This document shows positions 1 through 64,000 of a stretch of 64,000 nucleotides of DNA, piece by piece; the first letter of the stretch is position 1; every line of letters begins with the position of its first letter. The notes below the pieces were generated by a model, which ran no database searches, was not told the DNA's origin, and saw only the letters and a list, made by a program, of their open reading frames with translations. This DNA is from a virus (lineage: Duplodnaviria > Heunggongvirae > Uroviricota > Caudoviricetes). The stretch is taken from IMG/VR virus record IMGVR_UViG_2531839524_000004. One strand, written 5' to 3'. Made by a program: the position numbers and the translations under genes.

Positions 1-2368
1 TCGAGCGGAAAACCAGATTTTCGCGGCAACATTCGTGAAAGCCCGGCAAGAGGCTCTGGATAAGATCCAGAAAATCAATGATGACGGTTCACTTTCAGAT
101 GACGAAAAGAACAAGCTATTGGCACCGTTACGTGAAACGGTAAACAAAAGCTATCTGGAGCCTGCGCAAAAACTGGTTGATTCACTTTCTTCTCGTAAGA
201 ATGCGACCGAGAAGCAAATTGCGACTCTTAATGATCAGCTTGAAAAAGCCAAAAAGGATGGAAATACCGAGCAGATCCAGAAACTGCAAGGCAGTATTCG
301 TGGTTATCAGGAGCATTTGGAAGCCGTTGCTCAGGAGCTGACTCAGGCAGAGTTCGAGAGAGATAACGCGGCCAAAACTGGTAAGGGCGTAATGTCAAAC
401 CAGGGGACTGTTCTTGGGTTAGGTACAACTGATAAAGCTGCTCAGAAGGCGCTGGCGCAATATATGCGAAACCAGATGGATTCTGCGACTTATCAACGTA
501 CTTTGCCTGACGGCACTCCGATGATGGACTTCGAAGGTAAGCCGATTATTGGGCCTAAACAACTCAAGACGCAGCTTAATTTGCAGAAAGCATCCAGCGC
601 CAGCTCTCTGGAGAAAATGAGCGATGAAGAGCGTGCCGCAGCCATTGCTGCACTGACTAAAGCTCGTGAACAGGATGCCGCAGCCGCCGAGAAAGCAGCC
701 CAACGATCAGCTAACGCCTCGCAGCGTGCGGCCAAGAAGGAACAGGCAGCGCAACAGAAACTGGCAGCCGGATACCAGAAGGCTCTGGACAAAGCCGATC
801 AGCTTATGGGGCAAATGGGGGAAAGCTCTAAGGCTACGGTATCGTTTGATCAGTCTCTTCGCGATACAACGAAATCGCTGACAGATTTGGCTAATGCGGT
901 TCCTAACGAGTTCATCACTCAAGAGATGATCGACAAGGCGAAAAAACGTCTTGAAGACCTCAAAAATGCGACACCTGAATATCGCGAGATGTTTAATCGC
1001 CGCAATGTTGAGCAGATGATCTCCACCTGGGCGCCGGAGGCGGATTCCATTATTAGTGCTGGCTATACGCCGTCTCGCGAAGAGAAAGTTGCTGATTTCG
1101 AAGACACCTACAACCGCAATCTCAAAGCGTTGATAGAACTTCGTGATAAGGCGTCTGATCCTAAAGTTGTGGCGCTTTATACAAAGAAAATCAATCAACT
1201 GATTGCTGCTGGCAATACCGCGCTTATTAAAGAGACGGGGACTGCGACGCAGAAGTTGGCACTGGAATACGAAAACCTGGCAGAGCAGATCGAAAGCACC
1301 TGGACTGATTTGTTTAGTGGCTTAACTGATGTCCTGACTGATTTCGTTATTAACGGGAAGATGAGCTTCTCCAGCCTATCTCAGTCCATTTTGAAAGATA
1401 TCACCAATATGGTCGTGAAGTCGCAAATCACGCTGCCTCTAATGAACATGTTGGGGATGGGAACCACCGCAGCTGGTAGTTCACAGAGTGGCAATTTGCT
1501 CACTGGAGTTGCTTCTGCCGTTGCCAATCAAGGTGTACGAATGGGCAACACTGTTAATGGCGACAAGTCGGTAGGAGAAGCCACGAAGGAGACGTCCAGT
1601 TCGGGAACTGGATTGGGGCAAACAACACAGCAGACCACCAGCGCAATTGGCACAGCAACAAATGCGATTGGTAGCTGGGTATCGGGGCTATTTGATAGCA
1701 CCGAAGCCAAAGATGCTGAGACAAAAGCAGTGAAGGACTCCATCTTCTCGATGCAGAACCTCAGCTCTGTTACCGGCGCTCTGTCTGCCGCGTTTGCAAT
1801 GCTTGGAGCTAATGCTTCCGGCTCTGGTAATAAGTGGTTGAATTTCGGCGCGACAGTTGCATCTGGTTTGGTTTCAGTATGGGCTGGTGGTGGATTCGAT
1901 GGATTGATGTCCGGTTCTTCTGGCTCAACTTCCGGGTTCAACAATCTGACCAGTTCTGCTGCCGATGGCACGAATGGTATTCCTGCAATTCCGAAGTTTG
2001 CAAATGGTGGCATATTCGGAAAAGACGGCGTGATCCCGCTCCGGGCATACCAGAAAGGCGGTATCGCCAACTCACCTCAATTGGCGTTGTTTGGGGAAGG
2101 CGATATGAATGAGGCGTATGTTCCATTGCCTGATGGTCGAACAATCCCTGTAACGCTCAGTACCGATGGTATGAGTGGAGGAGGAAATGTTCTTTCTCCG
2201 GTATCAATTGAGATCAACGTCCATAGTGACGGTAGCACAACTGAATCCGGCGATACAGAAAGCATATGGAACAATGCCGCTCAACGGATGAAAGCAATCG
2301 CGCTTGAGACTATCGCTCAAGAGAAACGCCCTGGCGGATCACTCAACCCAAACACTCAACGTAACTAA
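1..2368 (+). CDS. Tail tape measure protein, 3' portion (gene starts upstream of the window)
   Basis: Reading frame is open from position 2 with no start; N-terminal part is charged and coiled-coil-like, C-terminal part Gly/Ser/Thr-rich; lies directly upstream of gpM/L/K/I/J-like genes. Confidence 0.75.
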   Translation, partial: RAENQIFAATFVKARQEALDKIQKINDDGSLSDDEKNKLLAPLRETVNKSYLEPAQKLVDSLSSRKNATEKQIATLNDQLEKAKKDGNTEQIQKLQGSIRGYQEHLEAVAQELTQAEFERDNAAKTGKGVMSNQGTVLGLGTTDKAAQKALAQYMRNQMDSATYQRTLPDGTPMMDFEGKPIIGPKQLKTQLNLQKASSASSLEKMSDEERAAAIAALTKAREQDAAAAEKAAQRSANASQRAAKKEQAAQQKLAAGYQKALDKADQLMGQMGESSKATVSFDQSLRDTTKSLTDLANAVPNEFITQEMIDKAKKRLEDLKNATPEYREMFNRRNVEQMISTWAPEADSIISAGYTPSREEKVADFEDTYNRNLKALIELRDKASDPKVVALYTKKINQLIAAGNTALIKETGTATQKLALEYENLAEQIESTWTDLFSGLTDVLTDFVINGKMSFSSLSQSILKDITNMVVKSQITLPLMNMLGMGTTAAGSSQSGNLLTGVASAVANQGVRMGNTVNGDKSVGEATKETSSSGTGLGQTTQQTTSAIGTATNAIGSWVSGLFDSTEAKDAETKAVKDSIFSMQNLSSVTGALSAAFAMLGANASGSGNKWLNFGATVASGLVSVWAGGGFDGLMSGSSGSTSGFNNLTSSAADGTNGIPAIPKFANGGIFGKDGVIPLRAYQKGGIANSPQLALFGEGDMNEAYVPLPDGRTIPVTLSTDGMSGGGNVLSPVSIEINVHSDGSTTESGDTESIWNNAAQRMKAIALETIAQEKRPGGSLNPNTQRN

Positions 2369-2410
2369 CTATCGACTGCCCCGGTCGGGGCAGTCTCACA
2401 AGGATGTGAG

Positions 2411-2746
2411 ATGGAAAGACAAACGTTTAATTGGTATCCAGATTACGAATCTGAAAAAAGCGTAAAACCGAATGTAACGGTACTTAATTTTGGTGATGAC
2501 TACGAGCAGCGACAGGCTCAAGGTCTTAATCGTATTAAAGAAGAATGGTCGTTAACCTTTACCAGATCATACAACGAAATTAATGCAATCGATGACTTCC
2601 TGACTGAGCGATCAGGCGTTGAATCGTTCTATTGGGTTAATCCAAGAGGCAAGCAGATTGTAGTTGTATGTGACAGTCATACGGTCAAGCGATATCAGGG
2701 GTACTGTGTCTTAACTGCTACATTCAGACAAGTATTTGAGGCTTAA
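2411..2746 (+). CDS. Minor tail protein (lambda gpM-like)
   Basis: 111-aa ORF in the canonical position between tape measure and gpL-like gene; call is by synteny and size. Confidence 0.55.
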   Translation: MERQTFNWYPDYESEKSVKPNVTVLNFGDDYEQRQAQGLNRIKEEWSLTFTRSYNEINAIDDFLTERSGVESFYWVNPRGKQIVVVCDSHTVKRYQGYCVLTATFRQVFEA

Positions 2747-2795
2747 GTATCTGGATAAGTAAGTACTAATTTACTATCATTGTGGCGCTGACAGG

Positions 2796-3527
2796 ATGTT
2801 AGCGCCTACTTATTTCAAGGATGAAACAATGGGAATTAAAGCTGATATTCAGAGCTTATCTCCCTCTGCACTCATTGAGTTGTTCGTACTGGATATGTCG
2901 AACACAACTTCAGGGGGGAAGCTATTCTTCCACGCCGGAACAAACGAACTGATGCAACCGGTCGTCTGGCAAGGAGTGACATACGAGCCGTGGCCAATAA
3001 AAGCATCAGGCTTTGACAAAACGGGCCAGGGAACGTTGCCACGTCCAAAAATTCAGGTATCGAACTTTGCCGGAACCGTCTCTGCGGAAGTTCAGGCAAA
3101 CGACGATCTTGTTGGCTGCCGCATTATTCGCAAGATGACGCTGGCTCGCTTCCTCGATGCCGTTAATTTTAAAGACGGTAATCCAACAGCAGATCCAAAC
3201 CAACATTTCCCGGATGAAATGTGGTTTATCGAACAGAAAACGCTCGAAACTCATCAGGTTGTCGAGTTTGAGTTGTCCAGTGTGTTCGATTTGATGGGGG
3301 TGCAACTGCCGTATCGTCAGATCATTAAAAACACCTGCCCGTGGAAATACCGAGGGCCAGAATGCGGCTATACCGGTCCATATTTCGACAAAAATAACCA
3401 GCAGACGTCTATGTCTGGTGCTGATTACTGCACAAAACGTTATGACGCCTGTAATGCGCGTCGGAATTATTTTGCCAACGGAGTGATCCATTTTGGCGGG
3501 TTTATTGGAGCTACGCGATATGGGTAA
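2796..3527 (+). CDS. Minor tail protein (lambda gpL-like)
   Basis: 243 aa; C-terminal Cys cluster 'CPWKYRGPECGY...C...C' as in gpL Fe-S proteins; a likelier start is the internal ATG at 2829 preceded by AAGGA. Confidence 0.7.
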   Translation: MLAPTYFKDETMGIKADIQSLSPSALIELFVLDMSNTTSGGKLFFHAGTNELMQPVVWQGVTYEPWPIKASGFDKTGQGTLPRPKIQVSNFAGTVSAEVQANDDLVGCRIIRKMTLARFLDAVNFKDGNPTADPNQHFPDEMWFIEQKTLETHQVVEFELSSVFDLMGVQLPYRQIIKNTCPWKYRGPECGYTGPYFDKNNQQTSMSGADYCTKRYDACNARRNYFANGVIHFGGFIGATRYG

Positions 3528-4317
3528 TAAAGCAATCCCTGAGCTTGGCTCTGATGTTATGCAGCAAATCTATCTCTGCGCCATAAATCGCTACCCTAAT
3601 GAAGCGTGTGGCTTTCTGGTGAGAACTAATGGCGACAAATATCGCTTTATGGAAGCGCGAAATGTTTCGGAGAACCCGCAGAACACTTTTGTAATGCACG
3701 TTGACGACATTATAGCGGCAGAGGATGCAGGTGACGTAATCGCAATCTGGCATTCACATACTGATGAATCAGCAGAAGCATCTGATGCCGATCGTGCAGG
3801 CTGTGAAGCGACGGAAGTTCCGTGGATGATTCTGGCTATTCGCAAGAATGTTGAGGGAGATGCCCCTTTCCATTTTAGCGAGATGAATGTGATCACACCT
3901 GATGGTTTCGAAATGCCATACCTGGGTAGACCGTATGTATTTGGCGTATTCGATTGCTGGATGTTGTGTCGGGACTATTTGAAGCGTGAGTTTAACGTCG
4001 AGCTTAACCCGAACGCACACCTGCATATTCCATCGTGGTACACCGGCGATAACGACATTCTCGACCAGAACTACCGAAACGAAGGGTTGGTACGGCTTGC
4101 GCCTGGAACAGAGCCTCAACGTGGGGACGTCTTCTTTATTCAATACGGGAAAATGCCAGATCACTGCGCGGTTTATATCGGCGATGGAATGATTCTTCAT
4201 CACCAGATCGACCGTCTTAGTTGTCGTGCTTATTACGGCGGAATGTATCAGAAACATACGACGCATCACTTGCGTCACAGAGACTTGCTCAAGGGAGATG
4301 AGACGTGTCTGAGTTAG
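3520..4317 (+). CDS. Tail tip assembly protein (lambda gpK-like; JAMM/MPN plus NlpC/P60 domains)
   Basis: 'AIWHSHTDESAEASDADR' is an HxH...D JAMM-like motif; C-terminal 'FDCWMLCRDY' and 'DHCAVYIGDGMILHH' fit an NlpC/P60 Cys/His pair. ORF track starts at 3493; start trimmed to the ATG at 3520. Confidence 0.7.
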   Translation: MGNKAIPELGSDVMQQIYLCAINRYPNEACGFLVRTNGDKYRFMEARNVSENPQNTFVMHVDDIIAAEDAGDVIAIWHSHTDESAEASDADRAGCEATEVPWMILAIRKNVEGDAPFHFSEMNVITPDGFEMPYLGRPYVFGVFDCWMLCRDYLKREFNVELNPNAHLHIPSWYTGDNDILDQNYRNEGLVRLAPGTEPQRGDVFFIQYGKMPDHCAVYIGDGMILHHQIDRLSCRAYYGGMYQKHTTHHLRHRDLLKGDETCLS

Positions 4318-4898
4318 TTCATGTGCAGCTTGGCGGACCTATGGCTAAACATTTTGGTCGCCACTGGCATCTAAAGGTGCGCAATACAAAACAGGCTCTG
4401 GATTTAATTGAAGCCAACAAGCCTGGGTTTAAAGCATGGATGAAGCGCAATATCAAAACCTATGACAGTTACCACATCCAGATCACCAATAAACAGGGCC
4501 ACAAGTGGTCTGTTGACGAAAGTGAATATCAGATGATGGGGCAGTCTGACAACATTGCCAAAATCCGCATTACACCTGTTCCGCGAGGAAGCGGTGGATC
4601 TGCTTTTGGGTGGTTTCAGACGGTAGTAGGGGCCGCTTTGTTGGTTGTATCGGCGGTAGTGATGCCTGCTTTAGCACCTCTCGGTTTGTCACTGATGATG
4701 GGCGGCATATCACAAATCATATCGCCGCAAGCCACTAACGAAAGTGTGAGACAGGCAGATAACTCGAACTCTTATTATTTCGACGGCCCTCAAAATACAG
4801 AAAACCAGGGCAACCCAGTACAACTTATCTATGGCGAGGAAATTCTGGTTGGCTCACAGGTTGTGAGTTCTTCAATCACGATTGACCAGCTAATGTAA
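4305..4898 (+). CDS. Tail assembly protein (lambda gpI-like)
   Basis: 197 aa with a hydrophobic C-terminal segment, between gpK-like and gpJ-like genes; GTG start overlapping the upstream gene. Confidence 0.55.
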   Translation: MSELVHVQLGGPMAKHFGRHWHLKVRNTKQALDLIEANKPGFKAWMKRNIKTYDSYHIQITNKQGHKWSVDESEYQMMGQSDNIAKIRITPVPRGSGGSAFGWFQTVVGAALLVVSAVVMPALAPLGLSLMMGGISQIISPQATNESVRQADNSNSYYFDGPQNTENQGNPVQLIYGEEILVGSQVVSSSITIDQLM

Positions 4899-4909
4899 AC
4901 AAGGATTTT

Positions 4910-7900
4910 TTGAACATGGAACAGTTCAAGAAGAAAAAGCTACCGCTGTTTATTGCCGGTGCGGGTGGTAAAAAAAGCAGCAAAAGCTCCAGTCGTACAC
5001 CGGTTGAAGCCGACGATACCGTAAATTCTCGTGCAATGGCCGCTATCCTCGATCTTCTTGGGGAAGGGGTAATTGGCGGCTTAGTAAATGGCGCAAGATC
5101 TATTTTTATCGACGATCTGCCGATTGTAAATGAAGACGGTTCCTCCAACTTCAGCGGAATCACATGGGATTTTCGCGACGGTTCACAAGACCAGACTCCA
5201 ATGTCTGGCTTTGATTTCGTTGAAACGCCTAAATCCGTCAATATCCAGTTAAAAAAAACACATTATGTAACGGTTTCAATCGATAACGATGAAGCTGATC
5301 GGGTTCGTGTCATCATGAAGTTTCCTTCTTTGCGAAGCATAGATAAAAAAACTGGTGACACGAACGGTACGACTGTTGAGTACAAGTTCCAGATAGCAAA
5401 TGGCGACTCAACATTTGTAGATGTGGTCGCGGAAGGGGAAAAAAGCGTTGGCATTAAGCTAACAGCAAAGAAGACCGGCGTTTATTACCGTAGCTATGAG
5501 CTGAAGCTGCCTAAGCCTGGACGCGCATACAAGGTTCGTGTAGTCCGTATTACCGATGATAACAGTAGCCAGTATCTCTATAACGATACATGGGTGGATT
5601 CAATCGGGGAAATTGTCGATACACCGATGAACTATCCAAACTCTGTTTTGGTTGGATTGAAGGTAAACTCTGAGCAATTCGGCAGCACCATGCCATCTCG
5701 CTCTTATCTGGTGCGTGGCCTAAAAATTCGAGTACCTTCAAACTATAACGAGTCCAGTAACACTTACGCTGGGGTATGGGATGGCACTTTTAAGCTGTTG
5801 TCTTCTTCGAACCCCGCGTGGATTCTCTTTGATTTGCTGACCAATGCTCGATATGGCCTTGGTCAGTATGTGTCGGAATCTATGATTGACCTTGGCCAGT
5901 TGTACCAGATTGGTCGATATTGTGACGAAGAGGTCGATGATGGCTTTGGTGGCAAAGAGAAACGCTTTGCAATCAATACGCAGATCACCAGTCGACAGGA
6001 CGCATACCGGCTAATTCAGGATATTGCTGGAGCATTCCGCGGCATGGTGTTTTGGGCTGGTGGGATGGTTAACATCATGCAGGATAGCCCATCAGATCCG
6101 GTAATGATGTTTACCAACTCTAACGTCAAAGATGGATTGTTTACCTATAAAGGTTCTGCGCGTAAAGATCGCCCATCCGTTGCGCTCGTAACCTACAACA
6201 ACAAGGAGGACGGTTATAAGCAAAACATCGAGTACGTTGAAGATCAGGACGCAATGCGCCGTTATGGTGAGCGTAAGACAGAAGTCGTAGCATTTGGCTG
6301 TACAAGCCGAGGGCAGGCTCACCGAGTTGGTTTATGGCTTTTATATACCGCCAGAATGGAGTCGGATGTAATTACATTTACTGCCGGCTTAGACGCGTCA
6401 TTTCTGATGCCTGGTGAAACCGTTCTGATTCAGAACAAATATCGCGCAGGCAAACGTAACTCAGGTCGAATTGTGGCGTTTACCAAAAACAGCGTCACAC
6501 TCGATGCGCCTGTGTCGTTAGCCAAAGGCGGCTGCTTTATTCGAATACTGAATCAGGAAGGCAAAATCGTTGAACGCGATGTTCTTGAAACTGGCGAAAA
6601 TATAACAAAAGTTACGTTTTCAAAAGCCCTGTCTTCGGCTGAAACGCCTGTTTTGAACGGCGTCTGGACTATTACAGAACCAGACCTCGAACCTATGCGC
6701 GTTCGCATCGTTAACATCGCGCAGGGGGAAACGCCGGGTAGCTTTGACATCACCGCTGTTGAGAACAATCCGTCTAAATATGAGGCGATCGACAATGGTG
6801 CAACGCTTATCCCGCAAAATACGACGGTATTGGACCCGACTTACTCCAAGCCGTCTAATTTGCAAATCACCGAAGGGACTTATCTCTCAAGCCCTGGCAA
6901 CCTGTCAGTAAAACTGACTGCAACATGGGAAGGGAAATCTCCAGAGTATTGGATCAGTTGGCGACGTTCTGATGAAAACAATGTATCGAACTGGCAATCG
7001 GCGCGTGTAACCGAAGAGCAATACGAAATCGTTAATGTTGCGGAGAATGGACGCTACGACTTCCAGCTGTATGCGGTTTCATTCAACGGTAAAAAAACAG
7101 AGATTATCAGTACCGTTTATCAGGTGCTGGGCACAATGACACCGCCAGATGCCCCAACGTCATTAACGGCCGTTGGAGACTATCGTAATGTGATACTGAA
7201 TTGGGTTAATCCAGATTCGGTAGACCTTGATCACATTAATGTTTACGCGTCCCAGACCAATAATCTGGATACGGCGAAACTGATCGCAGAGTCTGCAAGC
7301 ACCACCTTTACACATGCTGGTCTTGGGGATAGCGAAACGTGGTATTACTGGGTTCGAGCATCGAACAAGCGAGGTATGTTAAGTCCTCCGAACTCAAACT
7401 TGGGTACAGAGGCGACAACTCGCGATGTACTGTCGTTCCTGACTGGCAAAATTACATCTTCCGAGCTTGGTCAGGCTCTGCTTGAGGACATCAACAGCAA
7501 AGCCTCTCAAGAAGCCGTTGACGAGTTAAATGAGCATATCAACCAGAGCGTCGAATCTTTGGAGGGGGCGGTAAACGACGTTAAGGAAGATATAGCTGAA
7601 TTAGATAAGCAGTTCAGCGATAACCTCGCGGATTTTGAAATAAAATTCAACGAGCGTAGCGATGCTTTGGAGAACGCACAAACCGAGCTTAAAGGGGAGG
7701 TTTCGGCAACGATCGACAAGGTCAATGAAGCGTTTGAAAAAATTGATGCTACTGATGCTGCAATTGTTGAAATCGAAAATACAGTATCTGAACACGATAA
7801 AGCTCTCGCTAATACAGTCGAGGCAATAAAGGCTGCAAGAGATGAAGCGGCGGCTCTTATTGCTAAGGAAAGCGAGGCTCGTGTTGAAGGCGATGCTGCA

Positions 7901-9643
7901 AACGCTAAACAACTGGAAGTGTTGCAGTCAACGGTAGAGGAAAGCTCCGCTGCCGTTGAAGAAATGAAAAAGACGGTTGCAGAGGTCGATCGTGCAAGTG
8001 CAGAACTGACTACGAACATTGAGGCGTTAGCCAAAACAAATATTGACCTGGCTCTTCGTCAAGATGAAGACCAGCACAAGCAGATGGTCAATAACGCGAA
8101 GATCGCAACAACACAGAAAACCTTTGCTGATGATATGTCTGCAATGGCTACGAAGGTTGAAGAAATTCGCGTAGAAATTGGCGAAGACATTAAGGCCAGT
8201 ATTCTGGAAGAGTCCACCGCGCGTGCCGATGGCGATGAAGCGTTAGCAAAGCGTGTCACTCAGCTGCAATCTAAGTTTGAAGGAGATATCAGCGCGGCGA
8301 TTAGTACAGAACAGGAGGCTCGTACATCTGCCGATGAAGCTTTGACGAAACAAATAACTCAGCTTGAGTCGAAAGTAAGCAACGATATTGTCGCAGCCAT
8401 TAAGGAAGAGCAAGAAGCCCGAGCAACGGAAGATTCGGCTCTGGCAAGCCAGATCACCCAACTTCAGGCAAAAGTTGATGATGATATTTCTGCTGCAATA
8501 CGCAGTGAGCAGGAGGCTCGTGCGAGCGGAGACTCTGCGTTAGCTAAACAAATAAACCAGCTTCAAGCAAAGGTTGACGGTGATATATCCGCCGCCATCA
8601 CTCAGGAGCAGGAGGCCAGAGCAAGTGCTGACGAGGCGCTCTCACGAGAAATTAACAGCCTGCGGGCGCAGACCGGAACTGACATTGCCGCAGCCGTTGC
8701 TGTAGAGACAAAGGCAAGGACTGACGCTGATAGTGCATTGTCCAGCCAGATTACATCTCTTACAGCAAAAGCTAATGATCTCGAGGCGTCTCTTGCCAAA
8801 GAAACAACGGCTCGTGCAGATGGGGATACCGCTTTAACAAAAGAGGTTTCAAGTTTAAAAGCACAGACTGCGAAAGATATTAGTGCGGCCGTTGCAGTGG
8901 AAACGCAGGCTCGAACTGATGCTGACTCGGCGTTGTCATCTCAGATCACCAAGCTGACCTCTCAATACAAAGAGGATATTAAAGCGGCTGTGGCAACCGA
9001 AACGAAAACGCGTACAGAGCAAGATGCGGCATTGGCGACCCAAATCACAAACTTAGAGTCTCAAACAGCAGCCAACATTTCTGCGGCGGTCACAACTGAA
9101 ACGACAGCGAGAACGCAGGCAGATAATGCTCTAAGTGGGCGAATCGATACTCTGAAAGCAGAGGTGGATGGAAATACCGCGACAATTCAACAGCAGGCAA
9201 CAGCTATTGCTGATACCAACAAAAAAGTGTCAACCGCGTGGACGTTGAAAATGGAGACTTCAACGAGCGGAGGGCAGAAGTATGTTGCCGGTATTGCGCT
9301 TGGTATTGACACCACTGGGCTATCTCAGTTTTTGGTTCAGGCGGACAGGTTTGGTTTGGTCAACTCTGTCAACGGGAAGATCACCACGCCATTTGTTATC
9401 GAAAACAGTATTGCCTATATGAATGGTGCTTATATCAAGGATGGCACAATCACCAATGCAAAGGTAGGCGATCTGCAATCTACCAATTTTGTTAGCGGTA
9501 GATCTGGATGGCGATTCGGTAAAAATGGAACGCTTGAAATAAACGGTAATAGCGGCGGCAATGGGCGATTGGTCATTAATGGTCAGCGGATTGACGTTTA
9601 TGACGATAACAACGTCCTACGAGTAAGAATTGGCCGTCTGTGA
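4910..9643 (+). CDS. Tail tip / central fibre host-specificity protein (lambda gpJ-like) with an inserted coiled-coil repeat array
   Basis: 1577 aa following the K/I-like genes; large N-terminal region typical of gpJ-like proteins; C-terminal half holds tandem 33-aa repeats. Confidence 0.8.
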   Translation: MNMEQFKKKKLPLFIAGAGGKKSSKSSSRTPVEADDTVNSRAMAAILDLLGEGVIGGLVNGARSIFIDDLPIVNEDGSSNFSGITWDFRDGSQDQTPMSGFDFVETPKSVNIQLKKTHYVTVSIDNDEADRVRVIMKFPSLRSIDKKTGDTNGTTVEYKFQIANGDSTFVDVVAEGEKSVGIKLTAKKTGVYYRSYELKLPKPGRAYKVRVVRITDDNSSQYLYNDTWVDSIGEIVDTPMNYPNSVLVGLKVNSEQFGSTMPSRSYLVRGLKIRVPSNYNESSNTYAGVWDGTFKLLSSSNPAWILFDLLTNARYGLGQYVSESMIDLGQLYQIGRYCDEEVDDGFGGKEKRFAINTQITSRQDAYRLIQDIAGAFRGMVFWAGGMVNIMQDSPSDPVMMFTNSNVKDGLFTYKGSARKDRPSVALVTYNNKEDGYKQNIEYVEDQDAMRRYGERKTEVVAFGCTSRGQAHRVGLWLLYTARMESDVITFTAGLDASFLMPGETVLIQNKYRAGKRNSGRIVAFTKNSVTLDAPVSLAKGGCFIRILNQEGKIVERDVLETGENITKVTFSKALSSAETPVLNGVWTITEPDLEPMRVRIVNIAQGETPGSFDITAVENNPSKYEAIDNGATLIPQNTTVLDPTYSKPSNLQITEGTYLSSPGNLSVKLTATWEGKSPEYWISWRRSDENNVSNWQSARVTEEQYEIVNVAENGRYDFQLYAVSFNGKKTEIISTVYQVLGTMTPPDAPTSLTAVGDYRNVILNWVNPDSVDLDHINVYASQTNNLDTAKLIAESASTTFTHAGLGDSETWYYWVRASNKRGMLSPPNSNLGTEATTRDVLSFLTGKITSSELGQALLEDINSKASQEAVDELNEHINQSVESLEGAVNDVKEDIAELDKQFSDNLADFEIKFNERSDALENAQTELKGEVSATIDKVNEAFEKIDATDAAIVEIENTVSEHDKALANTVEAIKAARDEAAALIAKESEARVEGDAANAKQLEVLQSTVEESSAAVEEMKKTVAEVDRASAELTTNIEALAKTNIDLALRQDEDQHKQMVNNAKIATTQKTFADDMSAMATKVEEIRVEIGEDIKASILEESTARADGDEALAKRVTQLQSKFEGDISAAISTEQEARTSADEALTKQITQLESKVSNDIVAAIKEEQEARATEDSALASQITQLQAKVDDDISAAIRSEQEARASGDSALAKQINQLQAKVDGDISAAITQEQEARASADEALSREINSLRAQTGTDIAAAVAVETKARTDADSALSSQITSLTAKANDLEASLAKETTARADGDTALTKEVSSLKAQTAKDISAAVAVETQARTDADSALSSQITKLTSQYKEDIKAAVATETKTRTEQDAALATQITNLESQTAANISAAVTTETTARTQADNALSGRIDTLKAEVDGNTATIQQQATAIADTNKKVSTAWTLKMETSTSGGQKYVAGIALGIDTTGLSQFLVQADRFGLVNSVNGKITTPFVIENSIAYMNGAYIKDGTITNAKVGDLQSTNFVSGRSGWRFGKNGTLEINGNSGGNGRLVINGQRIDVYDDNNVLRVRIGRL
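8186..9174 (+). repeat. Ten tandem 99-bp (33-aa) repeats inside the gpJ-like gene
   Basis: Repeat units such as 'DISAAISTEQEARTSADEALTKQITQLESKVSN' and 'DIVAAIKEEQEARATEDSALASQITQLQAKVDD' recur in-frame. Confidence 0.75.
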
Positions 9644-9736
9644 TGGTGGAAAAAAAATTTTATATCGGTAAGAATAGGTAAGTACTTACTTAATGGCGGG
9701 CAAGGATAGCCCGCCAAATCAAGGAGCATATTCAAC

Positions 9737-12700
9737 ATGTGGTACAGGGAAGGTACTATCACATTTACACAGGGTAGCAATACTCTGGTTGGGGCAGGGA
9801 CAGCCTGGAACGTAACAGCTAATGGGGTGTTGCCTGGGATGATCGTCATTGGCCCCGACAACAAGCTGTATGAGATCAAGCGCGTAACCAGTGATACGAA
9901 CATTGTTCTCTCAGAACCTTATACCGGCGAAACTCAGTCTGAAGTTCCGTGCCGAATCATTACGACCTATGAAGGCGACTTAACACAGTTTAGCGCGCGC
10001 TTTACTGCACTAATGTCGCGTATGTCGGCTGATTCCAAGTCCATGCGCAGTTGGTTGACTGCTCTGGATGAGGTGACAATCGAGCGTGAAGACGGTACAG
10101 AAGTGACCGTTAAGCCGCTAATGCAGATCGTCAACGAGCACAACGAAAACGTTGAGTGGTATAAAAATAACACTGACGCGATTGATGCTGCTGGCGACAA
10201 AGCTCGTGAGGCGGCGGCCAGTGCTGCCGCAGCAGCAGAAAGCGCCAATACCGCTGGAGAAAAAGCCTCTCAAGCGTCTCAAAGTGCATCCGCTGCGGCA
10301 TCCTCACAAAGTGCTGCAAGTGCGAGCGCAACTGCTGCGAAAAAATCTGAAACGAACGCACAAGCCGCAAAAGAAGCGGCAGCAGAATCAGCATCTTTAG
10401 CGTCGGCCAAAGCATCGGAGGCAGCAACATCTGCGTCCAGTGCCTCTGCATCTAAGGATGCAGCCAAAGCATCAGAGACTAACGCTTCATCGAGCGCAAA
10501 CGCGGCAGCATCATCGGCAACAGAAGCTGCAAATTCGTCTAAGGCAGCAAAAACGTCAGAGGCAAACGCAAAAGCATCTGAAACGGCAGCCGAACAGAGT
10601 GCATCGTCTGCAAACAGTTCGAAATCTGCGGCAGAAGCGTCAGCAAGCGCAGCCTCAGCAAGTGCGGATAGTGCTTCATCAAGTGCAACAGCGGCAGGAA
10701 AATCTGCGGATAGCGCATTGTCATCAGCGACAACAGCTACCACAAAAGCGACAGAGGCGACGAGTCAGGCTACAGCTGCTAAAAATTCAGCATCTGCAGC
10801 AAAAACCTCTGAAACAAATGCAAAGACTTCAGAAGACAATGCTGCTTCCTCTAAGGCGGCAGCTGCTGAATCTGCAAGTTCTGCGTCTGCATCAGCCTCC
10901 TCAGCATCCGCTTCAAAAGATGAGGCGACCAAGCAGGCATCAGAAGCGAAGGGCAGTGCTTCAACGGCATCCACGAAAGCAACAGAGGCGGCAGGCAGTG
11001 CGACGGCTGCATCTCAGAGCAAAACTGCTGCTGAATCCGCTGCGACCCGTGCGGAAGCTGCTGCTGATCGTGCTGAAGAGATTGCCGGTGCAGTTGCGAT
11101 GGAAGACGCAAGCCTTACAACTAAAGGTGTTGTGAAACTTAGCAGTGCTGTCGATAGCACCAGTGAATCGCTGGCCGCAACGCCAAAAGCAGTTAAAGCA
11201 GCCAATGACAATGCGAATAGCAGGGTGCCATCTAACCGAAAAATTAACGGAAAAGCACTGACTGCGGATATAACATTAACGCCGAAAGATATTGGTACTT
11301 TAAATTCAGTAACGATGTCTTTCTCTGGCGGGGCTGGGTGGTTCAAACTGGCTACGGTTACCATGCCACAAGCGAGTTCCATCGTTTACATCACATTGAT
11401 TGGTGGTGCTGGATATAATGTTAACTCCCCTATGCAGGCTGGTATATCTGAACTTGTTCTTCGTGCGGGAAATGGAAATCCAAAAGGTCTTACTGGTGCG
11501 TTATGGCGAAGGACATCGGTTGGATTTACTAATTTTGCATGGGTGAATACATCCGGCGATACATATGATATTTATGTTGAGATTGGCAATTATGCGACGA
11601 GTGTAAATGTCCACTGGGATTGTACTGCAAATGCGTCAGTTTCTATTTATACATCGCCAACATATTCAGCGAGTAAGCCTGCCAGCGTTACCGATGGTGT
11701 TGTTTATACGATGTATAGCTCACATCAGAAACCTACGCCATCAGATATTGGAGCACTGCCAACAACCGGAGGAACAGTTTCTGGTCCGTTGTCTGTTACA
11801 GGCGGATTAACTGGTTCATTGAATGGTAATGCAAGTACAGCAACGAAATTACAGACGACAAGAACTATCGGCGGCGGGAGCTTTGATGGTACTGCAAATA
11901 TTAATTTGCCAGGTGTTAATACGACTGGTAATCAGAATACAACAGGTAATGCGGCTACTGCTACGAAGTTGCAGACTGCGCGTACTATTAATGGGGTGTC
12001 GTTTGACGGTTCGGCAAATATTTCCTTGTCACCAGCAAATATAGGTTGCCCGGCATCTCCTACTGGTTGGTTAACTACAGGAAGTAATGGCGGAGCAATA
12101 ACAACAGCCCAGTTAGTGACGTTATTGCAAAATAATGGAGCCTTTAACACAAAGGCATGGATTGCTCGATGTGCGTGGGCCTATGCCAATAGCGCAACCA
12201 TACCAAATAGTGAAACTGGTTGTGGCGTTATTCCATTGGCAGGAGCTGTTATAGAAGTATTTAATAACGGTAGTAGTTCAAATAATTATACGATCCGCAT
12301 AACAACGGCCACAACGACAAGTGTTTCCGGTGCTCTCACTAATGCGGAGTTTATCTATGTATTTAATGGCACAGATTATTCTCCAGGATGGCGAAGAGTA
12401 TATAACACGAAAAACAAACCAACTGCATCTGACGTTGGTGCATTACCTCTTACCGGTGGTACATTATCTGGAGGTTTGACATCTTCTGGTGAGATCGTTT
12501 CAAAATATGCAAATGGTTTCCGCATTGCTTACGGTAGCTTTGGGTTCTTTATCCGTAATGACGGCGGCAGCACATATTTCATGCTAACAGCATCAGGAGA
12601 TACGTTAGGTTCATGGAACGGCTTGCGACCGATTACAATTAATAATACTAGCGGGGTTGTGTCTATTGGTAATGGACTAAATGTTACTGGTGGCGTAAAT

Positions 12701-13645
12701 GGTAGTTTGAACGGTAATGCTTCAACAGCTACGAAGTTGCAAACAGCGAGAAACATCAATGGTGTTAAGTTTGATGGCTCAGGCGATATCAACATTAATA
12801 CATTGGTATCTCGTGGCCGAGTTACGGCGTTAAGCGGCTCTACTCAAGGCACTGCTGGCATTCAAATGTACGAGGCGTACAACAATAGCTATCCGACCAC
12901 GTATGGCAACGTATTGCACATGAAAGGTGCGAGTGCTGCTGGCGAGGGTGAGTTGCTTATTGGCTGGAGTGGTACGAGCGGTGCACATGCGCCGGTTTTC
13001 ATTCGCTCCCGAAGAGATACCACTGATGCAGCATGGTCAGCGTGGGCACAGGTATATACCGCTAAGGATTCAATCCCTGGTGTGAATACAACCGGTAATC
13101 AGAACACTACTGGTAATGCTGCCACCGCCACAAAATTGCAGACAGCAAGGAAAATTGCTGGTGTGGCGTTTGATGGCTCTGCCGATATTACTTTGACTGC
13201 GGCTAACCTTAATGCCTATACGAAAACAGAGGTAACAAACCTTCTAAGTTCCTATGTGAAGAGCAGTTCTCTTCCAAGCATGACTGTGCGAACTTCCTCT
13301 GTTTCAGGTGGGGATATGGGCATGAGTTTGTCCGCATTCATTAGCCACCTTAAATCAAATGGGGCGTTTAGCAAAAGTTATTGGATTGGCTTTGGCGATG
13401 CTATGGGATTCAATGCTGGCAGTATCAACAATATAACGGGATTTGGTGCTGTAGAATTAGCAGAATCCATAATCGAAGTTTTTAATCTACCTAATGGTGA
13501 TTATACAATTCGTTTAACGACGTCACACAAAGCTGACTACGGTGGGATTACAAACGCAATCCTCGTTTATCACTACCGCAGTAATAGAAACCCGGCAGGT
13601 CAATGGCTTAAATTTGCCGGTACTCTTGGGGCTACAAACAACTGA
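9737..13645 (+). CDS. Tail fibre protein
   Basis: 1302 aa; Ala/Ser-rich low-complexity segment, then four copies of 'GNA(S/A)TATKLQT(A/T)R.I.G..FDGS' and two copies of 'GVNTTGNQNTTGNA', motifs typical of phage fibre repeats; more AT-rich distal part. Confidence 0.75.
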   Translation: MWYREGTITFTQGSNTLVGAGTAWNVTANGVLPGMIVIGPDNKLYEIKRVTSDTNIVLSEPYTGETQSEVPCRIITTYEGDLTQFSARFTALMSRMSADSKSMRSWLTALDEVTIEREDGTEVTVKPLMQIVNEHNENVEWYKNNTDAIDAAGDKAREAAASAAAAAESANTAGEKASQASQSASAAASSQSAASASATAAKKSETNAQAAKEAAAESASLASAKASEAATSASSASASKDAAKASETNASSSANAAASSATEAANSSKAAKTSEANAKASETAAEQSASSANSSKSAAEASASAASASADSASSSATAAGKSADSALSSATTATTKATEATSQATAAKNSASAAKTSETNAKTSEDNAASSKAAAAESASSASASASSASASKDEATKQASEAKGSASTASTKATEAAGSATAASQSKTAAESAATRAEAAADRAEEIAGAVAMEDASLTTKGVVKLSSAVDSTSESLAATPKAVKAANDNANSRVPSNRKINGKALTADITLTPKDIGTLNSVTMSFSGGAGWFKLATVTMPQASSIVYITLIGGAGYNVNSPMQAGISELVLRAGNGNPKGLTGALWRRTSVGFTNFAWVNTSGDTYDIYVEIGNYATSVNVHWDCTANASVSIYTSPTYSASKPASVTDGVVYTMYSSHQKPTPSDIGALPTTGGTVSGPLSVTGGLTGSLNGNASTATKLQTTRTIGGGSFDGTANINLPGVNTTGNQNTTGNAATATKLQTARTINGVSFDGSANISLSPANIGCPASPTGWLTTGSNGGAITTAQLVTLLQNNGAFNTKAWIARCAWAYANSATIPNSETGCGVIPLAGAVIEVFNNGSSSNNYTIRITTATTTSVSGALTNAEFIYVFNGTDYSPGWRRVYNTKNKPTASDVGALPLTGGTLSGGLTSSGEIVSKYANGFRIAYGSFGFFIRNDGGSTYFMLTASGDTLGSWNGLRPITINNTSGVVSIGNGLNVTGGVNGSLNGNASTATKLQTARNINGVKFDGSGDININTLVSRGRVTALSGSTQGTAGIQMYEAYNNSYPTTYGNVLHMKGASAAGEGELLIGWSGTSGAHAPVFIRSRRDTTDAAWSAWAQVYTAKDSIPGVNTTGNQNTTGNAATATKLQTARKIAGVAFDGSADITLTAANLNAYTKTEVTNLLSSYVKSSSLPSMTVRTSSVSGGDMGMSLSAFISHLKSNGAFSKSYWIGFGDAMGFNAGSINNITGFGAVELAESIIEVFNLPNGDYTIRLTTSHKADYGGITNAILVYHYRSNRNPAGQWLKFAGTLGATNN

Positions 13646-13848
13646 TTTAGGGATTATTTATATGGCTGTGTGGTTTAAAAATGCGATTTCACAGCCGCAA
13701 TCATAGGGATATATTAGTGAGTTACTAGATGCGAATATGAACAACCGTTAAACGGTATATGTATAGGTAGGTAAGTATATACCTACAATTAAAAGGAGAA
13801 GTGTGATATAAATCCGCCATCCCGATTTGACTTTTCACGGAGGAAAAC

Positions 13849-14172
13849 ATGTCGAACGAGATGGCGGGCGTTACAACAGAGCAAGTTGAGCGTATTGCCG
13901 CGATCGTTGCTCGGGAGGTTGTTGGCAAATTAGGCAAAGAGCTACGTGAAGAAATTGGCCAGGAGGTCAATGATCAGCTGAAAACCTACTTTGGTGATAT
14001 GACCCCGGCGCAACATAGTATTCAACACTCCAACCTGGACAAGCTCCTTAACCGGTTAGATTCCATCTCCAGTGGGTTCTTTGGCGGCATTGTTTCTAAA
14101 ATAACGTCGTTCATTATTACTGCACTGCTTTTGGGGTTAGCCGCGTATGGCGTAAAAAATGGACTGCAATAA
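13849..14172 (+). CDS. Holin-like small membrane protein (putative)
   Basis: 107 aa with a single C-terminal TM segment 'ITSFIITALLLGLAAYGV'; immediately precedes the putative endolysin with overlapping ends. Topology is atypical for a holin. Confidence 0.35.
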   Translation: MSNEMAGVTTEQVERIAAIVAREVVGKLGKELREEIGQEVNDQLKTYFGDMTPAQHSIQHSNLDKLLNRLDSISSGFFGGIVSKITSFIITALLLGLAAYGVKNGLQ

Positions 14173-14185
14173 CAGGAGATCAAGG

Positions 14186-14878
14186 ATGAAGACTCCGAGA
14201 GGCATTCGTAATAATAACCCCGGTAATCTTGATAAAGGATCACCGTGGCAAGGTCTGGTTGCGAATCCAGATGAACCGCGCTTTTGCACGTTTAAAGACC
14301 CTGTTTGGGGGATTCGTGCGTTGGCGGTGACTCTAATTACCTACCACGACAAACGTCGCGCAAAAGACGGCTCAAGTATCGATACCATTCGTGAAGTTAT
14401 TGAACGTTGGGCACCGCCGAATGAAAACAACACTGACGCCTACATTAATGAGGTGTCTAAAGCCGTTGGTGTAACCGCAGACATGATCATCGATCTGCAT
14501 GATTACGACATTCTTCGACCTTTGGTTGAGGCAATCATTCGCCATGAGAATGGGCGAGGTCCGCTAAAAACGCTGAACACCTGGTATGCGGCAGAAGTTA
14601 TTGAGGAAGGTCTGCGTCGAGCTGGCGTCGTTAAGCCGGTGAAAACCGTGAAGGCTGTTCCTGTAACTAAAGAAACAGCAGGCGCAACTGTCACAGCAGG
14701 TATTGGTCTGGCGCAGCTGGCCGATGTTATGCCGCAGGTTTCCGCTGCTATGGATAAAGCACAAGGTCATATCTCTAGCGGGGATACAGTACGCATCATC
14801 TTCGGTATTGCCACTATTGTTGTGGCTGGATTTATCGCCTGGTCGCAGGTAAGAAGACACCAGAAAGGGATGGTCTAA
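14186..14878 (+). CDS. Putative endolysin / peptidoglycan hydrolase with C-terminal membrane segment
   Basis: 'GIRNNNPGNL' N-terminal motif, which I associate with phage cell-wall hydrolases; located between holin-like and spanin genes; ATG at 14186 is preceded by AGGAG. Confidence 0.5.
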   Translation: MKTPRGIRNNNPGNLDKGSPWQGLVANPDEPRFCTFKDPVWGIRALAVTLITYHDKRRAKDGSSIDTIREVIERWAPPNENNTDAYINEVSKAVGVTADMIIDLHDYDILRPLVEAIIRHENGRGPLKTLNTWYAAEVIEEGLRRAGVVKPVKTVKAVPVTKETAGATVTAGIGLAQLADVMPQVSAAMDKAQGHISSGDTVRIIFGIATIVVAGFIAWSQVRRHQKGMV

Positions 14879-14879
14879 T

Positions 14880-15131
14880 ATGCTAGGCAGCCTGATGACA
14901 AAGCTCAAAGTTGCTTTGATTACGCTGGCTGCCGTTCTTTTCGTTCTGGTCGGCGCTTACACGATGGGCGGAAATGCGGCGCGACGAGCAATGGAAGAGA
15001 AGGCAAAACAGGAAGACAGGAAACGACTTCAAAGCACAGTGGACGTCAAAAATGAAACACTTGATGAGTTACGGCGCAAGGATGCTTCTACTGTTCATCA
15101 TGAGTTGCACAATAAGTGGTTGCGTGATTAA
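14880..15131 (+). CDS. i-spanin (Rz-like)
   Basis: 83 aa with N-terminal TM 'LKVALITLAAVLFVLVGAYTMG' then charged coiled-coil-like region; directly after the endolysin. Confidence 0.5.
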   Translation: MLGSLMTKLKVALITLAAVLFVLVGAYTMGGNAARRAMEEKAKQEDRKRLQSTVDVKNETLDELRRKDASTVHHELHNKWLRD

Positions 15132-15282
15132 GCCTCAATCCTCTGGTGTGCTTTTCTGCGATGCGGCTACACCGCTATACATCAGCCGTGATGATCTCAT
15201 GACCGAAGAGACTGAAAGGGAAGTACTTTTTCACAATATGATAGGGGAGCGATTGTGTGGATGGGGCAGAAAAGTGCCATAA
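15052..15282 (+). CDS. o-spanin lipoprotein (Rz1-like), out-of-frame overlap with the i-spanin gene
   Basis: 'MKHLMSYGARMLLLFIMSCTISGCV' has a signal peptide and lipobox-like 'ISGC'; start lies inside the i-spanin gene in another frame, the classic Rz/Rz1 arrangement. Confidence 0.5.
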   Translation: MKHLMSYGARMLLLFIMSCTISGCVIKPQSSGVLFCDAATPLYISRDDLMTEETEREVLFHNMIGERLCGWGRKVP

Positions 15283-15456
15283 TAAAAGCGGAATTTTCTA
15301 ACATAAAATTTGCATATTATTAGAGCACAAGGTAGATTTGAAGCATGGATGTCAAGTAAATCATACCTTGTTTTAATAAATCGACGCATACTCGTAGCCT
15401 CTAAACCGACAAGGTCGCCGCTATGACATAAAGTTATTACCGGCTAAGGTGGAAAC

Positions 15457-15855
15457 ATGCATACTGCACTTAACGCATCTCGTTCTATTCAGACGATAAG
15501 AGACTGTACCAAGATGATCGCATCGGTTCCGTTGCGACATTGGAATGACTCGCTCCAAATTCGTGAAATGAACAAACCGGGTATGCTTAAGGATCAGCGT
15601 TTCATCGTTAACCTTAAAAGTGACGTTGAAGAAGGCAAGTTTACCATCAAATTGTTTGCAGAAATGATGGTGCTCAACAATCGGTTACGTTTTCTTGTTA
15701 AGCCAGAAAAACAGTTTCCCGATGTTGTGCGTTGTGAACAGGATGCTTTCTATGAGATTGAAAGCAAAATAGCTAAATTTATCAAAGATAAATACCGCGT
15801 AGATGTTAAAATAGCGAAACTGGATTCATCTACGGATATGCGGCTTGCTAACTAA
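15457..15855 (+). CDS. Hypothetical protein (first gene of a two-gene cargo operon)
   Basis: 132-aa ORF with its own upstream intergenic region; no motif recognised. Confidence 0.5.
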   Translation: MHTALNASRSIQTIRDCTKMIASVPLRHWNDSLQIREMNKPGMLKDQRFIVNLKSDVEEGKFTIKLFAEMMVLNNRLRFLVKPEKQFPDVVRCEQDAFYEIESKIAKFIKDKYRVDVKIAKLDSSTDMRLAN

Positions 15856-16632
15856 ATGTCACCATCATTCATAGCAGAGTATTCAAAAGTACTGTCTGGT
15901 TTCCCTGAATGTGAAGCAAGAGAGAAAATCAGAGTTGGCTACATGGTTAACTCTGATTTTTCTGTTTTACGGCTCACAGAGTGGTCCTTGATCGGGTCTA
16001 ATTATGATTACTGTTTGACAGTGTCATTTGTAGGCGACCCTGATGCAGATTGGCTTCAAGAACATGCAATGGATCTTGACGAGCAGGGGTATTCAGAAGC
16101 AGAGATAGTTCATAGTGTTCGTGAATTAGTTGGTGATGAGCAAGAAGATGATGACGGCATTCAGATCGCCAGGTTCGTCTACAAACGATTCCAGTTTCGC
16201 TCACAAAAAGGCTCTCATCTTGGGGTCCAGATTAAAGGGGCATTTGTAACCCCTTCAAAGGAACAAAAGGGACTTGCTAGAAGAGTTTACAATTTCCTTC
16301 TCAATTGGCATGACCATGTGGTATGTGATGACCATCAGACGGTTTACGGTGCCAGAATTTGGGCGGTCGGTATGCTTCTGGTCGGGCGTGTCCAAATCTA
16401 TGACAATTTAAACAAAGAATTTATAGATGTCCTTGTTGAAGGTGGTATTGGGCAGAATGGCGTCAAACCGTGGGACGCGCTGCTATTGAGCAGCGAGGCC
16501 CAGTTACGTCACTGGAACCCTATGGCCGTCAGCATAGACCCATCTAGTCAGATTCTCGCCATCATCTCCAAAGAAGACCGTCACATTGAAGTGGGCGTTA
16601 CAACTTTTGACGCCAGGTCTACCAACCATTAA
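15856..16632 (+). CDS. Hypothetical protein (second gene of the cargo operon)
   Basis: 258-aa ORF abutting the previous gene; followed by a rho-independent terminator; acidic stretch 'GDEQEDDDG'. Confidence 0.5.
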   Translation: MSPSFIAEYSKVLSGFPECEAREKIRVGYMVNSDFSVLRLTEWSLIGSNYDYCLTVSFVGDPDADWLQEHAMDLDEQGYSEAEIVHSVRELVGDEQEDDDGIQIARFVYKRFQFRSQKGSHLGVQIKGAFVTPSKEQKGLARRVYNFLLNWHDHVVCDDHQTVYGARIWAVGMLLVGRVQIYDNLNKEFIDVLVEGGIGQNGVKPWDALLLSSEAQLRHWNPMAVSIDPSSQILAIISKEDRHIEVGVTTFDARSTNH

Positions 16633-16640
16633 TTCCTAAA

Positions 16641-16661
16641 CCCGCTTCGGCGGGTTTTTGA
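16641..16661 (+). terminator. Rho-independent terminator
   Basis: 'CCCGCTTCGGCGGG' hairpin followed by TTTTT. Confidence 0.65.
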
Positions 16662-16787
16662 TGTTTCAGTTTCTTTATCAACCTACTAATTAACCTTTAC
16701 ACCGCAGCCGTAGGCATTTAGGCTATATCACATATAAGAAAACAAGTTGTTTCAGACGATAATTATATACGCAAAGGGAACTCTCCA

Positions 16788-17456
16788 ATGACCAAGATCT
16801 TTGTGGTTGGCGGCACAAAGGGCGGGCCTGGCAAATCCACCGTTGCCCAGCAAATTGCCGTTTGCCTGAAAGTCAAAAAGAAGAAGAAGGTTTATATCAC
16901 TGATATAGATATTCAGCGCACGACAACAAGCTGGTGTGAAGACCGTCGACAGAACGAAGACCTTGAGCTGATTCCTTTTGCATACGTTCAGGATGACATC
17001 ATTAAGCACCTAAAATCGCTTCAGGGTAGAGCTGAGTTTGTAGTGGTAGATGCTGGTGGCTTTGACTCCGAAATTCAGCGACAAGCGATGCTGATGGCCG
17101 ACGTTATCATTATCCCGCTGCGTCCTAAGCGTCGTGATTTGAAATCTTTACGTGACATCGATCCTATTATCGACAATGTTCGTAATGTAAACGATAAAGT
17201 GAAGGTCCGCGCGGTCATGAACCAGTGCCCGGCTTTGCCATCACAAGTGTCTCGCATTTTGGCGGCTAAAGAGATTGTCGAGACGTTTGGCATCGAGTCT
17301 GCGCCAGTCAATTTATATAACCGCAACGTCTATGATGATGCGGAAGAGTCTGGTCGTTCTATCTTTGAAATGACCGGTAGCGAGCGCGACAAAAAGGCGG
17401 AAGCCGAGTTTGAAGAATTTGTAGATTATCTGTTGAGTCTGGAGGAAGAAGAATAA
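16788..17456 (+). CDS. parA: ParA-family partition ATPase
   Basis: Deviant Walker A 'GGTKGGPGKST' near the N-terminus; 222 aa; followed by a small DNA-binding partner gene. Confidence 0.8.
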   Translation: MTKIFVVGGTKGGPGKSTVAQQIAVCLKVKKKKKVYITDIDIQRTTTSWCEDRRQNEDLELIPFAYVQDDIIKHLKSLQGRAEFVVVDAGGFDSEIQRQAMLMADVIIIPLRPKRRDLKSLRDIDPIIDNVRNVNDKVKVRAVMNQCPALPSQVSRILAAKEIVETFGIESAPVNLYNRNVYDDAEESGRSIFEMTGSERDKKAEAEFEEFVDYLLSLEEEE

Positions 17457-17815
17457 TGTCCATGAAAATGGGTGACCTAGCAAAGCGCAAAGAGCCTGAT
17501 GCACCGGCTAAGAACACAACTCCTTTGCGCCAACCAGTCAGACCACAGGGACGCCCGACTCGTGGCAAAGAGAAAATTAAAAGCCGCACAATGTCACTGG
17601 AGGACGAATACTTCGAACTGCTGGAGATGATGAAGTTCATCCCTCGCTTCGAGAAGTTCACTCGTTCTGACGTGATTCGAGCAGCCATTTTCCATCTGGC
17701 AGAGAAGTCACCGCAGGAAATCGAGGACATCGTGAAATTGAATGAGGCGATCACCGCTGCCGATGTCACGATGCGTACCGATGAAATCAAACGAGAGTTG
17801 ATGAAGAAAGGTTAA
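17456..17815 (+). CDS. Partition DNA-binding protein (ParG/ParB-like, putative)
   Basis: 119 aa with a basic, Pro-rich N-terminal tail and a compact C-terminal domain; start overlaps the parA stop. Confidence 0.5.
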   Translation: MSMKMGDLAKRKEPDAPAKNTTPLRQPVRPQGRPTRGKEKIKSRTMSLEDEYFELLEMMKFIPRFEKFTRSDVIRAAIFHLAEKSPQEIEDIVKLNEAITAADVTMRTDEIKRELMKKG

Positions 17816-17820
17816 AAATC

Positions 17821-17851
17821 ATGCATTGGCGCGTACATTGCGCCAATGCAT
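17821..17851. other. Perfect 12-bp inverted repeat with 7-bp spacer (candidate centromere-like site or bidirectional terminator)
   Basis: 'ATGCATTGGCGC-GTACATT-GCGCCAATGCAT' between the convergent partition gene and the GIY-YIG gene. Confidence 0.4.
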
Positions 17852-17867
17852 AACTACAGTGTCAGCT

Positions 17868-18635
17868 TTATGCCGCGCTAACACTATGTTCAGTCCTAAC
17901 CACCCCAACCTTCACAAAAGGGCTACCGTAGCTTGGTGGCTTCTTGATTAATTTGCCTACATACAGTTTTCTAATATGCTCATCGGCTATTCTGCCAACA
18001 AATTCATAACGTTTTGTGTCGGGGCCAAGAGCTATATCCCTTGTAAAGTACTGCTGAGAACCGGCTTTGACCCAGCATTCAATCTGATAAACTTCCATTA
18101 TCAGCCCACCATATGTAGCGTAGGCATATTTGAGATTCTCGTCTCTTGGAACCTTTGCCCATACGCCACGCGTAGCTTCATATAATGCCAGAGCGGACAT
18201 TCCTGACTTGTAGGTGCTGTTTAGCAGGAAGGCAAGACCGGCGTGCTCAGGAGCAATTTCAGTTTCCTCTTGCAGCACTAAGTGATGGTAGGCGTCCAGT
18301 GATATTCTGCCCATCATGGAACCACTTCCTCGTACCTTATTCGTAAGCTCTCCGACCCCCATAAGGTCGATGCATGTCGCCTCAACAAGTTTGGCTGTGG
18401 TTTCATCCATACCATGACGAAGTATATCTATGCCTAATTTTTTATTAGCCAAAAGTTCTTTGATCCGCATGGATTTGGGAGAGTCATCGGGATACTTGAT
18501 GTGATCGAGACAACGAGTCGATTTGCCTTTTCCTATGTAAAACGGTCTTTTCATCTTGTCTTCTGTATCATAGAGACAGTAAACATAGTATTTAGCCTTA
18601 TCCAATGATCTCGCGTATACCGATAAATCGTCCAT
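17868..18635 (-). CDS. GIY-YIG nuclease-domain protein
   Basis: N-terminal 'YYVYCLYD...RPFYIGKGKSTRCLDHIK' matches the GIY...YIG motif; about 200 aa of uncharacterised C-terminal sequence. Confidence 0.6.
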   Translation of the reverse strand: MDDLSVYARSLDKAKYYVYCLYDTEDKMKRPFYIGKGKSTRCLDHIKYPDDSPKSMRIKELLANKKLGIDILRHGMDETTAKLVEATCIDLMGVGELTNKVRGSGSMMGRISLDAYHHLVLQEETEIAPEHAGLAFLLNSTYKSGMSALALYEATRGVWAKVPRDENLKYAYATYGGLIMEVYQIECWVKAGSQQYFTRDIALGPDTKRYEFVGRIADEHIRKLYVGKLIKKPPSYGSPFVKVGVVRTEHSVSAA

Positions 18636-18909
18636 TATTGCATCTCTTTGCTACTGACTAATGCGTTCTATTTTACACATAAGTTTTTAATCAATTTAAC
18701 AGGCTCAAAGTGTAGAGCTTCTGGGCGTCTAAGACGACAAGTTAGCCTGCTTCTGTATATATAAATAATAAGTAACTTATTAAATATATATACGGAAGCA
18801 GGTCTTTTAAAAGACACCACCAGAACAACTCCCTTCCGTTTCCACTTCCAAAAACTGCCACCAGTCGCTATCATCCGCTCATTGTGATAAGTAAGTAACT
18901 ACCTACCAG

Positions 18910-19659
18910 GTGAGCCACATGAGCCAAATCTTTTTCGATACCATCGACAACGACCAGTACGACTTCATGACAGAGTGGAATACCGCTGTTATGGACAAGT
19001 GGGTCGCTGAAAACATTGGTTTGTCGCGCTGTAAAGACGAGGCTGAACTCTTCGAGACGAAGTGGTTTGATTACCGCGACATGCATCCTCTCATGGCCAC
19101 CTGTCTTTTTACGGAGGCATACAAACGTCAGTACTCAAATATCATGCTGACGCACGGTCGCGAACACTTTGAAACAGCTCCGTTCACCACCGGGTTAAAA
19201 CGCCTGCCTTATCAGGAGTTGTCGACTGCCAATAAAACGTCGCTATGGAAAGCACGCCAGTTTGCGGATCGCTATTGCTGCTCATACGACTACTTTATCT
19301 CCACCGTTCTTTCCGCAGCTGCACGACGGCTGTGGGACAAGCTGCCGCGCCCACAGCATTTGTGGCAGCCAGAACTGATTGAGATATTTGAAGAGAAATT
19401 AGCCAGACGCGCAACAACCCGTCTGGATGACTCTCTGGTTAGCTTTAAGCATATGGGAGACATGCAGTTCAACCCGATTCAGGAAAGCTATTTTGAGTGG
19501 ATTCTGGAGCGTTTGCGCACCATCCCTCGCAGCAAGCGCATACGCGCAATTTTCTCCGCTATCTGGCTAATGGAAATCGTTCCAGAGCGCCTTATTTCCG
19601 CCCACTTTCCAGAAGAACTGGAAGAAGCACGGCGGTTTATTGATCCCCTATCTAATTAA
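18910..19659 (+). CDS. Hypothetical protein (upstream of the helicase; possible replication accessory)
   Basis: 249-aa ORF preceded by the palindromic motif near 18885; no motif recognised. Confidence 0.5.
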   Translation: MSHMSQIFFDTIDNDQYDFMTEWNTAVMDKWVAENIGLSRCKDEAELFETKWFDYRDMHPLMATCLFTEAYKRQYSNIMLTHGREHFETAPFTTGLKRLPYQELSTANKTSLWKARQFADRYCCSYDYFISTVLSAAARRLWDKLPRPQHLWQPELIEIFEEKLARRATTRLDDSLVSFKHMGDMQFNPIQESYFEWILERLRTIPRSKRIRAIFSAIWLMEIVPERLISAHFPEELEEARRFIDPLSN

Positions 19660-19702
19660 CTAATACTAGAAAACAATTTGTTTAAAAAACAAAGGAAAGC
19701 AC

Positions 19703-21043
19703 ATGACCGAACTTTGCCATACAGGACGCGGGCTGTCCGAAGAGTTTGATGAAGATTTCCAGAACAGACTGACGGCATATTTTTGTCGTGATCACGAGTT
19801 TCTTACTCGTGCGGGAGATCTGGTTGTGCCTAGCCAATTTGCCAATGCGGCCAATGCCATATTGGTTAATATGGTTTCGGGCTATTACCGTATGTACAAG
19901 AGCGCGCCCTCTTCATCTGCAATTCTGGATATGCTTAAGCGTGCGAAACGCGATAAGACTATCCGTGAGGAACTATTCGCCGATGTTGTTGCTGCGTTTA
20001 AGCGCATTCTTGCAGAAAAATTGTCCGATACCTCGTACATGGTTGACCAGGTATCAACCTTCGCAAAAAGTGTAGCGTTTGATGATGCTCTGATTAAGGC
20101 TGCTGAACTGAAAGAGAAAGGCGACTTTCACGGGGCGATGGCAATCATGGCCAAGGTTCAGCAGATTGGATCGAACGAAGCGACCGGAATCTATGACTAC
20201 TACACCTCCGCAAGTGAGCGATTGAAAGCGCGTGAATATGAGGCTTCAGAGGAGTATGTACCAAACAGTATTACAACTGGACTCCCTCTTCTCGATAGGT
20301 TGCTGTACCAAAAAGGCTGGGCAAAGCGCGAAATGGTGCTCTTCATGGGGTTCGCTAAATCCGGTAAATCGACCGCAATGGGTGAGTTTTCCATAAACGC
20401 AACACTTGCTGGCTACAATGTTCTGTATCTCTCGCTGGAGGTTCACACCACCATTTTATCCGACCGTTTTGATGCAAGATTGTCGGAGACGGAAATGTCC
20501 AAGTTGGTGGAACGGCGCGATGAAGTTCATCGCAAGTTGGCAGAGTTGGGAGCTACGAAGGGTATTGGTAGTTTGTGGGTTGTTGAGCGTCCGTCAGGAA
20601 GTATGTCACCGGCAGATCTGGACCGTATGCTTAACAGCATGAAAGCCAACGGCATGGTGCCTGACATGGTTGTTGTCGACTACGCAGATTTGATGCGTGC
20701 CAGTTATGACCTTCGTGATGATCGCGCCAACATTCGTAGTATCTACACCGATTTACGTGCTCTTTATGACAAGCATAACGTTGCTGGGATCACGGCATCG
20801 CAGACAAACCGTGAAGGTGGCGCGTCAGAAGTTGCCACAATGATGCACGCTGCCGACAACATCGAAAAAGTACGTATTGCTGACCTGGTAATAACGATCA
20901 ACAAAACCGAAGAAGAAGAAGCGAAAGGAGAGGCTCGTCTCTACTTTGCTGGTTCACGTAACCAGCAGGGAGGGATCAGCATTCGCGTTAAACAAAACCT
21001 CGAACAAATGCGCTTCATTGAGCGAATCTTAGACGTTACCTAA
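19703..21043 (+). CDS. DnaB-like replicative helicase
   Basis: Walker A 'GFAKSGKST', Walker B-like 'VVVDYADLM', and 'SQTNREG' motif. Confidence 0.8.
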   Translation: MTELCHTGRGLSEEFDEDFQNRLTAYFCRDHEFLTRAGDLVVPSQFANAANAILVNMVSGYYRMYKSAPSSSAILDMLKRAKRDKTIREELFADVVAAFKRILAEKLSDTSYMVDQVSTFAKSVAFDDALIKAAELKEKGDFHGAMAIMAKVQQIGSNEATGIYDYYTSASERLKAREYEASEEYVPNSITTGLPLLDRLLYQKGWAKREMVLFMGFAKSGKSTAMGEFSINATLAGYNVLYLSLEVHTTILSDRFDARLSETEMSKLVERRDEVHRKLAELGATKGIGSLWVVERPSGSMSPADLDRMLNSMKANGMVPDMVVVDYADLMRASYDLRDDRANIRSIYTDLRALYDKHNVAGITASQTNREGGASEVATMMHAADNIEKVRIADLVITINKTEEEEAKGEARLYFAGSRNQQGGISIRVKQNLEQMRFIERILDVT

Positions 21044-21052
21044 AAAATAAGC

Positions 21053-22306
21053 GTGGAGAACACCTCCACGCTTGATTCATTGGTGAAACAACTTTTCTTT
21101 TGCCAAACCACAAAAGAAAAACACATGAGCCTTTATGTTATATCAACATTTAGGTTGGTCACAATATTGCCTGTTAAAAGTGGAATTATCGTGAGCGAGC
21201 TGAAAGAGCTAATTACCGAATTAGATTTTGAACAATGGTTGGATACTGAAGGTATCGTTTATCGACGTGGAGGCGTGAGTACTCGCGGTCGTGAAGTGAA
21301 TATCAAGGAGTGTCCGGTATGTGGCAGCTCCAACTGGAAGGTATATTTCAATCTGACCAGTGGCGTCGGTAAATGCTTCGCTGGTGATCATCCCGAAGAG
21401 ATTCAGTTCAATAAGCTGGTCTTCCTCAAGCACTACAGCGGCAAATCACGACGACAGTTCGAGGAATATGTGCAGAACGCCCTTCTTTCCCAGGGGTGGG
21501 CACCAAAGAAAGAAGAGCTAGTGCTTGCAAGCACAGTCGAGTTAGAGGGGCCAGTTGCACTCCCTCGTCATTACGAGCTTCCTATAGATGGTCGTCTTCC
21601 AGACTATCTGGTTGAACGAAACATATCGCCTGAAATGGCAAAGTATTTTGACCTACGATACTGCGTCGAAGGCAAGCACGCCTATGTAGATCCGTATACA
21701 GATCAGGTTAAAGGACAGATATTCGATATGCGAATACTGATACCGGTTTACGATCTGGATGGGGTAATGAAGACATTTCAGGGACGAGACATTACCGGTA
21801 CAGCAGAACGTCGCTACCTCTTTCCTATGCAGCTTCCAGCTTCAGGTAAGTTTCTCTACAACGGCCATAATGCAGTCGGCAAACAGACGGTAGTTGTCTG
21901 TGAGGGGGCGTTCGATGTTATGGGGGTCAAACGAGCTATTTTTGACGAAGAAACATTACGTGATTACGTGGAACCAATAGGAACGTTCGGGATGCATCTA
22001 TCTGGCAACACCACTCAGGATGCAGAAGATCAGCTGGGCGCGTTCCTGACGCTCAAGGCGCGTGGATTACGTAATGTGATCATGATGTGGGATAGTGAAA
22101 AGCAAGCTATACGCAACACTATGGCCGCAGCTAGGCGACTCACAAGTATTGGCCTTAATGTCAAAGTTGCGTGTTTGGGCGAGGAAGGACTCGACCCCGG
22201 CGATGCGACACCGGGGCAGATTATCAAAGCCTACTATTGCGCAAAACCTTATTCACGACAGCTTGAACTCTTAAGCAAGGTGAAAGGCATTGCAGCACTA
22301 GTTTGA
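21053..22306 (+). CDS. DNA primase (zinc-binding plus TOPRIM)
   Basis: 'CPVCGSSNWKVYFNLTSGVGKCFAGDH' zinc-ribbon-like element and 'VVVCEGAFDVMG' TOPRIM acidic motif; true start may be downstream of 21053. Confidence 0.7.
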   Translation: MENTSTLDSLVKQLFFCQTTKEKHMSLYVISTFRLVTILPVKSGIIVSELKELITELDFEQWLDTEGIVYRRGGVSTRGREVNIKECPVCGSSNWKVYFNLTSGVGKCFAGDHPEEIQFNKLVFLKHYSGKSRRQFEEYVQNALLSQGWAPKKEELVLASTVELEGPVALPRHYELPIDGRLPDYLVERNISPEMAKYFDLRYCVEGKHAYVDPYTDQVKGQIFDMRILIPVYDLDGVMKTFQGRDITGTAERRYLFPMQLPASGKFLYNGHNAVGKQTVVVCEGAFDVMGVKRAIFDEETLRDYVEPIGTFGMHLSGNTTQDAEDQLGAFLTLKARGLRNVIMMWDSEKQAIRNTMAAARRLTSIGLNVKVACLGEEGLDPGDATPGQIIKAYYCAKPYSRQLELLSKVKGIAALV

Positions 22307-23335
22307 ACCAGTATTAGTCACGTAAACATTGACCGAAAATGATTTAACTTCTGTGTTGAAGTTGTCAGTCATTACCGCGAGGTAGGCATTCTTGGTATCT
22401 CTGAATTGCTTCAGGATGATTTGAACGTTATCGGTGCAAACAAACGAGGTAGCCAGATTGCCTCCTTTCTCTGAAAAATCCTTTAGGAAAGTGCAGTCAA
22501 TTTTGCCATCATTAGCGGTGAAGGTGGCATCATCACCCTGCCAGGTAAATGTTGCGTTAACGCCTTTATCAATGGATTTAGCAATAAGTCGCTGAGTGGA
22601 GGATTTTGCTTTAGATCTTGCTGCTGATGGTTGGTATTTACCGCTTTCTTTTAGTTCTGCAATGTAATCACAGCCATTTTTATCTTCTTTATCGCAAGCT
22701 GCCTGATAAAGCTCAGCTGCTTTTTTATAATCTTTTTTAACCCCTTCACCATACTCATACATAATGCCAAGATTCGCCAATGCAGATGCACTGCCTAGTT
22801 CGATTCCTTTTTTATAATACTCTATTGCCTTTTTGTAGCTTTTTGGCACGCCTGCGCCAACATAATATAACTGTCCTAGATATGACGCAGATTCAGGGTC
22901 GCCAGCCTCTACTGCAAGTTTGTGATATTTCAGGGAAAGTTTTTGGTCTTTCTTACCCGCAAGTCCTTTATGATAAATAACACCCAGATTGTGATAAGAG
23001 TTGCCTCCAGCTGCATCACCAGCTTTCTTAAAGAGTTCCTCTGCCTTTTTGAAATTTTTATCAACCCCATACCCAAGGGCATACATTATACCTAGAGCAT
23101 TAAACGCTTCTTTGTTCCCCTTAGAAGTCGCCAGTTCAAGCCATTTTCTGGCTTCATCGTAGTTTTTTTCGACACCATGAATACCTTTCATATAGTCGAT
23201 ACCTAAAGCACTCTGTGACTCAACGTCGCCTGCTTTTGCCGCATCGATCAGCTTTTGTATTTCATAGGCATGTGCACTCCCCGAAACAAGTAATAGCGAC
23301 AACATAAAGAAAGATATTGGTTTGAAATGTTTCAT
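22298..23335 (-). CDS. Secreted Sel1-repeat (SLR) protein
   Basis: Signal peptide 'MKHFKPISFFMLSLLLVSGSAHA'; multiple ~36-aa repeats of the form 'A...LG.MY..G.GV.KNY.KA..' typical of Sel1; opposite strand to the flanking replication genes. Confidence 0.75.
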   Translation of the reverse strand: MKHFKPISFFMLSLLLVSGSAHAYEIQKLIDAAKAGDVESQSALGIDYMKGIHGVEKNYDEARKWLELATSKGNKEAFNALGIMYALGYGVDKNFKKAEELFKKAGDAAGGNSYHNLGVIYHKGLAGKKDQKLSLKYHKLAVEAGDPESASYLGQLYYVGAGVPKSYKKAIEYYKKGIELGSASALANLGIMYEYGEGVKKDYKKAAELYQAACDKEDKNGCDYIAELKESGKYQPSAARSKAKSSTQRLIAKSIDKGVNATFTWQGDDATFTANDGKIDCTFLKDFSEKGGNLATSFVCTDNVQIILKQFRDTKNAYLAVMTDNFNTEVKSFSVNVYVTNTGSN

Positions 23336-23516
23336 TTTTGGATTTTCACAAGATGGTTAGGTGGTTGTGGCTACTCGGTGTAAGGCTTTGTAATCACCGA
23401 TTGGTAAGGTTACTTCAATTTAGCTTAACTGTCAGCATACCCAATCGCCGAAAAGATAAGTAGATGATTACTTATTAGTGTGTAAGAATACTGCCATCTG
23501 TTAGCTAGGAGTTGGT

Positions 23517-24299
23517 ATGAAAGAAGAAATTAAGAGATTAGCCTGCAACATCATTGATAAAACTGGTTTAGAAATCAGCGAGAGCAATCGGCTAGACATC
23601 ATTGAAAAAGCCGTCAATACGGCAATGGATCATATCGCCACTCGTTTGGTCGAGATCCCGCTACCGGGGCTACCTTATCTGAAGGTTAAGTTGCGCGTAT
23701 GGGGCGAACCTGCACATGCACGACGTTCTGCATTAGTTGTTTTTGTACGCAAAGAAAACTTACGAACTCTAAAAGTGCAGGTTGGGGCGTGGTTTGATGG
23801 CAGAGTCATCTATACAGATACCATTATCTGTCCTCCAGGTGACGAACATATTGAAGCCGTCATTCGAGAATCAATTCGAGCTATGCGCAGTTTAGCTTTG
23901 CTGGAAGACAAGCAAAACTTTGAAGATTACTTGCTGTCGGTAAAAGCTGAACCAACATTGTCTCTGAAAGCCGATTTCGTCACCCCGACAAATCTGTTGG
24001 AGGTTTTGATTAATAAAGGGGCTAATGATGCTGTAAACCTAATCAGGGAAAGCGAATATTCGACTCTTTGCGACATGTGCAAAAGCCAGTTGGATCTGGT
24101 GCATATCGTTATTGATGCTGGGAAGGCATGTGATGGCGTAATGGCTGAATTTGCTGGGAAGATGGTCAGGATTGCTAACGAATTACCGATGATAGAGCAA
24201 GAGGCCAAATCATACGCCACCAATCATGTCACAGAGCTTCTTGCCCCCTATCGCTTAGAAAGCGATCAGCGCAAGATGATTAGCTGGGGAAGTTGGTAA
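23517..24299 (+). CDS. Hypothetical protein
   Basis: 260-aa ORF; no motif recognised. Confidence 0.5.
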   Translation: MKEEIKRLACNIIDKTGLEISESNRLDIIEKAVNTAMDHIATRLVEIPLPGLPYLKVKLRVWGEPAHARRSALVVFVRKENLRTLKVQVGAWFDGRVIYTDTIICPPGDEHIEAVIRESIRAMRSLALLEDKQNFEDYLLSVKAEPTLSLKADFVTPTNLLEVLINKGANDAVNLIRESEYSTLCDMCKSQLDLVHIVIDAGKACDGVMAEFAGKMVRIANELPMIEQEAKSYATNHVTELLAPYRLESDQRKMISWGSW

Positions 24300-24366
24300 G
24301 CTCTCTGTGTGTCGTTTTTTACGCAAATAATGATAGGTAAGCACAAGATTATTTCTGGCGGTAATT

Positions 24367-24837
24367 GTGAAAGCTGATTTGTCAAAAATCCCTTCTATTT
24401 CAGGAAATAACGGTTATTCACTTCGTTGTGAGGAAGTAAAGATAAACGGTGAGTCGGCATATTGCAGCTATTCCGTTTGCCAGCACACCATTCTTGCCTT
24501 CAAAGAAAACCGTCTTCCTCGAACTTCTTTCCAGTCGTGCGCAACCGCTATCAAAGCAGGCAAATGCAAGGCGTTAAAAATGATGGTTGAAGAGATTCGT
24601 AAAGGAGAATCTCTGTATTTCGAAGATATGACCGCGCTCATTAAGGAGGTTGAAGAACGGAATAAACAAGCCAGAACTATAAAACGAAAACGTGACAGTG
24701 TAACGATTAATAGCATGGTTAAGAAGAGCACCACATCACAAACAGCGATCACTGACGTGTATGCGGCGTTGCTTGAAGAAACAACAAAAGAAACACATGA
24801 GCAAATCGATCAACATATGGAGGCAAAACAACAATGA
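24367..24837 (+). CDS. Hypothetical protein
   Basis: 156-aa ORF with several Cys near the N-terminus; stop overlaps the ligase start. Confidence 0.45.
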   Translation: MKADLSKIPSISGNNGYSLRCEEVKINGESAYCSYSVCQHTILAFKENRLPRTSFQSCATAIKAGKCKALKMMVEEIRKGESLYFEDMTALIKEVEERNKQARTIKRKRDSVTINSMVKKSTTSQTAITDVYAALLEETTKETHEQIDQHMEAKQQ

Positions 24838-26156
24838 AAAAGTTGATCGCACTTAAGCATAAGCTGGACGAAATGAAAGCTATGGGAACCAATGCAAAAA
24901 AAGAGGCATTGGCCAACATGGATGACTTCGAGCAAAGCATGGTTTCATTGATGCTCAACCCTTTCATCCGTTTTGGGGTAAAGAAATACAAAGTGGCAGA
25001 GCCGCTTAGTGAGTCCGTCCCAAGTGACGAAAAAGCCATTGATATACTGAATAAGCTGGCCTCTCGCGAGCTGACGGGGAACGCAGCAATAGCTGCTGTT
25101 GAGTCTATCGTGGCGTCAATGTGCGCCGATGGGCAGGACGTGTTCCGTCGTTTCCTCTTAAAAGATCCGAAAGCTGGCGTTGGGATTAGCCTATGTAACA
25201 AGGTTTTTGAAAATCCCATTCCGAAATTCGAGGTGCAGCTGGCGTCACCGTATAAAGAAAAAGGCGACAAATACCCCTTCAAGCCAAATCCTAAAGCCAA
25301 ATGGCCGATGATTGGCAGTCTTAAGCTCGATGGTTTGCGAGTAATTTGCGAGGTTATTGTTGACGAGGAAGAGGTTAACTTCCTTTCTCGTACTGGTAAT
25401 CCAATCACGTCTCTCGATCACCTAAAGCCAGCCATGCTCGAATTAGGCAAACTTTCAGGCCACAAACACATCTTCTTCGATGGTGAAGGAACTGCCGGTT
25501 CATTTAACCAGTCCGTATCTGCATTGCGCAAAAAGAACGTGCAGGCAATTGGCGCTATTTATCATGTTTTCGACTTCTTCCTACCGGAATGGCGAGCACA
25601 GGCTAAATCCAAAGAGTATGCAAAGACAGGTATGAAGCTGAAAGAGCGCCTGGCTATGCTGGTGGCGTTGTTCAAAAACGATCGCAGTGAAGGCTACACA
25701 CAAGACATTCACCTGCATCCGTTCTATATCATCCATAGCCACGAAGACTTCATCGAACGCTTCATGAAACGCCTGGACGATAACGAAGAAGGGGAGATGG
25801 GCAAAGATCCGAACTCTGTTTACGAGTTTAAACGTACCCGCAGCTGGTGGAAGTTAAAAGACGAAGATTCAGAAGATGGTGAAATTATCGACTTTGAGCC
25901 GGGCGACCCGGACTCTGGTTTTGCCAACACACTTGGAAAAATTGTTATTCGTCTTGAAAACGGCGTCATCGTTCGTGCGAGCGGTATTAAGCATAAATAT
26001 CTGGACGAGATCTGGAACAACAAAGAGAAGTACCGTGGTCGTATTGTTGAGGTTCATTGTCACGAGAAAACACCGGATGGCAGCTTACGCCACCCCCGAC
26101 TGAAATGGCCGCGTTGCTTACGCGATACAGAAGATCGAATCGGAGATAAAGAATGA
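24834..26156 (+). CDS. ATP-dependent DNA ligase
   Basis: Adenylation motif KxDG in 'MIGSLKLDGLRV'; 440 aa. Confidence 0.7.
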   Translation: MKKLIALKHKLDEMKAMGTNAKKEALANMDDFEQSMVSLMLNPFIRFGVKKYKVAEPLSESVPSDEKAIDILNKLASRELTGNAAIAAVESIVASMCADGQDVFRRFLLKDPKAGVGISLCNKVFENPIPKFEVQLASPYKEKGDKYPFKPNPKAKWPMIGSLKLDGLRVICEVIVDEEEVNFLSRTGNPITSLDHLKPAMLELGKLSGHKHIFFDGEGTAGSFNQSVSALRKKNVQAIGAIYHVFDFFLPEWRAQAKSKEYAKTGMKLKERLAMLVALFKNDRSEGYTQDIHLHPFYIIHSHEDFIERFMKRLDDNEEGEMGKDPNSVYEFKRTRSWWKLKDEDSEDGEIIDFEPGDPDSGFANTLGKIVIRLENGVIVRASGIKHKYLDEIWNNKEKYRGRIVEVHCHEKTPDGSLRHPRLKWPRCLRDTEDRIGDKE

Positions 26157-26332
26157 TGCTCGGCTGGATGATTGCATTTTTAGCAGTTGGGTTTTTCATA
26201 GGTATTGTGGTGATGTCCAGTTGCATCAATGACTACATTAAAAGCGGTGTTATAGAAAGACGCGGTCGTATTTATCGCATTGTAGAAATAACCAACACCC
26301 TGAAGGAGATTAAGGATGATCGTATTAAGTAA
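26153..26332 (+). CDS. Small membrane protein (59 aa; below the ORF-track length cut-off)
   Basis: ATGA overlap with the ligase stop; 'MMLGWMIAFLAVGFFIGIVVMSS' TM segment then 'RRGRIYRIVEITNT'; paralogous to the ORF at 26528. Confidence 0.4.
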   Translation: MMLGWMIAFLAVGFFIGIVVMSSCINDYIKSGVIERRGRIYRIVEITNTLKEIKDDRIK

Positions 26333-26531
26333 ACGGGAGAAGGAAACGCTTCATGAAATCAGTAAGTGGCCGGAGTTCCCTGAGTACTGGAAGCCTAAAA
26401 CGCGAGCTAAGTTAGAGCGTTTAGGGTTGGTTGCAAACGTTTCTGAAACGTGGTGTTCGGCCAACTACCAGTTAACTGATAAAGGGAAAGTATTGCTACA
26501 GCAATTAGTAGAATCAGGAGTGTTAAAATGA
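26316..26531 (+). CDS. Hypothetical small protein
   Basis: 71-aa ORF overlapping its neighbours in a tightly packed string of small genes. Confidence 0.4.
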   Translation: MIVLSKREKETLHEISKWPEFPEYWKPKTRAKLERLGLVANVSETWCSANYQLTDKGKVLLQQLVESGVLK

Positions 26532-26680
26532 TTCCATACATCTCATTAGCTTTTATGGGTGGCTTCCTTATCGGCTTCGGCATCTGTCGTGATTTAATTA
26601 AGCAGGAACTTAAAACCAAAACACTGTGCATCGGAAAGCGTGTGTATCGGGTAGTTCATGAAACAAAGGTGAAAAAATGA
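26528..26680 (+). CDS. Small membrane protein (50 aa), paralog of 26153-26332
   Basis: 'MIPYISLAFMGGFLIGFGIC' TM segment then 'GKRVYRVVHETKV', same architecture as the 59-aa protein; ATGA overlaps at both ends. Confidence 0.4.
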   Translation: MIPYISLAFMGGFLIGFGICRDLIKQELKTKTLCIGKRVYRVVHETKVKK

Positions 26681-26967
26681 GCAATTTAACTTCTTGGGAA
26701 TGGTGGTTGGCCACCTATTTCTTAGCGGCCGGAGTCGCATTCGCCTTTTACGTAGGTCAGTTAGTCGTAAAACTGTTGCTGATTAAATTTGCTAGTCATA
26801 AACGTATCGATGATGGTCTGTGGCGTCTTGGCACCCTGGTGGAAACTCGCTACGGGCAACTTAAGGAGAACGAAACCATTACTATCCAAGCGAAACGATT
26901 CACTGCCACCATTACAAGAACACCTAGTCGTAGAGTGGCCTTGATCAAAAAAGTCACAACCGAATAA
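26677..26967 (+). CDS. Small membrane protein
   Basis: 96 aa with N-terminal TM 'WWLATYFLAAGVAFAFYVGQLVV'. Confidence 0.45.
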   Translation: MSNLTSWEWWLATYFLAAGVAFAFYVGQLVVKLLLIKFASHKRIDDGLWRLGTLVETRYGQLKENETITIQAKRFTATITRTPSRRVALIKKVTTE

Positions 26968-27202
26968 AAACATATTGATAAGTATTTACTTACTTATCTT
27001 TTGTGTATAAGATGACTTTGTTTTCGTTGAGACGCGACTGTTTGAACTTAAATACAAGTGCAAACGAAGAAGTCTATCTGGCAGTAGCCTAATAAGCCAA
27101 ACACCAGCGAGGTCAGTTTCCAGCCTCGTTACCGAAATGGGACACACTGAGCGAGTGGGATTGCAGAACGCAGGAGGGAACATTCATGTTCCCTCCGATG
27201 AA

Positions 27203-27281
27203 GTAACAGAATGGGCGGTTGGTATATTTTCAACTCCATATGACTCCCGGATTCTTAGCCACTGACCGCCCATTCTGTTAC
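27203..27281 (+). ncRNA. Hairpin element A (17-bp perfect stem, 45-nt loop), member of a three-copy family
   Basis: 'GTAACAGAATGGGCGGT' pairs with 'ACCGCCCATTCTGTTAC'; loop contains 'TTTTCAACTC' and 'GACTCC' shared with element C. Confidence 0.45.
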
Positions 27282-27356
27282 GTCATTTTGTTCAATTATG
27301 TCGTTTATACTGGGTTAAAAAGCGGCGACGTAGCCCGGCTGGTATGGTTAGCCAGC

Positions 27357-27479
27357 ACACAACGTTGAGGCCATTACATTTTTATCAATTCTAAGGTTCT
27401 ATTCACAGAGATACCGGCGAGCGTTGATATGTAACATGTTGGGCAAACATTCAATCGGAGTAGTGGCCTCAACGTTGTG
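27357..27479 (+). ncRNA. Hairpin element B (16-bp perfect stem, ~90-nt loop)
   Basis: 'CACAACGTTGAGGCCA' pairs with 'TGGCCTCAACGTTGTG'; stem closely resembles element C; loop begins 'TTTTTATCAATTC'. Confidence 0.45.
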
Positions 27480-27745
27480 AAGACGGGATTGTTGTGTAGG
27501 TTTAACCACTGTTGCCATTGGTGCCTGTTTTCACAACAAATGATTCCATACATCACATTGTATAAATTACAAAGTAGGTGCTGTCCTCAGAAACATCATC
27601 TACTTAAAGATTTTGCCTTCTACTATTGAGCGAAGTCGAAAGCGTCTGGCACTAACGAAAAGTGCAAGTAGCGGTGCGTTTCCTGGCAGAAACTAAACCG
27701 TCGCGATTGGCACTGTTGAGTAATAAATACTGGCAGTGCTGAATT

Positions 27746-27820
27746 GATGGTGTAGCTCAGCGGTAGAGCAGTTGGCTGTTAACCAACTGGTCGGTGGTTC
27801 GAATCCACCCACCATCGCCA
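27746..27820 (+). tRNA. tRNA-Asn (anticodon GTT)
   Basis: Acceptor stem GATGGTG/CACCATC, anticodon loop CTGTTAA, T-loop GGTTCGAATCC, 3' CCA encoded. Confidence 0.8.
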
Positions 27821-27825
27821 ATTTA

Positions 27826-27912
27826 GGGGAGTTAGTCCGTAGAGGTAGCGGTGTAGACTGTAAATCTACTGTCATGGCGACTCGGGTGGTTCGACTCCAT
27901 CACTCCCCACCA
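27826..27912 (+). tRNA. tRNA-Tyr (anticodon GTA), long variable arm
   Basis: Acceptor GGGGAGT/ACTCCCC, anticodon loop CTGTAAA, T-loop GGTTCGACTCC, encoded CCA; 87 nt. Confidence 0.7.
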
Positions 27913-27916
27913 AATT

Positions 27917-27992
27917 GCCGGTTTAGCTCAGTTGGTAGAGCGCCTGCCTTGTAAGCAGGATGTCAGCGGTTCGAGTCCGTTAACCGGCACCA
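27917..27992 (+). tRNA. tRNA-Thr (anticodon TGT)
   Basis: Acceptor GCCGGTT/AACCGGC, D-arm TAGCTCAGTTGGTAGAGC, anticodon loop CTTGTAA, T-loop GGTTCGAGTCC, encoded CCA. Confidence 0.8.
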
Positions 27993-28209
27993 ACACAACA
28001 GGAAAGAGCATTGAAACCCGCCGAGACTGCCCTGTTTTAAGCGTAAGTCCGTGCAAACGTCATACAGTGCTCTTTTCGTTGTGGTTGATGCGCAGACTGA
28101 TGCGCGGAAAGAAATGCCCCAGCGACACACGAGGCGAGTTCACACACTGCAATGCAGTCAGTAGCCGGGGTCGCTAAGCCGGAGATCAGTACCGGTAACC
28201 ACAACAATT

Positions 28210-28296
28210 GGAGAGTAGGGAGCATGGTGCTCAAGCGGTCTTGAAAACCGTCCCATTGTGCAAACGATGATGGTTCGATTCCATTACTCTCCGCCA
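28210..28296 (+). tRNA. tRNA-Ser (anticodon TGA), long variable arm (tentative)
   Basis: Acceptor GGAGAGT/ACTCTCC, anticodon loop CTTGAAA, T-loop GGTTCGATTCC, encoded CCA; D-arm is unusual. Confidence 0.55.
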
Positions 28297-28297
28297 G

Positions 28298-28376
28298 ACA
28301 CAGCGTTGAGCGGTTTGGCCTTTTAATCAACTCGATTAAGACTCCGCTAACATAAACCAGACCGCTCAACGCTGTG
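28298..28376 (+). ncRNA. Hairpin element C (16-bp perfect stem, 46-nt loop) abutting the 3' end of tRNA-Ser
   Basis: 'CACAGCGTTGAGCGGT' pairs with 'ACCGCTCAACGCTGTG'; loop contains 'TTTTAATCAACTC' and 'GACTCC'. Confidence 0.45.
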
Positions 28377-28450
28377 ATAGATAATTACGGCAGACGTTCT
28401 TAACCATAGCTTGCTAACATCCTAGCAACACTTTTTTCAGCGCAAAATTC

Positions 28451-28473
28451 AAAGGGGCTTCGGCCCCTTTTTT
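28451..28473. terminator. Bidirectional rho-independent terminator
   Basis: 'AAAGGGGC-TTCG-GCCCCTTTTTT' with an A-tract on the other side; between the tRNA cluster and the convergent minus-strand gene. Confidence 0.65.
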
Positions 28474-28488
28474 GTTGAACAGTGCAAT

Positions 28489-29751
28489 TTACTTTGCATA
28501 GTCGCCCAATTTTAATATTTCGCGCTTATATTCATTAACCATGCTACTGGATTCAGTATAAATTCGATTTAAAAGATTATCGTTATCTTTATTTTCATTT
28601 ATCTTAATTAGTGCTAATTTATATTCATAGTCATCAAATGCCACAATTAAATGGTGGCCTGGGATTATATCTTCGTCACTCTTAAAGTATATATCTTCAA
28701 GTATGTAATCTAGTTGATTAGATTTTCTTTTCTCGATGTAATCTTCAGCCATAGCTATTACATCATTCCTGTCATTTAACCTGTTTTTTTCGGAAGGCAC
28801 ATCTTCGTAATGTTGCACGATTGAACAACCAATAAGGCGTGGGATGTAAACGTCAAAATGAGTAACTCTATCATTCGCGGTTTTAAGTAGTTCCTCAAAG
28901 TAGTTTCTTACATGTAAAGGCAACTTCTCAAAGTAATCATTAATTATAGGAGAACAAGGAGTTTTATAATTCATAAGAACCGACGGTACGAGCTTTGGGT
29001 GTCGAAACATCCAGTCCCTTTTAACGTCCGATGGAACATAATAACTTTTAATGATATTATCAAAATAATTTATCATTCGAGATTTGAATATTTTGTTGAA
29101 TCTAAGGTTTATGAATGTATCCAGATAAGGCATATTTGAATAAGCATCATCAAAAAATATTTCATCATTGAAAAAATCATATTTATTCAATAAACAACAC
29201 AGTTTTTCCGAATTAATATGTTCACAATAATCGATTTTTAATCCAAAGATAGCAATGATCAACTTCATCTGAGGTGGGATTTTAAAAATTAATTGTGACA
29301 CATACGCTCTTTTTTCCTTGAGACATTCCCCATCAATATAAAATGAACCATCCACATACTCAAATATATTAATAATATGCTTCACATACTGTATTACCTC
29401 ATGCTGTCTTACCAATGGATAATATAGTCTATGTAACTCATCGCTGTTTAAATTAATTTTGTGTTTATCGATAATTTGTTTTGCAAGAAGACATAACTCA
29501 TCATGTTGATTTAATAAGGAATCAAACCATTGTTTAAATGCACTCTTTCGCATTTCGAACAATGATTCAGTTGTTAATTGAAGGGCTGAAAAAGCTGCTT
29601 TTGCACTTTTTCTCGCTTCGTAGGCATTCCATGCTGTTGCTATAAAAGCAAATGCTGTAGCCAATGTTCCAACAGTTTGACCATTTAAAACAACCCAATC
29701 CCAAAAAATGACGGTGAGCAGTAGTATAATAATGAAAATTAAAAAAGGCAT
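28489..29751 (-). CDS. Membrane-anchored hypothetical protein encoded in an AT-rich island
   Basis: 420 aa; two N-terminal TM segments then a large soluble domain with no motif I recognise; locus is visibly much more AT-rich than surrounding phage genes. Confidence 0.6.
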   Translation of the reverse strand: MPFLIFIIILLLTVIFWDWVVLNGQTVGTLATAFAFIATAWNAYEARKSAKAAFSALQLTTESLFEMRKSAFKQWFDSLLNQHDELCLLAKQIIDKHKINLNSDELHRLYYPLVRQHEVIQYVKHIINIFEYVDGSFYIDGECLKEKRAYVSQLIFKIPPQMKLIIAIFGLKIDYCEHINSEKLCCLLNKYDFFNDEIFFDDAYSNMPYLDTFINLRFNKIFKSRMINYFDNIIKSYYVPSDVKRDWMFRHPKLVPSVLMNYKTPCSPIINDYFEKLPLHVRNYFEELLKTANDRVTHFDVYIPRLIGCSIVQHYEDVPSEKNRLNDRNDVIAMAEDYIEKRKSNQLDYILEDIYFKSDEDIIPGHHLIVAFDDYEYKLALIKINENKDNDNLLNRIYTESSSMVNEYKREILKLGDYAK

Positions 29752-29925
29752 GTATGTATTTCACTCTACTAACTATAAAATATTAGGCTAATGTTAACCA
29801 AACAATGCCTTAATTAATAGATTGATCGAGGCTTTAATAGCTTTATAATGCAGACTGTAAAGATAAGTATGCACATACCTATCTTCTTTGTAAGTAAAGT
29901 TGCATATCAATTCTATGAGGTAACA

Positions 29926-30171
29926 ATGACGATCACTATCTACGGACGAGATAACTGCTCATACTGCAAACGTGCGGTCGAGCTGGCGAAGCAACTAAAG
30001 GGACATGGCTACGGTGATTATGAGTACATCGACATCACCACTGCCGGTATCGACAAGGAAAAACTAAGTGAAATTGTTGGTAAACCGGTAGAGACTATCC
30101 CCCAAGTGCTGATCGATGGCCAACCGATTGGCGGATACACAGAACTGGCTGCATACGTCAGCACCCTCTGA
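29926..30171 (+). CDS. Glutaredoxin / NrdH-like redoxin
   Basis: 'MTITIYGRDNCSYCKRAVELA' carries the CxxC active-site motif at the expected position; about 80 aa from the internal ATG of the 29848 ORF. Confidence 0.7.
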   Translation: MTITIYGRDNCSYCKRAVELAKQLKGHGYGDYEYIDITTAGIDKEKLSEIVGKPVETIPQVLIDGQPIGGYTELAAYVSTL

Positions 30172-30176
30172 TTTTA

Positions 30177-30198
30177 ACGGCTCACAGGAGCCGTTTTT
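30177..30198 (+). terminator. Rho-independent terminator
   Basis: 'ACGGCTC-ACAG-GAGCCGT' followed by TTTTT, immediately after the redoxin gene. Confidence 0.6.
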
Positions 30199-30250
30199 AT
30201 TCCCACCAAACTCACTCCCGTTTCCCTTAAAATTCAAAAAACAACGTCAA

Positions 30251-30283
30251 AATGATTCCATACCTACTATGTATGGAATCATT
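30251..30283. other. Candidate site-specific recombination site: perfect 13-bp inverted repeats around a 7-bp spacer
   Basis: 'AATGATTCCATAC-CTACTAT-GTATGGAATCATT', about 100 bp upstream of the tyrosine recombinase gene. Confidence 0.45.
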
Positions 30284-30381
30284 ACTGAAAATGAGTTACT
30301 TTGACTCTTGATCCTATAAGAATCTATGCCTAATATACTGTTTACTTATACAGTGAATCGGCGTAACTCGGTGATTGTCAT

Positions 30382-31485
30382 ATGAAAAATAGCTTTGACA
30401 GAGCACGCGCTGCGGAGAACACCTCAAAAGAGGCGATTGAGTATCTCGAAAGAGCATCTCAAATGCAGGCCGTTATGATCTCGCAGGTTAGCAATGATAT
30501 GAGATTCTCGGACGCATTCATGTTATTTACTCGCTTATCTCTGCTGATAACAAGACGTCGGCCGGAGATCGCTGTTCATTGTATTTTGATACATGTTTTG
30601 CCGCACATTGCTGATGTAAAAGTAAGTGACATTAATAGGTTCATGGTGAACCAACTGGTCAACCCCCTAATACTGGATGGCAAAATTGTTATGGGCCGCC
30701 GCGTTTTCTCTCTGATGAAGCAGTTCCTTAGCTGGTGTGCCTTCCAGGGGATGATCGACGTGTCACCGTTAAACGATATGTCACTAAACAAAGTTGCCGG
30801 TGGCGCAAAGCCCACGCCTCGCGAGCGGAAGCTAACCGACGCAGAGGTATGGGTGTTCTGGAATATATGGGACTACTTCAATGTGTGCGCTGGTACAAAA
30901 TGGGCGGCCAGGCTATGTCTTGTATCCGCAAGACGACCTGACGAAGTACTGCGGGCTAAAAAAAGTGAGTTCAACCTCCAGCGTGGGGTTTGGAATCAAG
31001 GCAAGAGAAACAAATCAGCCCGTGAGCATTCTCTGCCTTTAAGCACATTAATGCGCACATGCATTGAAGAGTTATTCGAATATGGTAAAGGCAGCCAGTG
31101 GCTTGTGCCTTCGAATAAAAAAATCGGGAAAGATCTTCCGATGTCTAAAGTGGCAATAGCCCAGGCATTACGCCGTATCCTGGAACGACCAGAACTGATG
31201 GAGCTTGAGCCATTTACACCACGAGATTTGCGTCGTACTGCGCGTAGTTACTTCCCAGCATTAGGCATAAGCCAGGAGGTATCACGTAAAATCATGAACC
31301 ACAGTCTTGAGGGGATAGATCGGGTCTACGACCGGCACGATTATATGGACGAGATGCGAGACGCCTTAGAAAGTTTCTCGACGTACATCGCATCAATCGT
31401 AGAGCAACCGGATTTAGACGAAATTGACCACAAATTCAAGGGAGATCGTCTATCGACAGAGCTTATTCGTGTAAATTTTTCATAG
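30382..31485 (+). CDS. Tyrosine recombinase / integrase-family protein
   Basis: C-terminal 'TPRDLRRTARSYF...IMNHSLEGIDRVYDRHDY' resembles the HxxR...H...Y catalytic region of tyrosine recombinases, with Arg where the first His is usual; 'SARRPDEVL' is a box I-like Arg. Confidence 0.65.
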   Translation: MKNSFDRARAAENTSKEAIEYLERASQMQAVMISQVSNDMRFSDAFMLFTRLSLLITRRRPEIAVHCILIHVLPHIADVKVSDINRFMVNQLVNPLILDGKIVMGRRVFSLMKQFLSWCAFQGMIDVSPLNDMSLNKVAGGAKPTPRERKLTDAEVWVFWNIWDYFNVCAGTKWAARLCLVSARRPDEVLRAKKSEFNLQRGVWNQGKRNKSAREHSLPLSTLMRTCIEELFEYGKGSQWLVPSNKKIGKDLPMSKVAIAQALRRILERPELMELEPFTPRDLRRTARSYFPALGISQEVSRKIMNHSLEGIDRVYDRHDYMDEMRDALESFSTYIASIVEQPDLDEIDHKFKGDRLSTELIRVNFS

Positions 31486-31866
31486 AGACTTTATGGCCTC
31501 AACAACCTTTTGTGATGCGCCTTTCTCTTTACCGAATCGCTCGTTATATGCAGCAAGAACCTGTTTTTCGTCCTCGTTAAGAGGAGCAGTGCCTTCTTTG
31601 TATAAAAATGCTGCGAGTTCGGGTTGGCGTTCTTCCAGCACCATCATCATAAGACGACTTGGCTCAATACCCAGTGCCAGCGCCAGCGGACGAACCTTAT
31701 CGATAGGCAAAGGAATTTTGCCGCTTTTAATTAAAGAAAGGTTGTTGGCGTTTTTATACCCAATTGTTTTGGCTATCTGGGCCTGGCTCATAGGTGAGGA
31801 TTCAATCAACCCTGCGATAAAAGCAGCGTAGCGACTTTCTATAAATTCAATCTTGTTGTCAGACAT
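31480..31866 (-). CDS. XRE-family helix-turn-helix transcriptional regulator
   Basis: 'SQAQIAKTIGYKNANNLSLIKSGK' HTH-like segment; 128 aa; convergent with the recombinase and divergent from the vWA/AAA+ operon across a 560-bp AT-rich region. Confidence 0.6.
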   Translation of the reverse strand: MSDNKIEFIESRYAAFIAGLIESSPMSQAQIAKTIGYKNANNLSLIKSGKIPLPIDKVRPLALALGIEPSRLMMMVLEERQPELAAFLYKEGTAPLNEDEKQVLAAYNERFGKEKGASQKVVEAIKSL

Positions 31867-32118
31867 TGTTACAACCTTTGCGCGTTCAATTCTCTCTGGT
31901 AAGTGCTTACCGATATTACATCAAAGGTTAGGGTTGTAAAGCTATTATCATTTTTTTCGATAGGCACTTAAAAGACCGGTTAAAGGCCATTGCACGGAGA
32001 AAAAATTAGCCCAAAACAGGTAAGAAAATTAACTTGCATCTAATATGGATGTATTCAGTATTGATATAAATTTTAGTAGTATTCCTTACAATAGTATAAG
32101 TAAGAATGGATTGATTGA

Positions 32119-32331
32119 ATGAACACCACTATTTCCAGCCTAATAGCTCTTGAGATCGGACACGTACAAAAATTAGCTGATGAGTGTGTAGCTGACATCC
32201 TCACCGAGCTACCGAATGAGCAGATTGAGGTTGGTGTGAATGACACAACTGGCTTTATATTCGAACTTAACAACAAACGCTTCACGCTTATCAATACCGG
32301 CTCCGGGTCTTTAGCCGTCAGAACCTGTTAA
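32119..32331 (+). CDS. Hypothetical small protein
   Basis: 70-aa ORF in the AT-rich intergenic region; coding status uncertain. Confidence 0.3.
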   Translation: MNTTISSLIALEIGHVQKLADECVADILTELPNEQIEVGVNDTTGFIFELNNKRFTLINTGSGSLAVRTC

Positions 32332-32429
32332 TCCCTCTTCTACCTGCGCGAATGGCTTAGTTCCCTGTTCGCGCAGTGCTACATTAAACACACTAGTAAA
32401 TAATTTGTTTTCATAACAAAGGATTAGCC

Positions 32430-34538
32430 ATGTCTAAAAAACGTTCCATCAAAGAGGTTCAGGACTTCCGTGACAGTGTAAAACGAGTAGTCGCTCTCCT
32501 TTCAGGTAAAAACATCCCTGTTGCAGAACGAGGGGACGACGCTTATGTACGCTATAACGATGATGGAGAGCCAATTCTCGTAAACATCCCATCAATCCCG
32601 GATAACGCAACACCGGCATTGATGAATGCTGTGCGCGGATTTCTCGATCATGAGGTTGCTCACATTTTGTTTACCGATATTCGTGTGTCCAACAAAATGA
32701 GAGAAAAAGGACGCGTTCCTTCCTGGTCGCTATGGAATGCCTTAGAAGACGTGTTCATCGAGCGAAAAATGGGTCAGGTCTTTAACGGAACAAGACGTAA
32801 TCTGATGGCAACTCAGCGCCTTATAATCGAAAAAGTCTTTAAACCAAAGGCTTCAGAGGCTATTGCTTATTGTGGCAAAGATCAGCGCGCGCTTTTTCTA
32901 AACTTCTTTCTCTGTCCGGTTGTAAGAGCCTGGGATGGCCAAGCACCGTTCGTAGATTTCATGGATGAATATTGGCCTGTCATTGAGAAACCAATTTCAT
33001 TATTAAAAGAACATGGTATCGATGTGGCCGTGCGTAACATGTCTTGCACCGAGGATTGTGTAAAGGTGGCTGCGACCATAGCTAAGATCCTCAAAGACAC
33101 TGAAAGTGAAAGCAAAGGTAAGGAGTCAGCTCCGGGAAAAACTTCCGATCCTTCAGACGCTGACCAGACGGATGCCTCTGGAGAAAACAATGAAGACAAC
33201 GAAGATCATGAGACACTCTCAGTGTTAGATAATCACAAATCTATCAAATCAGAATCACATAGTAAGTACAAACATGATAATAACGACAGTGATGATTCAG
33301 ATAATTCTGAATCATCAGAAACAATATTCGATGATACAGAAAATGATAAAGAGGTATCAGATTCTGATGCTTCTGATAACGCGGCGTCAGAATCATTAAC
33401 CGCTGACCACGAAAAAAGAAAAACGACAGAAGACGGCTCTTCAGATATCCCAACTCCGTCAAAAATGAGTCTGGAAGAGGCTTTAGAGGAGCTGGATAGC
33501 ATAGAAGATGAAGTCGGAGGCATGACAGAAGATGCTCTATCCGAAACGATTAAAAGCGAGTTAACAGAAAGCTCGAAAAGCGAATACAGGCCATACAATC
33601 GCTCATACGACTTCATCGGCTCGATTGATCAGGCAGAAGCCCATATCAAACGGCTTATTAAAACATTCTCCGATATTGATTTAGGTGGATATCCAATCAG
33701 CCGTTATCGCATCGTTCCTGAAGGCAACCAACTCTTCGACAAATATATTGAAAAGCACCTTTCGTCAGGTGTTTCGTCGACGCTGGCAAAAGACCTGGAA
33801 CGTGCAATAGCAAGCAGAAACAGAGTTCAGTTTATACCTGGCCAGCGTCGGGGGCGCATTCATGGTTCAAGTATCTACAGATTAACAATGAATGATGATC
33901 GCGTGTTTCGTAAAAAAGAAGAATCTAAAGCCGTTAACGCCTGTGTTCAACAAGTGATTGATTTATCAGGTTCAATGAGTGGTATAACGATACAATTGGC
34001 TCTTGCAAGTGCATATACCATCGCCGATGCCCTTGATCGAATAAATGTTCCCAACATTATCACCGGCTTCACTACATTTGGTAGTCATATGGCGGCAGGA
34101 GAACTTAAGGCTGTCAAGTATGAGTTCTCTCGCTTTGAATCTTTAATGCTACCTATCATCAAAAATTGGAATGAAAAGGTAAATTCTCGCGAAGTTCGCT
34201 CACGTATGGGGTGCGTAGGCTACACATTCCCACTTCTTAATAACGTGGATGGTGAAAGCATAGCCAGCCTTGCATCGTTATTTTCCGGTCGCATGGAGGA
34301 CAGGAAGATCATGCTTGTTCTGAGTGATGGCGCGCCGTGGGCTGTTGGGAGAGGTTTTGACGCTCATTTGCGTTCAGTTGCGAAGCAAATTGAAACGCAG
34401 ACTGATATTGATTTGATGGCAATTGGCATCATGACTGACGCACCGGAGAGATTTTACGCAAATCATGCCCTGGTAACGAGCGTTGATAGTCTTGGTGCAT
34501 CTGTAGTTACTGAACTATCTCGTATCATTTTGAAGTGA
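32430..34538 (+). CDS. vWA-domain protein (CobT-like) with N-terminal HExxH motif and acidic linker
   Basis: 'FLDHEVAHILF' (HExxH) at residues 74-78; long acidic Ser/Asp/Glu-rich central region; C-terminal 'VIDLSGSMSG' MIDAS-type vWA motif. Confidence 0.7.
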   Translation: MSKKRSIKEVQDFRDSVKRVVALLSGKNIPVAERGDDAYVRYNDDGEPILVNIPSIPDNATPALMNAVRGFLDHEVAHILFTDIRVSNKMREKGRVPSWSLWNALEDVFIERKMGQVFNGTRRNLMATQRLIIEKVFKPKASEAIAYCGKDQRALFLNFFLCPVVRAWDGQAPFVDFMDEYWPVIEKPISLLKEHGIDVAVRNMSCTEDCVKVAATIAKILKDTESESKGKESAPGKTSDPSDADQTDASGENNEDNEDHETLSVLDNHKSIKSESHSKYKHDNNDSDDSDNSESSETIFDDTENDKEVSDSDASDNAASESLTADHEKRKTTEDGSSDIPTPSKMSLEEALEELDSIEDEVGGMTEDALSETIKSELTESSKSEYRPYNRSYDFIGSIDQAEAHIKRLIKTFSDIDLGGYPISRYRIVPEGNQLFDKYIEKHLSSGVSSTLAKDLERAIASRNRVQFIPGQRRGRIHGSSIYRLTMNDDRVFRKKEESKAVNACVQQVIDLSGSMSGITIQLALASAYTIADALDRINVPNIITGFTTFGSHMAAGELKAVKYEFSRFESLMLPIIKNWNEKVNSREVRSRMGCVGYTFPLLNNVDGESIASLASLFSGRMEDRKIMLVLSDGAPWAVGRGFDAHLRSVAKQIETQTDIDLMAIGIMTDAPERFYANHALVTSVDSLGASVVTELSRIILK

Positions 34539-34633
34539 TTAAAACAGCCTTAATGATAAGTAACTACTTATCATAGTTAATGGTATATTTATATAAGAAA
34601 TTAAACGCTCATTAGAGAACAAAGGAAAAGCGC

Positions 34634-35869
34634 ATGACTACGACTGCACTGCAAAATGATAAAAATCCTTCTGATTACCTTGTTTGCAAGTGGTGCGGCA
34701 AATCATTTCATTATTTTAAGTCCCATGTAGCCAATGGTAATTGCGAGGGCATTCCTGAGTCAGTAAAAGATGCCGATCCTGACACTGTACTGAAAATGTA
34801 CACAACGCAGTTTCCAGACGAGCCGACGCTATCAAAAAAGGCACTTGATGCAATTCAAGCCAAACGTGCCGAGCAAAAAAGCGAAATAGCCAAATCTTCT
34901 GGCGTAACCAGTAACCCAGGCTACACAGGCACAGTTGAGTACAAGACAGATCTGGTCGCAGCTCACGAACTGCTAGGTGTAACGGTGAAAGAACTCGGGA
35001 CAAAACGTGGGGCGCCGCTCATGGTTAGCGTCAACGTCAATACGCCGTTTCCAGAGTTCGTTCCAGAAGTGAAGCAGGGCTACGTATATGGCGACTTTGA
35101 ACTGATCAAAGACATTTTCATGATGCTTGAACTTGGCATACCAGGCTATTTGTGGGGTCATGCGGGAACAGGCAAATCATCATTACCTACACAGCTATGT
35201 GCTTTGCTCAATCGTCCGTTAATCCGTGCCCAACATACAGCATCAATGGAAGAGGCTCATGTTACTGGTCAAATTCTGGCGCGTGATGGCTCTACGTATT
35301 TCGAACCTGGCTTACTTGCGCTTGCCATGAAGCATGGCTGGGTTTACCTCGCGGATGAATACGACTTTGCGTTTCCACAAATTCTTGGCGTGTACCAGCC
35401 AGTGCTGGAAGGTGAGGCGTTGGTTATCAAAGAGGCGACTCCAGAATGGCGTCGCATTACTCCGCATGAACGATTTGCTTTCATTGGTACTGGCAACACA
35501 AACGGTTCTGGTGATGAAACCGGCTTGTACCAGGGTACAAATATCCAGAACGCCGCAAACTTTTCGCGTTTTGGCATCGTTTCGAACGTGAAATACATGA
35601 GCAAAGAGGCAGAGATCAACATGTTGATAAATGCCGGCATCGTGGATGAATACGCTGAGAAGATGGTTAAGTTTGCCGGTATCGTTCGCGATGGATACGA
35701 AGAACACAATATCAGCCAACCAATTGGGCCTCGTGAGCTTTTGTTGTCGGCCAAGATTGGAATGATGCGAGGCGACTTTGTGACAGGCATTGAGCGTTCT
35801 TTCATTAACAAACTCCCTTCAGCTTCTGCGCAAGCGGCTCGTGAAATTGTTCAGAAAATATTTGGTTAA
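34634..35869 (+). CDS. AAA+ ATPase (MoxR / CobS-like)
   Basis: Walker A 'GHAGTGKSS' and Walker B 'VYLADEYDFAFPQ'; immediately downstream of the vWA protein gene. Confidence 0.75.
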   Translation: MTTTALQNDKNPSDYLVCKWCGKSFHYFKSHVANGNCEGIPESVKDADPDTVLKMYTTQFPDEPTLSKKALDAIQAKRAEQKSEIAKSSGVTSNPGYTGTVEYKTDLVAAHELLGVTVKELGTKRGAPLMVSVNVNTPFPEFVPEVKQGYVYGDFELIKDIFMMLELGIPGYLWGHAGTGKSSLPTQLCALLNRPLIRAQHTASMEEAHVTGQILARDGSTYFEPGLLALAMKHGWVYLADEYDFAFPQILGVYQPVLEGEALVIKEATPEWRRITPHERFAFIGTGNTNGSGDETGLYQGTNIQNAANFSRFGIVSNVKYMSKEAEINMLINAGIVDEYAEKMVKFAGIVRDGYEEHNISQPIGPRELLLSAKIGMMRGDFVTGIERSFINKLPSASAQAAREIVQKIFG

Positions 35870-35871
35870 TC

Positions 35872-36075
35872 GTGCGTAAAGGATGTTTCGGCTCTCTTAT
35901 CGCTGCTTCTGAAACTGGTAAGGCTTGTCTGGTATGTCCAGACAAGCCCGATTGTCACCAATCAGCAAAAGAAGTTGCGATTTCGATGTATGGGAAGTTC
36001 GTAGGCTTCCCCAATGACAAAATCAAAAAAACCAGAAAGGTAAAAACACATGAAGGCTCTAATGGTTCGAACTGA
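35872..36075 (+). CDS. Small Cys-rich protein (putative zinc ribbon)
   Basis: 'CFGS...CLVCPDKPDC'; 67 aa; overlaps the polymerase start. Confidence 0.35.
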   Translation: MRKGCFGSLIAASETGKACLVCPDKPDCHQSAKEVAISMYGKFVGFPNDKIKKTRKVKTHEGSNGSN

Positions 36076-39000
36076 CTTCTCTCTTGGGGAGTCGGCTCTA
36101 AAAGCAGAAAACGCGGGGAAGATTGCCAGAGAAGCTGGCTACACCGCTGTAATTTCGGCAGATAGCATGAATATTGCGAGTGTTATTCCACTACAACGTG
36201 CCGCTGGTGACGACATGGCGGTTATTTGTGGTGTGAAACTAAACATCGTTGATGATCCCACATACGAGCACCGGGCTAAACTTGCTAAAGAGTCTATGAG
36301 ATGTATGGAATCATTAGAGCGTGGGCGGAACTACTCGTTTACCGCTCTAATTAAAAATGAGCAAGGATATCGCGACATCTGCGAACTAATGACGGTGGCC
36401 AACACACGAGAACAATTCTACTTTGTACCGCGTCTCTCGCTCGATCAGCTGGTTTCTACATATGCCAAAGGCAACATCATCCTGCTTACTTCCGACATCG
36501 GTAGCGTGTTCCAACGCAACGATTTTGCAAAAATCATAAGCTCACTGATTACAGCGGGTGGAAAAGACAACTTCTATAGCGTGGTTTATCCGCACCCTAC
36601 CCCATTCTACGACCAGATTAACGTCCGAGCGATGAAAGTAGCTAGCGCACTGAAAATAGAGCCAGTGGCGTTCTATCCCGCTTATTACGAATCGATCGAC
36701 GATGCAGACATTAAAGACATTGCGCACATGGTTACGAACAACATCAAAATAGCCCAGCCGCATCGTCTGCGTATCCCCCACCAGCGAGATAACGCCGTCA
36801 ATGGTCGCCGCCATCTCCTTGAGGCGCTTAAAGCCTTCTCCGTTCGCATGGATGTGCCGGTAACAGCTGCAATGGCCTCAACAACGCAGGACACCATTAT
36901 CGAAGCCTGCACATGGCGCTGGCATGAATTGCCACCAGCACTTCCTAAGATGGCAGACGACGAACCTGCAACACTGATGAAACTTGCTGTTGCAGGGCTG
37001 CGTAAGCGTCTTACCACAAAAGAGTTTGGCTATATACCACCGGCTTCTGAGAACAGGGTTTATGTTGAACGACTTAAGTACGAAATGGACACGCTGACTC
37101 GCCTGGGATTCTGTGGTTACTTCCTGATGGTGCGCGATCTGATGAATCATAGTCGTGAAACTGGCATTCCCGTTGGGCCTGGTCGTGGTTCCTCTGCCGG
37201 TTCTCTGGTGGCGTGGTGCATAGGCATAACCAACGTCGACCCAATCCGTCACGGTCTTCTGTTTGAACGTTTCATCAACCCTGAGCGTCTCGACTTGCCG
37301 GATGCGGATTTGGACTTCAGCCAGGCACGTCGCCATGAGGTGATCGAGTATCTGAATGAACGCTACGGCGAAGATTACGTTGCAGGCATTCCGAACTTCA
37401 CCTACCTGGGCGCCGCCTCTGCACTACGTGACACTGCTCGTATTTATGGTGTGGAGTCCGCAGATATGGCGGTATCAAAAGAGCTGAAGAACGTCGAGGA
37501 TGATAGCCTTCCATTGGAGGAGCTGCGCGAACAACTGGCAAGTCTCGACAAATACGCGACAAAATACCCTGATGCATTCAATGCAGCCTGCAAGTTACAA
37601 AGCCTTATGCGTGGCTTTGGTAGGCATGCGGCTGGGATGATCGTAGCAGGTGTTCCTCTGACTGAACGTACACCGGTTGAACGTCGTGGTGACGCGCGTT
37701 GTATCGCATTTGACAAGCGTTACTGCGAGGCTATGGGCCTAATTAAGCTGGACGTACTTGGCCTAGCAACTCTCGATTTGCTCGATAGTGCAAAACGCTA
37801 TATCAAAGAGAACACGGGTGAAGATATCAACCTTGATGCCATTTCTCTTGAAGATCGCAAGGTGCTGGATGGTTTTGCTGCTGGGTACACTCAAGGTGTT
37901 TTCCAGCTTGAATCAGGCCCAATGCGCAAGCTGCTTAAGGACTTAGGTAGTGGCATTGAGCCAATGAGCTTTAAAACGGTCGTTGCTACGACTGCGCTCT
38001 TCCGACCGGGGCCAATTCAGTCAGGCATGTTGGATGACTATGTTTCTGTCGCCAAAGGTTTTATGACGCCAGAGTCACTACACCCCGTTCTTGATGAGCT
38101 TACCGCAGAAACCAACGGTGTGATTCTCTATCAGGAGCAGACGATGAACGCGACCCGATTGCTTGCCGGCTTCACAATGGCTGAAGCTGACGGCGTTCGT
38201 AAAGCGATCGGCAAAAAAGATATGGAAAAAATGAAGAGCATGGGCGAGAAGTTCATCGTTCAGGCTCAAGCTGGCTGGATAGACGTTGAGCTGGAAGATG
38301 GCACTACACAGCGCATTCACCGTGCGGAACATTTTAAATGCGAAGACGGAACTCTGAAAACTGTCGAAGAGGCACTTGAGCACGGCGCAAAACTACCTAT
38401 AAACGCAGTACGCGTGACAGCGTCACACCCAGGGCTATCAGAGATGAAAGCGAAGGAGATCTGGACCGCATTCGAAAAAAATGGTGCCTACCAGTTCAAC
38501 AAATCACACTCTGTTGCTTACTCCTTAATCAGTTATCAATCTATGTGGTTGAAAACTCATTATCCCGCAGAGTTTTTCGCTGCTGCTCTTACTATTCTTG
38601 GTGAAGATAAACACCAGGGGCTGGTTAAAGATGCGCTGACCTATGGCATTCGCGTATTGCCACCAGACGTTAATGTGTCATCTAACCGAATAGAGATCCG
38701 CACGCTTGAAGATGGCAGCCAGGTGCTGTTCGCGCCTTTCTCTGCTGTGAAGGGGTGTTCAGAGAATGGCTGCCAAGCCATCATGAGAGCGCGTGAAAAA
38801 GTTGGAGGTAAATTCGAGTCACTGGCGCAATTCGAAGAAGCTGTCGAGAAACGTGCCTGTAATAGTCGAGTACGCGAATCACTGCAAAAAGTAGGGGCGT
38901 TTGCATCCATTGAGCCTGGTAGTCTGCCAGCAACTGATCCAGAGCGTCTCCGCGACCAAGCAGAATTGATGGGAAACCTTGTCATAGACGCAGTTAAAGC

Positions 39001-39568
39001 CTCACGTCCGTTTGAAATGAACCCCAAACGATCGGCTGAAATTAACGTGCTCATGACACGGATGGCGGCTGAAATGGGTTTAGGTGATGAACTAATCCGC
39101 CCCAGCATTGGTATTAAGCCGAAAATCATGATCATTCTGGACAATGCGAACGGCAATGATGCTCGAACCGGTTACTTTATGGAGAACGGATACGACGATT
39201 TTAAGGCCAAGTTGCTGACGGCCGGAGATTTGCGTATGGGCGATCTCTATGTCACAGGCGTTTGCAAGAAGGTTAAAGACAAAGAAAAAGACTACACCAA
39301 AGACGAGATCGGCCAGTTCACCGACTTTATGCGTGAAGAGATCAATCTGGTGCGTCCGACCTATGTTCTGACGTGTGGTAGTCGGGCGACGTCGCTCTTC
39401 AACAACAAGAGCAAACCATCCGACCTGGTTGGACGCAAAGAGTATCTGCCAGAGCTGGATGTGACCGTTTTCTACGGCTTTAACCCGAATATTTTGTACT
39501 TTCGTCCAGAGGAAGGCGAGAAGCTGGAAGCAATTCTGGCAGAGGTAGCGGAGACTATTAGCAAATGA
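36050..39568 (+). CDS. dnaE: DNA polymerase III alpha-like replicative polymerase (DnaE family)
   Basis: 'GPGRGSSAGSLVAWCIGITNVDP...FERFINPER...DLPDADLDF' and 'FNKSHSVAYSLISYQSMWLKTHYPAEF' are hallmark DnaE motifs; N-terminal PHP-like region lacks the usual His residues. Confidence 0.85.
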   Translation: MKALMVRTDFSLGESALKAENAGKIAREAGYTAVISADSMNIASVIPLQRAAGDDMAVICGVKLNIVDDPTYEHRAKLAKESMRCMESLERGRNYSFTALIKNEQGYRDICELMTVANTREQFYFVPRLSLDQLVSTYAKGNIILLTSDIGSVFQRNDFAKIISSLITAGGKDNFYSVVYPHPTPFYDQINVRAMKVASALKIEPVAFYPAYYESIDDADIKDIAHMVTNNIKIAQPHRLRIPHQRDNAVNGRRHLLEALKAFSVRMDVPVTAAMASTTQDTIIEACTWRWHELPPALPKMADDEPATLMKLAVAGLRKRLTTKEFGYIPPASENRVYVERLKYEMDTLTRLGFCGYFLMVRDLMNHSRETGIPVGPGRGSSAGSLVAWCIGITNVDPIRHGLLFERFINPERLDLPDADLDFSQARRHEVIEYLNERYGEDYVAGIPNFTYLGAASALRDTARIYGVESADMAVSKELKNVEDDSLPLEELREQLASLDKYATKYPDAFNAACKLQSLMRGFGRHAAGMIVAGVPLTERTPVERRGDARCIAFDKRYCEAMGLIKLDVLGLATLDLLDSAKRYIKENTGEDINLDAISLEDRKVLDGFAAGYTQGVFQLESGPMRKLLKDLGSGIEPMSFKTVVATTALFRPGPIQSGMLDDYVSVAKGFMTPESLHPVLDELTAETNGVILYQEQTMNATRLLAGFTMAEADGVRKAIGKKDMEKMKSMGEKFIVQAQAGWIDVELEDGTTQRIHRAEHFKCEDGTLKTVEEALEHGAKLPINAVRVTASHPGLSEMKAKEIWTAFEKNGAYQFNKSHSVAYSLISYQSMWLKTHYPAEFFAAALTILGEDKHQGLVKDALTYGIRVLPPDVNVSSNRIEIRTLEDGSQVLFAPFSAVKGCSENGCQAIMRAREKVGGKFESLAQFEEAVEKRACNSRVRESLQKVGAFASIEPGSLPATDPERLRDQAELMGNLVIDAVKASRPFEMNPKRSAEINVLMTRMAAEMGLGDELIRPSIGIKPKIMIILDNANGNDARTGYFMENGYDDFKAKLLTAGDLRMGDLYVTGVCKKVKDKEKDYTKDEIGQFTDFMREEINLVRPTYVLTCGSRATSLFNNKSKPSDLVGRKEYLPELDVTVFYGFNPNILYFRPEEGEKLEAILAEVAETISK

Positions 39569-39702
39569 ACAAAGAGAACACCATAAAGGTGGTCAAAGAA
39601 TTTATGGAAGTGAACAGATTGGCGATGTGAGACAGTATCGGCTGAAGCGTCAAACCAGAGTAACGCGATCCAACATTTTTAGTAAGAAAGTCGCTTAATT
39701 GT

Positions 39703-39726
39703 AAGGCTCGCTAAGTAGCGAGCCTT
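39703..39726. terminator. Stable hairpin (terminator-like) downstream of the polymerase gene
   Basis: 'AAGGCTCGCT-AAGT-AGCGAGCCTT', 10-bp perfect stem, no strong T-run. Confidence 0.45.
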
Positions 39727-39746
39727 AATAGCAACAATAAGAGGAC

Positions 39747-40595
39747 TCAATATTTAACAAATATTTCATTAAGCCTAGGGTTAACTTGGTCATATTTATC
39801 TATGTCGTCTTTTAAAACTGAATGACATTTGACACCAATTTCAAATGCTATCAATATCGAATTTATATATTGATTATAGCATTCAATCAAAGATTTAATA
39901 TCAGATGATAGTTGTATCAACCGTGGATTGACTCTAAGAGCACTAATAACCTTATCATACTTGTTAAGCAACCCATTCAATTCATTAGCAAAATTATATG
40001 GATAACCATTTTGGTATGTATTTTCATCATCAGCAGGACCTAAATAATCACCAATGCACTTAAGTTTATTCTTAATGAATACAGCATCTTCAGTGGCATC
40101 TATATCATTTTTCGTTAAGAAAAGTTCTATCCACTTGTTCTTGTCCGACTCTTTCAAAAGGTTATTTTCTTTATCAAAAGTAATACAATAGCTATCACTT
40201 TTTTTCTCGTTGGAAATACTAATCATTTCCGCCAACTCGTCTTTACCTAAATGTTTCCAAAATATTACAGGGAGACCGTTGTCGTTTAGAAAAACGCGAA
40301 CAATGACAATCGGATCATTAATACTTTGCCAATAAATTAAATTTTTAATAGGTACAGAAACTCTTAGTGAATCATCGATTTTTTTACTTGTTGTTTTAAC
40401 TTGAACTCCAATAAACATACCTGTTGAATGACAGTTGTCATCATAAATCTCAACCTGAGCATCCAACCCCATGTCAATATCAAGAATTCGGCAAGGCCAT
40501 ACAAATTTATTTGAAATCCAATATGCGAAATAAAACTCACCAGCATTTCCGTTAGCAACTCTTTCGATATATCTCATGCCCTGATCGTTTGCCAC
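39747..40595 (-). CDS. Hypothetical protein with possible PD-(D/E)xK nuclease-like N-terminal domain, in an AT-rich island
   Basis: 282 aa; N-terminal 'GNAGEFYFAYWIS...ILDIDMGLDAQVEIYDD...FIGVQVKTT' gives a G-x-D...Q-x-K pattern reminiscent of restriction-endonuclease-like folds (inference); strongly AT-rich. Confidence 0.5.
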   Translation of the reverse strand: MANDQGMRYIERVANGNAGEFYFAYWISNKFVWPCRILDIDMGLDAQVEIYDDNCHSTGMFIGVQVKTTSKKIDDSLRVSVPIKNLIYWQSINDPIVIVRVFLNDNGLPVIFWKHLGKDELAEMISISNEKKSDSYCITFDKENNLLKESDKNKWIELFLTKNDIDATEDAVFIKNKLKCIGDYLGPADDENTYQNGYPYNFANELNGLLNKYDKVISALRVNPRLIQLSSDIKSLIECYNQYINSILIAFEIGVKCHSVLKDDIDKYDQVNPRLNEIFVKY

Positions 40596-40749
40596 TTCCG
40601 TATCCCTTGTTAAGTTATCACTGGAGCACTTTAGAGAACACTTTGATAATTAACAAGTTGCAGCCTAGTGGACAGACAAAGGCTATTGTTTGATGTAACA
40701 CCAGATAGTCATATAATTGATATATAGAAATAAGTAACAGGATACATTT

Positions 40750-41181
40750 ATGAACGCCGATATTTACGAGAAAATAATGTCTGATCTCGAGTTTGACCGA
40801 GACAATCTGGAAGACGTCTGGCGTAGACAACCTCGCCTGTTGATGGAGTATGGTTCAAAGCTCGCCCATGCAGAAAGAAGTGTCGCAGAGGCAAAACTTA
40901 ACCTTGAAGCTGTTGAAGCAAAGCTATACGACACAGAGCGTAAGAACTTGAGTATGAACGGCATTAAGTTCAACGAATCTGTACTAGACGCTAAGGTTAA
41001 AACAAACCCACAGTATCTATCTAAACGGCAGAAGTTGGATGAAGCACGGCACATCGCAGACATATACAAACATGCTGTCGCCGCCTTTTCGCATCGCCGA
41101 GACATGATCGTTCAGGCGTCGAAGATGGCCATTGTTGAATTAGAGCGATTAGGCTCTGAACGCTTTATCACTCCCCGTTGA
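40750..41181 (+). CDS. Hypothetical protein (predicted coiled coil)
   Basis: 143-aa ORF divergent from the AT-rich minus-strand gene. Confidence 0.45.
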   Translation: MNADIYEKIMSDLEFDRDNLEDVWRRQPRLLMEYGSKLAHAERSVAEAKLNLEAVEAKLYDTERKNLSMNGIKFNESVLDAKVKTNPQYLSKRQKLDEARHIADIYKHAVAAFSHRRDMIVQASKMAIVELERLGSERFITPR

Positions 41182-41298
41182 TTTTTGATAGATAATAAGT
41201 AAGTACTGATCTATCATTTAGCAGCTCGAAAGAGTCACGAATGAACGAAAGCCCAACGCGCATAGCGCCATCGGCCAAATCACAACAAGGAGAAACAC

Positions 41299-42327
41299 AT
41301 GTCTAAGACATTACTTGATTTGCTTAACAAAACTCGTGAAGACATTGCCGCCAAACGTGGTAACAACGTTGATCTGACTCGCTTAAAAGACGGCGTCAAC
41401 TATATCCGCATCTTCCCGAATAAAGACGACCCAAACGGTAAGTTCTTCCAGACTTTCGGTATGCACTACGTTAAGTATCAGAACGAGGAAGGTAAAGAAG
41501 CAACCAACGCTTATATTTGTGAGCAACATACTCACGGTCGCGCTTGTCAGCTATGCGAAATGGTGATGGAAGGTCGCGCTCGTCACAAGGGTAACAAAGC
41601 AATGGAAGAACGCATCGGTCAAATGCGTGCCACTCCTCGCTACCTGGTCAACGGCATTCTTTCTGCTCGTGAGGATTTCGCAGATGCTGAGAAATGCCAG
41701 TTAATCGAGCTGCCGTCTACTGTATTCGATGATATCTGCAAAGCAATCACCGAAGACATCGCTGATGATATCGGCAATCCACTGAGCAAAGAGGAAGGCT
41801 ACGCATTCCTGATTAAACGTACTGGCTCTGGTCGCGATACCAAATATGACGTCTCGCCTAAGCGTAAAGTCTACAAAGGCGATATCGAAGATAAATTCTG
41901 GAACACCCAGCATGATCTGATCGCATACGCAAATCAGGCTGATGAAACTCGTCTTCTGTCGACAGTTCGCACTATGGGTCGTCTGATTGGCATCGCTGCA
42001 CCAACTGCCGCAGCATCTGCACCAGCAATTTCCTCAACCGCGAAAACATCGGCTGCGGCACTACCTGGATTTGGCTCTGTCACTGGTCATACAGAAGGAG
42101 CGACGGCTGTAGCTACCGCTCATACCCCAGCTTCTGAACCAACCAGTCTGGTTGATGAAGAAATCCTCCGTGCCGTTGAAACTGAATTTAAACCAGAAGC
42201 AAGTTCCGCTGCCGTTGCCGTATCAGTCAAAGAGTCTGAAGCAGTCGCAGCGACATCTGTAGCAGCCGCATCTGCGACGGAAGATGAAGGTCTGGATGAC
42301 CTACTGAGAGAGCTGGACTCTCTGTAA
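41299..42327 (+). CDS. Single-stranded DNA-binding protein (T4 gp32-like, putative)
   Basis: His/Cys cluster 'HTHGRACQLCE' resembling a gp32-type zinc site; Ala-rich linker; acidic C-terminal tail 'EDEGLDDLLRELDSL'. Confidence 0.5.
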   Translation: MSKTLLDLLNKTREDIAAKRGNNVDLTRLKDGVNYIRIFPNKDDPNGKFFQTFGMHYVKYQNEEGKEATNAYICEQHTHGRACQLCEMVMEGRARHKGNKAMEERIGQMRATPRYLVNGILSAREDFADAEKCQLIELPSTVFDDICKAITEDIADDIGNPLSKEEGYAFLIKRTGSGRDTKYDVSPKRKVYKGDIEDKFWNTQHDLIAYANQADETRLLSTVRTMGRLIGIAAPTAAASAPAISSTAKTSAAALPGFGSVTGHTEGATAVATAHTPASEPTSLVDEEILRAVETEFKPEASSAAVAVSVKESEAVAATSVAAASATEDEGLDDLLRELDSL

Positions 42328-42336
42328 TCCCATTAC

Positions 42337-43332
42337 GTGACCAGTAAGGCGTCTACGGACGCCTTACTTTTTGGAAGGAATGTACCGGTGAATTATCTCT
42401 TCGTAGATGGCAATAGCCTGGGTTATTACCACCAACAATCTGACAAATTGCACAACGGCGAAATGGAAGTACAGGCTGCTTTCGGCTTTGTTAAGAACGT
42501 CCGTCGTTATGCCTCCATCCTCCATGCCCGACCTATGATTCTTTGGGATGGATTTAGTGACAAGCGTCGCGACTTTTACCCGGACTACAAAGCAAATCGC
42601 GACGACGATCCTGATATGAAAAAGATGAAGGAAGGCTTTGCTATCCAGAAGCCATACATCCTCAAAATGATGACCGCGCTTGGTGTTAACCAAATCATTG
42701 CAAAAGATGCAGAAGCGGATGATCTGGCCGGGCTGCTGGTATCCCGCATGGCACCGCAGCCAACCGTTGAACACATCTATCTGTTAACAGGCGATAGCGA
42801 CTGGCTTCAGTTAGTTCGCGAAAACGTAAGCTGGGTAAGCCTGCGTGAAGACGCCAAAAACAAGCAGGTTAATTTTGAGCAATTTGCGGAGCTGACAGGA
42901 TTCGCCACGCCTCGCGCATTTTTGGAAGCAAAAGCATTACAAGGCGATAACTCGGACAACATTAGCGGTGTTGGTGGCATTGGTGCTGGCGGTGCGAAAG
43001 AGCTGCTGCATGAATGGGGAAGTGTCGCAACGATGGTACGCGGCATCAACGACGGCTCAATCGTGGTTAATAAAGGGCGTCATAAGACCGCCTTCAACAA
43101 ACTAGCGAAGAATGCCTTCAACGAGAAAACAGGCTGTCGAATGCTCGAAGCGTTCAAGAGAAACATCACGCTAATGAACCTGATTGAGACGAAGTTTCCG
43201 CCTACCGAAATCGAAACAATCAAAGGCAATCGTGACGTGAAAGCATTCGAGCAACTGTGCTACGAGCTGAATTTCCGTTCGTTCCTTGAAGACCTTGAAG
43301 TGTTTGTTCTTCCATTCGAAAGGTATTGCTAA
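42337..43332 (+). CDS. 5'-3' exonuclease / flap endonuclease
   Basis: N-terminal 'VNYLFVDGNSLGYY' and helix-hairpin-helix 'GDNSDNISGVGGIGAGGAKELL' are characteristic of FEN-family nucleases. Confidence 0.75.
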   Translation: MTSKASTDALLFGRNVPVNYLFVDGNSLGYYHQQSDKLHNGEMEVQAAFGFVKNVRRYASILHARPMILWDGFSDKRRDFYPDYKANRDDDPDMKKMKEGFAIQKPYILKMMTALGVNQIIAKDAEADDLAGLLVSRMAPQPTVEHIYLLTGDSDWLQLVRENVSWVSLREDAKNKQVNFEQFAELTGFATPRAFLEAKALQGDNSDNISGVGGIGAGGAKELLHEWGSVATMVRGINDGSIVVNKGRHKTAFNKLAKNAFNEKTGCRMLEAFKRNITLMNLIETKFPPTEIETIKGNRDVKAFEQLCYELNFRSFLEDLEVFVLPFERYC

Positions 43333-43598
43333 TGCTTAAATCGATTATCAATGGCGCTACAACCACCCCTGCCCAACTGGCAAAAGAGATTGTCTTTTAT
43401 CACGGTGAGTACGCTGTCATCGCACTGCCGTCAATTCTAGGCGCTGCCGGAATGAAAGCGACAGATCGCGAGTTTGGATTAGTCAGCGAGCAGGTCGTAA
43501 AAATCCTCGCTCGTGTATCCAGACTCCTTAACCACGATGCGATTGTATTCGACGAATCCGCCGCTTTAAAACGAATCAACGAAACAAAAGGAGCCTGA
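43326..43598 (+). CDS. Hypothetical protein
   Basis: 90-aa ORF between the FEN and recombinase genes. Confidence 0.4.
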   Translation: MLMLKSIINGATTTPAQLAKEIVFYHGEYAVIALPSILGAAGMKATDREFGLVSEQVVKILARVSRLLNHDAIVFDESAALKRINETKGA

Positions 43599-43600
43599 TC

Positions 43601-44674
43601 ATGGCAAAAGGAAAATCCGCACTGGCACTTGCTCTGAAAAAGAAAATCGGTAGCAACGACGAAATTCAGAAAGTAACTCATTGGATTGATACAGGCTTTC
43701 CACCGTTAAACAAAGCTATTTCTGGTCGTTACGATGGCGGCTTCCCATGTGGTCGTATCGTCGAAGGATTCGGTCCTCCAAGTGCAGGGAAAACGTTCCT
43801 TGCAACAGCAGCGATGATCTCCGCTCAAAAACAAGATGGTCTGGCGGTATTCCTCGATCATGAAAACAGTTTTGACGTTGGCCTGGCTGTAGCCAATGGC
43901 CTGAACGCAGATGAGGATGACGGTCAGTGGGTATACAAGCAGCCTGATACCTTCGAAGACTCTGTAGAGTTGATCGGCACAATTCTTAAATTGGTACGTG
44001 ATGAAGAGCTTATTCCTGAATCAGCACCTATCTGTATCGTGGCTGACTCACTTGCGTCTATGGTTCCGAACTCCAAAGCCGAGAAGTTCGAAAAGATGGC
44101 TGAAGGCACTGCCAAAGACAAAGATCAGCTAAACATGAACGACAATACGGCACTGGCTCGTGCGACAAGTGCGAACTTCCCTACTCTGGCTTTGTGGGCA
44201 CGCAAATACAACGCCTGCATCATCTTCTTGAATCAGGTTCGCACAAAAATCGGTGTAATGTTTGGCGACCCTACTACGTCGCCAGGTGGAGATTCACCGA
44301 AGTTCTACGCTTCTGTACGTATCCGTCTTGGTGCATCGGTGATGAAGGATGGTAAAGAGAAGATCGGCCAGGACGTAGGCGCAGAATGCATCAAAAACAA
44401 AGTTGCACCACCGTATGGCAAATGCACCTGGAAATTCTACTTCGATCCTACTCGTGGCCTCGACGTTATCGAATCGCTCGTCGAGTACATGCTGGAAGAA
44501 GGATACCTGCCAAAGAACGCCAGCGGGCGAGTTGAAATTGGTGACAAGAAATACACCAAATCGCAGATCGTCGAGATGTATCGGGAGAAGCCACTGGCTG
44601 AAATCATTGCGGCTTTGCAGGCAATCGACGACCGAAGAGCAAAAGACAACCCCACCGAGTCAGTAGAAGAGTAA
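43601..44674 (+). CDS. RecA/UvsX-family recombinase
   Basis: 'GRIVEGFGPPSAGKTFLA' closely parallels the RecA Walker A region; 'ICIVADSLASMVP' is Walker B-like. Confidence 0.75.
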   Translation: MAKGKSALALALKKKIGSNDEIQKVTHWIDTGFPPLNKAISGRYDGGFPCGRIVEGFGPPSAGKTFLATAAMISAQKQDGLAVFLDHENSFDVGLAVANGLNADEDDGQWVYKQPDTFEDSVELIGTILKLVRDEELIPESAPICIVADSLASMVPNSKAEKFEKMAEGTAKDKDQLNMNDNTALARATSANFPTLALWARKYNACIIFLNQVRTKIGVMFGDPTTSPGGDSPKFYASVRIRLGASVMKDGKEKIGQDVGAECIKNKVAPPYGKCTWKFYFDPTRGLDVIESLVEYMLEEGYLPKNASGRVEIGDKKYTKSQIVEMYREKPLAEIIAALQAIDDRRAKDNPTESVEE

Positions 44675-44766
44675 ACACAAGGCGTCCACAGGACGCCTTT
44701 TTTATCTCTTGAAAATATATAAGTACTTACTTATTATTTTCGCATAACAACCACATAGGAAAACAC

Positions 44767-44967
44767 ATGATCAAAATCTATCTATTGGCAGTAGCCACAG
44801 GCCTTTCAGTGGCTCTCATCTACGGTTTACTGGTTCCGTCGCTGATTTCTACCAAGAGTGATTTAGCCGTCATGTTTGGAGTTATCGTTGGTTTTGGTGC
44901 TCCTGTAATCGGTCTTATTGCTGGTCGTAAGTTTATCAACTCATTAATCAAAGCAAAGGGGAAATAA
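44767..44967 (+). CDS. Small two-TM membrane protein
   Basis: 66 aa, two hydrophobic segments; immediately upstream of the SPFH gene. Confidence 0.45.
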   Translation: MIKIYLLAVATGLSVALIYGLLVPSLISTKSDLAVMFGVIVGFGAPVIGLIAGRKFINSLIKAKGK

Positions 44968-44970
44968 GTA

Positions 44971-45801
44971 ATGAAGAAAGGTTTACTTGCAGTTGCTCTG
45001 GCGGCTATTTGCACAATGGGTCTTACTGGCTGTGATCGCGTGGAGCCTGGATACGTTGGCATCAAAGTAAACAAATTAGGTGAAGACAAAGGGATCGGTG
45101 AAGTGGTTGGCGTTGGTCGCCAATGGACAGGTCTTAACACCGAACTTTACGTATTCCCGACCTTCAAACAAATGAAGACCTACGACGAACCGTTCACATT
45201 CCAGATGAGTGACGGTACTGCTATTGGTCACAAAATTGGCGTTGCGTATCTGGTTAATCGTGACAAGGTAACGACGGTGTTCCAGACCTATCGCAAAGGC
45301 GTAGACGATATCACCGAATCAGATCTGCGTCAGAAAATTGCCGACTCTCTAAACCGTTTGGCCAGCCGTATGACCACTGACTCATTTATCGACGGTGGTA
45401 AGGCGCAATTGCTGGACAACGCACTGAAAGATATTCAGAAAGAGATGTCTCCGGTTGGTATTGAGGTACTGAGCCTGTCATGGGTTGGAAAGCCTGATTA
45501 CCCAAAAACCGTCATTGAATCTATCAACGCCAAAGTAACGGCTAACCAGCGTACTCTGCAACGTCAGCAGGAAGTTGAACAGCGTAAAGCTGAGGCGAAT
45601 ATGCTACGTGAACAGGCTAATGGTGAAGCTGATGCTATCCGTGCTCGTGCGCAAGCAGAAGCCGACGCCATTCGTCTGCGCGGTGAAGCTCTGCGTCAAA
45701 ACCCGAACGTTATGGAGCTGGAAGCCATCAATAAATGGAATGGCCAGTTACCGCAGTACATGACTCAAGGGGCTAACACTCCTTTCATTACAGTGAAATA
45801 A
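44971..45801 (+). CDS. SPFH/band-7 (stomatin/HflC-like) lipoprotein
   Basis: Signal peptide with lipobox 'LTGC'; SPFH-like core; C-terminal Ala/Glu/Arg/Gln-rich coiled coil 'EADAIRARAQAEADAIRLRGEA'. Confidence 0.7.
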   Translation: MKKGLLAVALAAICTMGLTGCDRVEPGYVGIKVNKLGEDKGIGEVVGVGRQWTGLNTELYVFPTFKQMKTYDEPFTFQMSDGTAIGHKIGVAYLVNRDKVTTVFQTYRKGVDDITESDLRQKIADSLNRLASRMTTDSFIDGGKAQLLDNALKDIQKEMSPVGIEVLSLSWVGKPDYPKTVIESINAKVTANQRTLQRQQEVEQRKAEANMLREQANGEADAIRARAQAEADAIRLRGEALRQNPNVMELEAINKWNGQLPQYMTQGANTPFITVK

Positions 45802-45896
45802 CTCTCATTAAGAAGATCAGGCGTCCAGTTGGACGCCGTTTTATTCTCGTTATTATCACACACAAGAAAACAATTTGTTAAAAGGTTAAGTTAATT

Positions 45897-46721
45897 ATGC
45901 CCAACCACATTACAAACGAAATCCGAGTCATAGGTGGTACAAATAAACAACGCTTAGATTTCATACGTGCCATAACTAACAAAAAAGGTCTAATTGACTT
46001 TAATACCATTTGCAGACGTCCGAAAAGTATAGAAATGGAAGAAAACAATCATATCAGGCGCATGGCCTCTGCAATGGCGGGCGAAACAGTTTACGACCAC
46101 ATGTTCGGTGAATTAAAGACTCCAGAACAGGTCGAATTAGCTATGCGTGAATCAGGAATGACACGCAAGGAAATTCGCAAAATCAAAGAGCAGGCTCTTA
46201 TGCGGCTTGAGAATTATCGTCGCTATGGCTATTACTCATGGTTTGACTGGTCGCGAGCTAATTGGGGAACAAAATGGAATGCCTACAACATCGAAATGCC
46301 CGTAAAACGTATCCCTACACGTATTAAGTACGGCCATAATTTCCGCCATACACACGTTCGAGCATATGCAAAACGAATCTATAAAAAACGTCTTGCAAGA
46401 CATGCCGCAACTGGTAGTGAGTTGGTGATTCGCTTTGAAACAGCCTGGTCTATGCCAAAACCAATTTATCAAGAGATGGCTAGAAAGTTCCCGCACCTTG
46501 AGTTTGTAATACGTTATGCAGACGAAGACTTCGGCAATAACTGCGGATTCATTTTACTTCGCAACGGCAAATGGGAATATGACTACATTGCACCGGCGAA
46601 TAACAAACAATCGTCAGAAGAAAAAATCAAATGGCGCAAGTTCGCCTTTGAGTTATGTTGTCCTGGTATCACTCCACAAGAATACGGTCTAAATGAAGAA
46701 TACGAATACGCCGGATATTAA
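45897..46721 (+). CDS. Hypothetical protein
   Basis: 274-aa ORF; Trp/Tyr-rich segment 'YSWFDWSRANWGTKWNAYN'; preceded by the AACAATTTGTT motif. Confidence 0.5.
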   Translation: MPNHITNEIRVIGGTNKQRLDFIRAITNKKGLIDFNTICRRPKSIEMEENNHIRRMASAMAGETVYDHMFGELKTPEQVELAMRESGMTRKEIRKIKEQALMRLENYRRYGYYSWFDWSRANWGTKWNAYNIEMPVKRIPTRIKYGHNFRHTHVRAYAKRIYKKRLARHAATGSELVIRFETAWSMPKPIYQEMARKFPHLEFVIRYADEDFGNNCGFILLRNGKWEYDYIAPANNKQSSEEKIKWRKFAFELCCPGITPQEYGLNEEYEYAGY

Positions 46722-46768
46722 AAAAAATTGTCATTTAGCTTTACGCATGAAGCATAGAGGTTAATAAG

Positions 46769-47509
46769 ATGAAAAGAAAAATTGAAGAACCAAAAACGAC
46801 CCTTAATAAACATGGGGAAAAAATTCAAACACATCCAGCGTTCGGTCTTGTGAAAACAAGCCGTGTTAGCACAACTGGCATTCGCCTATTTGATTCAGAA
46901 CTGGAACATAGAGACTATATTGAAATAGGCGTTTACGAGGCGGAACTGTCCTTAGACAATGAACGAACCCGCCCACAAAGAAGTTGCAATAGACGGCCTT
47001 TAGTTGAAATTAGACTTAGCCAGGCACAATGGGCTGCTATGGTTAGCAGTTTTGGAGTGGGCGAAGGTGTGCCATGCACTATTTCATATAAAACCATTGG
47101 AGACTCAATTAGAGTTCATGATATTGCCGAGCAAAAAAGTATTCGGCAAAAATTCAACGATCAAATAAAGGCCGCTACGAATAGTGAGATTGATCGACTT
47201 AATCAGCAAGTTTCAGAGCTAGGTGAACTTGTGAAAAAAGGAAGAGCTGGAAAACGTGACCTTGAAGAACTATATAGAAAACTAGCATCTGCTGTAGCTA
47301 ACCTTCCTGAAAATCTGTGCTTTGCTACCGAATTAATGCAGGAACAAATGGATGAAATTGTCTCATCTGGAAAGGCGGAGATTGAGGCGTATGTTGCGGG
47401 CACGGTTATGCGTAAAGGGTTAGCAGCATTAGGCACAGAATCATGCATTAACGATGATCCTACTGTCTCTATCACCAAAATGGAAAGCGGTAAAGAATTA
47501 CTGCCATAA
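46769..47509 (+). CDS. Hypothetical protein
   Basis: 246-aa ORF; no motif recognised. Confidence 0.5.
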   Translation: MKRKIEEPKTTLNKHGEKIQTHPAFGLVKTSRVSTTGIRLFDSELEHRDYIEIGVYEAELSLDNERTRPQRSCNRRPLVEIRLSQAQWAAMVSSFGVGEGVPCTISYKTIGDSIRVHDIAEQKSIRQKFNDQIKAATNSEIDRLNQQVSELGELVKKGRAGKRDLEELYRKLASAVANLPENLCFATELMQEQMDEIVSSGKAEIEAYVAGTVMRKGLAALGTESCINDDPTVSITKMESGKELLP

Positions 47510-47529
47510 ATGCATCTGAGGTACTGACA

Positions 47530-47919
47530 ATGTTTTTAATTCAACCTGGGTTCGGTTTAAAGATAAAAAAAGGGCATATGTTTGGTGAGCGAGATTCCAA
47601 ACGAAAAATTCTGTCTATTCGATTACCATTTATCACCATTCATTGGTTAAACAGAGAGTCAACCGATTATTGGTATAAATGCGCAAGAGCAGCATTTAAC
47701 GACCCTGACTGGTTTGTAGAAAATCACCACGCGGTTCGTCAGGCAAAAAGAAAGGCTAATACGACATATATGAAGGCATATCAGGATGCCTGGGAAGAAC
47801 ATCGTGGCCGATACCAAAAAAACATTGAAAAACTTGAATCAGAAAATATGGACCTAAGAAGAAAACTCGGTGAAGCACGTCGAGACATCGAAGCATATAA
47901 ACGTCTTGTATCGGAGTGA
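47530..47919 (+). CDS. Hypothetical protein
   Basis: 129-aa ORF with basic/coiled-coil C-terminus. Confidence 0.4.
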   Translation: MFLIQPGFGLKIKKGHMFGERDSKRKILSIRLPFITIHWLNRESTDYWYKCARAAFNDPDWFVENHHAVRQAKRKANTTYMKAYQDAWEEHRGRYQKNIEKLESENMDLRRKLGEARRDIEAYKRLVSE

Positions 47920-47980
47920 ATATATCTTTGCTTTATTTTTTCAAAGGTGATTATTTTCCTATTTATAAGGAGAAGTAAAC

Positions 47981-48406
47981 ATGGCAGCAATTAAGAAACT
48001 CTACGATGCCGCAAACGCGGCTCTGGATGTTATTGATGATGAAGTATCAAAAGGCTTTCCTGAACCTGATTGGGCGCATCAGCTACGAAACGCTATCGCA
48101 GAAATGACCCCATCAGATCCAACCCCCGACGAGACAAACTGGCAGCGATTCATCCGTATGTACGCTCAGGAAATAGGTCCAACGCCAACGGCAGAGCAGG
48201 CAATGCTGCTGAAATACTTCAAAGAGGCGGGAGAGGATTTACCAATTGATGACTCAGCATATTGGTTCCACTGCGCATGGCGTAAGTATGACGTGATATT
48301 CACACAAGGCATGGGAAGCAAAGATATGGTTGTGTGGCATCTACTCCATATAGACACAGCCGTTGACAGAGTTATTGAACAGTTTTTCCCTAACCAAGAA
48401 GATTGA
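47981..48406 (+). CDS. Hypothetical protein
   Basis: 141-aa ORF. Confidence 0.45.
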   Translation: MAAIKKLYDAANAALDVIDDEVSKGFPEPDWAHQLRNAIAEMTPSDPTPDETNWQRFIRMYAQEIGPTPTAEQAMLLKYFKEAGEDLPIDDSAYWFHCAWRKYDVIFTQGMGSKDMVVWHLLHIDTAVDRVIEQFFPNQED

Positions 48407-48461
48407 TCGCCTATTCATAACTAACAAAATAAGTAAACACTAACCACAAAAGGAAAAACAC

Positions 48462-48737
48462 ATGAGAGTTTTAGTTCGAATCGTTACCAGCACTGTCTAT
48501 GACGTGTTTCCGCTTTTTATGGTCAAAGTCGATGGCCTTAACGATGAAGAAACTGACGCGCTGATCCAGCGTATTCTCGTTGAATATACAGGTCATGACG
48601 CTGATTCAGTGATGGTTGATGATGATGGTGTTTGTTGGCATAACGGCAACTGTTGGTACGTAGAAGAGACTCAACAAATCAGTGATGAAGATGCCGCACA
48701 TCTTGAGCGTATTTTAAGCATCAGCACTTTTGAGTGA
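48462..48737 (+). CDS. Hypothetical protein
   Basis: 91-aa acidic ORF preceded by the AAAGGAAAAACACATG initiation context. Confidence 0.4.
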   Translation: MRVLVRIVTSTVYDVFPLFMVKVDGLNDEETDALIQRILVEYTGHDADSVMVDDDGVCWHNGNCWYVEETQQISDEDAAHLERILSISTFE

Positions 48738-48777
48738 GTTTACAGTAAAATTTATATAAGTTAGTATCTACCTATCA

Positions 48778-48957
48778 TGAAGATTTTTATTGAATACTTG
48801 TTACTCATCGTTTCAATAGCTTTTGTCATCGACTGCATTTTCACCGGTGTCATTCGTAAAGTCTTTTCCCCGGTGAACGACGTAGTCATAAACGCTTTGG
48901 CTATCGTGCTCGTATTTAATTCAGCATTTGATCTAATCAAAGAGGTGGCAGCATGAA
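48778..48957 (+). CDS. Small membrane protein (59 aa; below the ORF-track cut-off)
   Basis: 'MKIFIEYLLLIVSIAFVIDCIFTGVI...' read directly from the sequence; overlaps the start of the next ORF. Confidence 0.3.
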
Positions 48958-49288
48958 GGCCATCCCATTCGCGCTGTTGTTCCTTTCTTCGATCGTTGTG
49001 GCCGACACCACTGTTTATCAGTGTGAAATGTCTGTAGCCGACGTTAAGAATGGCGCTCTTACCGACGTCATAAAAGCACCATATGGAGCGATGGTCGTAG
49101 ACAGCGGCGACCAGTTCTATGTTGTGCGTGACGATCGAGTGTTGTCATCCCCATATCTCACAAATCGTAATGGCAAATTAACCGGCGTCGGAGAAGACCA
49201 CTTCGTATACAACAAATACAAGGGCTTCTATGGCGTTCACGCTTCTCAGCAAAGCTACCTTTTCGATGACTGCAAGGAGGTTGGGTAA
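48953..49288 (+). CDS. Small secreted protein
   Basis: Signal peptide 'MKAIPFALLFLSSIVVA'; 111 aa. Confidence 0.45.
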   Translation: MKAIPFALLFLSSIVVADTTVYQCEMSVADVKNGALTDVIKAPYGAMVVDSGDQFYVVRDDRVLSSPYLTNRNGKLTGVGEDHFVYNKYKGFYGVHASQQSYLFDDCKEVG

Positions 49289-49500
49289 TGGCATTAACAC
49301 TGGCAGGTCTGGAAATCGAGAAAACAAGCGGCTACTGGCGTGCTAAGGGTTTCAAGCAGCCTGGCATTCTTGAGCGTCTGGAACGTGAAGATGGGTATAT
49401 CGTCCACCAGCGGCGTGAATGGCGTATGTACGATCCAGAAACAGGAAAACTGACTACAAAAGCCGGAACACTTTGGGGTCTGTTGAAGAAAATACACTAA
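49288..49500 (+). CDS. Hypothetical small protein
   Basis: 70-aa ORF overlapping the previous stop. Confidence 0.35.
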   Translation: MALTLAGLEIEKTSGYWRAKGFKQPGILERLEREDGYIVHQRREWRMYDPETGKLTTKAGTLWGLLKKIH

Positions 49501-49546
49501 ATGCAAACTGACTGCGGCTCGTTCCGCAGTCATATTTCATAGTCGT

Positions 49547-50081
49547 CACCGCTGACAGCATACACAATCAACTACCGCTGATAGCATATCGAGAGTCTAT
49601 CTCACCGCTCACAGCATACTTTACTCGATTTTTTACCGCTGACAGCATACTTAAGAAATTGCATGAATAATGTGTCCCAGTATGGGTATAACCAGAACAA
49701 AATTACCGCTGGCAGCATACGAATGTCTGACATATACCATTAATTACCGCTGATAGCATATCCAAACAAAAATTCCTCAATAAAACACCGCTGACAGCAT
49801 ACGTTCTATCAGGGAGTAGCAGGCAATAAATGCCTTTCACTACAAGCAATCAGCGCAATAGCAATAGAATGTTAGTGAGCGCAAACCTATATGGAATGCA
49901 CTCTTCGAGGTTAGTAACCACTGGGGAGGTATGACAGAGCATTGAGTGGTGATAGATGATTTACCGCTCACAGCATACGTTCATCTCACTATACCGCTGG
50001 TAGCATATCTTTAACCGTTCACAGCATACTTTTCAGAAAAATAGCCGCTGATAGCATACATTTCACCGCTGACAGCATATC
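49547..50081. repeat. Array of 12 iterons (17-19 bp, consensus (T/C)ACCGCTGACAGCATAC) downstream of repA
   Basis: Copies start near 49547, 49573, 49603, 49634, 49704, 49745, 49786, 49961, 49992, 50013, 50043, 50064; spacing is irregular and copies carry point variants. Confidence 0.85.
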
Positions 50082-51294
50082 AAAGCAGTTTGAGACTATT
50101 GGAAAGGATCTCAATCATCTTGATATTTTCAGGCGTCAAATTCTGCGAAAGTTCGGTTATCTTGTTGATAATGTTCTGTTTGGCATCAATTTCCCCAGCT
50201 TTCTCATCTGGTTTTTTGGGTTCGATGTCTTCAGGTTTTGGCGGTGCGACTTTGAGTTTTGGATTGCGGCTGTGAATCTGGATATAGATCGACCGCCCAC
50301 GCTTAATCTCGCTGTATTCGAGATAGCCCAAATCTTGGAGAGCTTTTAAGCCGTTACGTATAGTCTGATTCTGCGAGCTGACATTCCTGCTACTCAAATT
50401 GAGTCGCGCACGCAATCGAGCAAGCGATACCGGCGCAGGCTTGGTTGGAAGACTTTCGATGAAGGTGTACAGAGCCTGTGCTGTTTCTTTGCGTGGTAGC
50501 TTATTGATAACCTTTAACTGCAAAAGAACCTTATGGTCAAAGCGATATAGTTCGGCCAGCTTCGGTTCTGCATAGAACACCACCGTATCTTTCTGCTCGT
50601 TGTAGTCCACGCTATTGATGAGGTGCACCATCAGAAGCGAGATCTTGTTAGAGCCGTCGACGTTCTTTTCTTCATACGTTCTCTGGAAAGACAGAGTTGT
50701 ACGCATGATCTTCAAAAGACTGTTTGTAAGCCGGTCGCGGAGTGTTTTGCGGATCTGTGACGATGGATAGCCACAAAACTTAGCAAATTTCGTGATGCTT
50801 AACTCGACACGACCGTTAGGTTCGCCGTATTCTGCCAGCGAACGCACAACGCCCACCCACGTTTTGAAATCATGATCCATGTCGAGACGAGGACCGGTTA
50901 TCTTGATATCGGAATAGCCTTCAGAACGGGCTACTTCGAGCTGGACAAGCTCCTTTGAAGCATCGATCTCATTTGGCTTGTTACGTTTACTGTATTTTGT
51001 TCCCTTAAGCGTGGGGACGAACAACCCCAGTCGCATCAACGCAATTGGTTGGACTGTATTGTTGCTATTAGGGACAAGTTCCCCTGTGTACAATTCAAGG
51101 GAACCTTCTTCAAAGTTGTCGATGTTATCTTCTACTTCTTTGTTATTTTTACCTTTTTTATTTTTTGTGGACATGTGGACACCTTTGTCATTCAACCGCT
51201 GACAGCATACTTGATTTGCCGCTGACAGAATACCAAAAACAGTTGGCAGCATACGGTGAACCGCTGACAGACTATCAATTACCGCTGACAGCAT
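50080..51294 (-). CDS. repA: Replication initiator protein (iteron-binding RepA-type)
   Basis: 404-aa protein whose gene is bracketed by iterons on both sides, overlapping its start and stop; a P1 RepA-like arrangement. Confidence 0.7.
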   Translation of the reverse strand: MLSAVIDSLSAVHRMLPTVFGILSAANQVCCQRLNDKGVHMSTKNKKGKNNKEVEDNIDNFEEGSLELYTGELVPNSNNTVQPIALMRLGLFVPTLKGTKYSKRNKPNEIDASKELVQLEVARSEGYSDIKITGPRLDMDHDFKTWVGVVRSLAEYGEPNGRVELSITKFAKFCGYPSSQIRKTLRDRLTNSLLKIMRTTLSFQRTYEEKNVDGSNKISLLMVHLINSVDYNEQKDTVVFYAEPKLAELYRFDHKVLLQLKVINKLPRKETAQALYTFIESLPTKPAPVSLARLRARLNLSSRNVSSQNQTIRNGLKALQDLGYLEYSEIKRGRSIYIQIHSRNPKLKVAPPKPEDIEPKKPDEKAGEIDAKQNIINKITELSQNLTPENIKMIEILSNSLKLL

Positions 51295-51296
51295 AC
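51194..51296. repeat. Four to five iterons upstream of and overlapping the repA start
   Basis: 'AACCGCTGACAGCATAC' (51194), 'GCCGCTGACAGAATACC' (51218), partial 'TTGGCAGCATAC' (51243), 'AACCGCTGACAGACTATC' (51259), 'TACCGCTGACAGCATAC' (51280). Confidence 0.8.
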
Positions 51297-51299
51297 ATG

Positions 51300-51420
51300 A
51301 ACATGACTTCAGACCAGGCGTGGCGCGGCTTACAGCGATCGGGGATCTTATTTGATCTATATAAGGATCTATCTATGGATCTCTTTATTAGGATCTATCC
51401 TGTGGATATGTGAATAATTA
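51300..51420. promoter_or_regulatory. Putative replication origin core: GATC-rich AT-rich segment with a DnaA-box-like sequence
   Basis: Six GATC sites within ~60 bp (five as (A/G)GGATCT) and 'TGTGGATAT' at 51401-51409 (8/9 match to the DnaA-box complement), adjacent to the upstream iterons. Confidence 0.5.
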
Positions 51421-51495
51421 AAACAGGCATTTACTACCTTCGGCGCACCTGGTGGGTTATCGTTGCCTCGGCTAACAATCACAGAAAAATGACAT

Positions 51496-52140
51496 ATGGA
51501 TCTAAAACGCACGCGCTGGGTTCGTCGTCTTGAAGACGGCTCCTACACTATCGAATCAAATTCCAACCTGAATAAGCAGAAGTTGCTTTGTGACATCTGC
51601 GGTATAGCGGCGAAGTGCCCGATCTACGAAACCAGAATTAAACTTGATAAGGCTGGTGTGAATTTTCATTTAAACAGTTGCATCAGGTACGTTCCATTAC
51701 TCGCATTTCGTAAACCGATCATCGGATTGGATGCTCCCTACTTCAACACACTCCGTTCAGGTGTGACGTGGCGAGATCGTTTATCACCAGACAAGCTGAT
51801 TTGCCTCGTATCCGCAGACACAGGGAAAATCATCCGTTTTGGGAAAGTAGACAAGGTTTACTCAGGCCCAGTAGACGAAATGTTGCGGAAACACAGCCGG
51901 TTTAATCATCTCTGTATGGGTGGTGAGAAAATCGAGAAGGTAGAAGAAGTGATCCGCAAATCCTACGGACACTTTCTGACCAAAGATAGCCTGCTCACCG
52001 CAATCTACATCAGACATGTAAAACGTGAGTTCGACCTCGAATACCACAGCGAAGAAGAGCTTAACCTTGTTGACCCACGTCCAAAAGCTGGCGTCATAAG
52101 CATAAACGCAGCGCGTAAAAAGCCCACTGACGCGCTGTAA
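51496..52140 (+). CDS. Hypothetical protein
   Basis: 214-aa ORF adjacent to the replicon; no motif recognised. Confidence 0.5.
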   Translation: MDLKRTRWVRRLEDGSYTIESNSNLNKQKLLCDICGIAAKCPIYETRIKLDKAGVNFHLNSCIRYVPLLAFRKPIIGLDAPYFNTLRSGVTWRDRLSPDKLICLVSADTGKIIRFGKVDKVYSGPVDEMLRKHSRFNHLCMGGEKIEKVEEVIRKSYGHFLTKDSLLTAIYIRHVKREFDLEYHSEEELNLVDPRPKAGVISINAARKKPTDAL

Positions 52141-52394
52141 CCCTCCAGATCGTATATTGGCGTAGATAGAATCTACGCCTCCTCAAAATAGCTCTCATAG
52201 CGTTCTACAGTGATTCTGTCTTATTTTTAGTCATATAGACAAGCAAACTTGCGCCACAATAAATAGGTATATACTTACTTATAAATTTTGTATATTAAGG
52301 CGCTCGTTTCATTCCTAACATACCGTTATGCATAGTTGTTTACCTCATCATTGCTCTTAGAATTTGTATCAAAATAACCACAAAGGAAAAATAC

Positions 52395-53480
52395 ATGACT
52401 TTGCCATACGGCGTCATTTCTGACTGCCACTACCACAAATGGGATGCGTTCTCCACGACGAACGCTGAGGGGCTTAACTCCAGACTTGAAATACAGTTGG
52501 AAGCAACGAAAGAAGCAGCCATCGCCATGAAGAAGGCCGGTTGTAAGTACATGTTGGTTGCCGGTGATACATTTCACGTCCGAGGAACTGTGTCCCCTTC
52601 TGTTTTGCATTACGTAACTGAAACGTACAAGTGGATTATCAACGAGCTTGATCTGATAGTAGTAATGCTGGCCGGTAATCACGATCTTGAAACCAACGAT
52701 TCAGTATATAGCGCCAACGCAGCAGCATCGCTGAGTTCTATCGGCGTGGTAATCGTATGTGGCAAGCGCCCACACTCAATAAAAATTGGTGATGTGACTG
52801 TCCACCTGATTAGCTGGCGTAACAATCATGCGGAGCTTATCAGCGATCTGAAAGCATTACGTAAGAGCGTAGAAGGTGATAATCATGACGTTGTTATCCA
52901 TACATCCATTAACAAAGCCATTCCAACAATGCCTGACGTCGGTATCGATGCGCAGGAGTTAAAGGATATCGGCTTTCGTCTCGTGCTTAGTGGGCATTAC
53001 CACAACCACAAAGAGGTCATTCCTGGAGTTATCAGTGTCGGTGCGCTGACCCATCAAAATTGGGGAGATGTTGGATCTCTGGCTGGTTACATGATCGTAA
53101 ACCCGGACGGCAGTTTCAGTCACTACGAAACCAGTGCGCCTAAATTCATTAACCTGGAAGATTATGTTGCCGATGACCAAATTCGCGGCAACTACGTGCG
53201 TTTCCGCGCCGTAATCGAGAACGATGAAGAAGGCATTAAGTACCAGAACATCCTTAAAACAATGGGTGCAAAAGGTGTTGTGTGCAACTTCATCCGTAAG
53301 TCATCAATGATGGAAGGGACAGCAAGCACAACGGAAACCAGCAAAATCGATAGCCTGGGAGAGTCGGTATCTGCTTATTGCAAGATTGTCCACGATACTG
53401 ACGGCGGATTTGATCTGAGCAAGTTGGATATTTTGTGTCAGGAAATCCTCACCGAAGCGGAGAGTTCGGAGGCTGTGTGA
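52395..53480 (+). CDS. sbcD: SbcD/Mre11-family nuclease
   Basis: Calcineurin-like phosphoesterase motifs 'VAGDTFH', 'LAGNHDLE', 'LSGHYHNH'. Confidence 0.8.
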   Translation: MTLPYGVISDCHYHKWDAFSTTNAEGLNSRLEIQLEATKEAAIAMKKAGCKYMLVAGDTFHVRGTVSPSVLHYVTETYKWIINELDLIVVMLAGNHDLETNDSVYSANAAASLSSIGVVIVCGKRPHSIKIGDVTVHLISWRNNHAELISDLKALRKSVEGDNHDVVIHTSINKAIPTMPDVGIDAQELKDIGFRLVLSGHYHNHKEVIPGVISVGALTHQNWGDVGSLAGYMIVNPDGSFSHYETSAPKFINLEDYVADDQIRGNYVRFRAVIENDEEGIKYQNILKTMGAKGVVCNFIRKSSMMEGTASTTETSKIDSLGESVSAYCKIVHDTDGGFDLSKLDILCQEILTEAESSEAV

Positions 53481-53518
53481 GGCAAAGTCGTTATGGGAGC
53501 TTTCGAGACTTTGCCATC

Positions 53519-53713
53519 ACGATGAAAAGACTTGAACGAGGCCAGACGGTGATGTTTCACAAGCCCTACCCGCCACAAGGAAATCCCGTAGCGTTTTATC
53601 TTGGAAGGTTAACCAGAAAAGGCGTATTGAGGCGCAGATCCTTCCCGGCGCATACGGAGTTCAGATTGAAAGAAGGTCAAAAGCTAACACACGGTATCAA
53701 AGGTGTTATATGA
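53519..53713 (+). CDS. Hypothetical small protein between sbcD and sbcC
   Basis: ORF track gives 53435-53713; the in-frame ATG at 53519 clear of sbcD is a likelier start; basic 64-aa product. Confidence 0.3.
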   Translation, partial: TMKRLERGQTVMFHKPYPPQGNPVAFYLGRLTRKGVLRRRSFPAHTEFRLKEGQKLTHGIKGVI

Positions 53714-55626
53714 AGTTTTTAAAGCTCCAGGTTGAGAATTTTATGGCTATCGCCAGCGCGGAGGTCGAGTTAGATCAGCGTGGTTTAGTGCTCATTCAGG
53801 GTGTTAATAGTGATGATAGTTCCGCATCAAGTAATGGCTCTGGAAAGTCAACTCTAATGAATAGCCTGATGTGGTGTCTTTATGGCGAAACAGCTCATGG
53901 TGTGAAGGGGGACGATGTGTTGTCTACCGACCATGAAAAGAACTGTCGTGTTGCAGTAACCATCGAGGATGAAGGCAAGAGATATGCGATCATTCGTCAC
54001 CGTAAACACAAAGAGTTCAAAAATCGTCTTATCGTTCGTGGTGAAGACGGCGATATGACGAAAGGCAAAGATGCGCTGACGCAAGAGTTCGTCGAGCGTC
54101 TGATCGGTGCATCTAAAGAGGTTTTCATGGCTTCCATCTATGCGAGCCAAGAAGCTATGCCAGATTTACCTGGAATGTCCGACAAAAACCTCAAAACCAT
54201 CGTAGAAGAAGCCGCTGGCGTTGACAGACTGACACGCGCCTACGCTATTGCTCGTGAGCGAGCTAATGCAGCTGCCGCACGTATGGATGTGGTTAAAACC
54301 AAATTGGAGTCGACAATCTCGACCATTGAGGCAACACAGTCAGAAATTGAGTCAGCGAAAGCCTCCTCTGAATCATGGGAGCAAGAGCGTTCTAAACGTT
54401 ATGACGATGCCCTGGCTGGGCTGGCCAGTGCCGAAGTTGAGTTAACGGAAGTTGAACTTGAGATCCGCACTCTTCCCGAACAGATCCGTGATACCGAGAA
54501 GGCAATCGAAAGTGAGCGCAAAAAGTTAGCCTCAAAAGAAGAACATGACGCCAAGTTGCTCAAAGTTCGTGGTGCGATAACTGATATTCGGGCAAGCATC
54601 AAAGCTACAGAAAATAGTCAGGCTGATGCAATGAACCGCGCGCGTAATTTTAAGACCAAAGCAGAAGAGGTTGGTACTAAAGTGGGATCACCATGCCCTA
54701 CTTGTGGCAAAGCCTACTGCGAAGAAGATCTATCAACGGTGAAGGAGAATTTCATTGAACAAGCACGTCAGGAAATTGGTCAGGCGAAGACACTTGCAGA
54801 GGCAATGGCTAAACACAAAACGAATCTTGAGAAAGCGTTAAGCATTGAGTCTGCCCTTGTTAAAACGACACCTGATGTAACGGCTATCATTGCCCGGATT
54901 GAAGAGCTTACGAAACAACTCTCATCTTTGCGTCATCGTGAGAAGGAGGTTGTTGCTATTGAGTCTCTTGTGACTCGTGCTCGTACTGAGGTCGATCGTA
55001 TATCAAAAGAGATTAATCCGTTTATTGCTCTTATCGCCAGACACGAAGATAACCTGGTATCCAGTAAGTCTACCTTCAAGTCCTTAAAAGATGAGTTGAA
55101 GGCTATTCAGGAACAAACGTTGCTATTGGAAAAAGCTCGTCAGGTCTACTCTCCTGCCGGGGTGCGTTCTCATATTTTGACGTCTGTTACGCCTTTCCTG
55201 AATACACGCACTGCCGAGTATCTCAATACGTTGTCTGACGGGAATATTACTGCTGAGTGGTCGACGATGGATGTCACTAAAAAAGGTGAGTATCGCGACA
55301 AATTCAACATTAGTGTGCAGAAGAAAGGTTCAAGTAAGTCGTTCCAGACCCTCTCTGGTGGTGAGAAGCGGAAGGTTCGCATTGCGTGTTCTTTGGCATT
55401 GCAGGATCTGGTTAGTAACCGGGCGAGTAAAAACATCGATTTGTTTATCGGCGACGAAATTGACGATGCACTCGATACAGCCGGTCTTGAACGCCTCATG
55501 GGTATTCTGGAGTCCAAAGCTCGCGAGCGAGGTACTGTGCTGATTATCTCCCATAAAGAGATGAAGTCATGGTTCCGGGAAACTATTACGCTGGAAGTTA
55601 AAGAGGGGCGCAGCTATGTCGTTTAA
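53710..55626 (+). CDS. sbcC: SbcC/Rad50-family ATPase
   Basis: Walker A 'SSNGSGKST', central zinc-hook-like 'CPTCG' within a coiled coil, signature 'LSGGEKRK', Walker B 'LFIGDEIDDALD'. Confidence 0.85.
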   Translation: MKFLKLQVENFMAIASAEVELDQRGLVLIQGVNSDDSSASSNGSGKSTLMNSLMWCLYGETAHGVKGDDVLSTDHEKNCRVAVTIEDEGKRYAIIRHRKHKEFKNRLIVRGEDGDMTKGKDALTQEFVERLIGASKEVFMASIYASQEAMPDLPGMSDKNLKTIVEEAAGVDRLTRAYAIARERANAAAARMDVVKTKLESTISTIEATQSEIESAKASSESWEQERSKRYDDALAGLASAEVELTEVELEIRTLPEQIRDTEKAIESERKKLASKEEHDAKLLKVRGAITDIRASIKATENSQADAMNRARNFKTKAEEVGTKVGSPCPTCGKAYCEEDLSTVKENFIEQARQEIGQAKTLAEAMAKHKTNLEKALSIESALVKTTPDVTAIIARIEELTKQLSSLRHREKEVVAIESLVTRARTEVDRISKEINPFIALIARHEDNLVSSKSTFKSLKDELKAIQEQTLLLEKARQVYSPAGVRSHILTSVTPFLNTRTAEYLNTLSDGNITAEWSTMDVTKKGEYRDKFNISVQKKGSSKSFQTLSGGEKRKVRIACSLALQDLVSNRASKNIDLFIGDEIDDALDTAGLERLMGILESKARERGTVLIISHKEMKSWFRETITLEVKEGRSYVV

Positions 55627-56359
55627 ATTAAGCCGCTCGCAGTTTTTGCAGGTATTTGCAGTGATGCAGTCGATAAAACTGATCAATGGGCATACTTCCA
55701 ATGGTGCGGCTCCACGTATTCTGTGGGGCAGCAACAATATTGACGGAGTACAATTCGCCGCGTTGCTTGGTCTAATATCCGAGACGCCATTGATGCAAAG
55801 TTTGAAATCACTACCACCTGGATGTATTGCGCCGATCCTGATTAATCCTTTTGTTGAGGGGGGATATCTTCCCAACGTCGGGCCTGGGTTTATTGCATCC
55901 CATGAAACTGAAGATCTTAACATTAATAGCGAAGGGTTCTTTGGGGGAATGGGTGCGCATCACTGTATGGCTTTCACGAACCTTATTCGACTTGCCAATA
56001 AGCGGGTGGATAGTTTGGCATCGCCAGGTGATGCTTTTACTGGTTTCCTTATCCAAAGGAGGGATAAAAAGTACAGTGCGGACAAACTACAGTTTGTTGG
56101 TAAGTATGGAGAAATGGTAGAAATCGAACTTCAGCTCCCTCATGTTTTAGCAAACGATAGTGCAGACAGTCGGAGGCTGTTGGGCATCATGCGTCATTTC
56201 ATAGCAAGTGGTGTTAAACATGCCGCAGATAAACGTGTCACGCAGGAAAATGAGTATTCAGACTTTGCAAACTATCCCCAACCAACGTTGCAAACGGCAA
56301 TAGTAGCCAATTCGTTGGAGGCGAGATTATTGGAAAACCCTATATGGGGAACATGGTAA
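55616..56359 (+). CDS. Hypothetical protein
   Basis: 247-aa ORF between sbcC and the RuvC-like gene. Confidence 0.5.
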   Translation: MSFKLSRSQFLQVFAVMQSIKLINGHTSNGAAPRILWGSNNIDGVQFAALLGLISETPLMQSLKSLPPGCIAPILINPFVEGGYLPNVGPGFIASHETEDLNINSEGFFGGMGAHHCMAFTNLIRLANKRVDSLASPGDAFTGFLIQRRDKKYSADKLQFVGKYGEMVEIELQLPHVLANDSADSRRLLGIMRHFIASGVKHAADKRVTQENEYSDFANYPQPTLQTAIVANSLEARLLENPIWGTW

Positions 56360-56368
56360 GGAGACTAT

Positions 56369-56938
56369 ATGAGTAAAAAAATCAGCGTAGTTGGTGTTGA
56401 TCCCTCAATGAGCAACTTTGGGCTTGCTGTGGGCACTTTAGACCTTGAGACGGACGAACTTGAGATTCACGGCCTTACTCTTGTTGAGACTAAAGCGGGG
56501 AGTAACAAAAAGACCGTTCGTGTGAACAGTGACGATCTGCGCCGAGCCAGTGAAATATGGCGTGTTGCGAAGCCAATCATTGATAAGGCAAATATGGTTT
56601 TTTGTGAGCTACCGGTTGGGAGCCAAAACTCTCGTTCGCAGACGTCTTACGGTATTTGTATCGGTGTACTTGCGTGTGTGGATAAGCCATTGATCCAGGT
56701 TACTCCAAACGAAATCAAGCATTTTGTCGGCAATAAACTTACTACATCGAAAGAAGAGATTATCCAGTGGGCTACGAAAAAACACCCTAAAGCACCGTGG
56801 CTGCGTCGTAAGCAATCTGGACAGGATGTTCTCGTGAACAAAAACGAACATTTGGCTGATGCGGTGGCTGCCATCCATACCGGTATGCAAACAGATCAGT
56901 TCCGCCAGGTGCGCGATGTTCTTAAGTCTCTCATTTGA
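56369..56938 (+). CDS. RuvC-like Holliday junction resolvase (putative)
   Basis: N-terminal 'ISVVGVDPSMSNFGLAV' matches the first RuvC catalytic Asp motif. Confidence 0.6.
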   Translation: MSKKISVVGVDPSMSNFGLAVGTLDLETDELEIHGLTLVETKAGSNKKTVRVNSDDLRRASEIWRVAKPIIDKANMVFCELPVGSQNSRSQTSYGICIGVLACVDKPLIQVTPNEIKHFVGNKLTTSKEEIIQWATKKHPKAPWLRRKQSGQDVLVNKNEHLADAVAAIHTGMQTDQFRQVRDVLKSLI

Positions 56939-57011
56939 TTTCATTGATAGGTAAGTGCTTATCTATTAACATGGGCCACTATATTTAGTGGCCCTCTTTA
57001 TTTGGTGATAC

Positions 57012-59327
57012 ATGATAAGCATCGTAAAACGTAACGGCCAAACAGAGCCGTTATCCGAAGAAAAATACAACCGCGTCGTAATGTATGGCGTAGAAGGCAT
57101 TCGTGGTGTAAGCGCATCCGCTGTAGCAATGGGAGCTGCGGCCAGCATTTTTGATGGGATGACCACCAGCCAGTTGCATGAGGCTTTGGTTAAATCTGCC
57201 GCTGATTTGATCTCACCAGAAGCACCAAATTACTCACAGGTGGCTGCCCGCCTGAACATTTTTAAAATCCGCAAAGATGCCTTCGGTCGTTACGACTATC
57301 CGAACTTCTACCAACACATTGTCAAGAACGTTAACAAGGGCGTTTATGACAAGGATTTGCTGACACATTATTCGTTTGAAGAGATCGAAGAACTCGGCAA
57401 TTACATTAAGCCGAAACGTGACGATCTTTTTGGCTATGCAGCTACGGTGCAGTTGCAAAGCAAATACCTCGTTCAAAACCGTGTTACTGGTGAGATTCAT
57501 GAGGGGCCGCAACATATCTATATGCTGGTAGGCATGTGTCTGTTCCAGAATTGGGAAGACGACTGCGCTGGCAAAACACGTATGGAGATGGTCAAAGGTT
57601 TCTATGACGTTACAAGTACGTTCAAACTGTCTCTGCCCACACCAATCATGGCCGGCGTCCGTACTCCAACCCGTCAGTTCTCCAGTTGTGTGCTGATTGA
57701 GTCTGGCGATAGTCTGAAAGGGATTAGTGCAGCTTCAGCCGCAATTATCGACTACGTTTCACGTCGTGCTGGAATTGGTATTGGTTTTGGCCGTATCCGT
57801 GCGCTGGGCAGCGAGATCCGCAATGGTGAAGCCACCCATACCGGAGTTATTCCATTCCTGAAGCATTTCCAGACGGCTGTTAAATCTTGTTCGCAAGGTG
57901 GTGTTCGTGGTGGCGCAGCAACAGCGTTTTACCCGATCTGGCATCTTGAAGTTGAAAGTCTGCTGGTGGTGAAAAATAACCGTGGTATTGATGAAAACCG
58001 CGTTCGCCATCTTGATTACGGCGTCATGAGTAACCGTCTAATGTACCGTCGACTCGTCAGAAGCGAGAACATCACTCTGTTCAGCCCGCATGATGTGCCT
58101 GATATGTACGAAGCCTTCTTCACAGACCAGGAGCTGTTTGAAAAGCTGTACCATAAATACGAAGCCGATGATTCAATTCGCAAGAAGTCAGTACCTGCCA
58201 TTGAGCTGTTCTCATCTCTGATGCAGGAACGAGCGTCCACGGGCCGAATTTATATTGCGAACGTCGATCATATTAATGAGCATGGCGCTTTCATTCCTGC
58301 TCTTGCACCTGTCCGCCAGTCAAACCTGTGCATGGAGATCACTCTACCCACTCGTCCACTGGCATTTACCGACGACCCGAACGGTGAGATCGCGCTATGC
58401 ACTTTATCCGCTTTTAACCTCGGAGCCATCCGTTCACTGGAGTCTCTTAAAGAGGTGGCGTTCTATGCCGTTGCTGCACTGGATTCGTTACTGGATTATC
58501 AAGACTATCCGATGGAGGCAGCCGAAGTGCCTGCCAAAGCTCGTCGTAGCTTGGGAATTGGTGTAACCAACTTTGCTTATTACCTGGCAAAGAATGGCGT
58601 TCGTTATTCTGATACCGCTGGCAATAAACTGGTGCATGAAACGTTCGAAGCTATCCAGTATTACCTTCTTGATGCCAGCTGCCGACTTGCTGAAGCAAAA
58701 GGTGAGTGTGACTGGTTTGAGCAGACCAAATACGCAATTGGTCAGTTGCCGATCGACCATTACCGTTCTTCATTAGACGAAAGTGGCGAAACCAACTTTG
58801 AGTTAAAGATGCCGTGGGAAGAACTGCGTGAACGTATTGCAAAATACGGCCTTCGCAACTCCACACTGACGGCACAAATGCCATGCGAGACTTCCAGCCA
58901 GATCACTAATTCCACCAACGGCATCGAACCGCCTCGTGGCCCGGTGTCAGTGAAATCTTCTAAGGACGGCATCGTCAAGATGGTCGTGCCTGAGTTTGAA
59001 AAACTGAAGGAACAGTATGAATACCTGTGGGATATGCCGGACAACCGCGGCTATCTGACAAAGGTGGCGATCATCCAGAAGTTCTTTGACCAGGCTATTT
59101 CGGCCAATACCAACTATGACCCTTCTCGCTTTGAAGGCGATAAAGTCCCAATGATGACGCTACTGTCAGATTTGCTTCTCGCCTACAAGATGGGAGTTAA
59201 AACGCTTTACTACCACAACACCAGAGATGGTGCAGGAAAGCGTGATGACGACGAACCGCAGAATCCACTGGCGCAAGCTGTAGCCGTCGAGCCAGAAGAT
59301 GAGTGCGACGGAGCCTGCAAAATCTGA
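57012..59327 (+). CDS. nrdA: Ribonucleoside-diphosphate reductase alpha subunit (class Ia)
   Basis: 771 aa; N-terminal ATP-cone-like 'MISIVKRNGQTEPLSEEK'; 'SNLCMEI' active-site region; C-terminal Cys pair 'CDGAC'. Confidence 0.9.
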   Translation: MISIVKRNGQTEPLSEEKYNRVVMYGVEGIRGVSASAVAMGAAASIFDGMTTSQLHEALVKSAADLISPEAPNYSQVAARLNIFKIRKDAFGRYDYPNFYQHIVKNVNKGVYDKDLLTHYSFEEIEELGNYIKPKRDDLFGYAATVQLQSKYLVQNRVTGEIHEGPQHIYMLVGMCLFQNWEDDCAGKTRMEMVKGFYDVTSTFKLSLPTPIMAGVRTPTRQFSSCVLIESGDSLKGISAASAAIIDYVSRRAGIGIGFGRIRALGSEIRNGEATHTGVIPFLKHFQTAVKSCSQGGVRGGAATAFYPIWHLEVESLLVVKNNRGIDENRVRHLDYGVMSNRLMYRRLVRSENITLFSPHDVPDMYEAFFTDQELFEKLYHKYEADDSIRKKSVPAIELFSSLMQERASTGRIYIANVDHINEHGAFIPALAPVRQSNLCMEITLPTRPLAFTDDPNGEIALCTLSAFNLGAIRSLESLKEVAFYAVAALDSLLDYQDYPMEAAEVPAKARRSLGIGVTNFAYYLAKNGVRYSDTAGNKLVHETFEAIQYYLLDASCRLAEAKGECDWFEQTKYAIGQLPIDHYRSSLDESGETNFELKMPWEELRERIAKYGLRNSTLTAQMPCETSSQITNSTNGIEPPRGPVSVKSSKDGIVKMVVPEFEKLKEQYEYLWDMPDNRGYLTKVAIIQKFFDQAISANTNYDPSRFEGDKVPMMTLLSDLLLAYKMGVKTLYYHNTRDGAGKRDDDEPQNPLAQAVAVEPEDECDGACKI

Positions 59328-59433
59328 CATATGGTGGGGGATATCCCCACCTTCTCTTTGATTTGTAAGCCTTGTTTAAACACATAAGATAACAACTTGT
59401 TTAAACGCACCAAAAAAGAAAAAGGAAAAACAC

Positions 59434-60576
59434 ATGTCATATTCAACGTTCCGTTTGGGTGCTAATGATGCAACCAAAGAGCCTATGTTCCTCGGACAAT
59501 CTGTCAACGTGGCACGTTACGATCAGCAAAAATACCGTGATTTTGAAAAGTTGATTGAACGTCAATTGTCTTTCTTCTGGCGGCCGGAAGAAGTTGATAT
59601 TTCGAGCGATCGTATCGACTTCAACACGAAGCTGCGGGACCACGAACGTCACATTTTTCTGAGCAATCTCCGTTATCAAACGTTACTCGATTCAGTTCAG
59701 GGACGTAGTCCAAATGCAACGCTGCTGCCGCTTATCTCTATTCCTGAACTGGAAACGTGGGTTGAAACGTGGTCTTTCTCTGAGACTATCCATAGCCGCA
59801 GCTACACCCACATTATTCGTGGCATGGTGGACGATCCGAGCATTGTTTTTGACGGTATTGTTACGGATGAAGAAATCATCAACCGAGCGATCAGTATCTC
59901 TGCTGAATATGACAGGCTTTATGGGATGACCTGCGAGCGCCAGTCGTTAGGTGAGAAGGAATTTGAGCGTCTGTACGTAAATGAATATGGCTGGGAGCCA
60001 TACCCTTTGCATCGTCAGCTTTTCCGCACGTTGGTGTCCATTAATGCGCTTGAGGCGATCCGTTTCTACGTAAGTTTTGCATGTACGTTTGCCTTTGGTG
60101 AACGGAAGTTGCTTGAGGGTAACACCAAAATTATGCGCTTTATTGCCCGTGATGAAGCTCTGCATTGCGAAGGAACTGAACGCATGATCCGCTTCATGCG
60201 TACCGGTCGCGAAGGTTTATTGTGGAAAGAGATTGCTGCTGATGAAGAAAACGTCATTTACGACACCATGAAATCAGTCGCCGAACAAGAAATGAACTGG
60301 GCAGACTATCTCTTCAAAGACGGTTCGATGATTGGTTTAAACGCGGATATTCTCAAAACCTATGTAAAATACCGCACCAATCTGGCTATGAATCGTCTTG
60401 GCCTGAAGGCTTTATTTCCAGAAGTTACCACAGATCCGCTGGTCTGGATGAACAAGTGGTTGTTAACCGACACACTGCAAATTGCACCACAAGAGGCAGA
60501 GCAAAGCACATATCTGGTAGGTCAGATCGATTCTACCGTGGATAAGGCTTCTCTAAGCCAGTTTGCAGACCTGTAA
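59434..60576 (+). CDS. nrdB: Ribonucleoside-diphosphate reductase beta subunit
   Basis: 380 aa immediately downstream of nrdA; ExxH iron-ligand motif 'DEALHCEG'. Confidence 0.85.
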
Positions 60577-60653
60577 ACCGATACAAAGCATTATGTGGCC
60601 TGGCAACGCTGGGCCACAATGGATCACAAGAATTAAGAAGGAACAAAACTAGC

Positions 60654-61523
60654 ATGAACTTTACCAAACTGACTGACCCCCTGAAACTTGCCACCGATCG
60701 TCTCATTGGATTTAAGCCAGAACCATATGAGTTGCATGAAGGTCATGGTGTAGCTACTGAAAGTATTTACAAGATGGTCGATCAGTTTCATGAACTCTTC
60801 CAGCATCCGAGACGCGTTATGCCGACACCAGAGCTGCTTCGTCTCCGTGCAAGCCTGATTCATGAAGAAGCTGTAGTGGAAGGTATTCCAGCCGCAATGA
60901 ATGGGGATATTGAGCAACTGCTGGATGCAATGGCCGACTTTTTATACGTTGGTGTTGGTACGATGGTCGCCATCAAAGGTGGTATTTCTACCGGCATGAC
61001 CTATTACACGCAGGAACAGAGCATTGATCGCTTTATGCAGACAATTTTTGTGCCCGGTAACACTGTTTTCGATGATATGGCAATGCCATTTCAGGAAGCT
61101 CGTGAGGCGTCATATATGCTCGAAGAGCTGGCAGATAAACTTGAGAACAAGACTGTTAAGGATTCTGAGCTGATTCAGGAACTGCGCCGTGTCATGAACA
61201 AAATCTATGTGGCGTGCATGATGACCTATCGACTGGCTGATTTCCTCGGTATCAATGTAGTCGAGCTGGTTGGCGAAATTCATCGGTCTAACATGACAAA
61301 ATTATGGCCTGCTGATGTCGAGGAACGTCGCCAGGCTGTGGCCAACTGCAAATACGACTCTTCAGACCTGGGATTTCGCCATGCTGATGGTACCGATAAG
61401 ATGATCGGTTTTCGAATTTCCGATGGAAAGATTCTGAAGTCTCCAACCTATAGTGATGTCGATTTATCCTCCTTTGTTGAGCAAGCTAAAGCCTCAGCAA
61501 TGTACGGAATGATCAAAAAATAA
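60654..61523 (+). CDS. Putative MazG-like / all-alpha nucleoside triphosphate pyrophosphohydrolase (tandem domains)
   Basis: Two segments with the 'EE..E...D' pattern ('LIHEEAVVEG...EQLLDAMADFLY' and 'LEELADKLE...RLADFLG'); located in the nucleotide-metabolism block. Inference only. Confidence 0.4.
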   Translation: MNFTKLTDPLKLATDRLIGFKPEPYELHEGHGVATESIYKMVDQFHELFQHPRRVMPTPELLRLRASLIHEEAVVEGIPAAMNGDIEQLLDAMADFLYVGVGTMVAIKGGISTGMTYYTQEQSIDRFMQTIFVPGNTVFDDMAMPFQEAREASYMLEELADKLENKTVKDSELIQELRRVMNKIYVACMMTYRLADFLGINVVELVGEIHRSNMTKLWPADVEERRQAVANCKYDSSDLGFRHADGTDKMIGFRISDGKILKSPTYSDVDLSSFVEQAKASAMYGMIKK

Positions 61524-61666
61524 TTGTAGGTAGTTATCTATCTATGTATATTGTGTTAGCGCGTTAAATTCCTGAAACAACTATTCGTTTTGGTGGCCTA
61601 TGGCCACCATTTTTTTATCTATCTGGCCTTGTTCCCTCAATAAATGTAAACTCACGCAATGAATAA

Positions 61667-62797
61667 GTGATTACTTATCTTTGTGAGGTTTTTGTGTCAC
61701 TCCTTTTGAATCGTGAGCATACGAACGGTCAGGTAACAAACGCATCGTATGCAAAAGTTATTGAGACGGTGCTTAAAAGCGGCGTGCAGGCTGATGATCG
61801 CACAGGCACTGGTACTTTAAGCACCTGCTACGTTCCCTCTTACTACATGCTTACTGGTGGGACTGTGCCGCTTATTTCTGGAAAGGCGGTAAATCTTAAG
61901 CCACTGCTTGTCGAACTTGAGTGGTATCTGAAAGGCACGGGCAACATCCAATTTCTCAAGGATAACGGCGTTAAGATTTGGGATGCATGGGCCGATGAGA
62001 ATGGCGATTTGGGGCCAGTTTACGGTAAGCAGTGGCGTCGATGGGAAGATACCCGCATCGTGAGCCATAGTGAATATCTGAGCAAGATCGCTACTTTCCG
62101 TGAACGCGGGTACAAAGTCGAGGGATACCTAGGTATCAGTGAAGATCGCGTAGTGCTGTCCCGTGAAATCGATCAGCTACAGCGTATTGTCGATACACTG
62201 CGCACGAACCCTACCGATCGTCGCATCATGCTTAACGCATGGAACGTAGGCGAGCTTGAGGATATGAAACTGCCACCTTGCCACTTTGTCTTCTCTTTGT
62301 GGAGTCGTGAGCTTGATTTTGAAACCCGTTTAACGATGGCAACTGACATTGGTCTTCAACACAGTCGCCTCGGTTACGAGTCTATCTACACCAAGATGCT
62401 ATACGATCTGGAGATGGACGGCAGTGTTACTGAAGCTGAACTGGATGAACTTGGAATCCCCAAACGCATCCTCAACTCCTGCCTCGTACAGCGTAGCGTA
62501 GACACTTTTGTTGGTATGCCATTCAATATTGCTGGCTATGGCATTCTCACTCATTTTCTCGCGAAGATTACGGGTCACATGGCCGGTGCATTTGTGCATT
62601 TTGGCTTTGACGTGCATTTGTACAATAACCACATGGAAAGTGTGCGTGAGCTAATGCAACGACAGGCTCCAGAGCATTCAGATCCGGTCGTTATATTCCC
62701 TAATGAATGGTCTGAGCTGGATGATTTCAAATGGGACGAGATTCTTATTCTTGGCTATGCCCCTCTACCGTGGATCAAGGTTCCAGTGGCGGTGTGA
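61667..62797 (+). CDS. thyA: Thymidylate synthase (ThyA family) with two insertions
   Basis: 'DDRTGTGTLS', 'IWDAWADENGDLGPVYGKQWRRW', 'LPPCH', 'QRSVDTFVGMPFNIAGY', 'HLYNNHM' match ThyA almost residue for residue; true start is probably downstream of 61667. Confidence 0.9.
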   Translation: MITYLCEVFVSLLLNREHTNGQVTNASYAKVIETVLKSGVQADDRTGTGTLSTCYVPSYYMLTGGTVPLISGKAVNLKPLLVELEWYLKGTGNIQFLKDNGVKIWDAWADENGDLGPVYGKQWRRWEDTRIVSHSEYLSKIATFRERGYKVEGYLGISEDRVVLSREIDQLQRIVDTLRTNPTDRRIMLNAWNVGELEDMKLPPCHFVFSLWSRELDFETRLTMATDIGLQHSRLGYESIYTKMLYDLEMDGSVTEAELDELGIPKRILNSCLVQRSVDTFVGMPFNIAGYGILTHFLAKITGHMAGAFVHFGFDVHLYNNHMESVRELMQRQAPEHSDPVVIFPNEWSELDDFKWDEILILGYAPLPWIKVPVAV

Positions 62798-62798
62798 T

Positions 62799-63212
62799 AT
62801 GGCAAGAGGTATGTATGTCTTATGCGAAATTGAAGGTGTGCTGGCAAATACCAGCCATCGTAAATCTGTATCTGACTCGGATGCAGGCCAATTCATTGCC
62901 GGTGATGAACTCATTTTCCCCACCAGCCGTATGTTGCGTGGTTTTGCTCGCTCAGGGGCTGAAGTGGTGCTTATCAGTAGCCGCTCTGAAACTCTTGAAG
63001 CGCCCACTAAACGATGGCTGAAAGATTTTGGTGTTGATTACGACTGGCTTCATCTCGTACCGAATAGCACTAGTTATGAGAAGCATATTAAGCGCACATT
63101 AGCGGAGCATAAAGGCGATCTGCTTATCGCTGCGCTGGTGCACGATCCTCGACTCCGTGCCGCTTTAGCTGACTCTCATCATAGACCGGTCATCTATGAG
63201 GTGAGCAAATGA
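62799..63212 (+). CDS. Hypothetical protein (possibly HAD-like phosphatase fold)
   Basis: 'MARGMYVLCEIEGVLANT' resembles HAD motif I but with E-x-E in place of D-x-D; ORF track gives 62703-63212 overlapping thyA, start trimmed to the ATG at 62799. Confidence 0.35.
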   Translation: MARGMYVLCEIEGVLANTSHRKSVSDSDAGQFIAGDELIFPTSRMLRGFARSGAEVVLISSRSETLEAPTKRWLKDFGVDYDWLHLVPNSTSYEKHIKRTLAEHKGDLLIAALVHDPRLRAALADSHHRPVIYEVSK

Positions 63213-63685
63213 AGATGATAGCTGCTGTTGGCCGTAACTATGAGATCGGCATAGCGAACGAACTGCCCTGGCGTTGTTCTACCGATCTGAAGCTATTTAA
63301 GAGACTCACCAAAAACGCCACTGTCGTTATGGGGCGTAAAACGATGGAAAGTCTCAAACGCCCTCTTCCAGAGAGTCATAACCTCGTTTTGACGCGCTCT
63401 CATGGCTTTGTACCAAATGGATTCTACCCTGCTGGTGTGGATGATGTGTTGCGATTACCAGAGCCTGTGTGGGTGATTGGCGGGGAACAAATTTACTCGC
63501 TATTCATGCCGCATGTTGAAGAGATTTGGCTCTCCCACATCGGCGTTGATGTGCCAAACGCCGATGCATTCTTCCCGGCAAGCATGATGCGTAATTTAGG
63601 CTTTGTGCCTGTTGAAACAGCTTATACCCAACGAGCCAGCGAGGAAGAGCCTGGCTTTTCGCAGATCGTATACAGAAGGTCGTAA
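63209..63685 (+). CDS. folA: Dihydrofolate reductase
   Basis: 'MKMIAAVGRNYEIGIANELPWR...VVMGRKTMESL' matches the DHFR N-terminal fold signature; 158 aa. Confidence 0.85.
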   Translation: MKMIAAVGRNYEIGIANELPWRCSTDLKLFKRLTKNATVVMGRKTMESLKRPLPESHNLVLTRSHGFVPNGFYPAGVDDVLRLPEPVWVIGGEQIYSLFMPHVEEIWLSHIGVDVPNADAFFPASMMRNLGFVPVETAYTQRASEEEPGFSQIVYRRS

Positions 63686-64000
63686 TGGATTACCGGATTG
63701 GGATCACTGGTGCTCAGGGCAGTGGGAAAACAACCCTGGCTAAATATATCGACAAACATTACGGAATCCCTTACGTGGATGCTGGTGTCGGAAGTTTGAT
63801 GAGCCGCCTCGGTGTTCGAGTAGGTGATTCTATGCCTCTATATGAGCGGCTTCAGATTCAAATGGAAATAGCAAAGCATATAGAGCTACTTACGCGTGGT
63901 GTTGAAGGCTTTGTTATCGATCGCACACCTGCTGATGTTATGGCCTACACGTTGGATTTGGTCGGCCATACAAATGAAGATCGGTGTATTGAGTTAGCCC
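63685..64000 (+). CDS. P-loop NTPase, putative (deoxy)nucleotide kinase (5' part; continues past window end)
   Basis: ATG overlaps the DHFR stop by 1 nt; 'MDYRIGITGAQGSGKTTLAKYI' Walker A near the N-terminus. Confidence 0.5.
   Translation, partial: MDYRIGITGAQGSGKTTLAKYIDKHYGIPYVDAGVGSLMSRLGVRVGDSMPLYERLQIQMEIAKHIELLTRGVEGFVIDRTPADVMAYTLDLVGHTNEDRCIELA

Follow-up and report, generated by a model that had tools for sequence, protein, structure and literature searches.

A TAAGTA..TACTTA palindrome at the heads of operons in SSU5-type phage-plasmids, a candidate operator of a global lysogenic repressor

Closely related palindromes built on TAAGTA and TACTTA recur upstream of genes throughout the 64,000-nt stretch of viral DNA analysed here (the window), raising the question of what binds them and with what effect. 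The window is an E. coli phage-plasmid of the SSU5/pHCM2 type, with a whole genome of about 105 kb in which the sites precede structural, lysis, replication and nucleotide-metabolism operons throughout. A palindrome of 14-22 bp heads about 30 operons of this SSU5-type element, overlapping likely promoters. At orthologous intergenic positions it is also present in Salmonella SSU5, Klebsiella pJN2-26, a Moellerella plasmid and a distant IMG/VR relative; an Acinetobacter relative has a variant form, TCAGTCA..TGACTGA. The searchable literature yielded no account of this motif.

Frequency, position and form of the palindrome

A palindrome of the TAAGTA-NN-TACTTA type is present at all 13 positions listed in the original prediction, and at least four sites can be added to them (Table 1). 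Allowing up to two mismatches, TAAGTANNTACTTA has 26 matches in the window against 1.94 expected, a number reached in 0 of 100 shuffles; GGTAAGTACTTACC, with up to three mismatches, has 13 against 1.36. No hexamer in the window is more enriched in intergenic DNA than TAAGTA/TACTTA: of its 48 copies, 31 are intergenic (4.5 expected, z = 12.5) and 17 coding, the non-coding share of the window being 9%. Within intergenic DNA alone, there are 15 site clusters compared to 0.7 in dinucleotide shuffles.

Nor is the motif equally common inside genes: 26 of the 28 matches with a matrix score of at least 10 are intergenic, in a window that is about 90% coding. The scoring matrix was trained on the window's own sites; other genomes, outside the training, gave the same result. 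The apparent coding matches at 61664, 18769 and 29864 lie upstream of real starts or inside a spurious ORF. Sites are mostly placed 3-40 nt past the preceding stop codon. Their distance to the following start codon, first described as 30-80 bp, is commonly 33-85 nt but extends from 2 to 205 nt and does not obey that range strictly. The full element is often a palindrome of 18-22 bp, (A)TARGTAAGTACTTACYTA(T), which amounts to two 14-mers overlapping with a 4-bp shift.

Table 1 Palindromic sites in the window, with the gene of the candidate binder
Position	Strand	Feature	Context	Conserved at orthologous upstream regions
2754-2778		Site GATAAGTAAGTACTAATTTACTATC	Between tail M-like and tail L-like genes; inside predicted promoter TGGATA-17-TATCAT (2752-2780); followed by hairpin 2784-2806	Kept in Cyrano, SSU5, Klebsiella
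9673-9694		Site AATAGGTAAGTACTTACTTAAT	Upstream of tail-fibre gene (start 9737); then GC hairpin 9695-9715	Yes
13764-13786		Site TAGGTAGGTAAGTATATACCTAC	Upstream of holin/lysis cassette (start 13849)	Conserved island; surrounding upstream DNA diverged
18885-18907		Site TGATAAGTAAGTAACTACCTACC	Head of replication module (gene start 18919)	Yes
23455-23478		Site GATAAGTAGATGATTACTTATTAG	Upstream of 23517; conserved extended -10-like element TGTAAGAAT 9 nt downstream	Yes
26977-26998		Site GATAAGTATTTACTTACTTATC	Head of non-coding/tRNA region; right arm is the -35 of predicted promoter TTTACT-17-TAAGAT (26985-27013)	Promoter geometry retained in SSU5 and Klebsiella
29860-29885		Added site AAGATAAGTATGCACATACCTATCTT, 26-bp palindrome	Directly downstream of near-consensus promoter TTGATC-16-TATAAT (29822-29849); 40 nt ahead of likely true glutaredoxin start (29926)	
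31480-31866	-	XRE-type (lambda-repressor-like HTH) protein, 128 aa	Leading candidate binder; integrase gene (30382-31485) converges on its 3' end with a 6-bp overlap; 70-aa gene 32119-32331 divergent	
31898-31911		Weak site GGTAAGTGCTTACC, weakest of the 13	32 nt upstream of XRE gene start (minus strand), within the divergent switch region of the XRE and small genes (31867-32118)	pHCM2, pMT1, Klebsiella
34553-34574		Site ATGATAAGTAACTACTTATCAT, single 14-mer core, 10 of 11 arm pairs	Upstream of cobS-like gene (34634)	Yes
41187-41215		Site GATAGATAATAAGTAAGTACTGATCTATC	Upstream of gp32-like SSB gene (41299)	Yes
44709-44737	+	Predicted promoter TTGAAA-17-TATTAT	Palindrome TATATAAGTACTTACTTAT (44716-44734) fills spacer; immediately past terminator 44681-44697, upstream of 44767	Yes
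48430-48443		Added weak site TAAGTAAACACTAA	18 nt ahead of start codon 48462	
48757-48774		Added site TAAGTTAGTATCTACCTA	2 nt ahead of start codon 48777	
52262-52282		Site AATAGGTATATACTTACTTAT	Upstream of sbcD-like gene (52395); conserved TGnCATAAT-type -10 about 10 nt downstream	Yes
56944-56972	+	Predicted promoter TTGATA-17-TAACAT	-35 and spacer formed by palindrome TTGATAGGTAAGTGCTTATCTATTAA (56944-56969); upstream of nrdA (57012); hairpin 56973-56994 comes next	Yes
61527-61544		Added weak site TAGGTAGTTATCTATCTA	3 nt past stop of MazG-like gene	
61663-61678		Site ATAAGTGATTACTTAT	16 nt ahead of likely thyX start (61694); downstream of terminator 61592-61608	Yes

A protein site on double-stranded DNA

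In orthologous upstream regions of E. coli, Salmonella and Klebsiella, and also of Moellerella, the flanks diverge and the sites stay conserved. They are conserved likewise in the distant relative, at 30-55% amino-acid identity.

Being self-complementary and located between genes of long co-directional operons, where some adjoin GC hairpins and T-runs, the palindromes could in principle work as hairpins (RNA-processing or terminator stems, or cruciform DNA) rather than as protein-bound duplex. We hold this to be very improbable. In six arm pairs compared over four genomes there is not one compensatory double substitution, and the arms do not covary. The pairs found at position 3:16 of the 18-mer (A:T 14, G:C 18, G:T 11, A:C 19) match the expectation for independence, A:C mismatches being as frequent as G:T. 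What is conserved over about 30 sites per genome is a specific sequence and not pairing, and the stems are AT-rich, only 7-9 bp long and not followed by a T-run. As the arms vary independently, without compensatory changes, the half-sites are read independently as TARGTA on duplex DNA: the motif is a site for a protein on double-stranded DNA rather than a hairpin.

Promoter overlap and silence in a lysogen

Gene-directed sigma-70-like promoters overlap the sites in no fixed register: a site may lie in the spacer, over the -35 or -10, or just past the start site, with the palindrome centred at about -19 to -32 or beyond the start. Within 50 nt of a site to each side, sigma-70 promoters facing the gene score better than those in the mirror orientation in all four genomes (15 of 18 in the window, p = 0.0013; 23 of 28 in SSU5, p = 0.0009). 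Repressors that act by occlusion typically show such variation of register within the core promoter, but the many sites with no recognisable -35 count against a repressor.

Expression could be followed in the published transcriptome of an LF82 lysogen, whose resident phage-plasmid, Cyrano, is 95-97% identical to the window. All motif-preceded genes are at background there. CYRAN_56, the orthologue behind the promoter at 44709-44737 (TTGAAA-17-TATCAT in Cyrano), does not rise above the detection floor in the LB lysogen. Transcript levels tend to drop across motif sites (in B6, a mean change of -0.88 against +0.41 for pairs without the motif), the drop being significant in one of five conditions only and perhaps partly due to nearby hairpins. 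Predicted promoter strength shows no correlation with expression in the available data, a further point against a repressor.

Mycobacteriophage L5 resembles our phage-plasmid in that a single repressor site recurs about 30 times in a largely co-directional genome. These stoperators, bound by gp71 in short intergenic regions, are proposed to silence lytic genes by blocking both initiation and elongation, and the expression drops across the sites described here are compatible with such silencing. L5 stoperators are, however, asymmetric 13-mers whose action depends on orientation, whereas the sites described here are palindromic and most of them overlap promoter-like sequences.

The main alternative to repression, in our view an unlikely one, is that the palindrome is the activator box of a phage-specific promoter class similar to P1 late promoters: all lytic operons would receive host RNA polymerase through a phage activator that is produced after induction and binds the palindrome. 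P1 late promoters combine an Lpa box, AAGTnACTT at -22, with a -10 hexamer and lack a -35; the P1 record has seven of them, of the form AAGT(T/G)ACTT, 4 nt, TAnnnT. Both systems share the half-sites AAGT/ACTT, and in both the element falls between the -35 and -10 positions of structural, lysis and packaging promoters. In P1, however, the box is a 9-bp repeat spaced by 1 bp and always 4 nt from the -10, while the window motif has a spacing of 4 bp (14-mer), is often doubled to an 18-mer, and shifts in register from about -32 to past the start site. The exact AAGTnACTT occurs only at the centres of three long palindromes per genome, e.g. 18745-18802 in the window. At many sites A-rich DNA does replace the -35 and a TAnnAT hexamer begins with the palindrome's last TA, and consensus sigma-70 promoters are depleted in positions 1-20000 (9 against 29.7 expected). 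Yet -10-like hexamers are equally frequent at both palindrome ends, and so are part of its symmetry rather than a directional promoter element. Several sites have -35/-10 pairs with 9-10 of 12 consensus matches at 16-17 bp, where an activator should not be needed, and are nonetheless silent in the lysogen; others stand 2-18 nt from a start codon or directly ahead of a terminator.

The candidate activator would be a MarR-like winged-helix protein (SSU5_130/CYRAN_123 family), whose gene lies just upstream of terS, as lpa does relative to pacA in P1, so that a small DNA-binding gene directly precedes the terminase genes in both. Its recognition helix is invariant, and the gene is syntenic with terS even in a 32%-identity relative, where the motif lies between the two. 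It is silent in the lysogen and up in macrophage samples; genes directly behind some sites are up in the 6-h macrophage samples, and Cyrano genes 60-62, orthologous to those at site 48757-48774, rise in macrophage samples. This helix is nevertheless almost unchanged in Acinetobacter despite the different half-site there, and neither tblastn nor an HMM built from 42 Lpa relatives found a homologue of Lpa (PF25716).

A global repressor and its candidate binders

Intergenic position, conservation, duplex-site behaviour, promoter overlap and genome-wide placement at operons support the original prediction of an operator or promoter element serving a dedicated phage regulator and a co-regulated gene set. 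On balance, we lean towards the palindromes being operators of one global lysogenic repressor, with the XRE protein as its most likely binder; that the regulator represses rather than activates, and that it is XRE, we infer. A single sequence-specific dimeric DNA-binding repressor of the SSU5/pHCM2-type phage-plasmid would recognize every operator, each overlapping or abutting the sigma-70 promoter with which a lytic transcription unit begins (tail, tail fibre, lysis, replication, recombination, nucleotide metabolism, tRNAs). Once bound, it would occlude RNA polymerase and may also stop read-through from upstream, keeping about 30 co-directional operons silent during plasmid replication; when induction removed it, the whole set would be released at once. 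With about 30 sites on a plasmid kept at about 5.5 copies, the repressor would have to be fairly abundant, a point against this scheme.

Two known plasmid systems are organized in a comparable way. P1 is also a plasmid prophage, in which one repressor, C1, is thought to govern many scattered operators overlapping lytic promoters (ssb, lpa, ref, mat). The C1 operator is an asymmetric 17-mer, ATTGCTCTAATAAATTT, unlike the palindrome of the window's phage-plasmid, where a C1 homologue is absent. The P1 record annotates monovalent and bivalent C1 operators. In P1, moreover, late genes are left to the activator Lpa; in the window's element, structural and lysis operons share the site of the replication operons. 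In RK2 (IncP), KorB and KorA act on palindromic operators present in a dozen or more copies at variable distances from promoters; repetition around the plasmid and coordinated silencing are the shared traits. KorB is a ParB-family protein; in contrast, the two ParB-like proteins of the SSU5-type family are at background in the lysogen and nothing ties either to the motif.

Apart from XRE, there are two conserved small DNA-binding candidates, both encoded outside the window: the MarR-like winged-helix protein and a putative ribbon-helix-helix-like protein of 92 aa (CYRAN_117/SSU5_123 family). The sites could be operators or roadblocks of the latter, of another lysogen-expressed core protein or of a conserved host factor, with XRE confined to the immunity switch, although we find this improbable. 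CYRAN_117 is expressed at about 12 times background in the lysogen, from a minus-strand operon; this and the ParB-to-terminase operon diverge from a shared promoter region that holds a motif site (Cyrano 105108). The protein has conserved counterparts in SSU5, Klebsiella and Moellerella and, judging from synteny, in Acinetobacter. Of the three residues on its N-terminal strand that are predicted to face DNA, two nevertheless vary among homologues (H/Y/S; Q/P/K/A) under a constant motif. SSU5, a phage that one paper terms virulent and the only member to lack XRE, retains all sites; it resembles a recent deletion derivative, its winged-helix protein being 100% identical to those of pHCM2 and pMT1 (both with XRE), and site retention there is therefore uninformative. 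As for the host, we know of no factor with this specificity, and the Acinetobacter half-site changes together with phage proteins.

XRE, already suggested as binder in the original prediction, is a plausible candidate because it is expressed in the lysogen (about 10 times local background in LF82), belongs to the core of the family's plasmid forms and has a site in its own promoter region. Together with the integrase it occurs in 865 plasmids, in the same taxa as the remaining core and with conserved synteny, including pHCM2, pMT1 and the Acinetobacter relatives. The protein has a lambda-repressor/C-protein-like HTH fold without an S24 peptidase domain; its Pfam HTH_19 score of 19.7 bits is under the cut-off of 30.2, and PHROG assigns it as transcriptional regulator. 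Two-fold symmetric operators of 14 bp are typical of the lambda-repressor-like family (phages 434 and P22). Lambdoid Cro/CI-type systems (434, P22, lambda) share with the window this fold, a two-fold symmetric operator of 14-17 bp and the placing of operator copies between the repressor gene and a divergent small gene; their operators are, however, confined to the immunity region (OL, OR), compared to about 30 copies genome-wide here.

Its plausibility also rests on the recognition helix, conserved along with the motif and different in Acinetobacter, where the half-site differs: E. coli, Salmonella and Yersinia share YKNANNLSLIKSGK without change, and the Acinetobacter element combines the helix FKRPNVLSMIKSGE with the top intergenic motif TCAGTCAnTACTGACTGA. 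The Klebsiella protein, with four recognition-helix substitutions and an unchanged motif, argues against XRE as binder. Finally, the weak copy at 31898-31911 in the XRE promoter region suggests autoregulation.

Palindromic sites between genes

All 13 places at which the original prediction put a TAAGTA-NN-TACTTA-type palindrome do hold one. With up to two mismatches allowed, the pattern occurs 26 times in the window against 1.94 expected, and GGTAAGTACTTACC with up to three mismatches 13 times against 1.36. [quoted passage not shown] A scoring matrix built from the window sites was then applied to four genomes with a non-coding share of 11-13% each. Intergenic matches number 26 out of 28 for the window, 38 out of 43 for Cyrano, 42 out of 49 for SSU5 and 40 out of 47 for the Klebsiella element pJN2-26. 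Within intergenic DNA alone, the window holds 15 site clusters compared with 0.7 in dinucleotide shuffles. Since these counts and matrix matches place the sites in intergenic DNA, the motif is clearly not as frequent in coding DNA as upstream of genes; three apparent coding matches lie upstream of mis-called starts or within a spurious ORF (Table).

There are 15-18 site clusters in the 64-kb window and about 30, scattered and intergenic, per 105-kb genome. The stop codon of the previous gene tends to precede the sites closely. Their distance to the next start codon, predicted to be 30-80 bp, turned out to range from 2 to 205 nt.

Aligned by expectation-maximisation, the sites (~29 per genome) yield a consensus of (A)TA(A/G)GTAAGTACTTAC(C/T)TA(T). 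Its unit is a two-fold symmetric 14-mer, TARGTA-NN-TACYTA, within the ~14-17 bp of Cro/CI-type operators; the majority of sites consist of two overlapping 14-mers, shifted by 4 bp, which make an 18-mer, and the symmetry often reaches 22-26 bp. The flanks share this symmetry: the left one is rich in A, the right one in T, and on each side a TAnnnT-like hexamer begins at the outermost TA. We considered that the palindrome might carry a fused, directional -10 element (TACTTATCAT) and rejected this: since the hexamer is equal on both sides, it belongs to the palindrome itself.

Such symmetry could also be that of an RNA or DNA hairpin, an intrinsic terminator or an RNA-processing stem. Across the four genomes, all six arm pairs show zero compensatory double changes. 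The only position that often varies, R3/Y16 of the 18-mer, is A:T in 14 cases, G:C in 18, G:T in 11 and A:C in 19, as independence predicts; A:C is as frequent as G:T, and the stems are AT-rich. It is therefore the sequence of each half that is selected, not pairing. With no covariation and AT-rich stems we rejected these structures, and consider it highly improbable that the palindromes work as hairpins. Their pattern is the signature of a protein site, with two half-sites read on double-stranded DNA.

When the window, Cyrano, SSU5 and pJN2-26 are aligned over the DNA upstream of orthologous genes, the palindrome stands out as a conserved island amid diverged sequence, most clearly before the holin gene, the gene at 23517, cobS, sbcD and thyX. 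It precedes orthologous genes on a Moellerella plasmid as well, and is found in an IMG/VR contig of 103 kb that shares just 30-55% identity with SSU5 in its structural proteins. In an AB-group phage-plasmid of Acinetobacter baumannii (NZ_CP156934, 1-50000), the top intergenic k-mers are AGTCAG, TCAGTCA and ATCAGTCA, and 13 intergenic sites of the form TCAGTCAnTACTGACTGA occur in 50 kb: architecture and positions are the same, the half-site is altered. One of them lies in the spacer of TTGAAA-17-TACAAT.

Palindromes of the (TAAG)n(TACT/CTTA)n type were also seen in IMG/VR contigs of ~41% G+C (L013, L015, L050, L058, L073, L081, L084) and of 34-36% G+C (L020, L063, L066); similarity to SSU5 proteins was not detectable in these ten. 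Some of them pair (TAAG)n palindromes with TCAGTCAG..CTGACTGA palindromes 47 nt apart, and those of 34-36% G+C may be Acinetobacter elements.

Predicted promoters at the sites and expression in the lysogen

Matches to consensus sigma-70 promoters are strongly depleted in positions 1-20000 (9 against 29.7 expected from shuffles). We scored -35/spacer/-10 combinations around the palindromes in the gene direction and in the mirror direction, a fair control because the palindrome itself is symmetric. The gene direction scores higher in all four genomes: in 15 of 18 cases in the window (p=0.0013), in 23 of 28 in SSU5 (p=0.0009), and with p=0.0035 in Cyrano and p=0.008 in Klebsiella. Relative to the predicted promoters (Table), the palindrome centre lies anywhere from about -32 to beyond +1, which fits a repressor occluding RNA polymerase and not an activator of fixed geometry.

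Features of the window discussed in the text
Feature	Position (nt)	Strand	Remark
Predicted promoter TGGATA-17-TATCAT	2752		Palindrome left arm is the -35
Predicted promoter TTTACT-17-TAAGAT	26985		Palindrome right arm is the -35; heads the tRNA region; geometry kept in SSU5 and Klebsiella
Predicted promoter TTGATC-16-TATAAT	29822		26-bp palindrome 29860-29885 just downstream of the start site
Predicted promoter TTGAAA-17-TATTAT	44709		Palindrome fills the spacer; terminator directly before; kept in three genomes
Predicted promoter TTGATA-17-TAACAT	56944		Palindrome left arm is the -35
Sites absent from the original prediction	29860-29885, 48430, 48757-48774, 61527-61544		
Tail L-like ORF	2796-3527		Called start probably wrong; likely start near 2838
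ORF	18668-18874	minus	Probably not a gene
Glutaredoxin ORF	29848-30171		Called start probably wrong; likely start 29926
thyX ORF	61667-62797		Called start probably wrong; likely start 61694
XRE gene	31480-31866	minus	Divergent from the small gene
Site of the XRE region	31898-31911		Between XRE and the small gene
Small gene	32119-32331	plus	
GC-rich hairpins	2784-2806, 9695-9715, 56973-56994		Directly downstream of three motif sites
AAACAAnTTGTTT palindrome, up to one mismatch	16740, 19671, 32398, 45868, 59390		20-45 nt before the starts of parA, a dnaB-like helicase gene, a cobT-like gene, the 45897 gene and nrdB
58-bp near-perfect palindrome with T-run	18745-18802		RNA fold -30.5 kcal/mol
Iterons (ACCGCTGACAGCATA)	49501-50079		About 13 copies, downstream of repA
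repA	50080-51294	minus	
Origin-like stretch rich in GATC/GGATCTAT	51295-51495		Upstream of repA
Non-coding stretch, 1.5 kb	26968-28488		Headed by the motif at 26977 and a predicted promoter
tRNA-Asn, Tyr, Thr, Ser	27746-28296		Within the non-coding stretch

The GC-rich hairpins, two of which are followed by a T-rich run, could be 5' stabilising stems or attenuators between promoter and gene.

The palindrome might also be a box for an activator like Lpa of phage P1. The -22 box of the P1 late promoters, AAGT(T/G)ACTT in the annotated P1 record, is its nearest sequence analogue and shares the half-sites; the spacing, the fixed geometry and the activator are not shared. Exact AAGTnACTT 9-mers occur only inside long palindromes, the spacing of the motif being TAAGTA-NN-TACTTA instead. 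P1 Lpa promoters have 4 nt between box and -10 and no -35, whereas the register is variable here and several of the -35 elements are good. A search of the four genomes for Lpa homologues (PF25716) by tblastn and family HMM gave nothing better than E ~1. We regard an Lpa-like box as rather unlikely, and lean modestly towards the palindromes being operators of a global lysogenic repressor.

RNA-seq values for every Cyrano gene under five conditions come from a study of LF82 (PMC9928086, supplementary file 2). In the LB lysogen, plus-strand genes behind motif sites are all at background, and CYRAN_56, placed behind TTGAAA-17-TATCAT, is at the detection floor with the plasmid at ~5.5 copies. The strongly expressed genes in these data are minus-strand or accessory, together with three small candidate regulators: CYRAN_45 (the counterpart of XRE, ~10 times background), CYRAN_117 (92 aa, ~12 times) and an S24-peptidase-like protein. 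From one plus-strand gene to the next, expression tends to drop across motif sites (B6, -0.88 versus +0.41 without the motif), a drop that is significant in only one of the five conditions and has hairpins near some of the sites. In 6-h macrophage samples, CYRAN_12, 56 and 60, directly after sites, are up 2.5-3.7 log2 relative to their upstream neighbours, which fits promoters there. Neither predicted promoter strength nor motif score correlates with expression in the LF82 data. Altogether, the intergenic enrichment, conservation and overlap with promoter-like sequences support the original view that a regulator binds the motif and that the genes behind it form a co-regulated set, and the motif provides a genome-wide, testable map of lytic transcription units.

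Candidate binding proteins

XRE, a lambda-repressor-like HTH protein of 128 aa, had been suggested as a candidate regulator. It matches HTH_19 weakly and also matches a PHROG regulator; in a single-sequence model (pLDDT 75), its N-terminal half resembles lambda repressor and restriction-modification controller proteins. A PDB sequence search with XRE and with a 71-aa 'putative regulator' returned no match. Relatives are found in pHCM2 (66% identity), pMT1 (65%), Klebsiella (56%), Moellerella and Acinetobacter (48%, with conserved synteny: XRE/small-gene/cobT-cobS-dnaE). The divergent arrangement of XRE and the small gene is kept in pHCM2, pMT1, Klebsiella and Acinetobacter; all enterobacterial versions carry a site 32 nt upstream of the XRE start, and the Acinetobacter switch region has three TCAGTCAG-type sites.

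SSU5 is without an XRE gene, and XRE could on this ground be excluded as the binder. We dropped this argument, XRE and the integrase being core to the plasmid forms: the XRE gene and the adjacent integrase gene are found in 865 PLSDB plasmids, with the same taxon profile as a core protein of the family (798 plasmids). SSU5 is a phage-derived record, called virulent in one paper. Its winged-helix protein (SSU5_130) shows 100% identity to the pHCM2 and pMT1 versions, and SSU5 appears to be a deletion derivative of recent date; that it retains the sites without XRE is therefore uninformative.

E. coli, Salmonella and Yersinia have one and the same XRE recognition helix, YKNANNLSLIKSGK. In Acinetobacter it is FKRPNVLSMIKSGE, and the half-site differs there too: helix and half-site change together in one comparison, Enterobacterales versus Acinetobacter. 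The Klebsiella helix, YKNPNILSLIKKGR, has four changes, which counts against XRE. The helix/half-site change and its own upstream site keep XRE as the best candidate for a repressor binding the sites; the Klebsiella helix weakens the suggestion. Roughly half of the confidence that we place in a lysogenic repressor would go to XRE.

That a different repressor binds the palindromes appears less likely still than an activator box. Two other candidates are encoded outside the window. The winged-helix protein, 88 aa, is encoded directly upstream of terS and is MarR/PadR-like in a model (pLDDT 82); its recognition helix is invariant and its synteny with terS holds even in the distant IMG/VR relative. 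The Acinetobacter homologue (45% identity) likewise lies near terS. It is at background in the lysogen and its helix is hardly changed in Acinetobacter, which makes a MarR-like lysogenic repressor unlikely; we kept it only as an activator candidate. The 92-aa protein, whose gene follows the helicase gene in Acinetobacter, is ribbon-helix-helix-like in our reading; the residues that we infer to face the DNA vary, in contrast to the constant motif. CYRAN_114 (Cyrano 42781-43302, outside the window) matches FljA, 'repressor of phase-1 flagellin', over its full length (PF03614, E=1e-80) and is kept in SSU5 and the Klebsiella elements; it was set aside, its function being probably host-directed and accessory. 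No homologue of P1 C1 was found by tblastn, and no further regulator in Pfam and PHROG scans of ~50 small proteins. Possible resemblances of the motif to Fur, RcsAB, NarL and GntR-type boxes were not relied on.

In function, the motif set comes closest to two known systems, the C1 operators dispersed over P1 and the mycobacteriophage L5 stoperators. As with C1, many copies of one operator-like site are spread between genes over the whole genome. The sites may also overlap functional promoters of lytic genes: promoter-like -35/-10 pairs oriented with the genes do overlap them, and downstream genes are silent in the lysogen. The P1 operator, however, is asymmetric and 17 bp long, the motif site is palindromic, and C1 has no homologue here. 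L5 stoperators are asymmetric and in one orientation, whereas these sites and their flanks are symmetric. As at stoperators, the sites might block transcription arriving from upstream, with which the drop in expression across them would be compatible. With Cro/CI-type systems the protein-operator logic is shared, but the operators are spread over the whole genome.

We tentatively propose, as a scheme that we hold to be possible and well short of probable, that one small lambda-repressor-like protein silences a ~105-kb phage-plasmid through ~30 operators with which it co-evolved. The 4-bp-phased TAAG/CTTA units would offer overlapping alternative binding registers, and the operators would act as promoter occluders and roadblocks; repressor and operator would have changed together from TAAGTA to TCAGTC between Enterobacterales (pMT1 of Yersinia pestis, pHCM2 of Salmonella Typhi) and Acinetobacter. 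If true, this would be an undescribed global immunity regulon in a clinically important family of mobile elements and, if the repressor reading holds, a third independent case, after P1 and L5, of immunity at dozens of dispersed sites. We found no description of the motif or of SSU5 promoters or repressors in searches of the accessible literature, and the silencing of SSU5-type elements as plasmids and their switch to lysis are essentially unstudied; the motif leads to a short list of candidate regulators, three in number, and Acinetobacter supplies a natural variant of its specificity.

The window and its other elements

The window has 45.6% G+C. Its identity is 95-97% with the phage-plasmids CMS-2020a, PhiR41_1 and Cyrano of E. 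coli, ~81% with SSU5 and ~79% with Klebsiella phage-plasmids. Nearly all genes are on the plus strand, in the order tape-measure, tail, tail fibre, lysis, partition, replication, tRNA cluster, integrase/XRE module, cobT/cobS, polIII alpha, recombination genes, RepA with iterons, sbcCD, nrdAB, thyX and dihydrofolate reductase. SSU5-type phage-plasmids are common in Escherichia, Klebsiella, Salmonella, Enterobacter and Yersinia, with ~800 PLSDB plasmids carrying the tested core proteins; the family includes pHCM2 and pMT1, and antibiotic-resistance genes can be cargo, according to published work.

A second intergenic palindrome, AAACAAnTTGTTT, occurs in regions without the TAAGTA motif, and is found twice more ahead of terS, in SSU5 and Cyrano; a second regulator probably binds it. 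The 58-bp palindrome is present in three copies per genome, one of which coincides with the SSU5 and Cyrano record ends, just upstream of terS. At its centre is TAAGTnACTTA, the same as the P1 Lpa -22 box AAGTnACTT; it might serve as an origin, as a packaging site or as a terminator at a module boundary. Finally, the first 770 nt of the non-coding stretch that holds the tRNA genes are free of called genes and might be the source of a non-coding RNA.

Follow-up and report, generated by a model that had tools for sequence, protein, structure and literature searches.

The gpJ-like central fibre protein of an SSU5-like phage-plasmid carried a clean array of ten tandem 33-residue units, and the number of units differed among relatives. 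The array (aa 1091-1419; nt 8186-9172, + strand) was located in the window, i.e., the whole 64,000-nt stretch of viral DNA that was analysed, between the fibronectin-III (FN3) domains and the Phage_Tail_Tip domain of the protein. It is reasonable to consider, with a probability of roughly 0.6, that the array is part of the helical shaft of the central fibre and belongs to a metastable-spring type, in which each module would become a hairpin and which, by analogy, would also offer a platform to side fibres. Fold-switching central fibre shafts are already known from F-type pyocins; the clean ten-fold array and its copy-number variants are added here.

The window was assigned to an SSU5-like phage-plasmid of E. 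coli, of the Cyrano/pLF82 type. Phage-plasmids of the SSU5-like group were present in 168 of 5426 complete E. coli genomes (approximately 3%), and also in Salmonella, Yersinia pestis (pMT1) and Enterobacter. The upstream tail-tip assembly genes formed one block on the + strand (35-4898; Pfam and ORF list). The block consisted of the C-terminal part of the tape-measure protein (35-2368; Tape_meas_lam_C), gpM-like (2411-2746; Phage_min_tail), gpL-like (2796-3527; Phage_tail_L) and gpK-like with JAB and NlpC/P60 domains (3493-4317; Prok-JAB, NLPC_P60), and an ORF in the gpI position (4305-4898), which had no Pfam match and was assigned by position. The gpJ-like gene came next (4916-9643, + strand; 1575 aa), with ATG at 4916, an in-frame TTG at 4910, and the stop codon at 9641-9643. 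Its product showed 99.5% identity to the "tail host specificity protein J" of Escherichia phage Cyrano, and 100% identical proteins were found on several E. coli plasmids. Directly 3' of it, a side tail fibre gene was identified (9737-13645, + strand; 1302 aa) by Pfam Gp34_trimer and by PDB matches to Mu tail fibre protein S and T4 gp34. The small ORFs at 13849-16632 gave no informative match in Pfam, and no separate receptor-binding protein able to dock on the tip domain was identified among the small downstream ORFs.

In domain search, the gpJ-like protein showed FNIII-A_GpJ (aa 102-236), Phage-tail_3 (358-521) and fn3 (745-824), with Pfam E-values of 1e-29 to 7e-34. The hub and fibronectin-III part (aa 1-861; nt 4916-7498) was homologous to lambda J residues 3-837 and had PDB matches to 8iyk_J (E = 2.3e-124, residues 19-861), 25vf_A and 9l9p_S. 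At the other end, a beta-structured C-terminal tail-tip domain (aa 1420-1575; nt 9173-9640) contained Phage_Tail_Tip (PF09327, formerly DUF1983) at aa 1423-1557, nt 9182-9586, E = 1.4e-41. This domain aligned to lambda J 839-971, T1 gp33 986-1168 and the F2 pyocin in PDB searches. AlphaFold2 predicted it as strands, and Foldseek matched it to 8xcj and 8xci (lambda central tail fibre) and 7z4b. The domain terminated in "...LRVRIGRL", with no lambda-type receptor-binding domain beyond. Together, the domains, the gene order and PF09327 identify the protein as a gpJ/TipJ-type central fibre of lambda-like siphophages, as the preliminary description had proposed. The LamB-binding family NCBIfam NF049904 lambda_TipJ was not matched at its threshold (526 bits against a cut-off of 1950).

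Between these two parts, a long shaft region was recognized. Its start (aa 862-944; nt 7499-7747), predicted as helix by AlphaFold2, had no recognizable units. It was followed by three degenerate proto-units with 32-aa spacing (aa 945-1036; nt 7748-8023), a conserved non-repeat block ending in "...ALAKTNIDLALRQDEDQHKQMVNNAKIATTQKTFADDMSAMATKVEEI" (aa 1037-1088; nt 8024-8179), and the array. No repeat family for residues 862-1419 was found in Pfam, PHROGs or NCBIfam, where only generic "tail fiber" PHROGs were obtained. The preliminary description had spoken of an array inserted into a protein that in lambda lacks it. Lambda J indeed lacks it, and approximately 560 residues are extra here in the alignment. 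The word "inserted" is right for the architecture, but not for a recent event, as the same shaft is found in F-type pyocins, T1 and DEV.

Unit starts were at nt 8186, 8285, 8384, 8483, 8582, 8681, 8780, 8876, 8975, and 9074. Nine units have 33 aa and unit 7 has 32 aa, and the array ends at nt 9172, i.e., 2 nt before the end that was first proposed (9174). The identity autocorrelation at lag 33 was 0.497, whereas 1000 shuffles did not exceed 0.194 at any lag. When the units were made into an HMM, each of the ten was recovered with 47-60 bits, and a further, weak copy was matched upstream, at aa 977-1009. Seven positions were invariant in all units, i.e., A4, E9, R13, D17, A19, L20, and L27, and the consensus reported before, DI(S/A)AA(I/V)..E.(E/K)AR...D.AL...I..L.(A/S)K, fits them.

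At the DNA level, the repeat was hardly visible. Tandem Repeats Finder reported no 99-nt array in the 6000-12000 region. Pairwise nucleotide identity between units was 51% on average and 64% at most, and 31% at third codon positions; units 3-5 were the closest in DNA (56-64%). The longest exact match at an offset of 99 was GAGCAGGAGGC, with 11 nt, at 8507 and 8606. The repeat is thus a protein-level one and not a usual DNA tandem repeat. The period of 33 aa in the "99-bp periodic array" of the preliminary description holds, but its framing as a DNA tandem repeat was dropped with the negative Tandem Repeats Finder result. Many truncated proteins ending at aa 904-1090 were seen in the databases. 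Assembly breaks caused by the repeats were considered for them and not adopted, as long repeats are absent from the DNA. In addition, the truncated ends were at least partly an effect of the query, which was the C-terminal half, and of clustering by coverage.

Repeat number was compared across related genomes, as had been recommended, and it differed. Ten units, the length in the window, were found in 55 of the 60 matches listed, from 168 closely related E. coli plasmids, and plasmids sharing this length still differed by 2-4% in sequence. The copy number was changed in at least three of the 168. Eleven units were found in pCUPF07B, with a perfect 99-nt duplication, and nine units in HCP30S3_I2 and CT01/AH04. 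Forms with 9, 10, and 11 units occur inside one clade of 96-99% identity, at low frequency. A further pair is PhiR41_1 with nine units and CMS-2020a SCU-175 with ten, at a nucleotide identity of 99.65%. More distant SSU5-like elements have 6, 5, 4 or 1 units. Length differences among relatives were always exact multiples of 99 nt.

The 9-unit forms come from three independent 99-nt deletions at short microhomologies. In close relatives, deletions map to 8468-8566 and 8507-8605 and the duplication lies after 8518. The crossover of the CT01/AH04 deletion is perhaps 15-27 nt further on, at a 3-nt identity, when closer relatives and not the window are taken as parent. The deletion in PhiR41_1 takes out the unit positionally matching unit 4 here. 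All four copy-number changes were in units 3-5 (8384-8680). The idea that the repeats expand and contract by recombination was correct in so far as exact 99-nt changes occur. However, the divergence of the copies is too great for homologous recombination, and the events, which are rare, took place at microhomologies of at most 11 nt. The ten units also match one to one those of a lineage approximately 35% diverged in DNA over the array region. In another lineage, the units are 94-100% identical in protein and only 73-76% in DNA, which indicates long retention and not turnover. An IS1203 insertion was also noted; it maps to the part encoding the tip domain, outside the array.

In AlphaFold2, residues 862-1156 were predicted as a single continuous helix (mean pLDDT 84), and residues 1223-1409 as a single helix with pLDDT > 90 over most of its length, including most of units 5-10, followed by beta strands. 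These models are monomers from shallow alignments (24-28 sequences), which can return the helical state only and are silent on the trimer and the beta state. The helix is flanked by the second FN3 domain on one side and by the beta-prism seed of the tip domain on the other. In the Foldseek PDB search, the tip domain was recognized and the shaft was not. In profile search, the shaft and tip were homologous to solved structures, i.e., T1 gp33 (9l9p_S, E = 7.8e-31, the best PDB match), F2-pyocin PyoF10 (25vf_A, E = 2.5e-25, residues 1274-1547 to 926-1193) and DEV gp56 (9ze4_N, E = 1.2e-17); the identities of these entries were taken from PMC11945409, PMC13455828 and PMC12892993, respectively. The last unit aligned nearly residue by residue with the PyoF10 segment. 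The predicted helix and the homology to solved trimeric coiled-coil shafts support the rod of approximately 330 residues in the preliminary description. The coil is not a canonical heptad one, as the hydrophobicity spectrum of the array has power at 3.65-3.67 residues and none at 3.5. Its peaks are at 2.06 (the strongest) and 3.65 residues, and the upstream shaft (aa 862-1090) peaks at 3.56.

Among 24 homologues, near-invariant columns clustered in the block at aa 1037-1088, which was almost unchanged across variants with 1 to 10 units. The block contains "RQDEDQ"; in the pyocin type of shaft, side fibres dock on a kink or an acidic patch. A helix break or kink was expected at the block, and AlphaFold2 predicts none. 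Homology to the pyocin side-fibre docking domain was sought in the side fibre, of which N-terminal residues 1-450 were covered by no PDB match. The block can be considered as a candidate docking site, as a conjecture.

The array also has the sequence signature of a helix-to-sheet "spring" in every unit. In the F7-pyocin fibre, the motif SxSxxMxxLxS marks the strands of the beta-prism that the coiled coil adopts once the receptor is contacted; the tail tip is opened by this refolding and the tape-measure protein is set free (He et al., preprint, PMC12874032). The fold switch of F-type pyocins, with sheets formed subunit-wise, and the docking of side fibres were described in PMC12874032, PMC13455828 and bioRxiv 2026.02.24.707460. 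Here, the motif was found in reverse at unit position 4 (4-14) and forward at position 19 (19-29) in all ten units, i.e., in alternating orientation. In total, 14 forward and 11 reverse motifs were counted; shuffled sequences gave 2.4 for either orientation, with maxima of 7 and 8. These counts have to be read with the degeneracy of the motif in mind, and with the homology of the ten units, which are not independent trials. The density was 7.6 per 100 aa, compared with 0.5-0.9 in the tape-measure protein, J hub and side fibre. It was 5.4 in the proto-units (reverse at aa 948, 980, and 1012; forward at 963 and 995) and 1.2 in the shaft start. Motif positions rank among the most conserved columns. 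E9 is always paired with R13 at +4, in line with the acidic M positions that have an Arg partner at +/-4 in He et al. (PMC12874032).

From these features, the following mechanism is proposed. The array would form the distal two-thirds of an alpha-helical shaft of approximately 550 residues (aa 862 to ~1409), probably a trimeric coiled coil by homology, which would be approximately 80 nm long if fully helical. The shaft would keep the beta-structured tip domain away from the tail tip. One helical module would make nine turns, i.e., three 11-residue hendecads. With a spacing of 3.67 residues, E9, R13, and D17 would face the core and could form the buried salt bridges of He et al. (PMC12874032). 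On switching, one module would give one beta-hairpin of the prism, and the array would be a ten-module version of the metastable spring. By analogy, the shaft could also serve the side fibres as a platform. The number of modules changes rarely, by exact 99-nt slippage or by illegitimate recombination at short microhomologies. All events seen are in register, presumably since others would upset the helical phase and the hairpin parity. Fibre length and host range, which had been suggested as the effect of the repeats, are probably not the whole function, as homologous shafts refold to a beta-prism and dock side fibres.

A static reading of the same shaft should be weighed against the spring. 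The array could be a purely static trimeric coiled-coil spacer, e.g., spanning O-antigen or capsule, which never refolds and in which the motif is an alanine-rich hendecad pattern. This is a possible but rather doubtful explanation. It agrees with the helix-only AlphaFold2 models, with the 3.65 periodicity that suits a regular hendecad coil, and with the natural alleles of 1 to 11 units, which suggest that length itself varies; lambda and T5 also manage without such a switch. However, the tape-measure protein in the same window is helical and has a twelve-fold lower motif density. The strongest peak, at 2.06 residues, is strand-like and needless in a plain coiled coil. Moreover, the pyocin segment to which the last unit aligns was shown to refold, and A4, A12, and A19, which are small, would be solvent-exposed in the coil and are invariant or nearly so, have no reason in a spacer. 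The opposite view, in which the segment would already form a beta-prism in the virion, as the lambda central straight fibre does, and the helix would be an artefact of monomer modelling, is very improbable. The periodicity of 2.06 residues and the complete set of strand motifs would suit it, and He et al. obtained only the prism from AlphaFold with deep alignments, and the prism from AF3 for 30% of phage homologues (PMC12874032). On the other hand, F-type pyocins before ejection have a coiled coil in three independent cryo-EM studies (PMC12874032, PMC13455828, bioRxiv 2026.02.24.707460), the AlphaFold2 helix is confident over most of 1223-1409, and the charged residues E9-R13-D17, spaced i to i+4, suit helical salt bridges.

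A contingency-type hypervariable locus, in which frequent 99-bp recombination would give fibre-length variants inside populations and shift the host range, is also unlikely. The whole-unit polymorphism among close relatives, with exact gains and losses between near-identical genes, and the position of all events in units 3-5 are what such a locus would show. The near-identical DNA copies it needs were not found in the identity, offset-match and Tandem Repeats Finder results; the length was constant in most of the listed plasmids despite their sequence divergence, and the one-to-one retention of units in diverged lineages speaks against frequent turnover. The metastable spring is the preferred reading. 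A further step from it is tentative and may well fail: the 33-residue unit might be a quantal module of an alpha-to-beta switch in siphophage central fibres, whose number would set the reach of the fibre and its shortening or energy release on firing, so that the series of 1, 4, 5, 6, 9, 10, and 11 units would be a tuning to envelopes and the synonymous scrambling would stabilise the setting. If so, a loaded unit would measure ~4.9 nm with its nine turns, and a fired one, as a single beta-hairpin, would account for ~1 nm of prism; ten fully switched modules would shrink from ~49 nm to ~10 nm.

The source of the energy with which non-contractile tails open and breach the envelope has long been sought. 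The pyocin work of 2026 proposes a transition from a metastable coiled coil to a beta-prism, and the locus described here is a natural test series for it in a very common phage, as near-identical tail tips of SSU5-like elements differ in their number of presumed switching modules, from 1 to 11. The effect of spring length, the equation of the 33-aa unit with a hairpin, and the relation of module number to envelope type or host range become testable. The locus is, in addition, an example of how long repeats in a protein can be made genetically stable, with synonymous-site divergence between the DNA copies and an occasional length change in exact units. These points have relevance to tailocin engineering and to reading host range from the genomes of resistance-carrying phage-plasmids.

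The closest known systems are the central fibres of F-type pyocins (F7 CFP; F2 PyoF10, PDB 25VF; PA0641), described in He et al. 2026 (preprint, PMC12874032), Gu et al. 2026 (PMC13455828) and bioRxiv 2026.02.24.707460. They share the order of hub, two FN3 domains, helical shaft and beta tip PF09327, and, like the tip here, have no receptor-binding domain of their own. The alignment was significant over the last five units and the tip. The motif in alternating orientation and the E/D-R pairs are common to both. In both systems, the central fibre gene is followed by a side-fibre gene, which is adjacent here and separated from it by PyoF11 and PyoF12 in the pyocins. The pyocin shaft has 163-180 residues, compared with approximately 550 here, of which 329 are the array. 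Against the 163-residue pyocin segment shown to switch, the present shaft is longer by a factor of 2 to 3.4. The pyocin shaft is mainly heptad with one stutter, in contrast to the strict 11/3 period here, and the packing may differ. F-type pyocins are tailocins, whereas the window belongs to an infectious phage-plasmid. The fold switch and side-fibre docking were demonstrated in the pyocins; here they are proposed. No repeat unit or copy-number variation is described in the three pyocin papers.

T1 gp33 (PDB 9L9P, PMC11945409), alongside which other Drexlerviridae J-like proteins were named, has at least three 33-aa units with the same motif pair, and its tip domain ends in "...RVxIGRL" as here. 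In T1 and the F2 pyocin, the same motif alternation was found with a period of approximately 33 residues. However, T1 gp33 has 1172 aa and far fewer units, and T1 is a virulent phage, not a phage-plasmid. The C-terminal 350 residues of gp33, protruding ~37 nm, were seen in prediction and not in the solved structure (PMC11945409). In lambda gpJ (PDB 8IYK, 8XCJ), the hub, FN3 and Phage_Tail_Tip parts are homologous and the gene order M-L-K-I-J is common. Lambda J 3-837 aligns to 19-861 and 839-971 to 1418-1547, so FN3 directly adjoins the tip/prism domain in lambda (837 to 839), and the extra residues here are helical. The alignment ends at residue 971 of 1132, and the LamB-binding domain of lambda (972-1132) is absent here.

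In the Pseudomonas podophage DEV, the gp56 short fibre (PDB 9ZE4, PMC12892993) has a coiled-coil and J-type tip module which aligns to 1083-1192 and 1513-1575. This module recruits the receptor-binding proteins gp55 and gp54 and holds the tail plug (PMC12892993). Unlike the protein here, gp56 has 429 aa and no hub part and is placed on a podovirus tail. Other SSU5-like phage-plasmids, i.e., SSU5 (SSU5_020), Y. pestis pMT1, pHCM2-type Salmonella plasmids and Enterobacter plasmids, have the same J gene, conserved block, tip and unit type. Their first and last units are recognizably orthologous to those here, and the fewer units noted above (6, 5, 4 or 1) contrast with the ten of the window. The J of pMT1 has a different C-terminal extension, and a Klebsiella-type J of 4494 aa has unrelated repeats.

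The window was recognized as an SSU5-like phage-plasmid. The J gene (nt 4916-9643, plus strand) encodes a central fibre, i.e., tail-tip, protein of 1575 aa with 99.5% identity to protein J of Escherichia phage Cyrano (= pLF82) and 100% identity to proteins of several E. coli plasmids. The segment from the shaft to the tip (nt 7900-9450) was found on plasmids of 168 of the 5426 complete E. coli genomes (RefSeq), and none of the 5426 carried a chromosomal copy of it. In PLSDB, 781 records gave a match. Upstream of J, homologues of the tape-measure protein, gpM, gpL, and gpK were found, followed by an ORF at the gpI position. The gpK-like gene (nt 3493-4317) encodes Prok-JAB and NlpC/P60 domains and has 35 nt in common with the end of the gpL gene, which is the usual arrangement of lambda gpK. 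Directly after J lies a side fibre gene (nt 9737-13645, 1302 aa). Its product is a mosaic: the N-terminal approximately 450 aa showed no match to solved structures, and the remainder has segments like the Mu tail fibre protein S and the T4 gp34 trimerisation domain. For virions attributed to Cyrano, a tail length of 259 +/- 12 nm was published, whereas a tape-measure protein of 1525 aa would predict 230 nm (PMC9928086). The excess of 30 nm might include the tip and a part of the central fibre; fibres are not mentioned in that paper.

In domain search with Pfam, FNIII-A_GpJ, Phage-tail_3, fn3 (aa 745-824), and Phage_Tail_Tip (aa 1423-1557) were found in J. Residues 3-837 of lambda J aligned to aa 19-861, and lambda residues 839-971 aligned to aa 1418-1547. 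Thus, approximately 560 residues of J sit where lambda has none, as the preliminary description had noted for the array, whereas the receptor-binding end of lambda J (972-1132) is missing from the window protein. By AlphaFold2, with small alignments and as a monomer, which cannot reveal a beta state or a trimer, aa 862-1156 and aa 1223-1409 were each predicted as a single helix, the latter mostly at pLDDT >90 and followed by a beta domain. In Foldseek, this domain matched the lambda central fibre and a tail protein of phage SU10. From these helices and the homology to coiled-coil shafts, the earlier reading of the array as a coiled coil was judged correct, as was its comparison with lambda.

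The array is composed of ten units in a 33-residue register (nt 8186-9172, plus strand, aa 1091-1419), within 2 nt of the position first proposed. The unit consensus is DI(S/K)AA(I/V)xxExxARxxxDxALxxxIxxLxxxxxx, and A4, E9, R13, D17, A19, L20, and L27 are common to all ten units; unit 7 is one residue shorter than the others. The units scored 47-60 bits each with an HMM made from them, and the identity at lag 33 was 0.497, against a highest value of 0.194 at any lag in 1000 shuffles. The feature is real. At the nucleotide level, the units share only 41-64% identity (mean 51%), and the value falls to 31% when third codon positions alone are compared. No exact match at offset 99 in the array exceeded 11 nt, and Tandem Repeats Finder gave no match for the array. 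The repeat is one of protein, not of DNA.

The shaft begins before the array. Its first stretch (aa 862-944) has no repeats, and the fold-switch motif is scarce there. It is followed by three degenerate proto-units at 32-aa spacing (nt 7748-8023, aa 945-1036), in which the pair of reverse and forward motifs is still present. The region that bears the motif, and with it any switch, may thus begin well before nt 8186. Over the entire part of the shaft that precedes the array (aa 862-1090), the hydrophobic period had its maximum at 3.56. Between the proto-units and the array, a block of aa 1037-1088 (nt 8024-8179) is near-invariant in all relatives, i.e., almost unchanged across genera and across alleles of 1 to 11 units. 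Its sequence includes an acidic patch, RQDEDQ, and since side fibres bind to an acidic kink in F-type pyocins, the block is by analogy a candidate docking site for the side fibre; in the AlphaFold2 prediction, the helix is unbroken here.

The fold switch was described in a pyocin. After receptor contact, the 163-residue shaft of F7 refolds into a triangular beta-prism, by which the tip opens and the tape-measure protein is released (He et al., preprint, PMC12874032). Each strand of the prism bears the motif SxSxxMxxLxS, with the orientation of the pattern following that of the strand, and acidic residues at M pair with Arg at +/-4. Glutamine at the small residues of the prism corners blocked killing and left assembly intact (PMC12874032).

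In the window array, all ten units carry the reverse pattern at unit positions 4-14 (A-x-I/V/L-x-x-E-x-x-A/T-R-A/T) and the forward pattern at positions 19-29 (A-L-S/T/A-x-x-I/V-x-x-L-x-A/S), whereas 2.4 matches per orientation were expected from shuffles. The pattern density was 7.6 per 100 aa, against 0.5-0.9 in the tape-measure protein, the J hub, and the side fibre. The motif positions rank among the most conserved columns of the array, and E9-R13 is invariant. The hydrophobicity spectrum was dominated by peaks at 2.06 and 3.65 residues, with zero power at 3.5. The two peaks correspond to harmonics 16 and 9 of 33, i.e., strand-like and hendecad helix-like periods. The same reverse and forward alternation recurs every 15-18 residues in T1 gp33 and in the F2-pyocin shaft. 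Taken together, these features suggest that each 33-aa unit would have two states, a single beta-hairpin and a run of nine helical turns.

Variation in copy number, which the preliminary description had predicted, was found in exact unit steps, but it is rare. When 60 of the 168 E. coli plasmids were sampled evenly, 55 of them had the window length over nt 7900-9450. The plasmid pCUPF07B has 11 units by a perfect 99-nt tandem duplication, and its extra unit consists of the head of unit 5 and the tail of unit 4, joined at the common GAGCAGGAGGC. Nine units were found in HCP30S3_I2, which lacks nt 8468-8566, and in CT01 and AH04, which lack approximately nt 8507-8605. In a sister lineage, PhiR41_1 has nine units and CMS-2020a SCU-175 ten; the two differ by 0.35% substitutions and one 99-nt deletion with 11-nt identity at its flanks. 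All four events fell in units 3-5, which are also the most alike in DNA. Recombination between good DNA repeats, as first proposed, gives way here to rare slippage mediated by microhomology. Among more distant SSU5-like elements, six units were found in Y. pestis pMT1 and one Salmonella type, five in SSU5, an Enterobacter hormaechei plasmid, and E. coli P59A, four in another Salmonella plasmid, and one in a 1229-aa E. coli variant. The first unit, the last unit, and the conserved block were kept throughout.

In the SCU-175 lineage, each of the ten units has its own single counterpart in the window array, despite approximately 35% DNA divergence over the region. A metagenomic relative of approximately 50% identity (protein P0028; L004, Logan SRR29272715 contig, 6001-9714) has a nine-unit array, i.e., eight 33-aa units and a short C-terminal one. 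Three of its consecutive units are 94-100% alike in protein but 73-76% in DNA, with shared words of at most 11 nt. These may be old copies whose protein sequence is very strongly constrained, or selection may act against DNA identity of neighbouring units. Along with the one-to-one match in SCU-175, they argue for array copies that are old and stably kept, rather than for rapid turnover.

Disruptions of J were also observed. At least eight complete plasmids of E. coli (genome matches H48, H67, H75, H87, H88, H92, H165 (= L011), and H254) have the gene broken by IS elements (IS1203, IS100, ISEc52, and others of the IS3 family), and these phage-plasmids are probably tail-defective. The only insertion mapped, in pEC7518-111k, falls within the part for the tip domain, near window nt 9370-9420 and outside the array. 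In H262 (NZ_CP024271.1), the match is 1553 nt for the 1551-nt query (window nt 7900-9450), and this 2-nt difference, if real, would shift the reading frame. Several dozen N-terminal J fragments in the protein database (P0076-P0117), most of them approximately 100% identical, end at scattered positions at aa 904-1090, i.e., within the shaft and shortly before the array. Possible causes are broken contigs at IS insertions, a mixture of alleles in the samples, or simply the query design. At the J position of a K. pneumoniae AR_0097 phage-plasmid (L008, NZ_CP032196.1, 74956-88440), a "phage tail protein" of 13,485 nt and 4,494 aa is annotated. Its distal part has no 33-aa units, and several beta-rich inserts stand between copies of a different helical motif, '...ALQNTVTQQGKD...'.

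J belongs to a known class, the gpJ-type central fibres with a coiled-coil shaft, of which the mechanism was clarified only in 2026. The shaft and tip showed sequence matches to four proteins of solved particles, i.e., T1 gp33 (9L9P), F2-pyocin PyoF10 (25VF), DEV gp56 (9ZE4), and a J-like gp24 (23GD). In T1 gp33, the C-terminal 350 residues are unresolved in the structure (PMC11945409). The coiled-coil and J-tip module of podophage DEV recruits separate receptor-binding proteins (PMC12892993). The FN3 domains of F-type pyocins are followed by a trimeric coiled-coil shaft, which bears the side fibres and ends in a beta-prism tip without a receptor-binding domain of its own (PMC12874032, PMC13455828, bioRxiv 2026.02.24.707460). 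The word "repeat" is absent from He et al. (PMC12874032). The strict 33-aa modular build, the one-to-one relation of the unit to the fold-switch motif pair, and the naturally occurring series of modules, from 1 to 11, among SSU5-like phage-plasmids appear to be undescribed.

Follow-up and report, generated by a model that had tools for sequence, protein, structure and literature searches.

Modular architecture of the tail-fibre gene of an SSU5-like Escherichia coli phage-plasmid and the repeated units at its module junctions

Introduction

Mosaic tail fibres are a textbook phenomenon. Recent domain shuffling is concentrated mainly in receptor-binding proteins (PMC10684548). The S and S' fibres of phage Mu (5YVQ, 8JU3) and the S fibre of phage P1 contain the Phage_fiber_2 motif (PF03406), a T domain and a gp34-like domain, and the T domain is internal in Mu S'. 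The tips of the Mu and P1 fibres are switched by DNA inversion, and a Tfa-type chaperone (U/U') is needed. In lambdoid phages the fibre gene is followed by a Tfa gene. In fibres with a gp38 or gp37_C tip, short conserved motifs flank the variable receptor-binding segments at the exchange junctions. The SSU5-like phage-plasmids (SSU5, Cyrano/pLF82 and pG749_2) have a GpJ-like gene, a fibre gene and the genes for holin, endolysin and spanins in an identical order.

The fibre gene described here is located on the + strand of a 64,000-nucleotide stretch of viral DNA, termed the window, and coordinates are those of the window unless gene positions are mentioned. This fibre has PF03406, the T domain and the gp34-like domain in common with the Mu and P1 fibres, but an invertase gene and an inverted cassette are absent from the 64-kb window, a chaperone gene is absent from the interval between the fibre and holin genes, and a second copy of the T domain forms the extreme C-terminus. 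The D1, R and D3 modules (see below) are shared with P1-like IncY plasmids at ~83%. The lambdoid phage phi458 (cf. lambda Stf) shares the heptad shaft, PF03406, D1 and R1-R2 at 82% (gene positions 525-2273), whereas its N-terminal anchor and everything after R2 differ; unlike lambdoid fibre genes, the window gene is not followed by a Tfa gene. The logic of short conserved motifs at exchange junctions is common to this fibre and the gp38/gp37_C-tip fibres, but the conserved motif is a 40-residue unit (R) together with PF03406 instead of His-boxes or glycine islands, the phage is a temperate siphovirus-like phage-plasmid, and its allele has neither a gp38 nor a gp37_C tip.

Results and discussion

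Identity and genomic context

The ORF, which starts with ATG, is real and encodes the tail fibre, the host-recognition protein, of an SSU5-like E. coli phage-plasmid of ~110 kb. Phage Cyrano matches 88.5% across 92% of the gene, and its counterpart is annotated as 'tail fiber protein'. The fibre is essentially identical to that of plasmid pG749_2 (~100% module by module), and the plasmids carrying full-length matches are 100-126 kb in size. The upstream ORF encodes a GpJ-like tip protein with FNIII-A_GpJ and Phage-tail_3 domains, and the gene is followed by a lysis cassette, which is annotated as holin, endolysin, Rz and Rz1 in Cyrano; this synteny on a ~110-kb plasmid is that of the SSU5-like group. 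The window is 95.8% identical to Cyrano at 13073-14500, a block that begins with repeat 4 and includes the lysis genes, but the Cyrano fibre has another D3 cassette, and both pG749_2 and Cyrano have one 120-bp R unit that is absent from the window. As a mosaic of exchangeable modules, the gene is a well-documented case of a known phenomenon and not a new one. The features of the gene are summarized in Table 1.

Table 1. Features of the tail-fibre gene and its 3' flank
Feature	Coordinates	Strand	Residues	Basis or remark
Tail-fibre gene	9737..13645	+	1302 aa	Homology to Cyrano and pG749_2, gene neighbours
N-terminal anchor domain	9737..10186	+	1-150	Sole part conserved across genera
Ala/Ser heptad-repeat shaft (~43 heptads)	10184..11107	+	~150-457	Periodicity; putative coiled coil
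Phage_fiber_2 motif PF03406, TTKGVVKLSSAVDSTSESLAATPKAVKAANDNA	11111..11233	+	459-499	Pfam; second conserved junction motif
Globular module D1	11291..11752	+	519-672	Homology to other phages/plasmids
R1 (core 11825-11901) and R2 (core 11945-12021)	11825..12021	+		Tandem, 120-bp/40-aa period
T1, internal copy of Mu-S'-type knob	12032..12415	+	766-893	phmmer
Gp34_trimer-like domain PF21446	12335..12640	+	867-968	Pfam
Repeat unit R3 (core)	12713..12789	+
Module D3, exchangeable cassette between R3 and R4	12803..13072	+	1023-1112	Homology gap, GC3
Repeat block R4 (core 13112-13188)	13076..13206	+		Left-hand junction of tip cassettes
Short helical neck, ANLNAYTKTEVTNLLSSY	13202..13255	+	1156-1173	AF2 helix, model residues 14-24
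T2, C-terminal tip, terminal variant of T knob without accessory gene	13256..13642	+		Paralogy, AF2
3' flank of tip cassette	13646..13804	+		Homology with other-tip relatives resumes at 13759-13804

N-terminal anchor and shaft

The anchor is homologous to that of the SSU5/pMT1/pHCM2-group fibre. It is 97-100% identical across all E. coli relatives, including the E. coli elements of the SSU5-like group, regardless of the tip. The plasmids from Salmonella (SSU5), Yersinia pestis, Enterobacter and Citrobacter, which are ~100-137 kb in size, match only gene positions 1 to ~480-623 (73-78%), with individual matches extending from 1-407 up to 1-623; SSU5 itself is 77.7% identical in nucleotide sequence from gene position 1 to 515. 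SSU5 and the non-Escherichia relatives have only the anchor in common with the window fibre. The GC3 of the anchor (0.55) is near that of the adjoining backbone genes. This conserved domain would attach the fibre to the tail tip.

The following region had been described, in a reading of the sequence alone, as a low-complexity region of Ala, Ser, Thr, Lys and Glu with the short repeats SETNA and AAKAS. Its composition is as described: residues ~155-455 are 61% Ala and Ser and 85% A/S/T/K/E, as compared with 38% A/S/T/K/E elsewhere. SETNA occurs three times, but AAKAS only once, and the region is not featureless but consists of ~43 strict, uninterrupted heptads, [S/T]-A-A-x-x-S-A. The autocorrelation peaks at lags of 7, 14, 21, 28 and 35, and the Fourier power at a period of 3.5 is 6.16, as compared with a maximum of 2.46 for shuffled sequences. 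When residues 150-462 are arranged in 45 rows of heptads, 43 of them have Ala in one column, and 32 have Ser in another column. Unbroken heptads with small or hydrophobic residues at the core positions, as expected for a coiled-coil shaft, are present, and this finding concerns periodicity. Judging from this periodicity, the shaft is probably a trimeric coiled coil. It is common to lambdoid side-tail-fibre genes, such as that of phi458 (68-82%).

Phage_fiber_2 motif and internal modules

PF03406 is missed when the whole protein is scanned against Pfam, but a single copy is detected when the segment is scanned alone (E 2.1e-20, 72.5 bits; gathering score 22 bits). This segment matches residues 115-155 of Mu S, and 39 homology ends are located at its 3' end (gene positions 1472-1491). 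D1 matches no Pfam family when its segment is scanned. It is common to the Yersinia myophages vB_YpM_5/6 (85%) and the P1-like IncY plasmids, is present at another position in CMS-2020a, and is replaced at loci L012 and L013. T1 is similar to residues 186-334 of the Mu fibre S/S' structure (PDB 8ju3; phmmer E 6.5e-28), and a divergent T domain takes its place at L023, L031 and L040. The gp34-like domain (E 2.2e-28, 99.5 bits; gathering score 27 bits) matches residues 243-340 of Mu S (5yvq) and T4 gp34 (4uxe/5nxh).

D3 is an exchangeable cassette, and Cyrano, L004, L005, L006, L010 and L042 show no homology to the window between gene positions 3062 and 3337. The gene is a mosaic also with respect to GC3, which is 0.55 in the anchor, ~0.3 in the remainder and 0.49 in D3, so that D3 forms an island of higher GC3 between flanking modules of 0.29-0.40. 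The distal part had been read as more AT-rich than the rest. GC does drop after ~11150, mainly because the Ala codons stop, but GC3 is already low (0.29-0.40) from residue 155 onwards, and the island at 12803-13072 interrupts the AT-richer part.

R units and the larger duplication

The core motif GNAxTATKLQTxRxIxGxxFDG is present in four copies, at residues 697, 737, 993 and 1126 (DNA 11825, 11945, 12713 and 13112). The sequence-only reading had noticed two near-identical DNA blocks (~11905-12020 and ~13075-13190) that each encode a peptide ending in.I.GV.FDGSA.I. Such blocks exist, at 11909-12039 and 13076-13206, and do encode that peptide, but the motif is fourfold rather than twofold, and the blocks are not near-identical as DNA, because their nucleotide identity is 73%, though they are 84% identical as protein. 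Fourteen of the 43 codons are identical, 22 differ only synonymously and seven differ non-synonymously; third positions are 40% identical and the longest exact common stretch is 11 nt. Synonymous sites between the two blocks are nearly saturated. The duplication is real but larger than the blocks, since residues 719-876 align with residues 1108-1280 (42% identity, E 1e-31), and the duplicated unit consists of a repeat and a knob of ~130 residues. The repeats far exceed chance (BLAST E 2e-13 to 1e-31). R copies at different positions within the gene show 64-76% nucleotide identity, with exact matches of at most 14 nt.

The R1-R2 and R3-R4 segments give no Pfam hit even at E <= 10, and R is outside the PF03406 family, which maps to the KGxVQLSSA...ATPKAVK motif in representatives P0157 and P0194. 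The R unit is not detected in any PDB fibre chain. The C-terminal spike of the Dec protein of phage L (PDB 6E3C) resembles it ('NAETADKLSTARTI...SFDGSANV' versus 'NAATATKLQTARTINGVSFDGSANI', E 0.013). The Dec motif folds only upon trimerisation, into a three-stranded spike (PMC6449081, PMC11398494). Dec is a capsid protein with a single copy of the motif, whereas R is repeated within a tail fibre. Because the similarity between R and Dec is weak and short, the structure of R is considered by analogy only; R probably folds into short segments of a beta-helix in which three chains intertwine. The 40-residue unit, GNAxTATKLQTxRxIxGxxFDGxxxI followed by PGVNTTGNQNTT, would separate the globular knobs.

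Junctions at the R units

The fibre would consist of the anchor, the shaft of ~43 heptads, Phage_fiber_2 and the knobs D1, T1, gp34-like, D3 and T2, in this order, with R units between. We consider it likely that R and PF03406 serve in this modular fibre as junctions at which modules have been exchanged, deleted and duplicated among phage types, thereby re-targeting the phage. Both motifs are conserved in sequence and structurally self-contained, and would therefore act as junctions for module exchange. SSU5-like, P1-like, lambdoid and Mu/P2-like phages would exchange modules between their fibre genes in this way, and the modules acquired would direct the phage to new receptors. Either slippage within R or homologous or homeologous recombination, mediated by RecA or a phage annealase, may underlie these events.

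Comparison of 85 related loci shows that homology breaks coincide with the repeat units, as had been expected for the duplicated blocks. Nine of the 33 distinct clusters of homology ends lie in the repeat units, which occupy 12.8% of the gene (binomial P = 0.02), but the ends at the edges of R are partly an alignment effect, because BLAST alignments run through universally conserved motifs and thereby inflate the endpoint counts at motif edges. Around R1/R2, the clusters are at gene positions 2085-2104, 2236-2243 and 2273-2292; around R3, homology starts at 2976-2989 and ends at 3055-3062; around R4, the clusters are at 3324-3340 and 3440-3474. Many junctions lie away from R, at gene positions 525, 1387, 1554-1575, 1961-2038, 2549-2680, 3284 and 3520.

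Individual relatives show the rearrangements directly. The window differs from pG749_2 by an exact deletion of one unit (120 bp), the junction of which is inside the repeat; apart from this unit, the two differ at five SNPs before it and one after it. In the window, ancestral units 1 and 2 are fused into a chimeric R1 (junction CAGACG[A/G]CAAGAACTATCGG), joined within 20 nt of near-identity between adjacent units, and most relatives have three tandem units at the R1-R2 site. The window has lost exactly one 120-bp unit, presumably when neighbouring units recombined or underwent slippage. The tip is swapped at R4 in L008 and L016: homology stops precisely at 13188/13189, with the final base of the R4 core, and beyond it these loci are unrelated to the window and continue into a further R unit. 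Both have three SNPs within the R4 unit (13093, 13120 and 13123). Up to 13188, L008 is ~99.8% identical to the window, and L008/L016 have 11 mismatches in 3,452 colinear bases; those of L008 are six in gene positions 1-2088 and five in 2300-3452. In Cyrano, exactly the R3-to-R4 segment is replaced. Homology to phi458 ends within R2, and so does that to CMS-2020a. At L029 and L030, R2 is joined directly to R3, and T1 and the gp34-like module are absent. At P1-like loci, R3-D3-R4 is located upstream of R1..R3.

The clusters of homology ends, the L008 end, the Cyrano replacement and the 120-bp deletion support the earlier suggestion that the blocks are potential substrates for exchange. The two blocks are, however, poor partners for each other, because of their low identity and short exact matches; the exchanges observed involve units that correspond or are neighbours, and also different genomes. 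Efficient RecA-dependent exchange usually needs ~20-30 bp. The exact matches of at most 14 nt between R copies are below this length, so that non-corresponding units should seldom undergo classical homologous recombination.

Targeting of recombination to the units, rather than selection for viable junctions, is what we infer as the mechanism, not what we observe. It is possible, but on the whole unlikely, that joining occurs anywhere and that only the chimeras with junctions at neutral connectors (R, PF03406 and the neck helix) fold, in which case R is a structural spacer and not a preferred crossover site. Such selection agrees with the presence of junctions at domain edges other than R (gene position 3520 after the neck helix, 1472-1491 after PF03406 and 2593-2605 at the C-terminus of the T domain), with the low DNA identity between non-corresponding R units, and with strong purifying selection on the R peptide (22 synonymous versus seven non-synonymous codon differences). 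It does not account well for the location of the deletion junction within a 20-nt near-identical stretch of adjacent units, for the L008 junction at the last common base of an R unit that is present in both partners, or for the small SNP patch inside this unit, which resembles a conversion tract; the deletion and L008 junctions are both as predicted by homology-guided exchange. Selection and homology-guided exchange are not mutually exclusive. Survivorship, by which structurally viable chimeras alone are visible, could yield an identical pattern without any mechanistic preference for R.

It is improbable that the two blocks represent a recent DNA duplication that recombines intragenically to delete or duplicate receptor-binding modules. 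The blocks are 84% identical as protein, the entire R+T module is duplicated, and the R2-R3 fusion at L029 and L030, from which T1 and the gp34-like module are missing, is of the kind expected; but the 73% nucleotide identity, the third positions near saturation and the exact matches of at most 11 nt indicate that the duplication is old or that the two copies were acquired separately, and an R2/R4 fusion is found at none of the 85 loci. The blocks are almost certainly neither template and variable repeats of a diversity-generating retroelement nor sites of an invertible (Mu G/P1 C/p15B Min/shufflon-like) host-range switch: a pair of ~130-nt repeats within a tail-fibre gene looks superficially like TR and VR, and an invertase and an alternative cassette in inverted orientation are present in module-sharing P1-like relatives, but the two copies here lie in a single ORF and point the same way, the next genes encode holin and endolysin, the 35 block mismatches affect all bases (A 10, T 13, G 7, C 5; 26 at third positions) and are not adenine-specific, and neither an inverted repeat of >= 18 nt in 9000-16500 nor a second fibre cassette in the 64-kb window is present.

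The C-terminal tip and its alternatives

At least five alternative tips are found on one N-terminal anchor among the relatives. The neck is common to T2 tips and S74-type tips, and at 15 loci homology is lost at gene position 3520, directly after the neck. L014, with a gp37_C/HxH-type tip, has a Caudo_TAP gene behind the fibre gene (E 8.6e-44), some relatives have a gene for a Gp38-like adhesin there (PF05268, E 1.9e-70), and L009 has the intramolecular chaperone Peptidase_S74 (PF13884) at the C-terminus, a domain that is absent from the window protein and the T2 segment in Pfam scans. Between the fibre and holin genes, relatives have a Tfa gene, a Gp38-like gene or small ORFs. In the window, the 203 nt between the fibre stop codon and the holin gene, which starts at 13849 downstream of the point where homology resumes, contain no + strand ORF of >= 60 residues and no Tfa (Caudo_TAP) gene, unlike Tfa-dependent tips (lambda Stf/Tfa, P2 H/G, Mu S/U). 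Several tip cassettes bring their own chaperone or adhesin genes, and their right-hand junction (13759-13804) is common and upstream of the holin gene.

T1 and T2 are paralogous (31-42% in mutual alignment). The AF2 model of T2 has medium confidence (mean pLDDT 70); 8ju3 is its sole significant PDB match by Foldseek (E 5.8e-7, TMq 0.63, 30% identity). Similarity to residues ~186-334 of 8JU3, which defines the Mu S'-type T domain, is therefore evident for T1 from sequence and for T2 from the fold. The window tip, which has no accessory gene, is similar to a domain that is internal in the Mu S' fibre, and we infer that T2 is the receptor-binding part and needs no chaperone for folding. A further proposition is that enterobacterial phage fibres universally use the R unit, which lacks a Pfam annotation, as a connector and that T2 is a rare C-terminal, self-folding, chaperone-independent tip, which is derived from a normally internal Mu-S'-type knob and is confined in E. 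coli to SSU5-like phage-plasmids; that it holds in both parts seems rather doubtful to us. If it were true, these fibres could in general be re-targeted by cut-and-paste at R4 without harm to their structure, and the T1 and T2 knobs might have separate binding activities in one fibre. T domains are internal in 141 of 150 occurrences, and representatives P0006, P0007, P0008, P0010 and P0011 have the T2 subtype at the C-terminus. Among 5426 complete E. coli genomes, 77 have T2, and its location is plasmid-borne in every case.

Tail fibre gene and its relatives

The open reading frame at 9737..13645 on the plus strand is present as the sequence-only reading stated, starts with ATG and encodes a protein of 1302 residues. 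The gene for a GpJ-like tail-tip host-specificity protein is located 5' of it and lysis genes, annotated in Escherichia phage Cyrano as holin, endolysin and Rz/Rz1, are located 3' of it. The fibre gene matches Cyrano by megablast with 88.5% identity over 92% of the gene length, and the region from the fourth repeat unit through the lysis genes (window 13073-14500) shows 95.8% identity to Cyrano, a 108-kb phage of the same size as plasmid pLF82. Salmonella phage SSU5 also matches the N-terminal 515 nt of the gene by megablast. In PLSDB, 531 plasmids match the gene, most of which are non-mobilizable plasmids of 100-126 kb from E. coli or E. albertii, while the matches of Enterobacter, Citrobacter, Salmonella and Yersinia pestis plasmids are limited to the first 400-620 nt. 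Because of the matches with Cyrano, SSU5 and the PLSDB plasmids, the source element is identified as an SSU5-like phage-plasmid and the open reading frame as its tail fibre gene. The closest allele is that of E. coli plasmid pG749_2, with ~100% identity in each module, and a near-identical allele is already public. SSU5-group phage-plasmids are frequent in E. coli from clinical and animal sources, with the fibre gene determining their host range.

Modular organization of the fibre

The modules of the fibre are summarized in the table below.

Features of the fibre protein and of the gene located upstream
Feature	Position	Remarks
GpJ-like tail-tip host-specificity protein	4910..9643	1577 aa; 5' of fibre gene; FNIII-A_GpJ and Phage-tail_3 domains
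N-terminal anchor	aa 1-150	
Heptad shaft	aa ~150-457	
Phage_fiber_2 motif PF03406	aa 459-499	E 2e-20, segment scanned alone
Knob D1	aa 519-672	
Repeat units R1, R2		period 40 aa / 120 nt
T1 knob	aa 766-893	
Gp34_trimer-like domain PF21446	aa 867-968	99.5 bits
Repeat unit R3		between Gp34_trimer-like domain and D3
D3	aa 1023-1112	
Repeat unit R4		between D3 and helical neck
Short helical neck	aa 1156-1173	
T2	up to aa 1302	

The region downstream of the anchor had been described as an Ala/Ser-rich region of low complexity with the short repeats 'SETNA' and 'AAKAS'. This composition is confirmed, because aa ~155-455 contain 61% Ala and Ser and 85% Ala, Ser, Thr, Lys and Glu, but the region is not featureless. 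The Ala and Ser indicator sequences show autocorrelation at lags of 7, 14, 21, 28 and 35, and the Fourier power at a period of 3.5 is 6.16, as compared to a maximum of 2.46 in 500 shuffles. When aa 150-462 are arranged in rows of seven, 45 rows with the consensus [S/T]-A-A-x-x-S-A are obtained, with Ala in one column of 43 rows, Ser in another column of 32 rows, and an unbroken run of ~43 rows. 'SETNA' occurs three times, but 'AAKAS' only once. The periodicity alone suggests that this region forms a trimeric α-helical coiled-coil shaft. A shaft of the same kind is encoded by lambdoid side-tail-fibre genes, such as that of phi458, with 68-82% nucleotide identity.

The distal part had also been described as AT-richer. 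The GC content indeed falls after ~11150, but largely because the GCN Ala codons stop there. The GC content at third codon positions (GC3) is 0.55 in the N-terminal anchor, 0.45-0.51 in the neighbouring backbone genes and 0.29-0.40 from aa 155 onward, with the exception of an island of 0.49 at 12803-13072. The possibility that an AT-rich distal domain is foreign is too simple, because the entire post-anchor part of the gene, except for D3, is AT-rich at silent sites.

When the whole protein (9737-13642) is scanned against Pfam, only Gp34_trimer is detected. PF03406 gives a match of 72.5 bits only when the 71-aa segment encoded by window 11084-11296 is scanned alone by hmmscan, and is missed in the full-length scan probably because of the composition bias from the adjacent Ala/Ser heptad region. 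Automated annotation of fibres with an Ala/Ser shaft will therefore under-call PF03406. Pfam contains no model for R, T1, T2, D1 or D3, so that the module map is of use for annotating such fibres, as well as for picking junctions for host-range engineering.

Repeat units and duplication of the R and T modules

The two blocks reported to be near-identical are present at 11909-12039 and 13076-13206, but their DNA identity is only 73%. The alignment covers 43 codons, 14 of them identical, 22 with synonymous differences only and 7 with non-synonymous differences; 26 of the 35 mismatches are located at third positions, where identity is 40%. Because the codon differences are mostly synonymous and the mismatches mostly at third positions, the R peptide is judged to be under strong purifying selection, with silent sites near saturation. 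Because of this near saturation, the blocks either result from an old duplication or were acquired as separate copies. Four copies of the R core motif are present, at aa 697, 737, 993 and 1126. The DNA divergence of the R units is too high for Tandem Repeats Finder, which detects only a trivial 21-nt array.

The similarity is not limited to the blocks but continues far past them: aa 719-876 and aa 1108-1280 show 42% identity (E 1e-31), and a module consisting of a repeat and a globular domain of ~130 residues is present in two copies, with T1 internal and T2 C-terminal. This duplication is visible only after the protein is split, and self-BLAST of the whole protein gives the identity match alone. 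Among PDB sequences, only the C-terminal tail of Dec, the decoration protein of phage L, resembles R (E 0.013). By analogy, the R units are probably short intertwined trimeric β-structure segments between the knobs. The R peptide gives no match in the literature searched by peptide string.

Exchange junctions at the repeat units

The gene was compared with 85 loci, consisting of Cyrano, CMS-2020a, phi458, 80 IMG/VR contigs, pG749_2 and a P1-like IncY plasmid. Homology ends were defined by HSPs of at least 150 nt, with contig ends left out. The R units ±12 nt account for 12.8% of the gene and contain nine of the 33 clusters of homology ends (binomial P = 0.02). The endpoint counts are inflated wherever BLAST alignments run on through a conserved motif, and the individual loci are more telling than the endpoint statistic.

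Cyrano and five IMG/VR loci are colinear with the window gene on both sides of the D3 cassette, up to gene position 3062 (counted from 9737), where R3 ends, and from position 3337, where the R4 block starts. The D3 cassette itself, which forms the GC3 island, is non-homologous. L008 and L016, two of the related loci, show 6 mismatches at gene positions 1-2088 and 5 at 2300-3452, with three of these five clustered inside R4 (window 13093, 13120 and 13123), and their homology extends exactly to 13188, the final base of the R4 core, and no further. Beyond this base, L008 contains a further R unit followed by a different tip. The homology of phi458 and CMS-2020a is lost inside R2. L012 and L013 are 96% identical to the window from R1 to the stop codon, but their D1, between PF03406 and R1, is a different one. 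R2 is fused directly to R3 in L029 and L030, and the modules are permuted in P1-like elements, with R3-D3-R4 upstream of R1..R3. Hot spots of homology ends are also present outside R: 39 ends are located 3' of PF03406 (gene positions 1472-1491) and 15 ends 3' of the neck helix (3520), and others are located at the edges of D1 and at the C-terminal boundary of the T domain, which is conserved (2593-2605). These results support the proposal that the repeats are substrates for module exchange, with junctions at R and PF03406 and a base-exact tip junction at R4. Modules are common to the fibres of SSU5-like elements, P1-like elements (IncY, with an invertase and Tfa), lambdoid phages (phi458) and Yersinia myophages.

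The copy number of the R array changes between alleles. pG749_2 and the window differ by 5 SNPs before and 1 SNP after an exact difference of 120 bp, corresponding to one unit. R1 of the window is chimeric, with parts of ancestral units 1 and 2 fused inside CAGACG[A/G]CAAGAACTATCGG. The 120-bp difference is most simply explained by a recent deletion in the window, through unequal recombination or slippage between adjacent units, because most relatives carry three tandem R units.

The junctions at R and PF03406 would arise by homology-guided exchange. Adjacent or corresponding R units are much more alike than R copies at different positions in the gene, and 19 of 20 bases are identical at the deletion junction of the window. 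A simple RecA model is disfavoured for exchange between non-corresponding units, because R copies at different positions show only 64-76% nucleotide identity and at most 14 nt of exact match. Such exchange would depend on relaxed, annealase-type recombination, or on rare events rescued by selection. The junctions may also cluster at R because chimeras fold only there, and this effect probably contributes. A template/variable repeat pair of a diversity-generating retroelement (DGR) is rejected for the blocks, because their mismatches show no adenine specificity and are mostly synonymous. An invertible segment or silent cassette is also rejected, because 9000-16500 contains no inverted repeats of at least 18 nt and a second fibre-like sequence is absent from the 64-kb window.

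Tip cassettes

At least five different C-termini are present on the same anchor among the relatives. The gp37_C/HxH-type tip of L014 is followed by a Caudo_TAP assembly gene (E 8.6e-44), the tip of L009 with a Peptidase_S74 intramolecular chaperone by three small ORFs, and the CMS-2020a-type tip of L002 by a Gp38-like adhesin gene (PF05268, E 1.9e-70). The T2 tip of the window and Cyrano is followed by no accessory gene, and no ORF of at least 60 aa is present on the plus strand in the 203 nt between the fibre stop codon and the holin gene. Homology with the window resumes at 13759-13804, just 5' of the holin gene, whatever the tip. Because of this, the tip cassette is best delimited as extending from an R unit, or the neck, to 13759-13804, with the helper genes carried along.

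L002 is the locus of Escherichia phage CMS-2020a, an SSU5-like phage-plasmid. Its adhesin gene (7741-8580), directly 3' of the fibre gene, encodes a homologue of T-even-type Gp38 (PF05268 and Gp38_N). The L002 fibre ends in a 'VEAVKELREEVRELKAKM' tail, which by eye resembles an S74-type intramolecular-chaperone tail. If so, a tip arrangement in the style of phage T2 would be present in a temperate plasmid prophage. The ORFs brought by the S74-type cassette of L009 (6854-7957) encode 84, 202 and 77 aa, located between the fibre and holin genes. The 202-aa product has no Pfam match. The 77-aa product contains a lipoprotein-like signal ('LSLTGC') and may thus be a protein for receptor masking or superinfection exclusion that travels along with the tip.

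T domain family

Among solved structures, T4 gp34 and the Mu fibres S and S' (5YVQ, 8JU3) are matched by PF03406, T1 and the gp34-like domain. For T2, modelled by AF2 with a mean pLDDT of 70, Foldseek gives a single significant match in the PDB, to 8JU3 (E 5.8e-7, TMq 0.63), the only entry from which the T knob family is known structurally. When 1.84 billion representative proteins are exhaustively searched by HMMER with a T1+T2 profile, 362 clusters are detected at E <= 1e-3, some of which are from clearly non-enterobacterial phages. This exhaustive search is needed, because a word-indexed protein search with T2 alone gives only 5 partial proteins. Of the 150 occurrences of the T domain in the best hits, 141 are internal and 9 are within 15 residues of the C-terminus. 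T2 has lost two features of typical T domains, the 'SPGWRR' motif and the conserved Cys residues. The T2 subtype is located at the C-terminus in each of its five representatives (P0006, P0007, P0008, P0010 and P0011). P0011 has a different N-terminus, which, by reading of its sequence, is taken to be of P2/Mu type. The DNA of the T2 tip (query window 13202-13645) is present in 77 of 5426 complete E. coli genomes, and all 102 places are on plasmids and none on chromosomes. The T2 tip thus seems to be confined to the phage-plasmid gene pool. The other fibre modules, by contrast, are common to lambdoid fibres (phi458) and P1-like elements.

Comparison with known systems

Exchange of variable fibre parts at short conserved motifs is described for the T-even gp37/gp38 locus (Tetart et al. 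1998, as given in PMC10879196), and large-scale surveys identify receptor-binding proteins as the main site of recent domain shuffling (PMC10684548). Mosaic fibres with exchange at short conserved motifs are long established, and the window gene clearly belongs among them. In the literature searched, the 40-aa R connector, the T knob family and the chaperone-less terminal T2 appear to be undescribed. They are refinements and not a new kind of system, and the current understanding of fibre evolution is unchanged by this locus. The locus is an unusually clean, base-pair-resolved case of tip exchange, with the left junction in a conserved 40-aa unit and the right junction 5' of the holin gene, and the same modules are common to P1-like, lambdoid and Mu/P2-like phages.

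Other observations

IS2 interrupts the fibre gene in the related locus L033 and in the E. coli plasmids CP025883, CP025870, CP025894 and CP025868 at gene position ~2650, in the T1-to-gp34-like region. The product of these interrupted alleles is truncated to 939 aa, and that of the L021 allele to 852 aa. These alleles suggest that a fraction of SSU5-like phage-plasmids is probably without a functional fibre. In Cyrano, an annotated KacT-type acetyltransferase toxin and antitoxin and ParA are encoded 3' of the lysis cassette (8680-9514 of its locus). A 33-residue repeat, 'DISAAI..EQEAR.SADEAL..QI.QLQAKV', is present in at least 8 copies at aa ~1127-1427 of the GpJ-like protein (window 8288-9190), and is not detected in the DNA by Tandem Repeats Finder. 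Seven copies are at a spacing of 33 aa, with one gap of 65 aa from aa 1259 to 1324. This stretch resembles a long, coiled-coil-like insertion close to the C-terminus.
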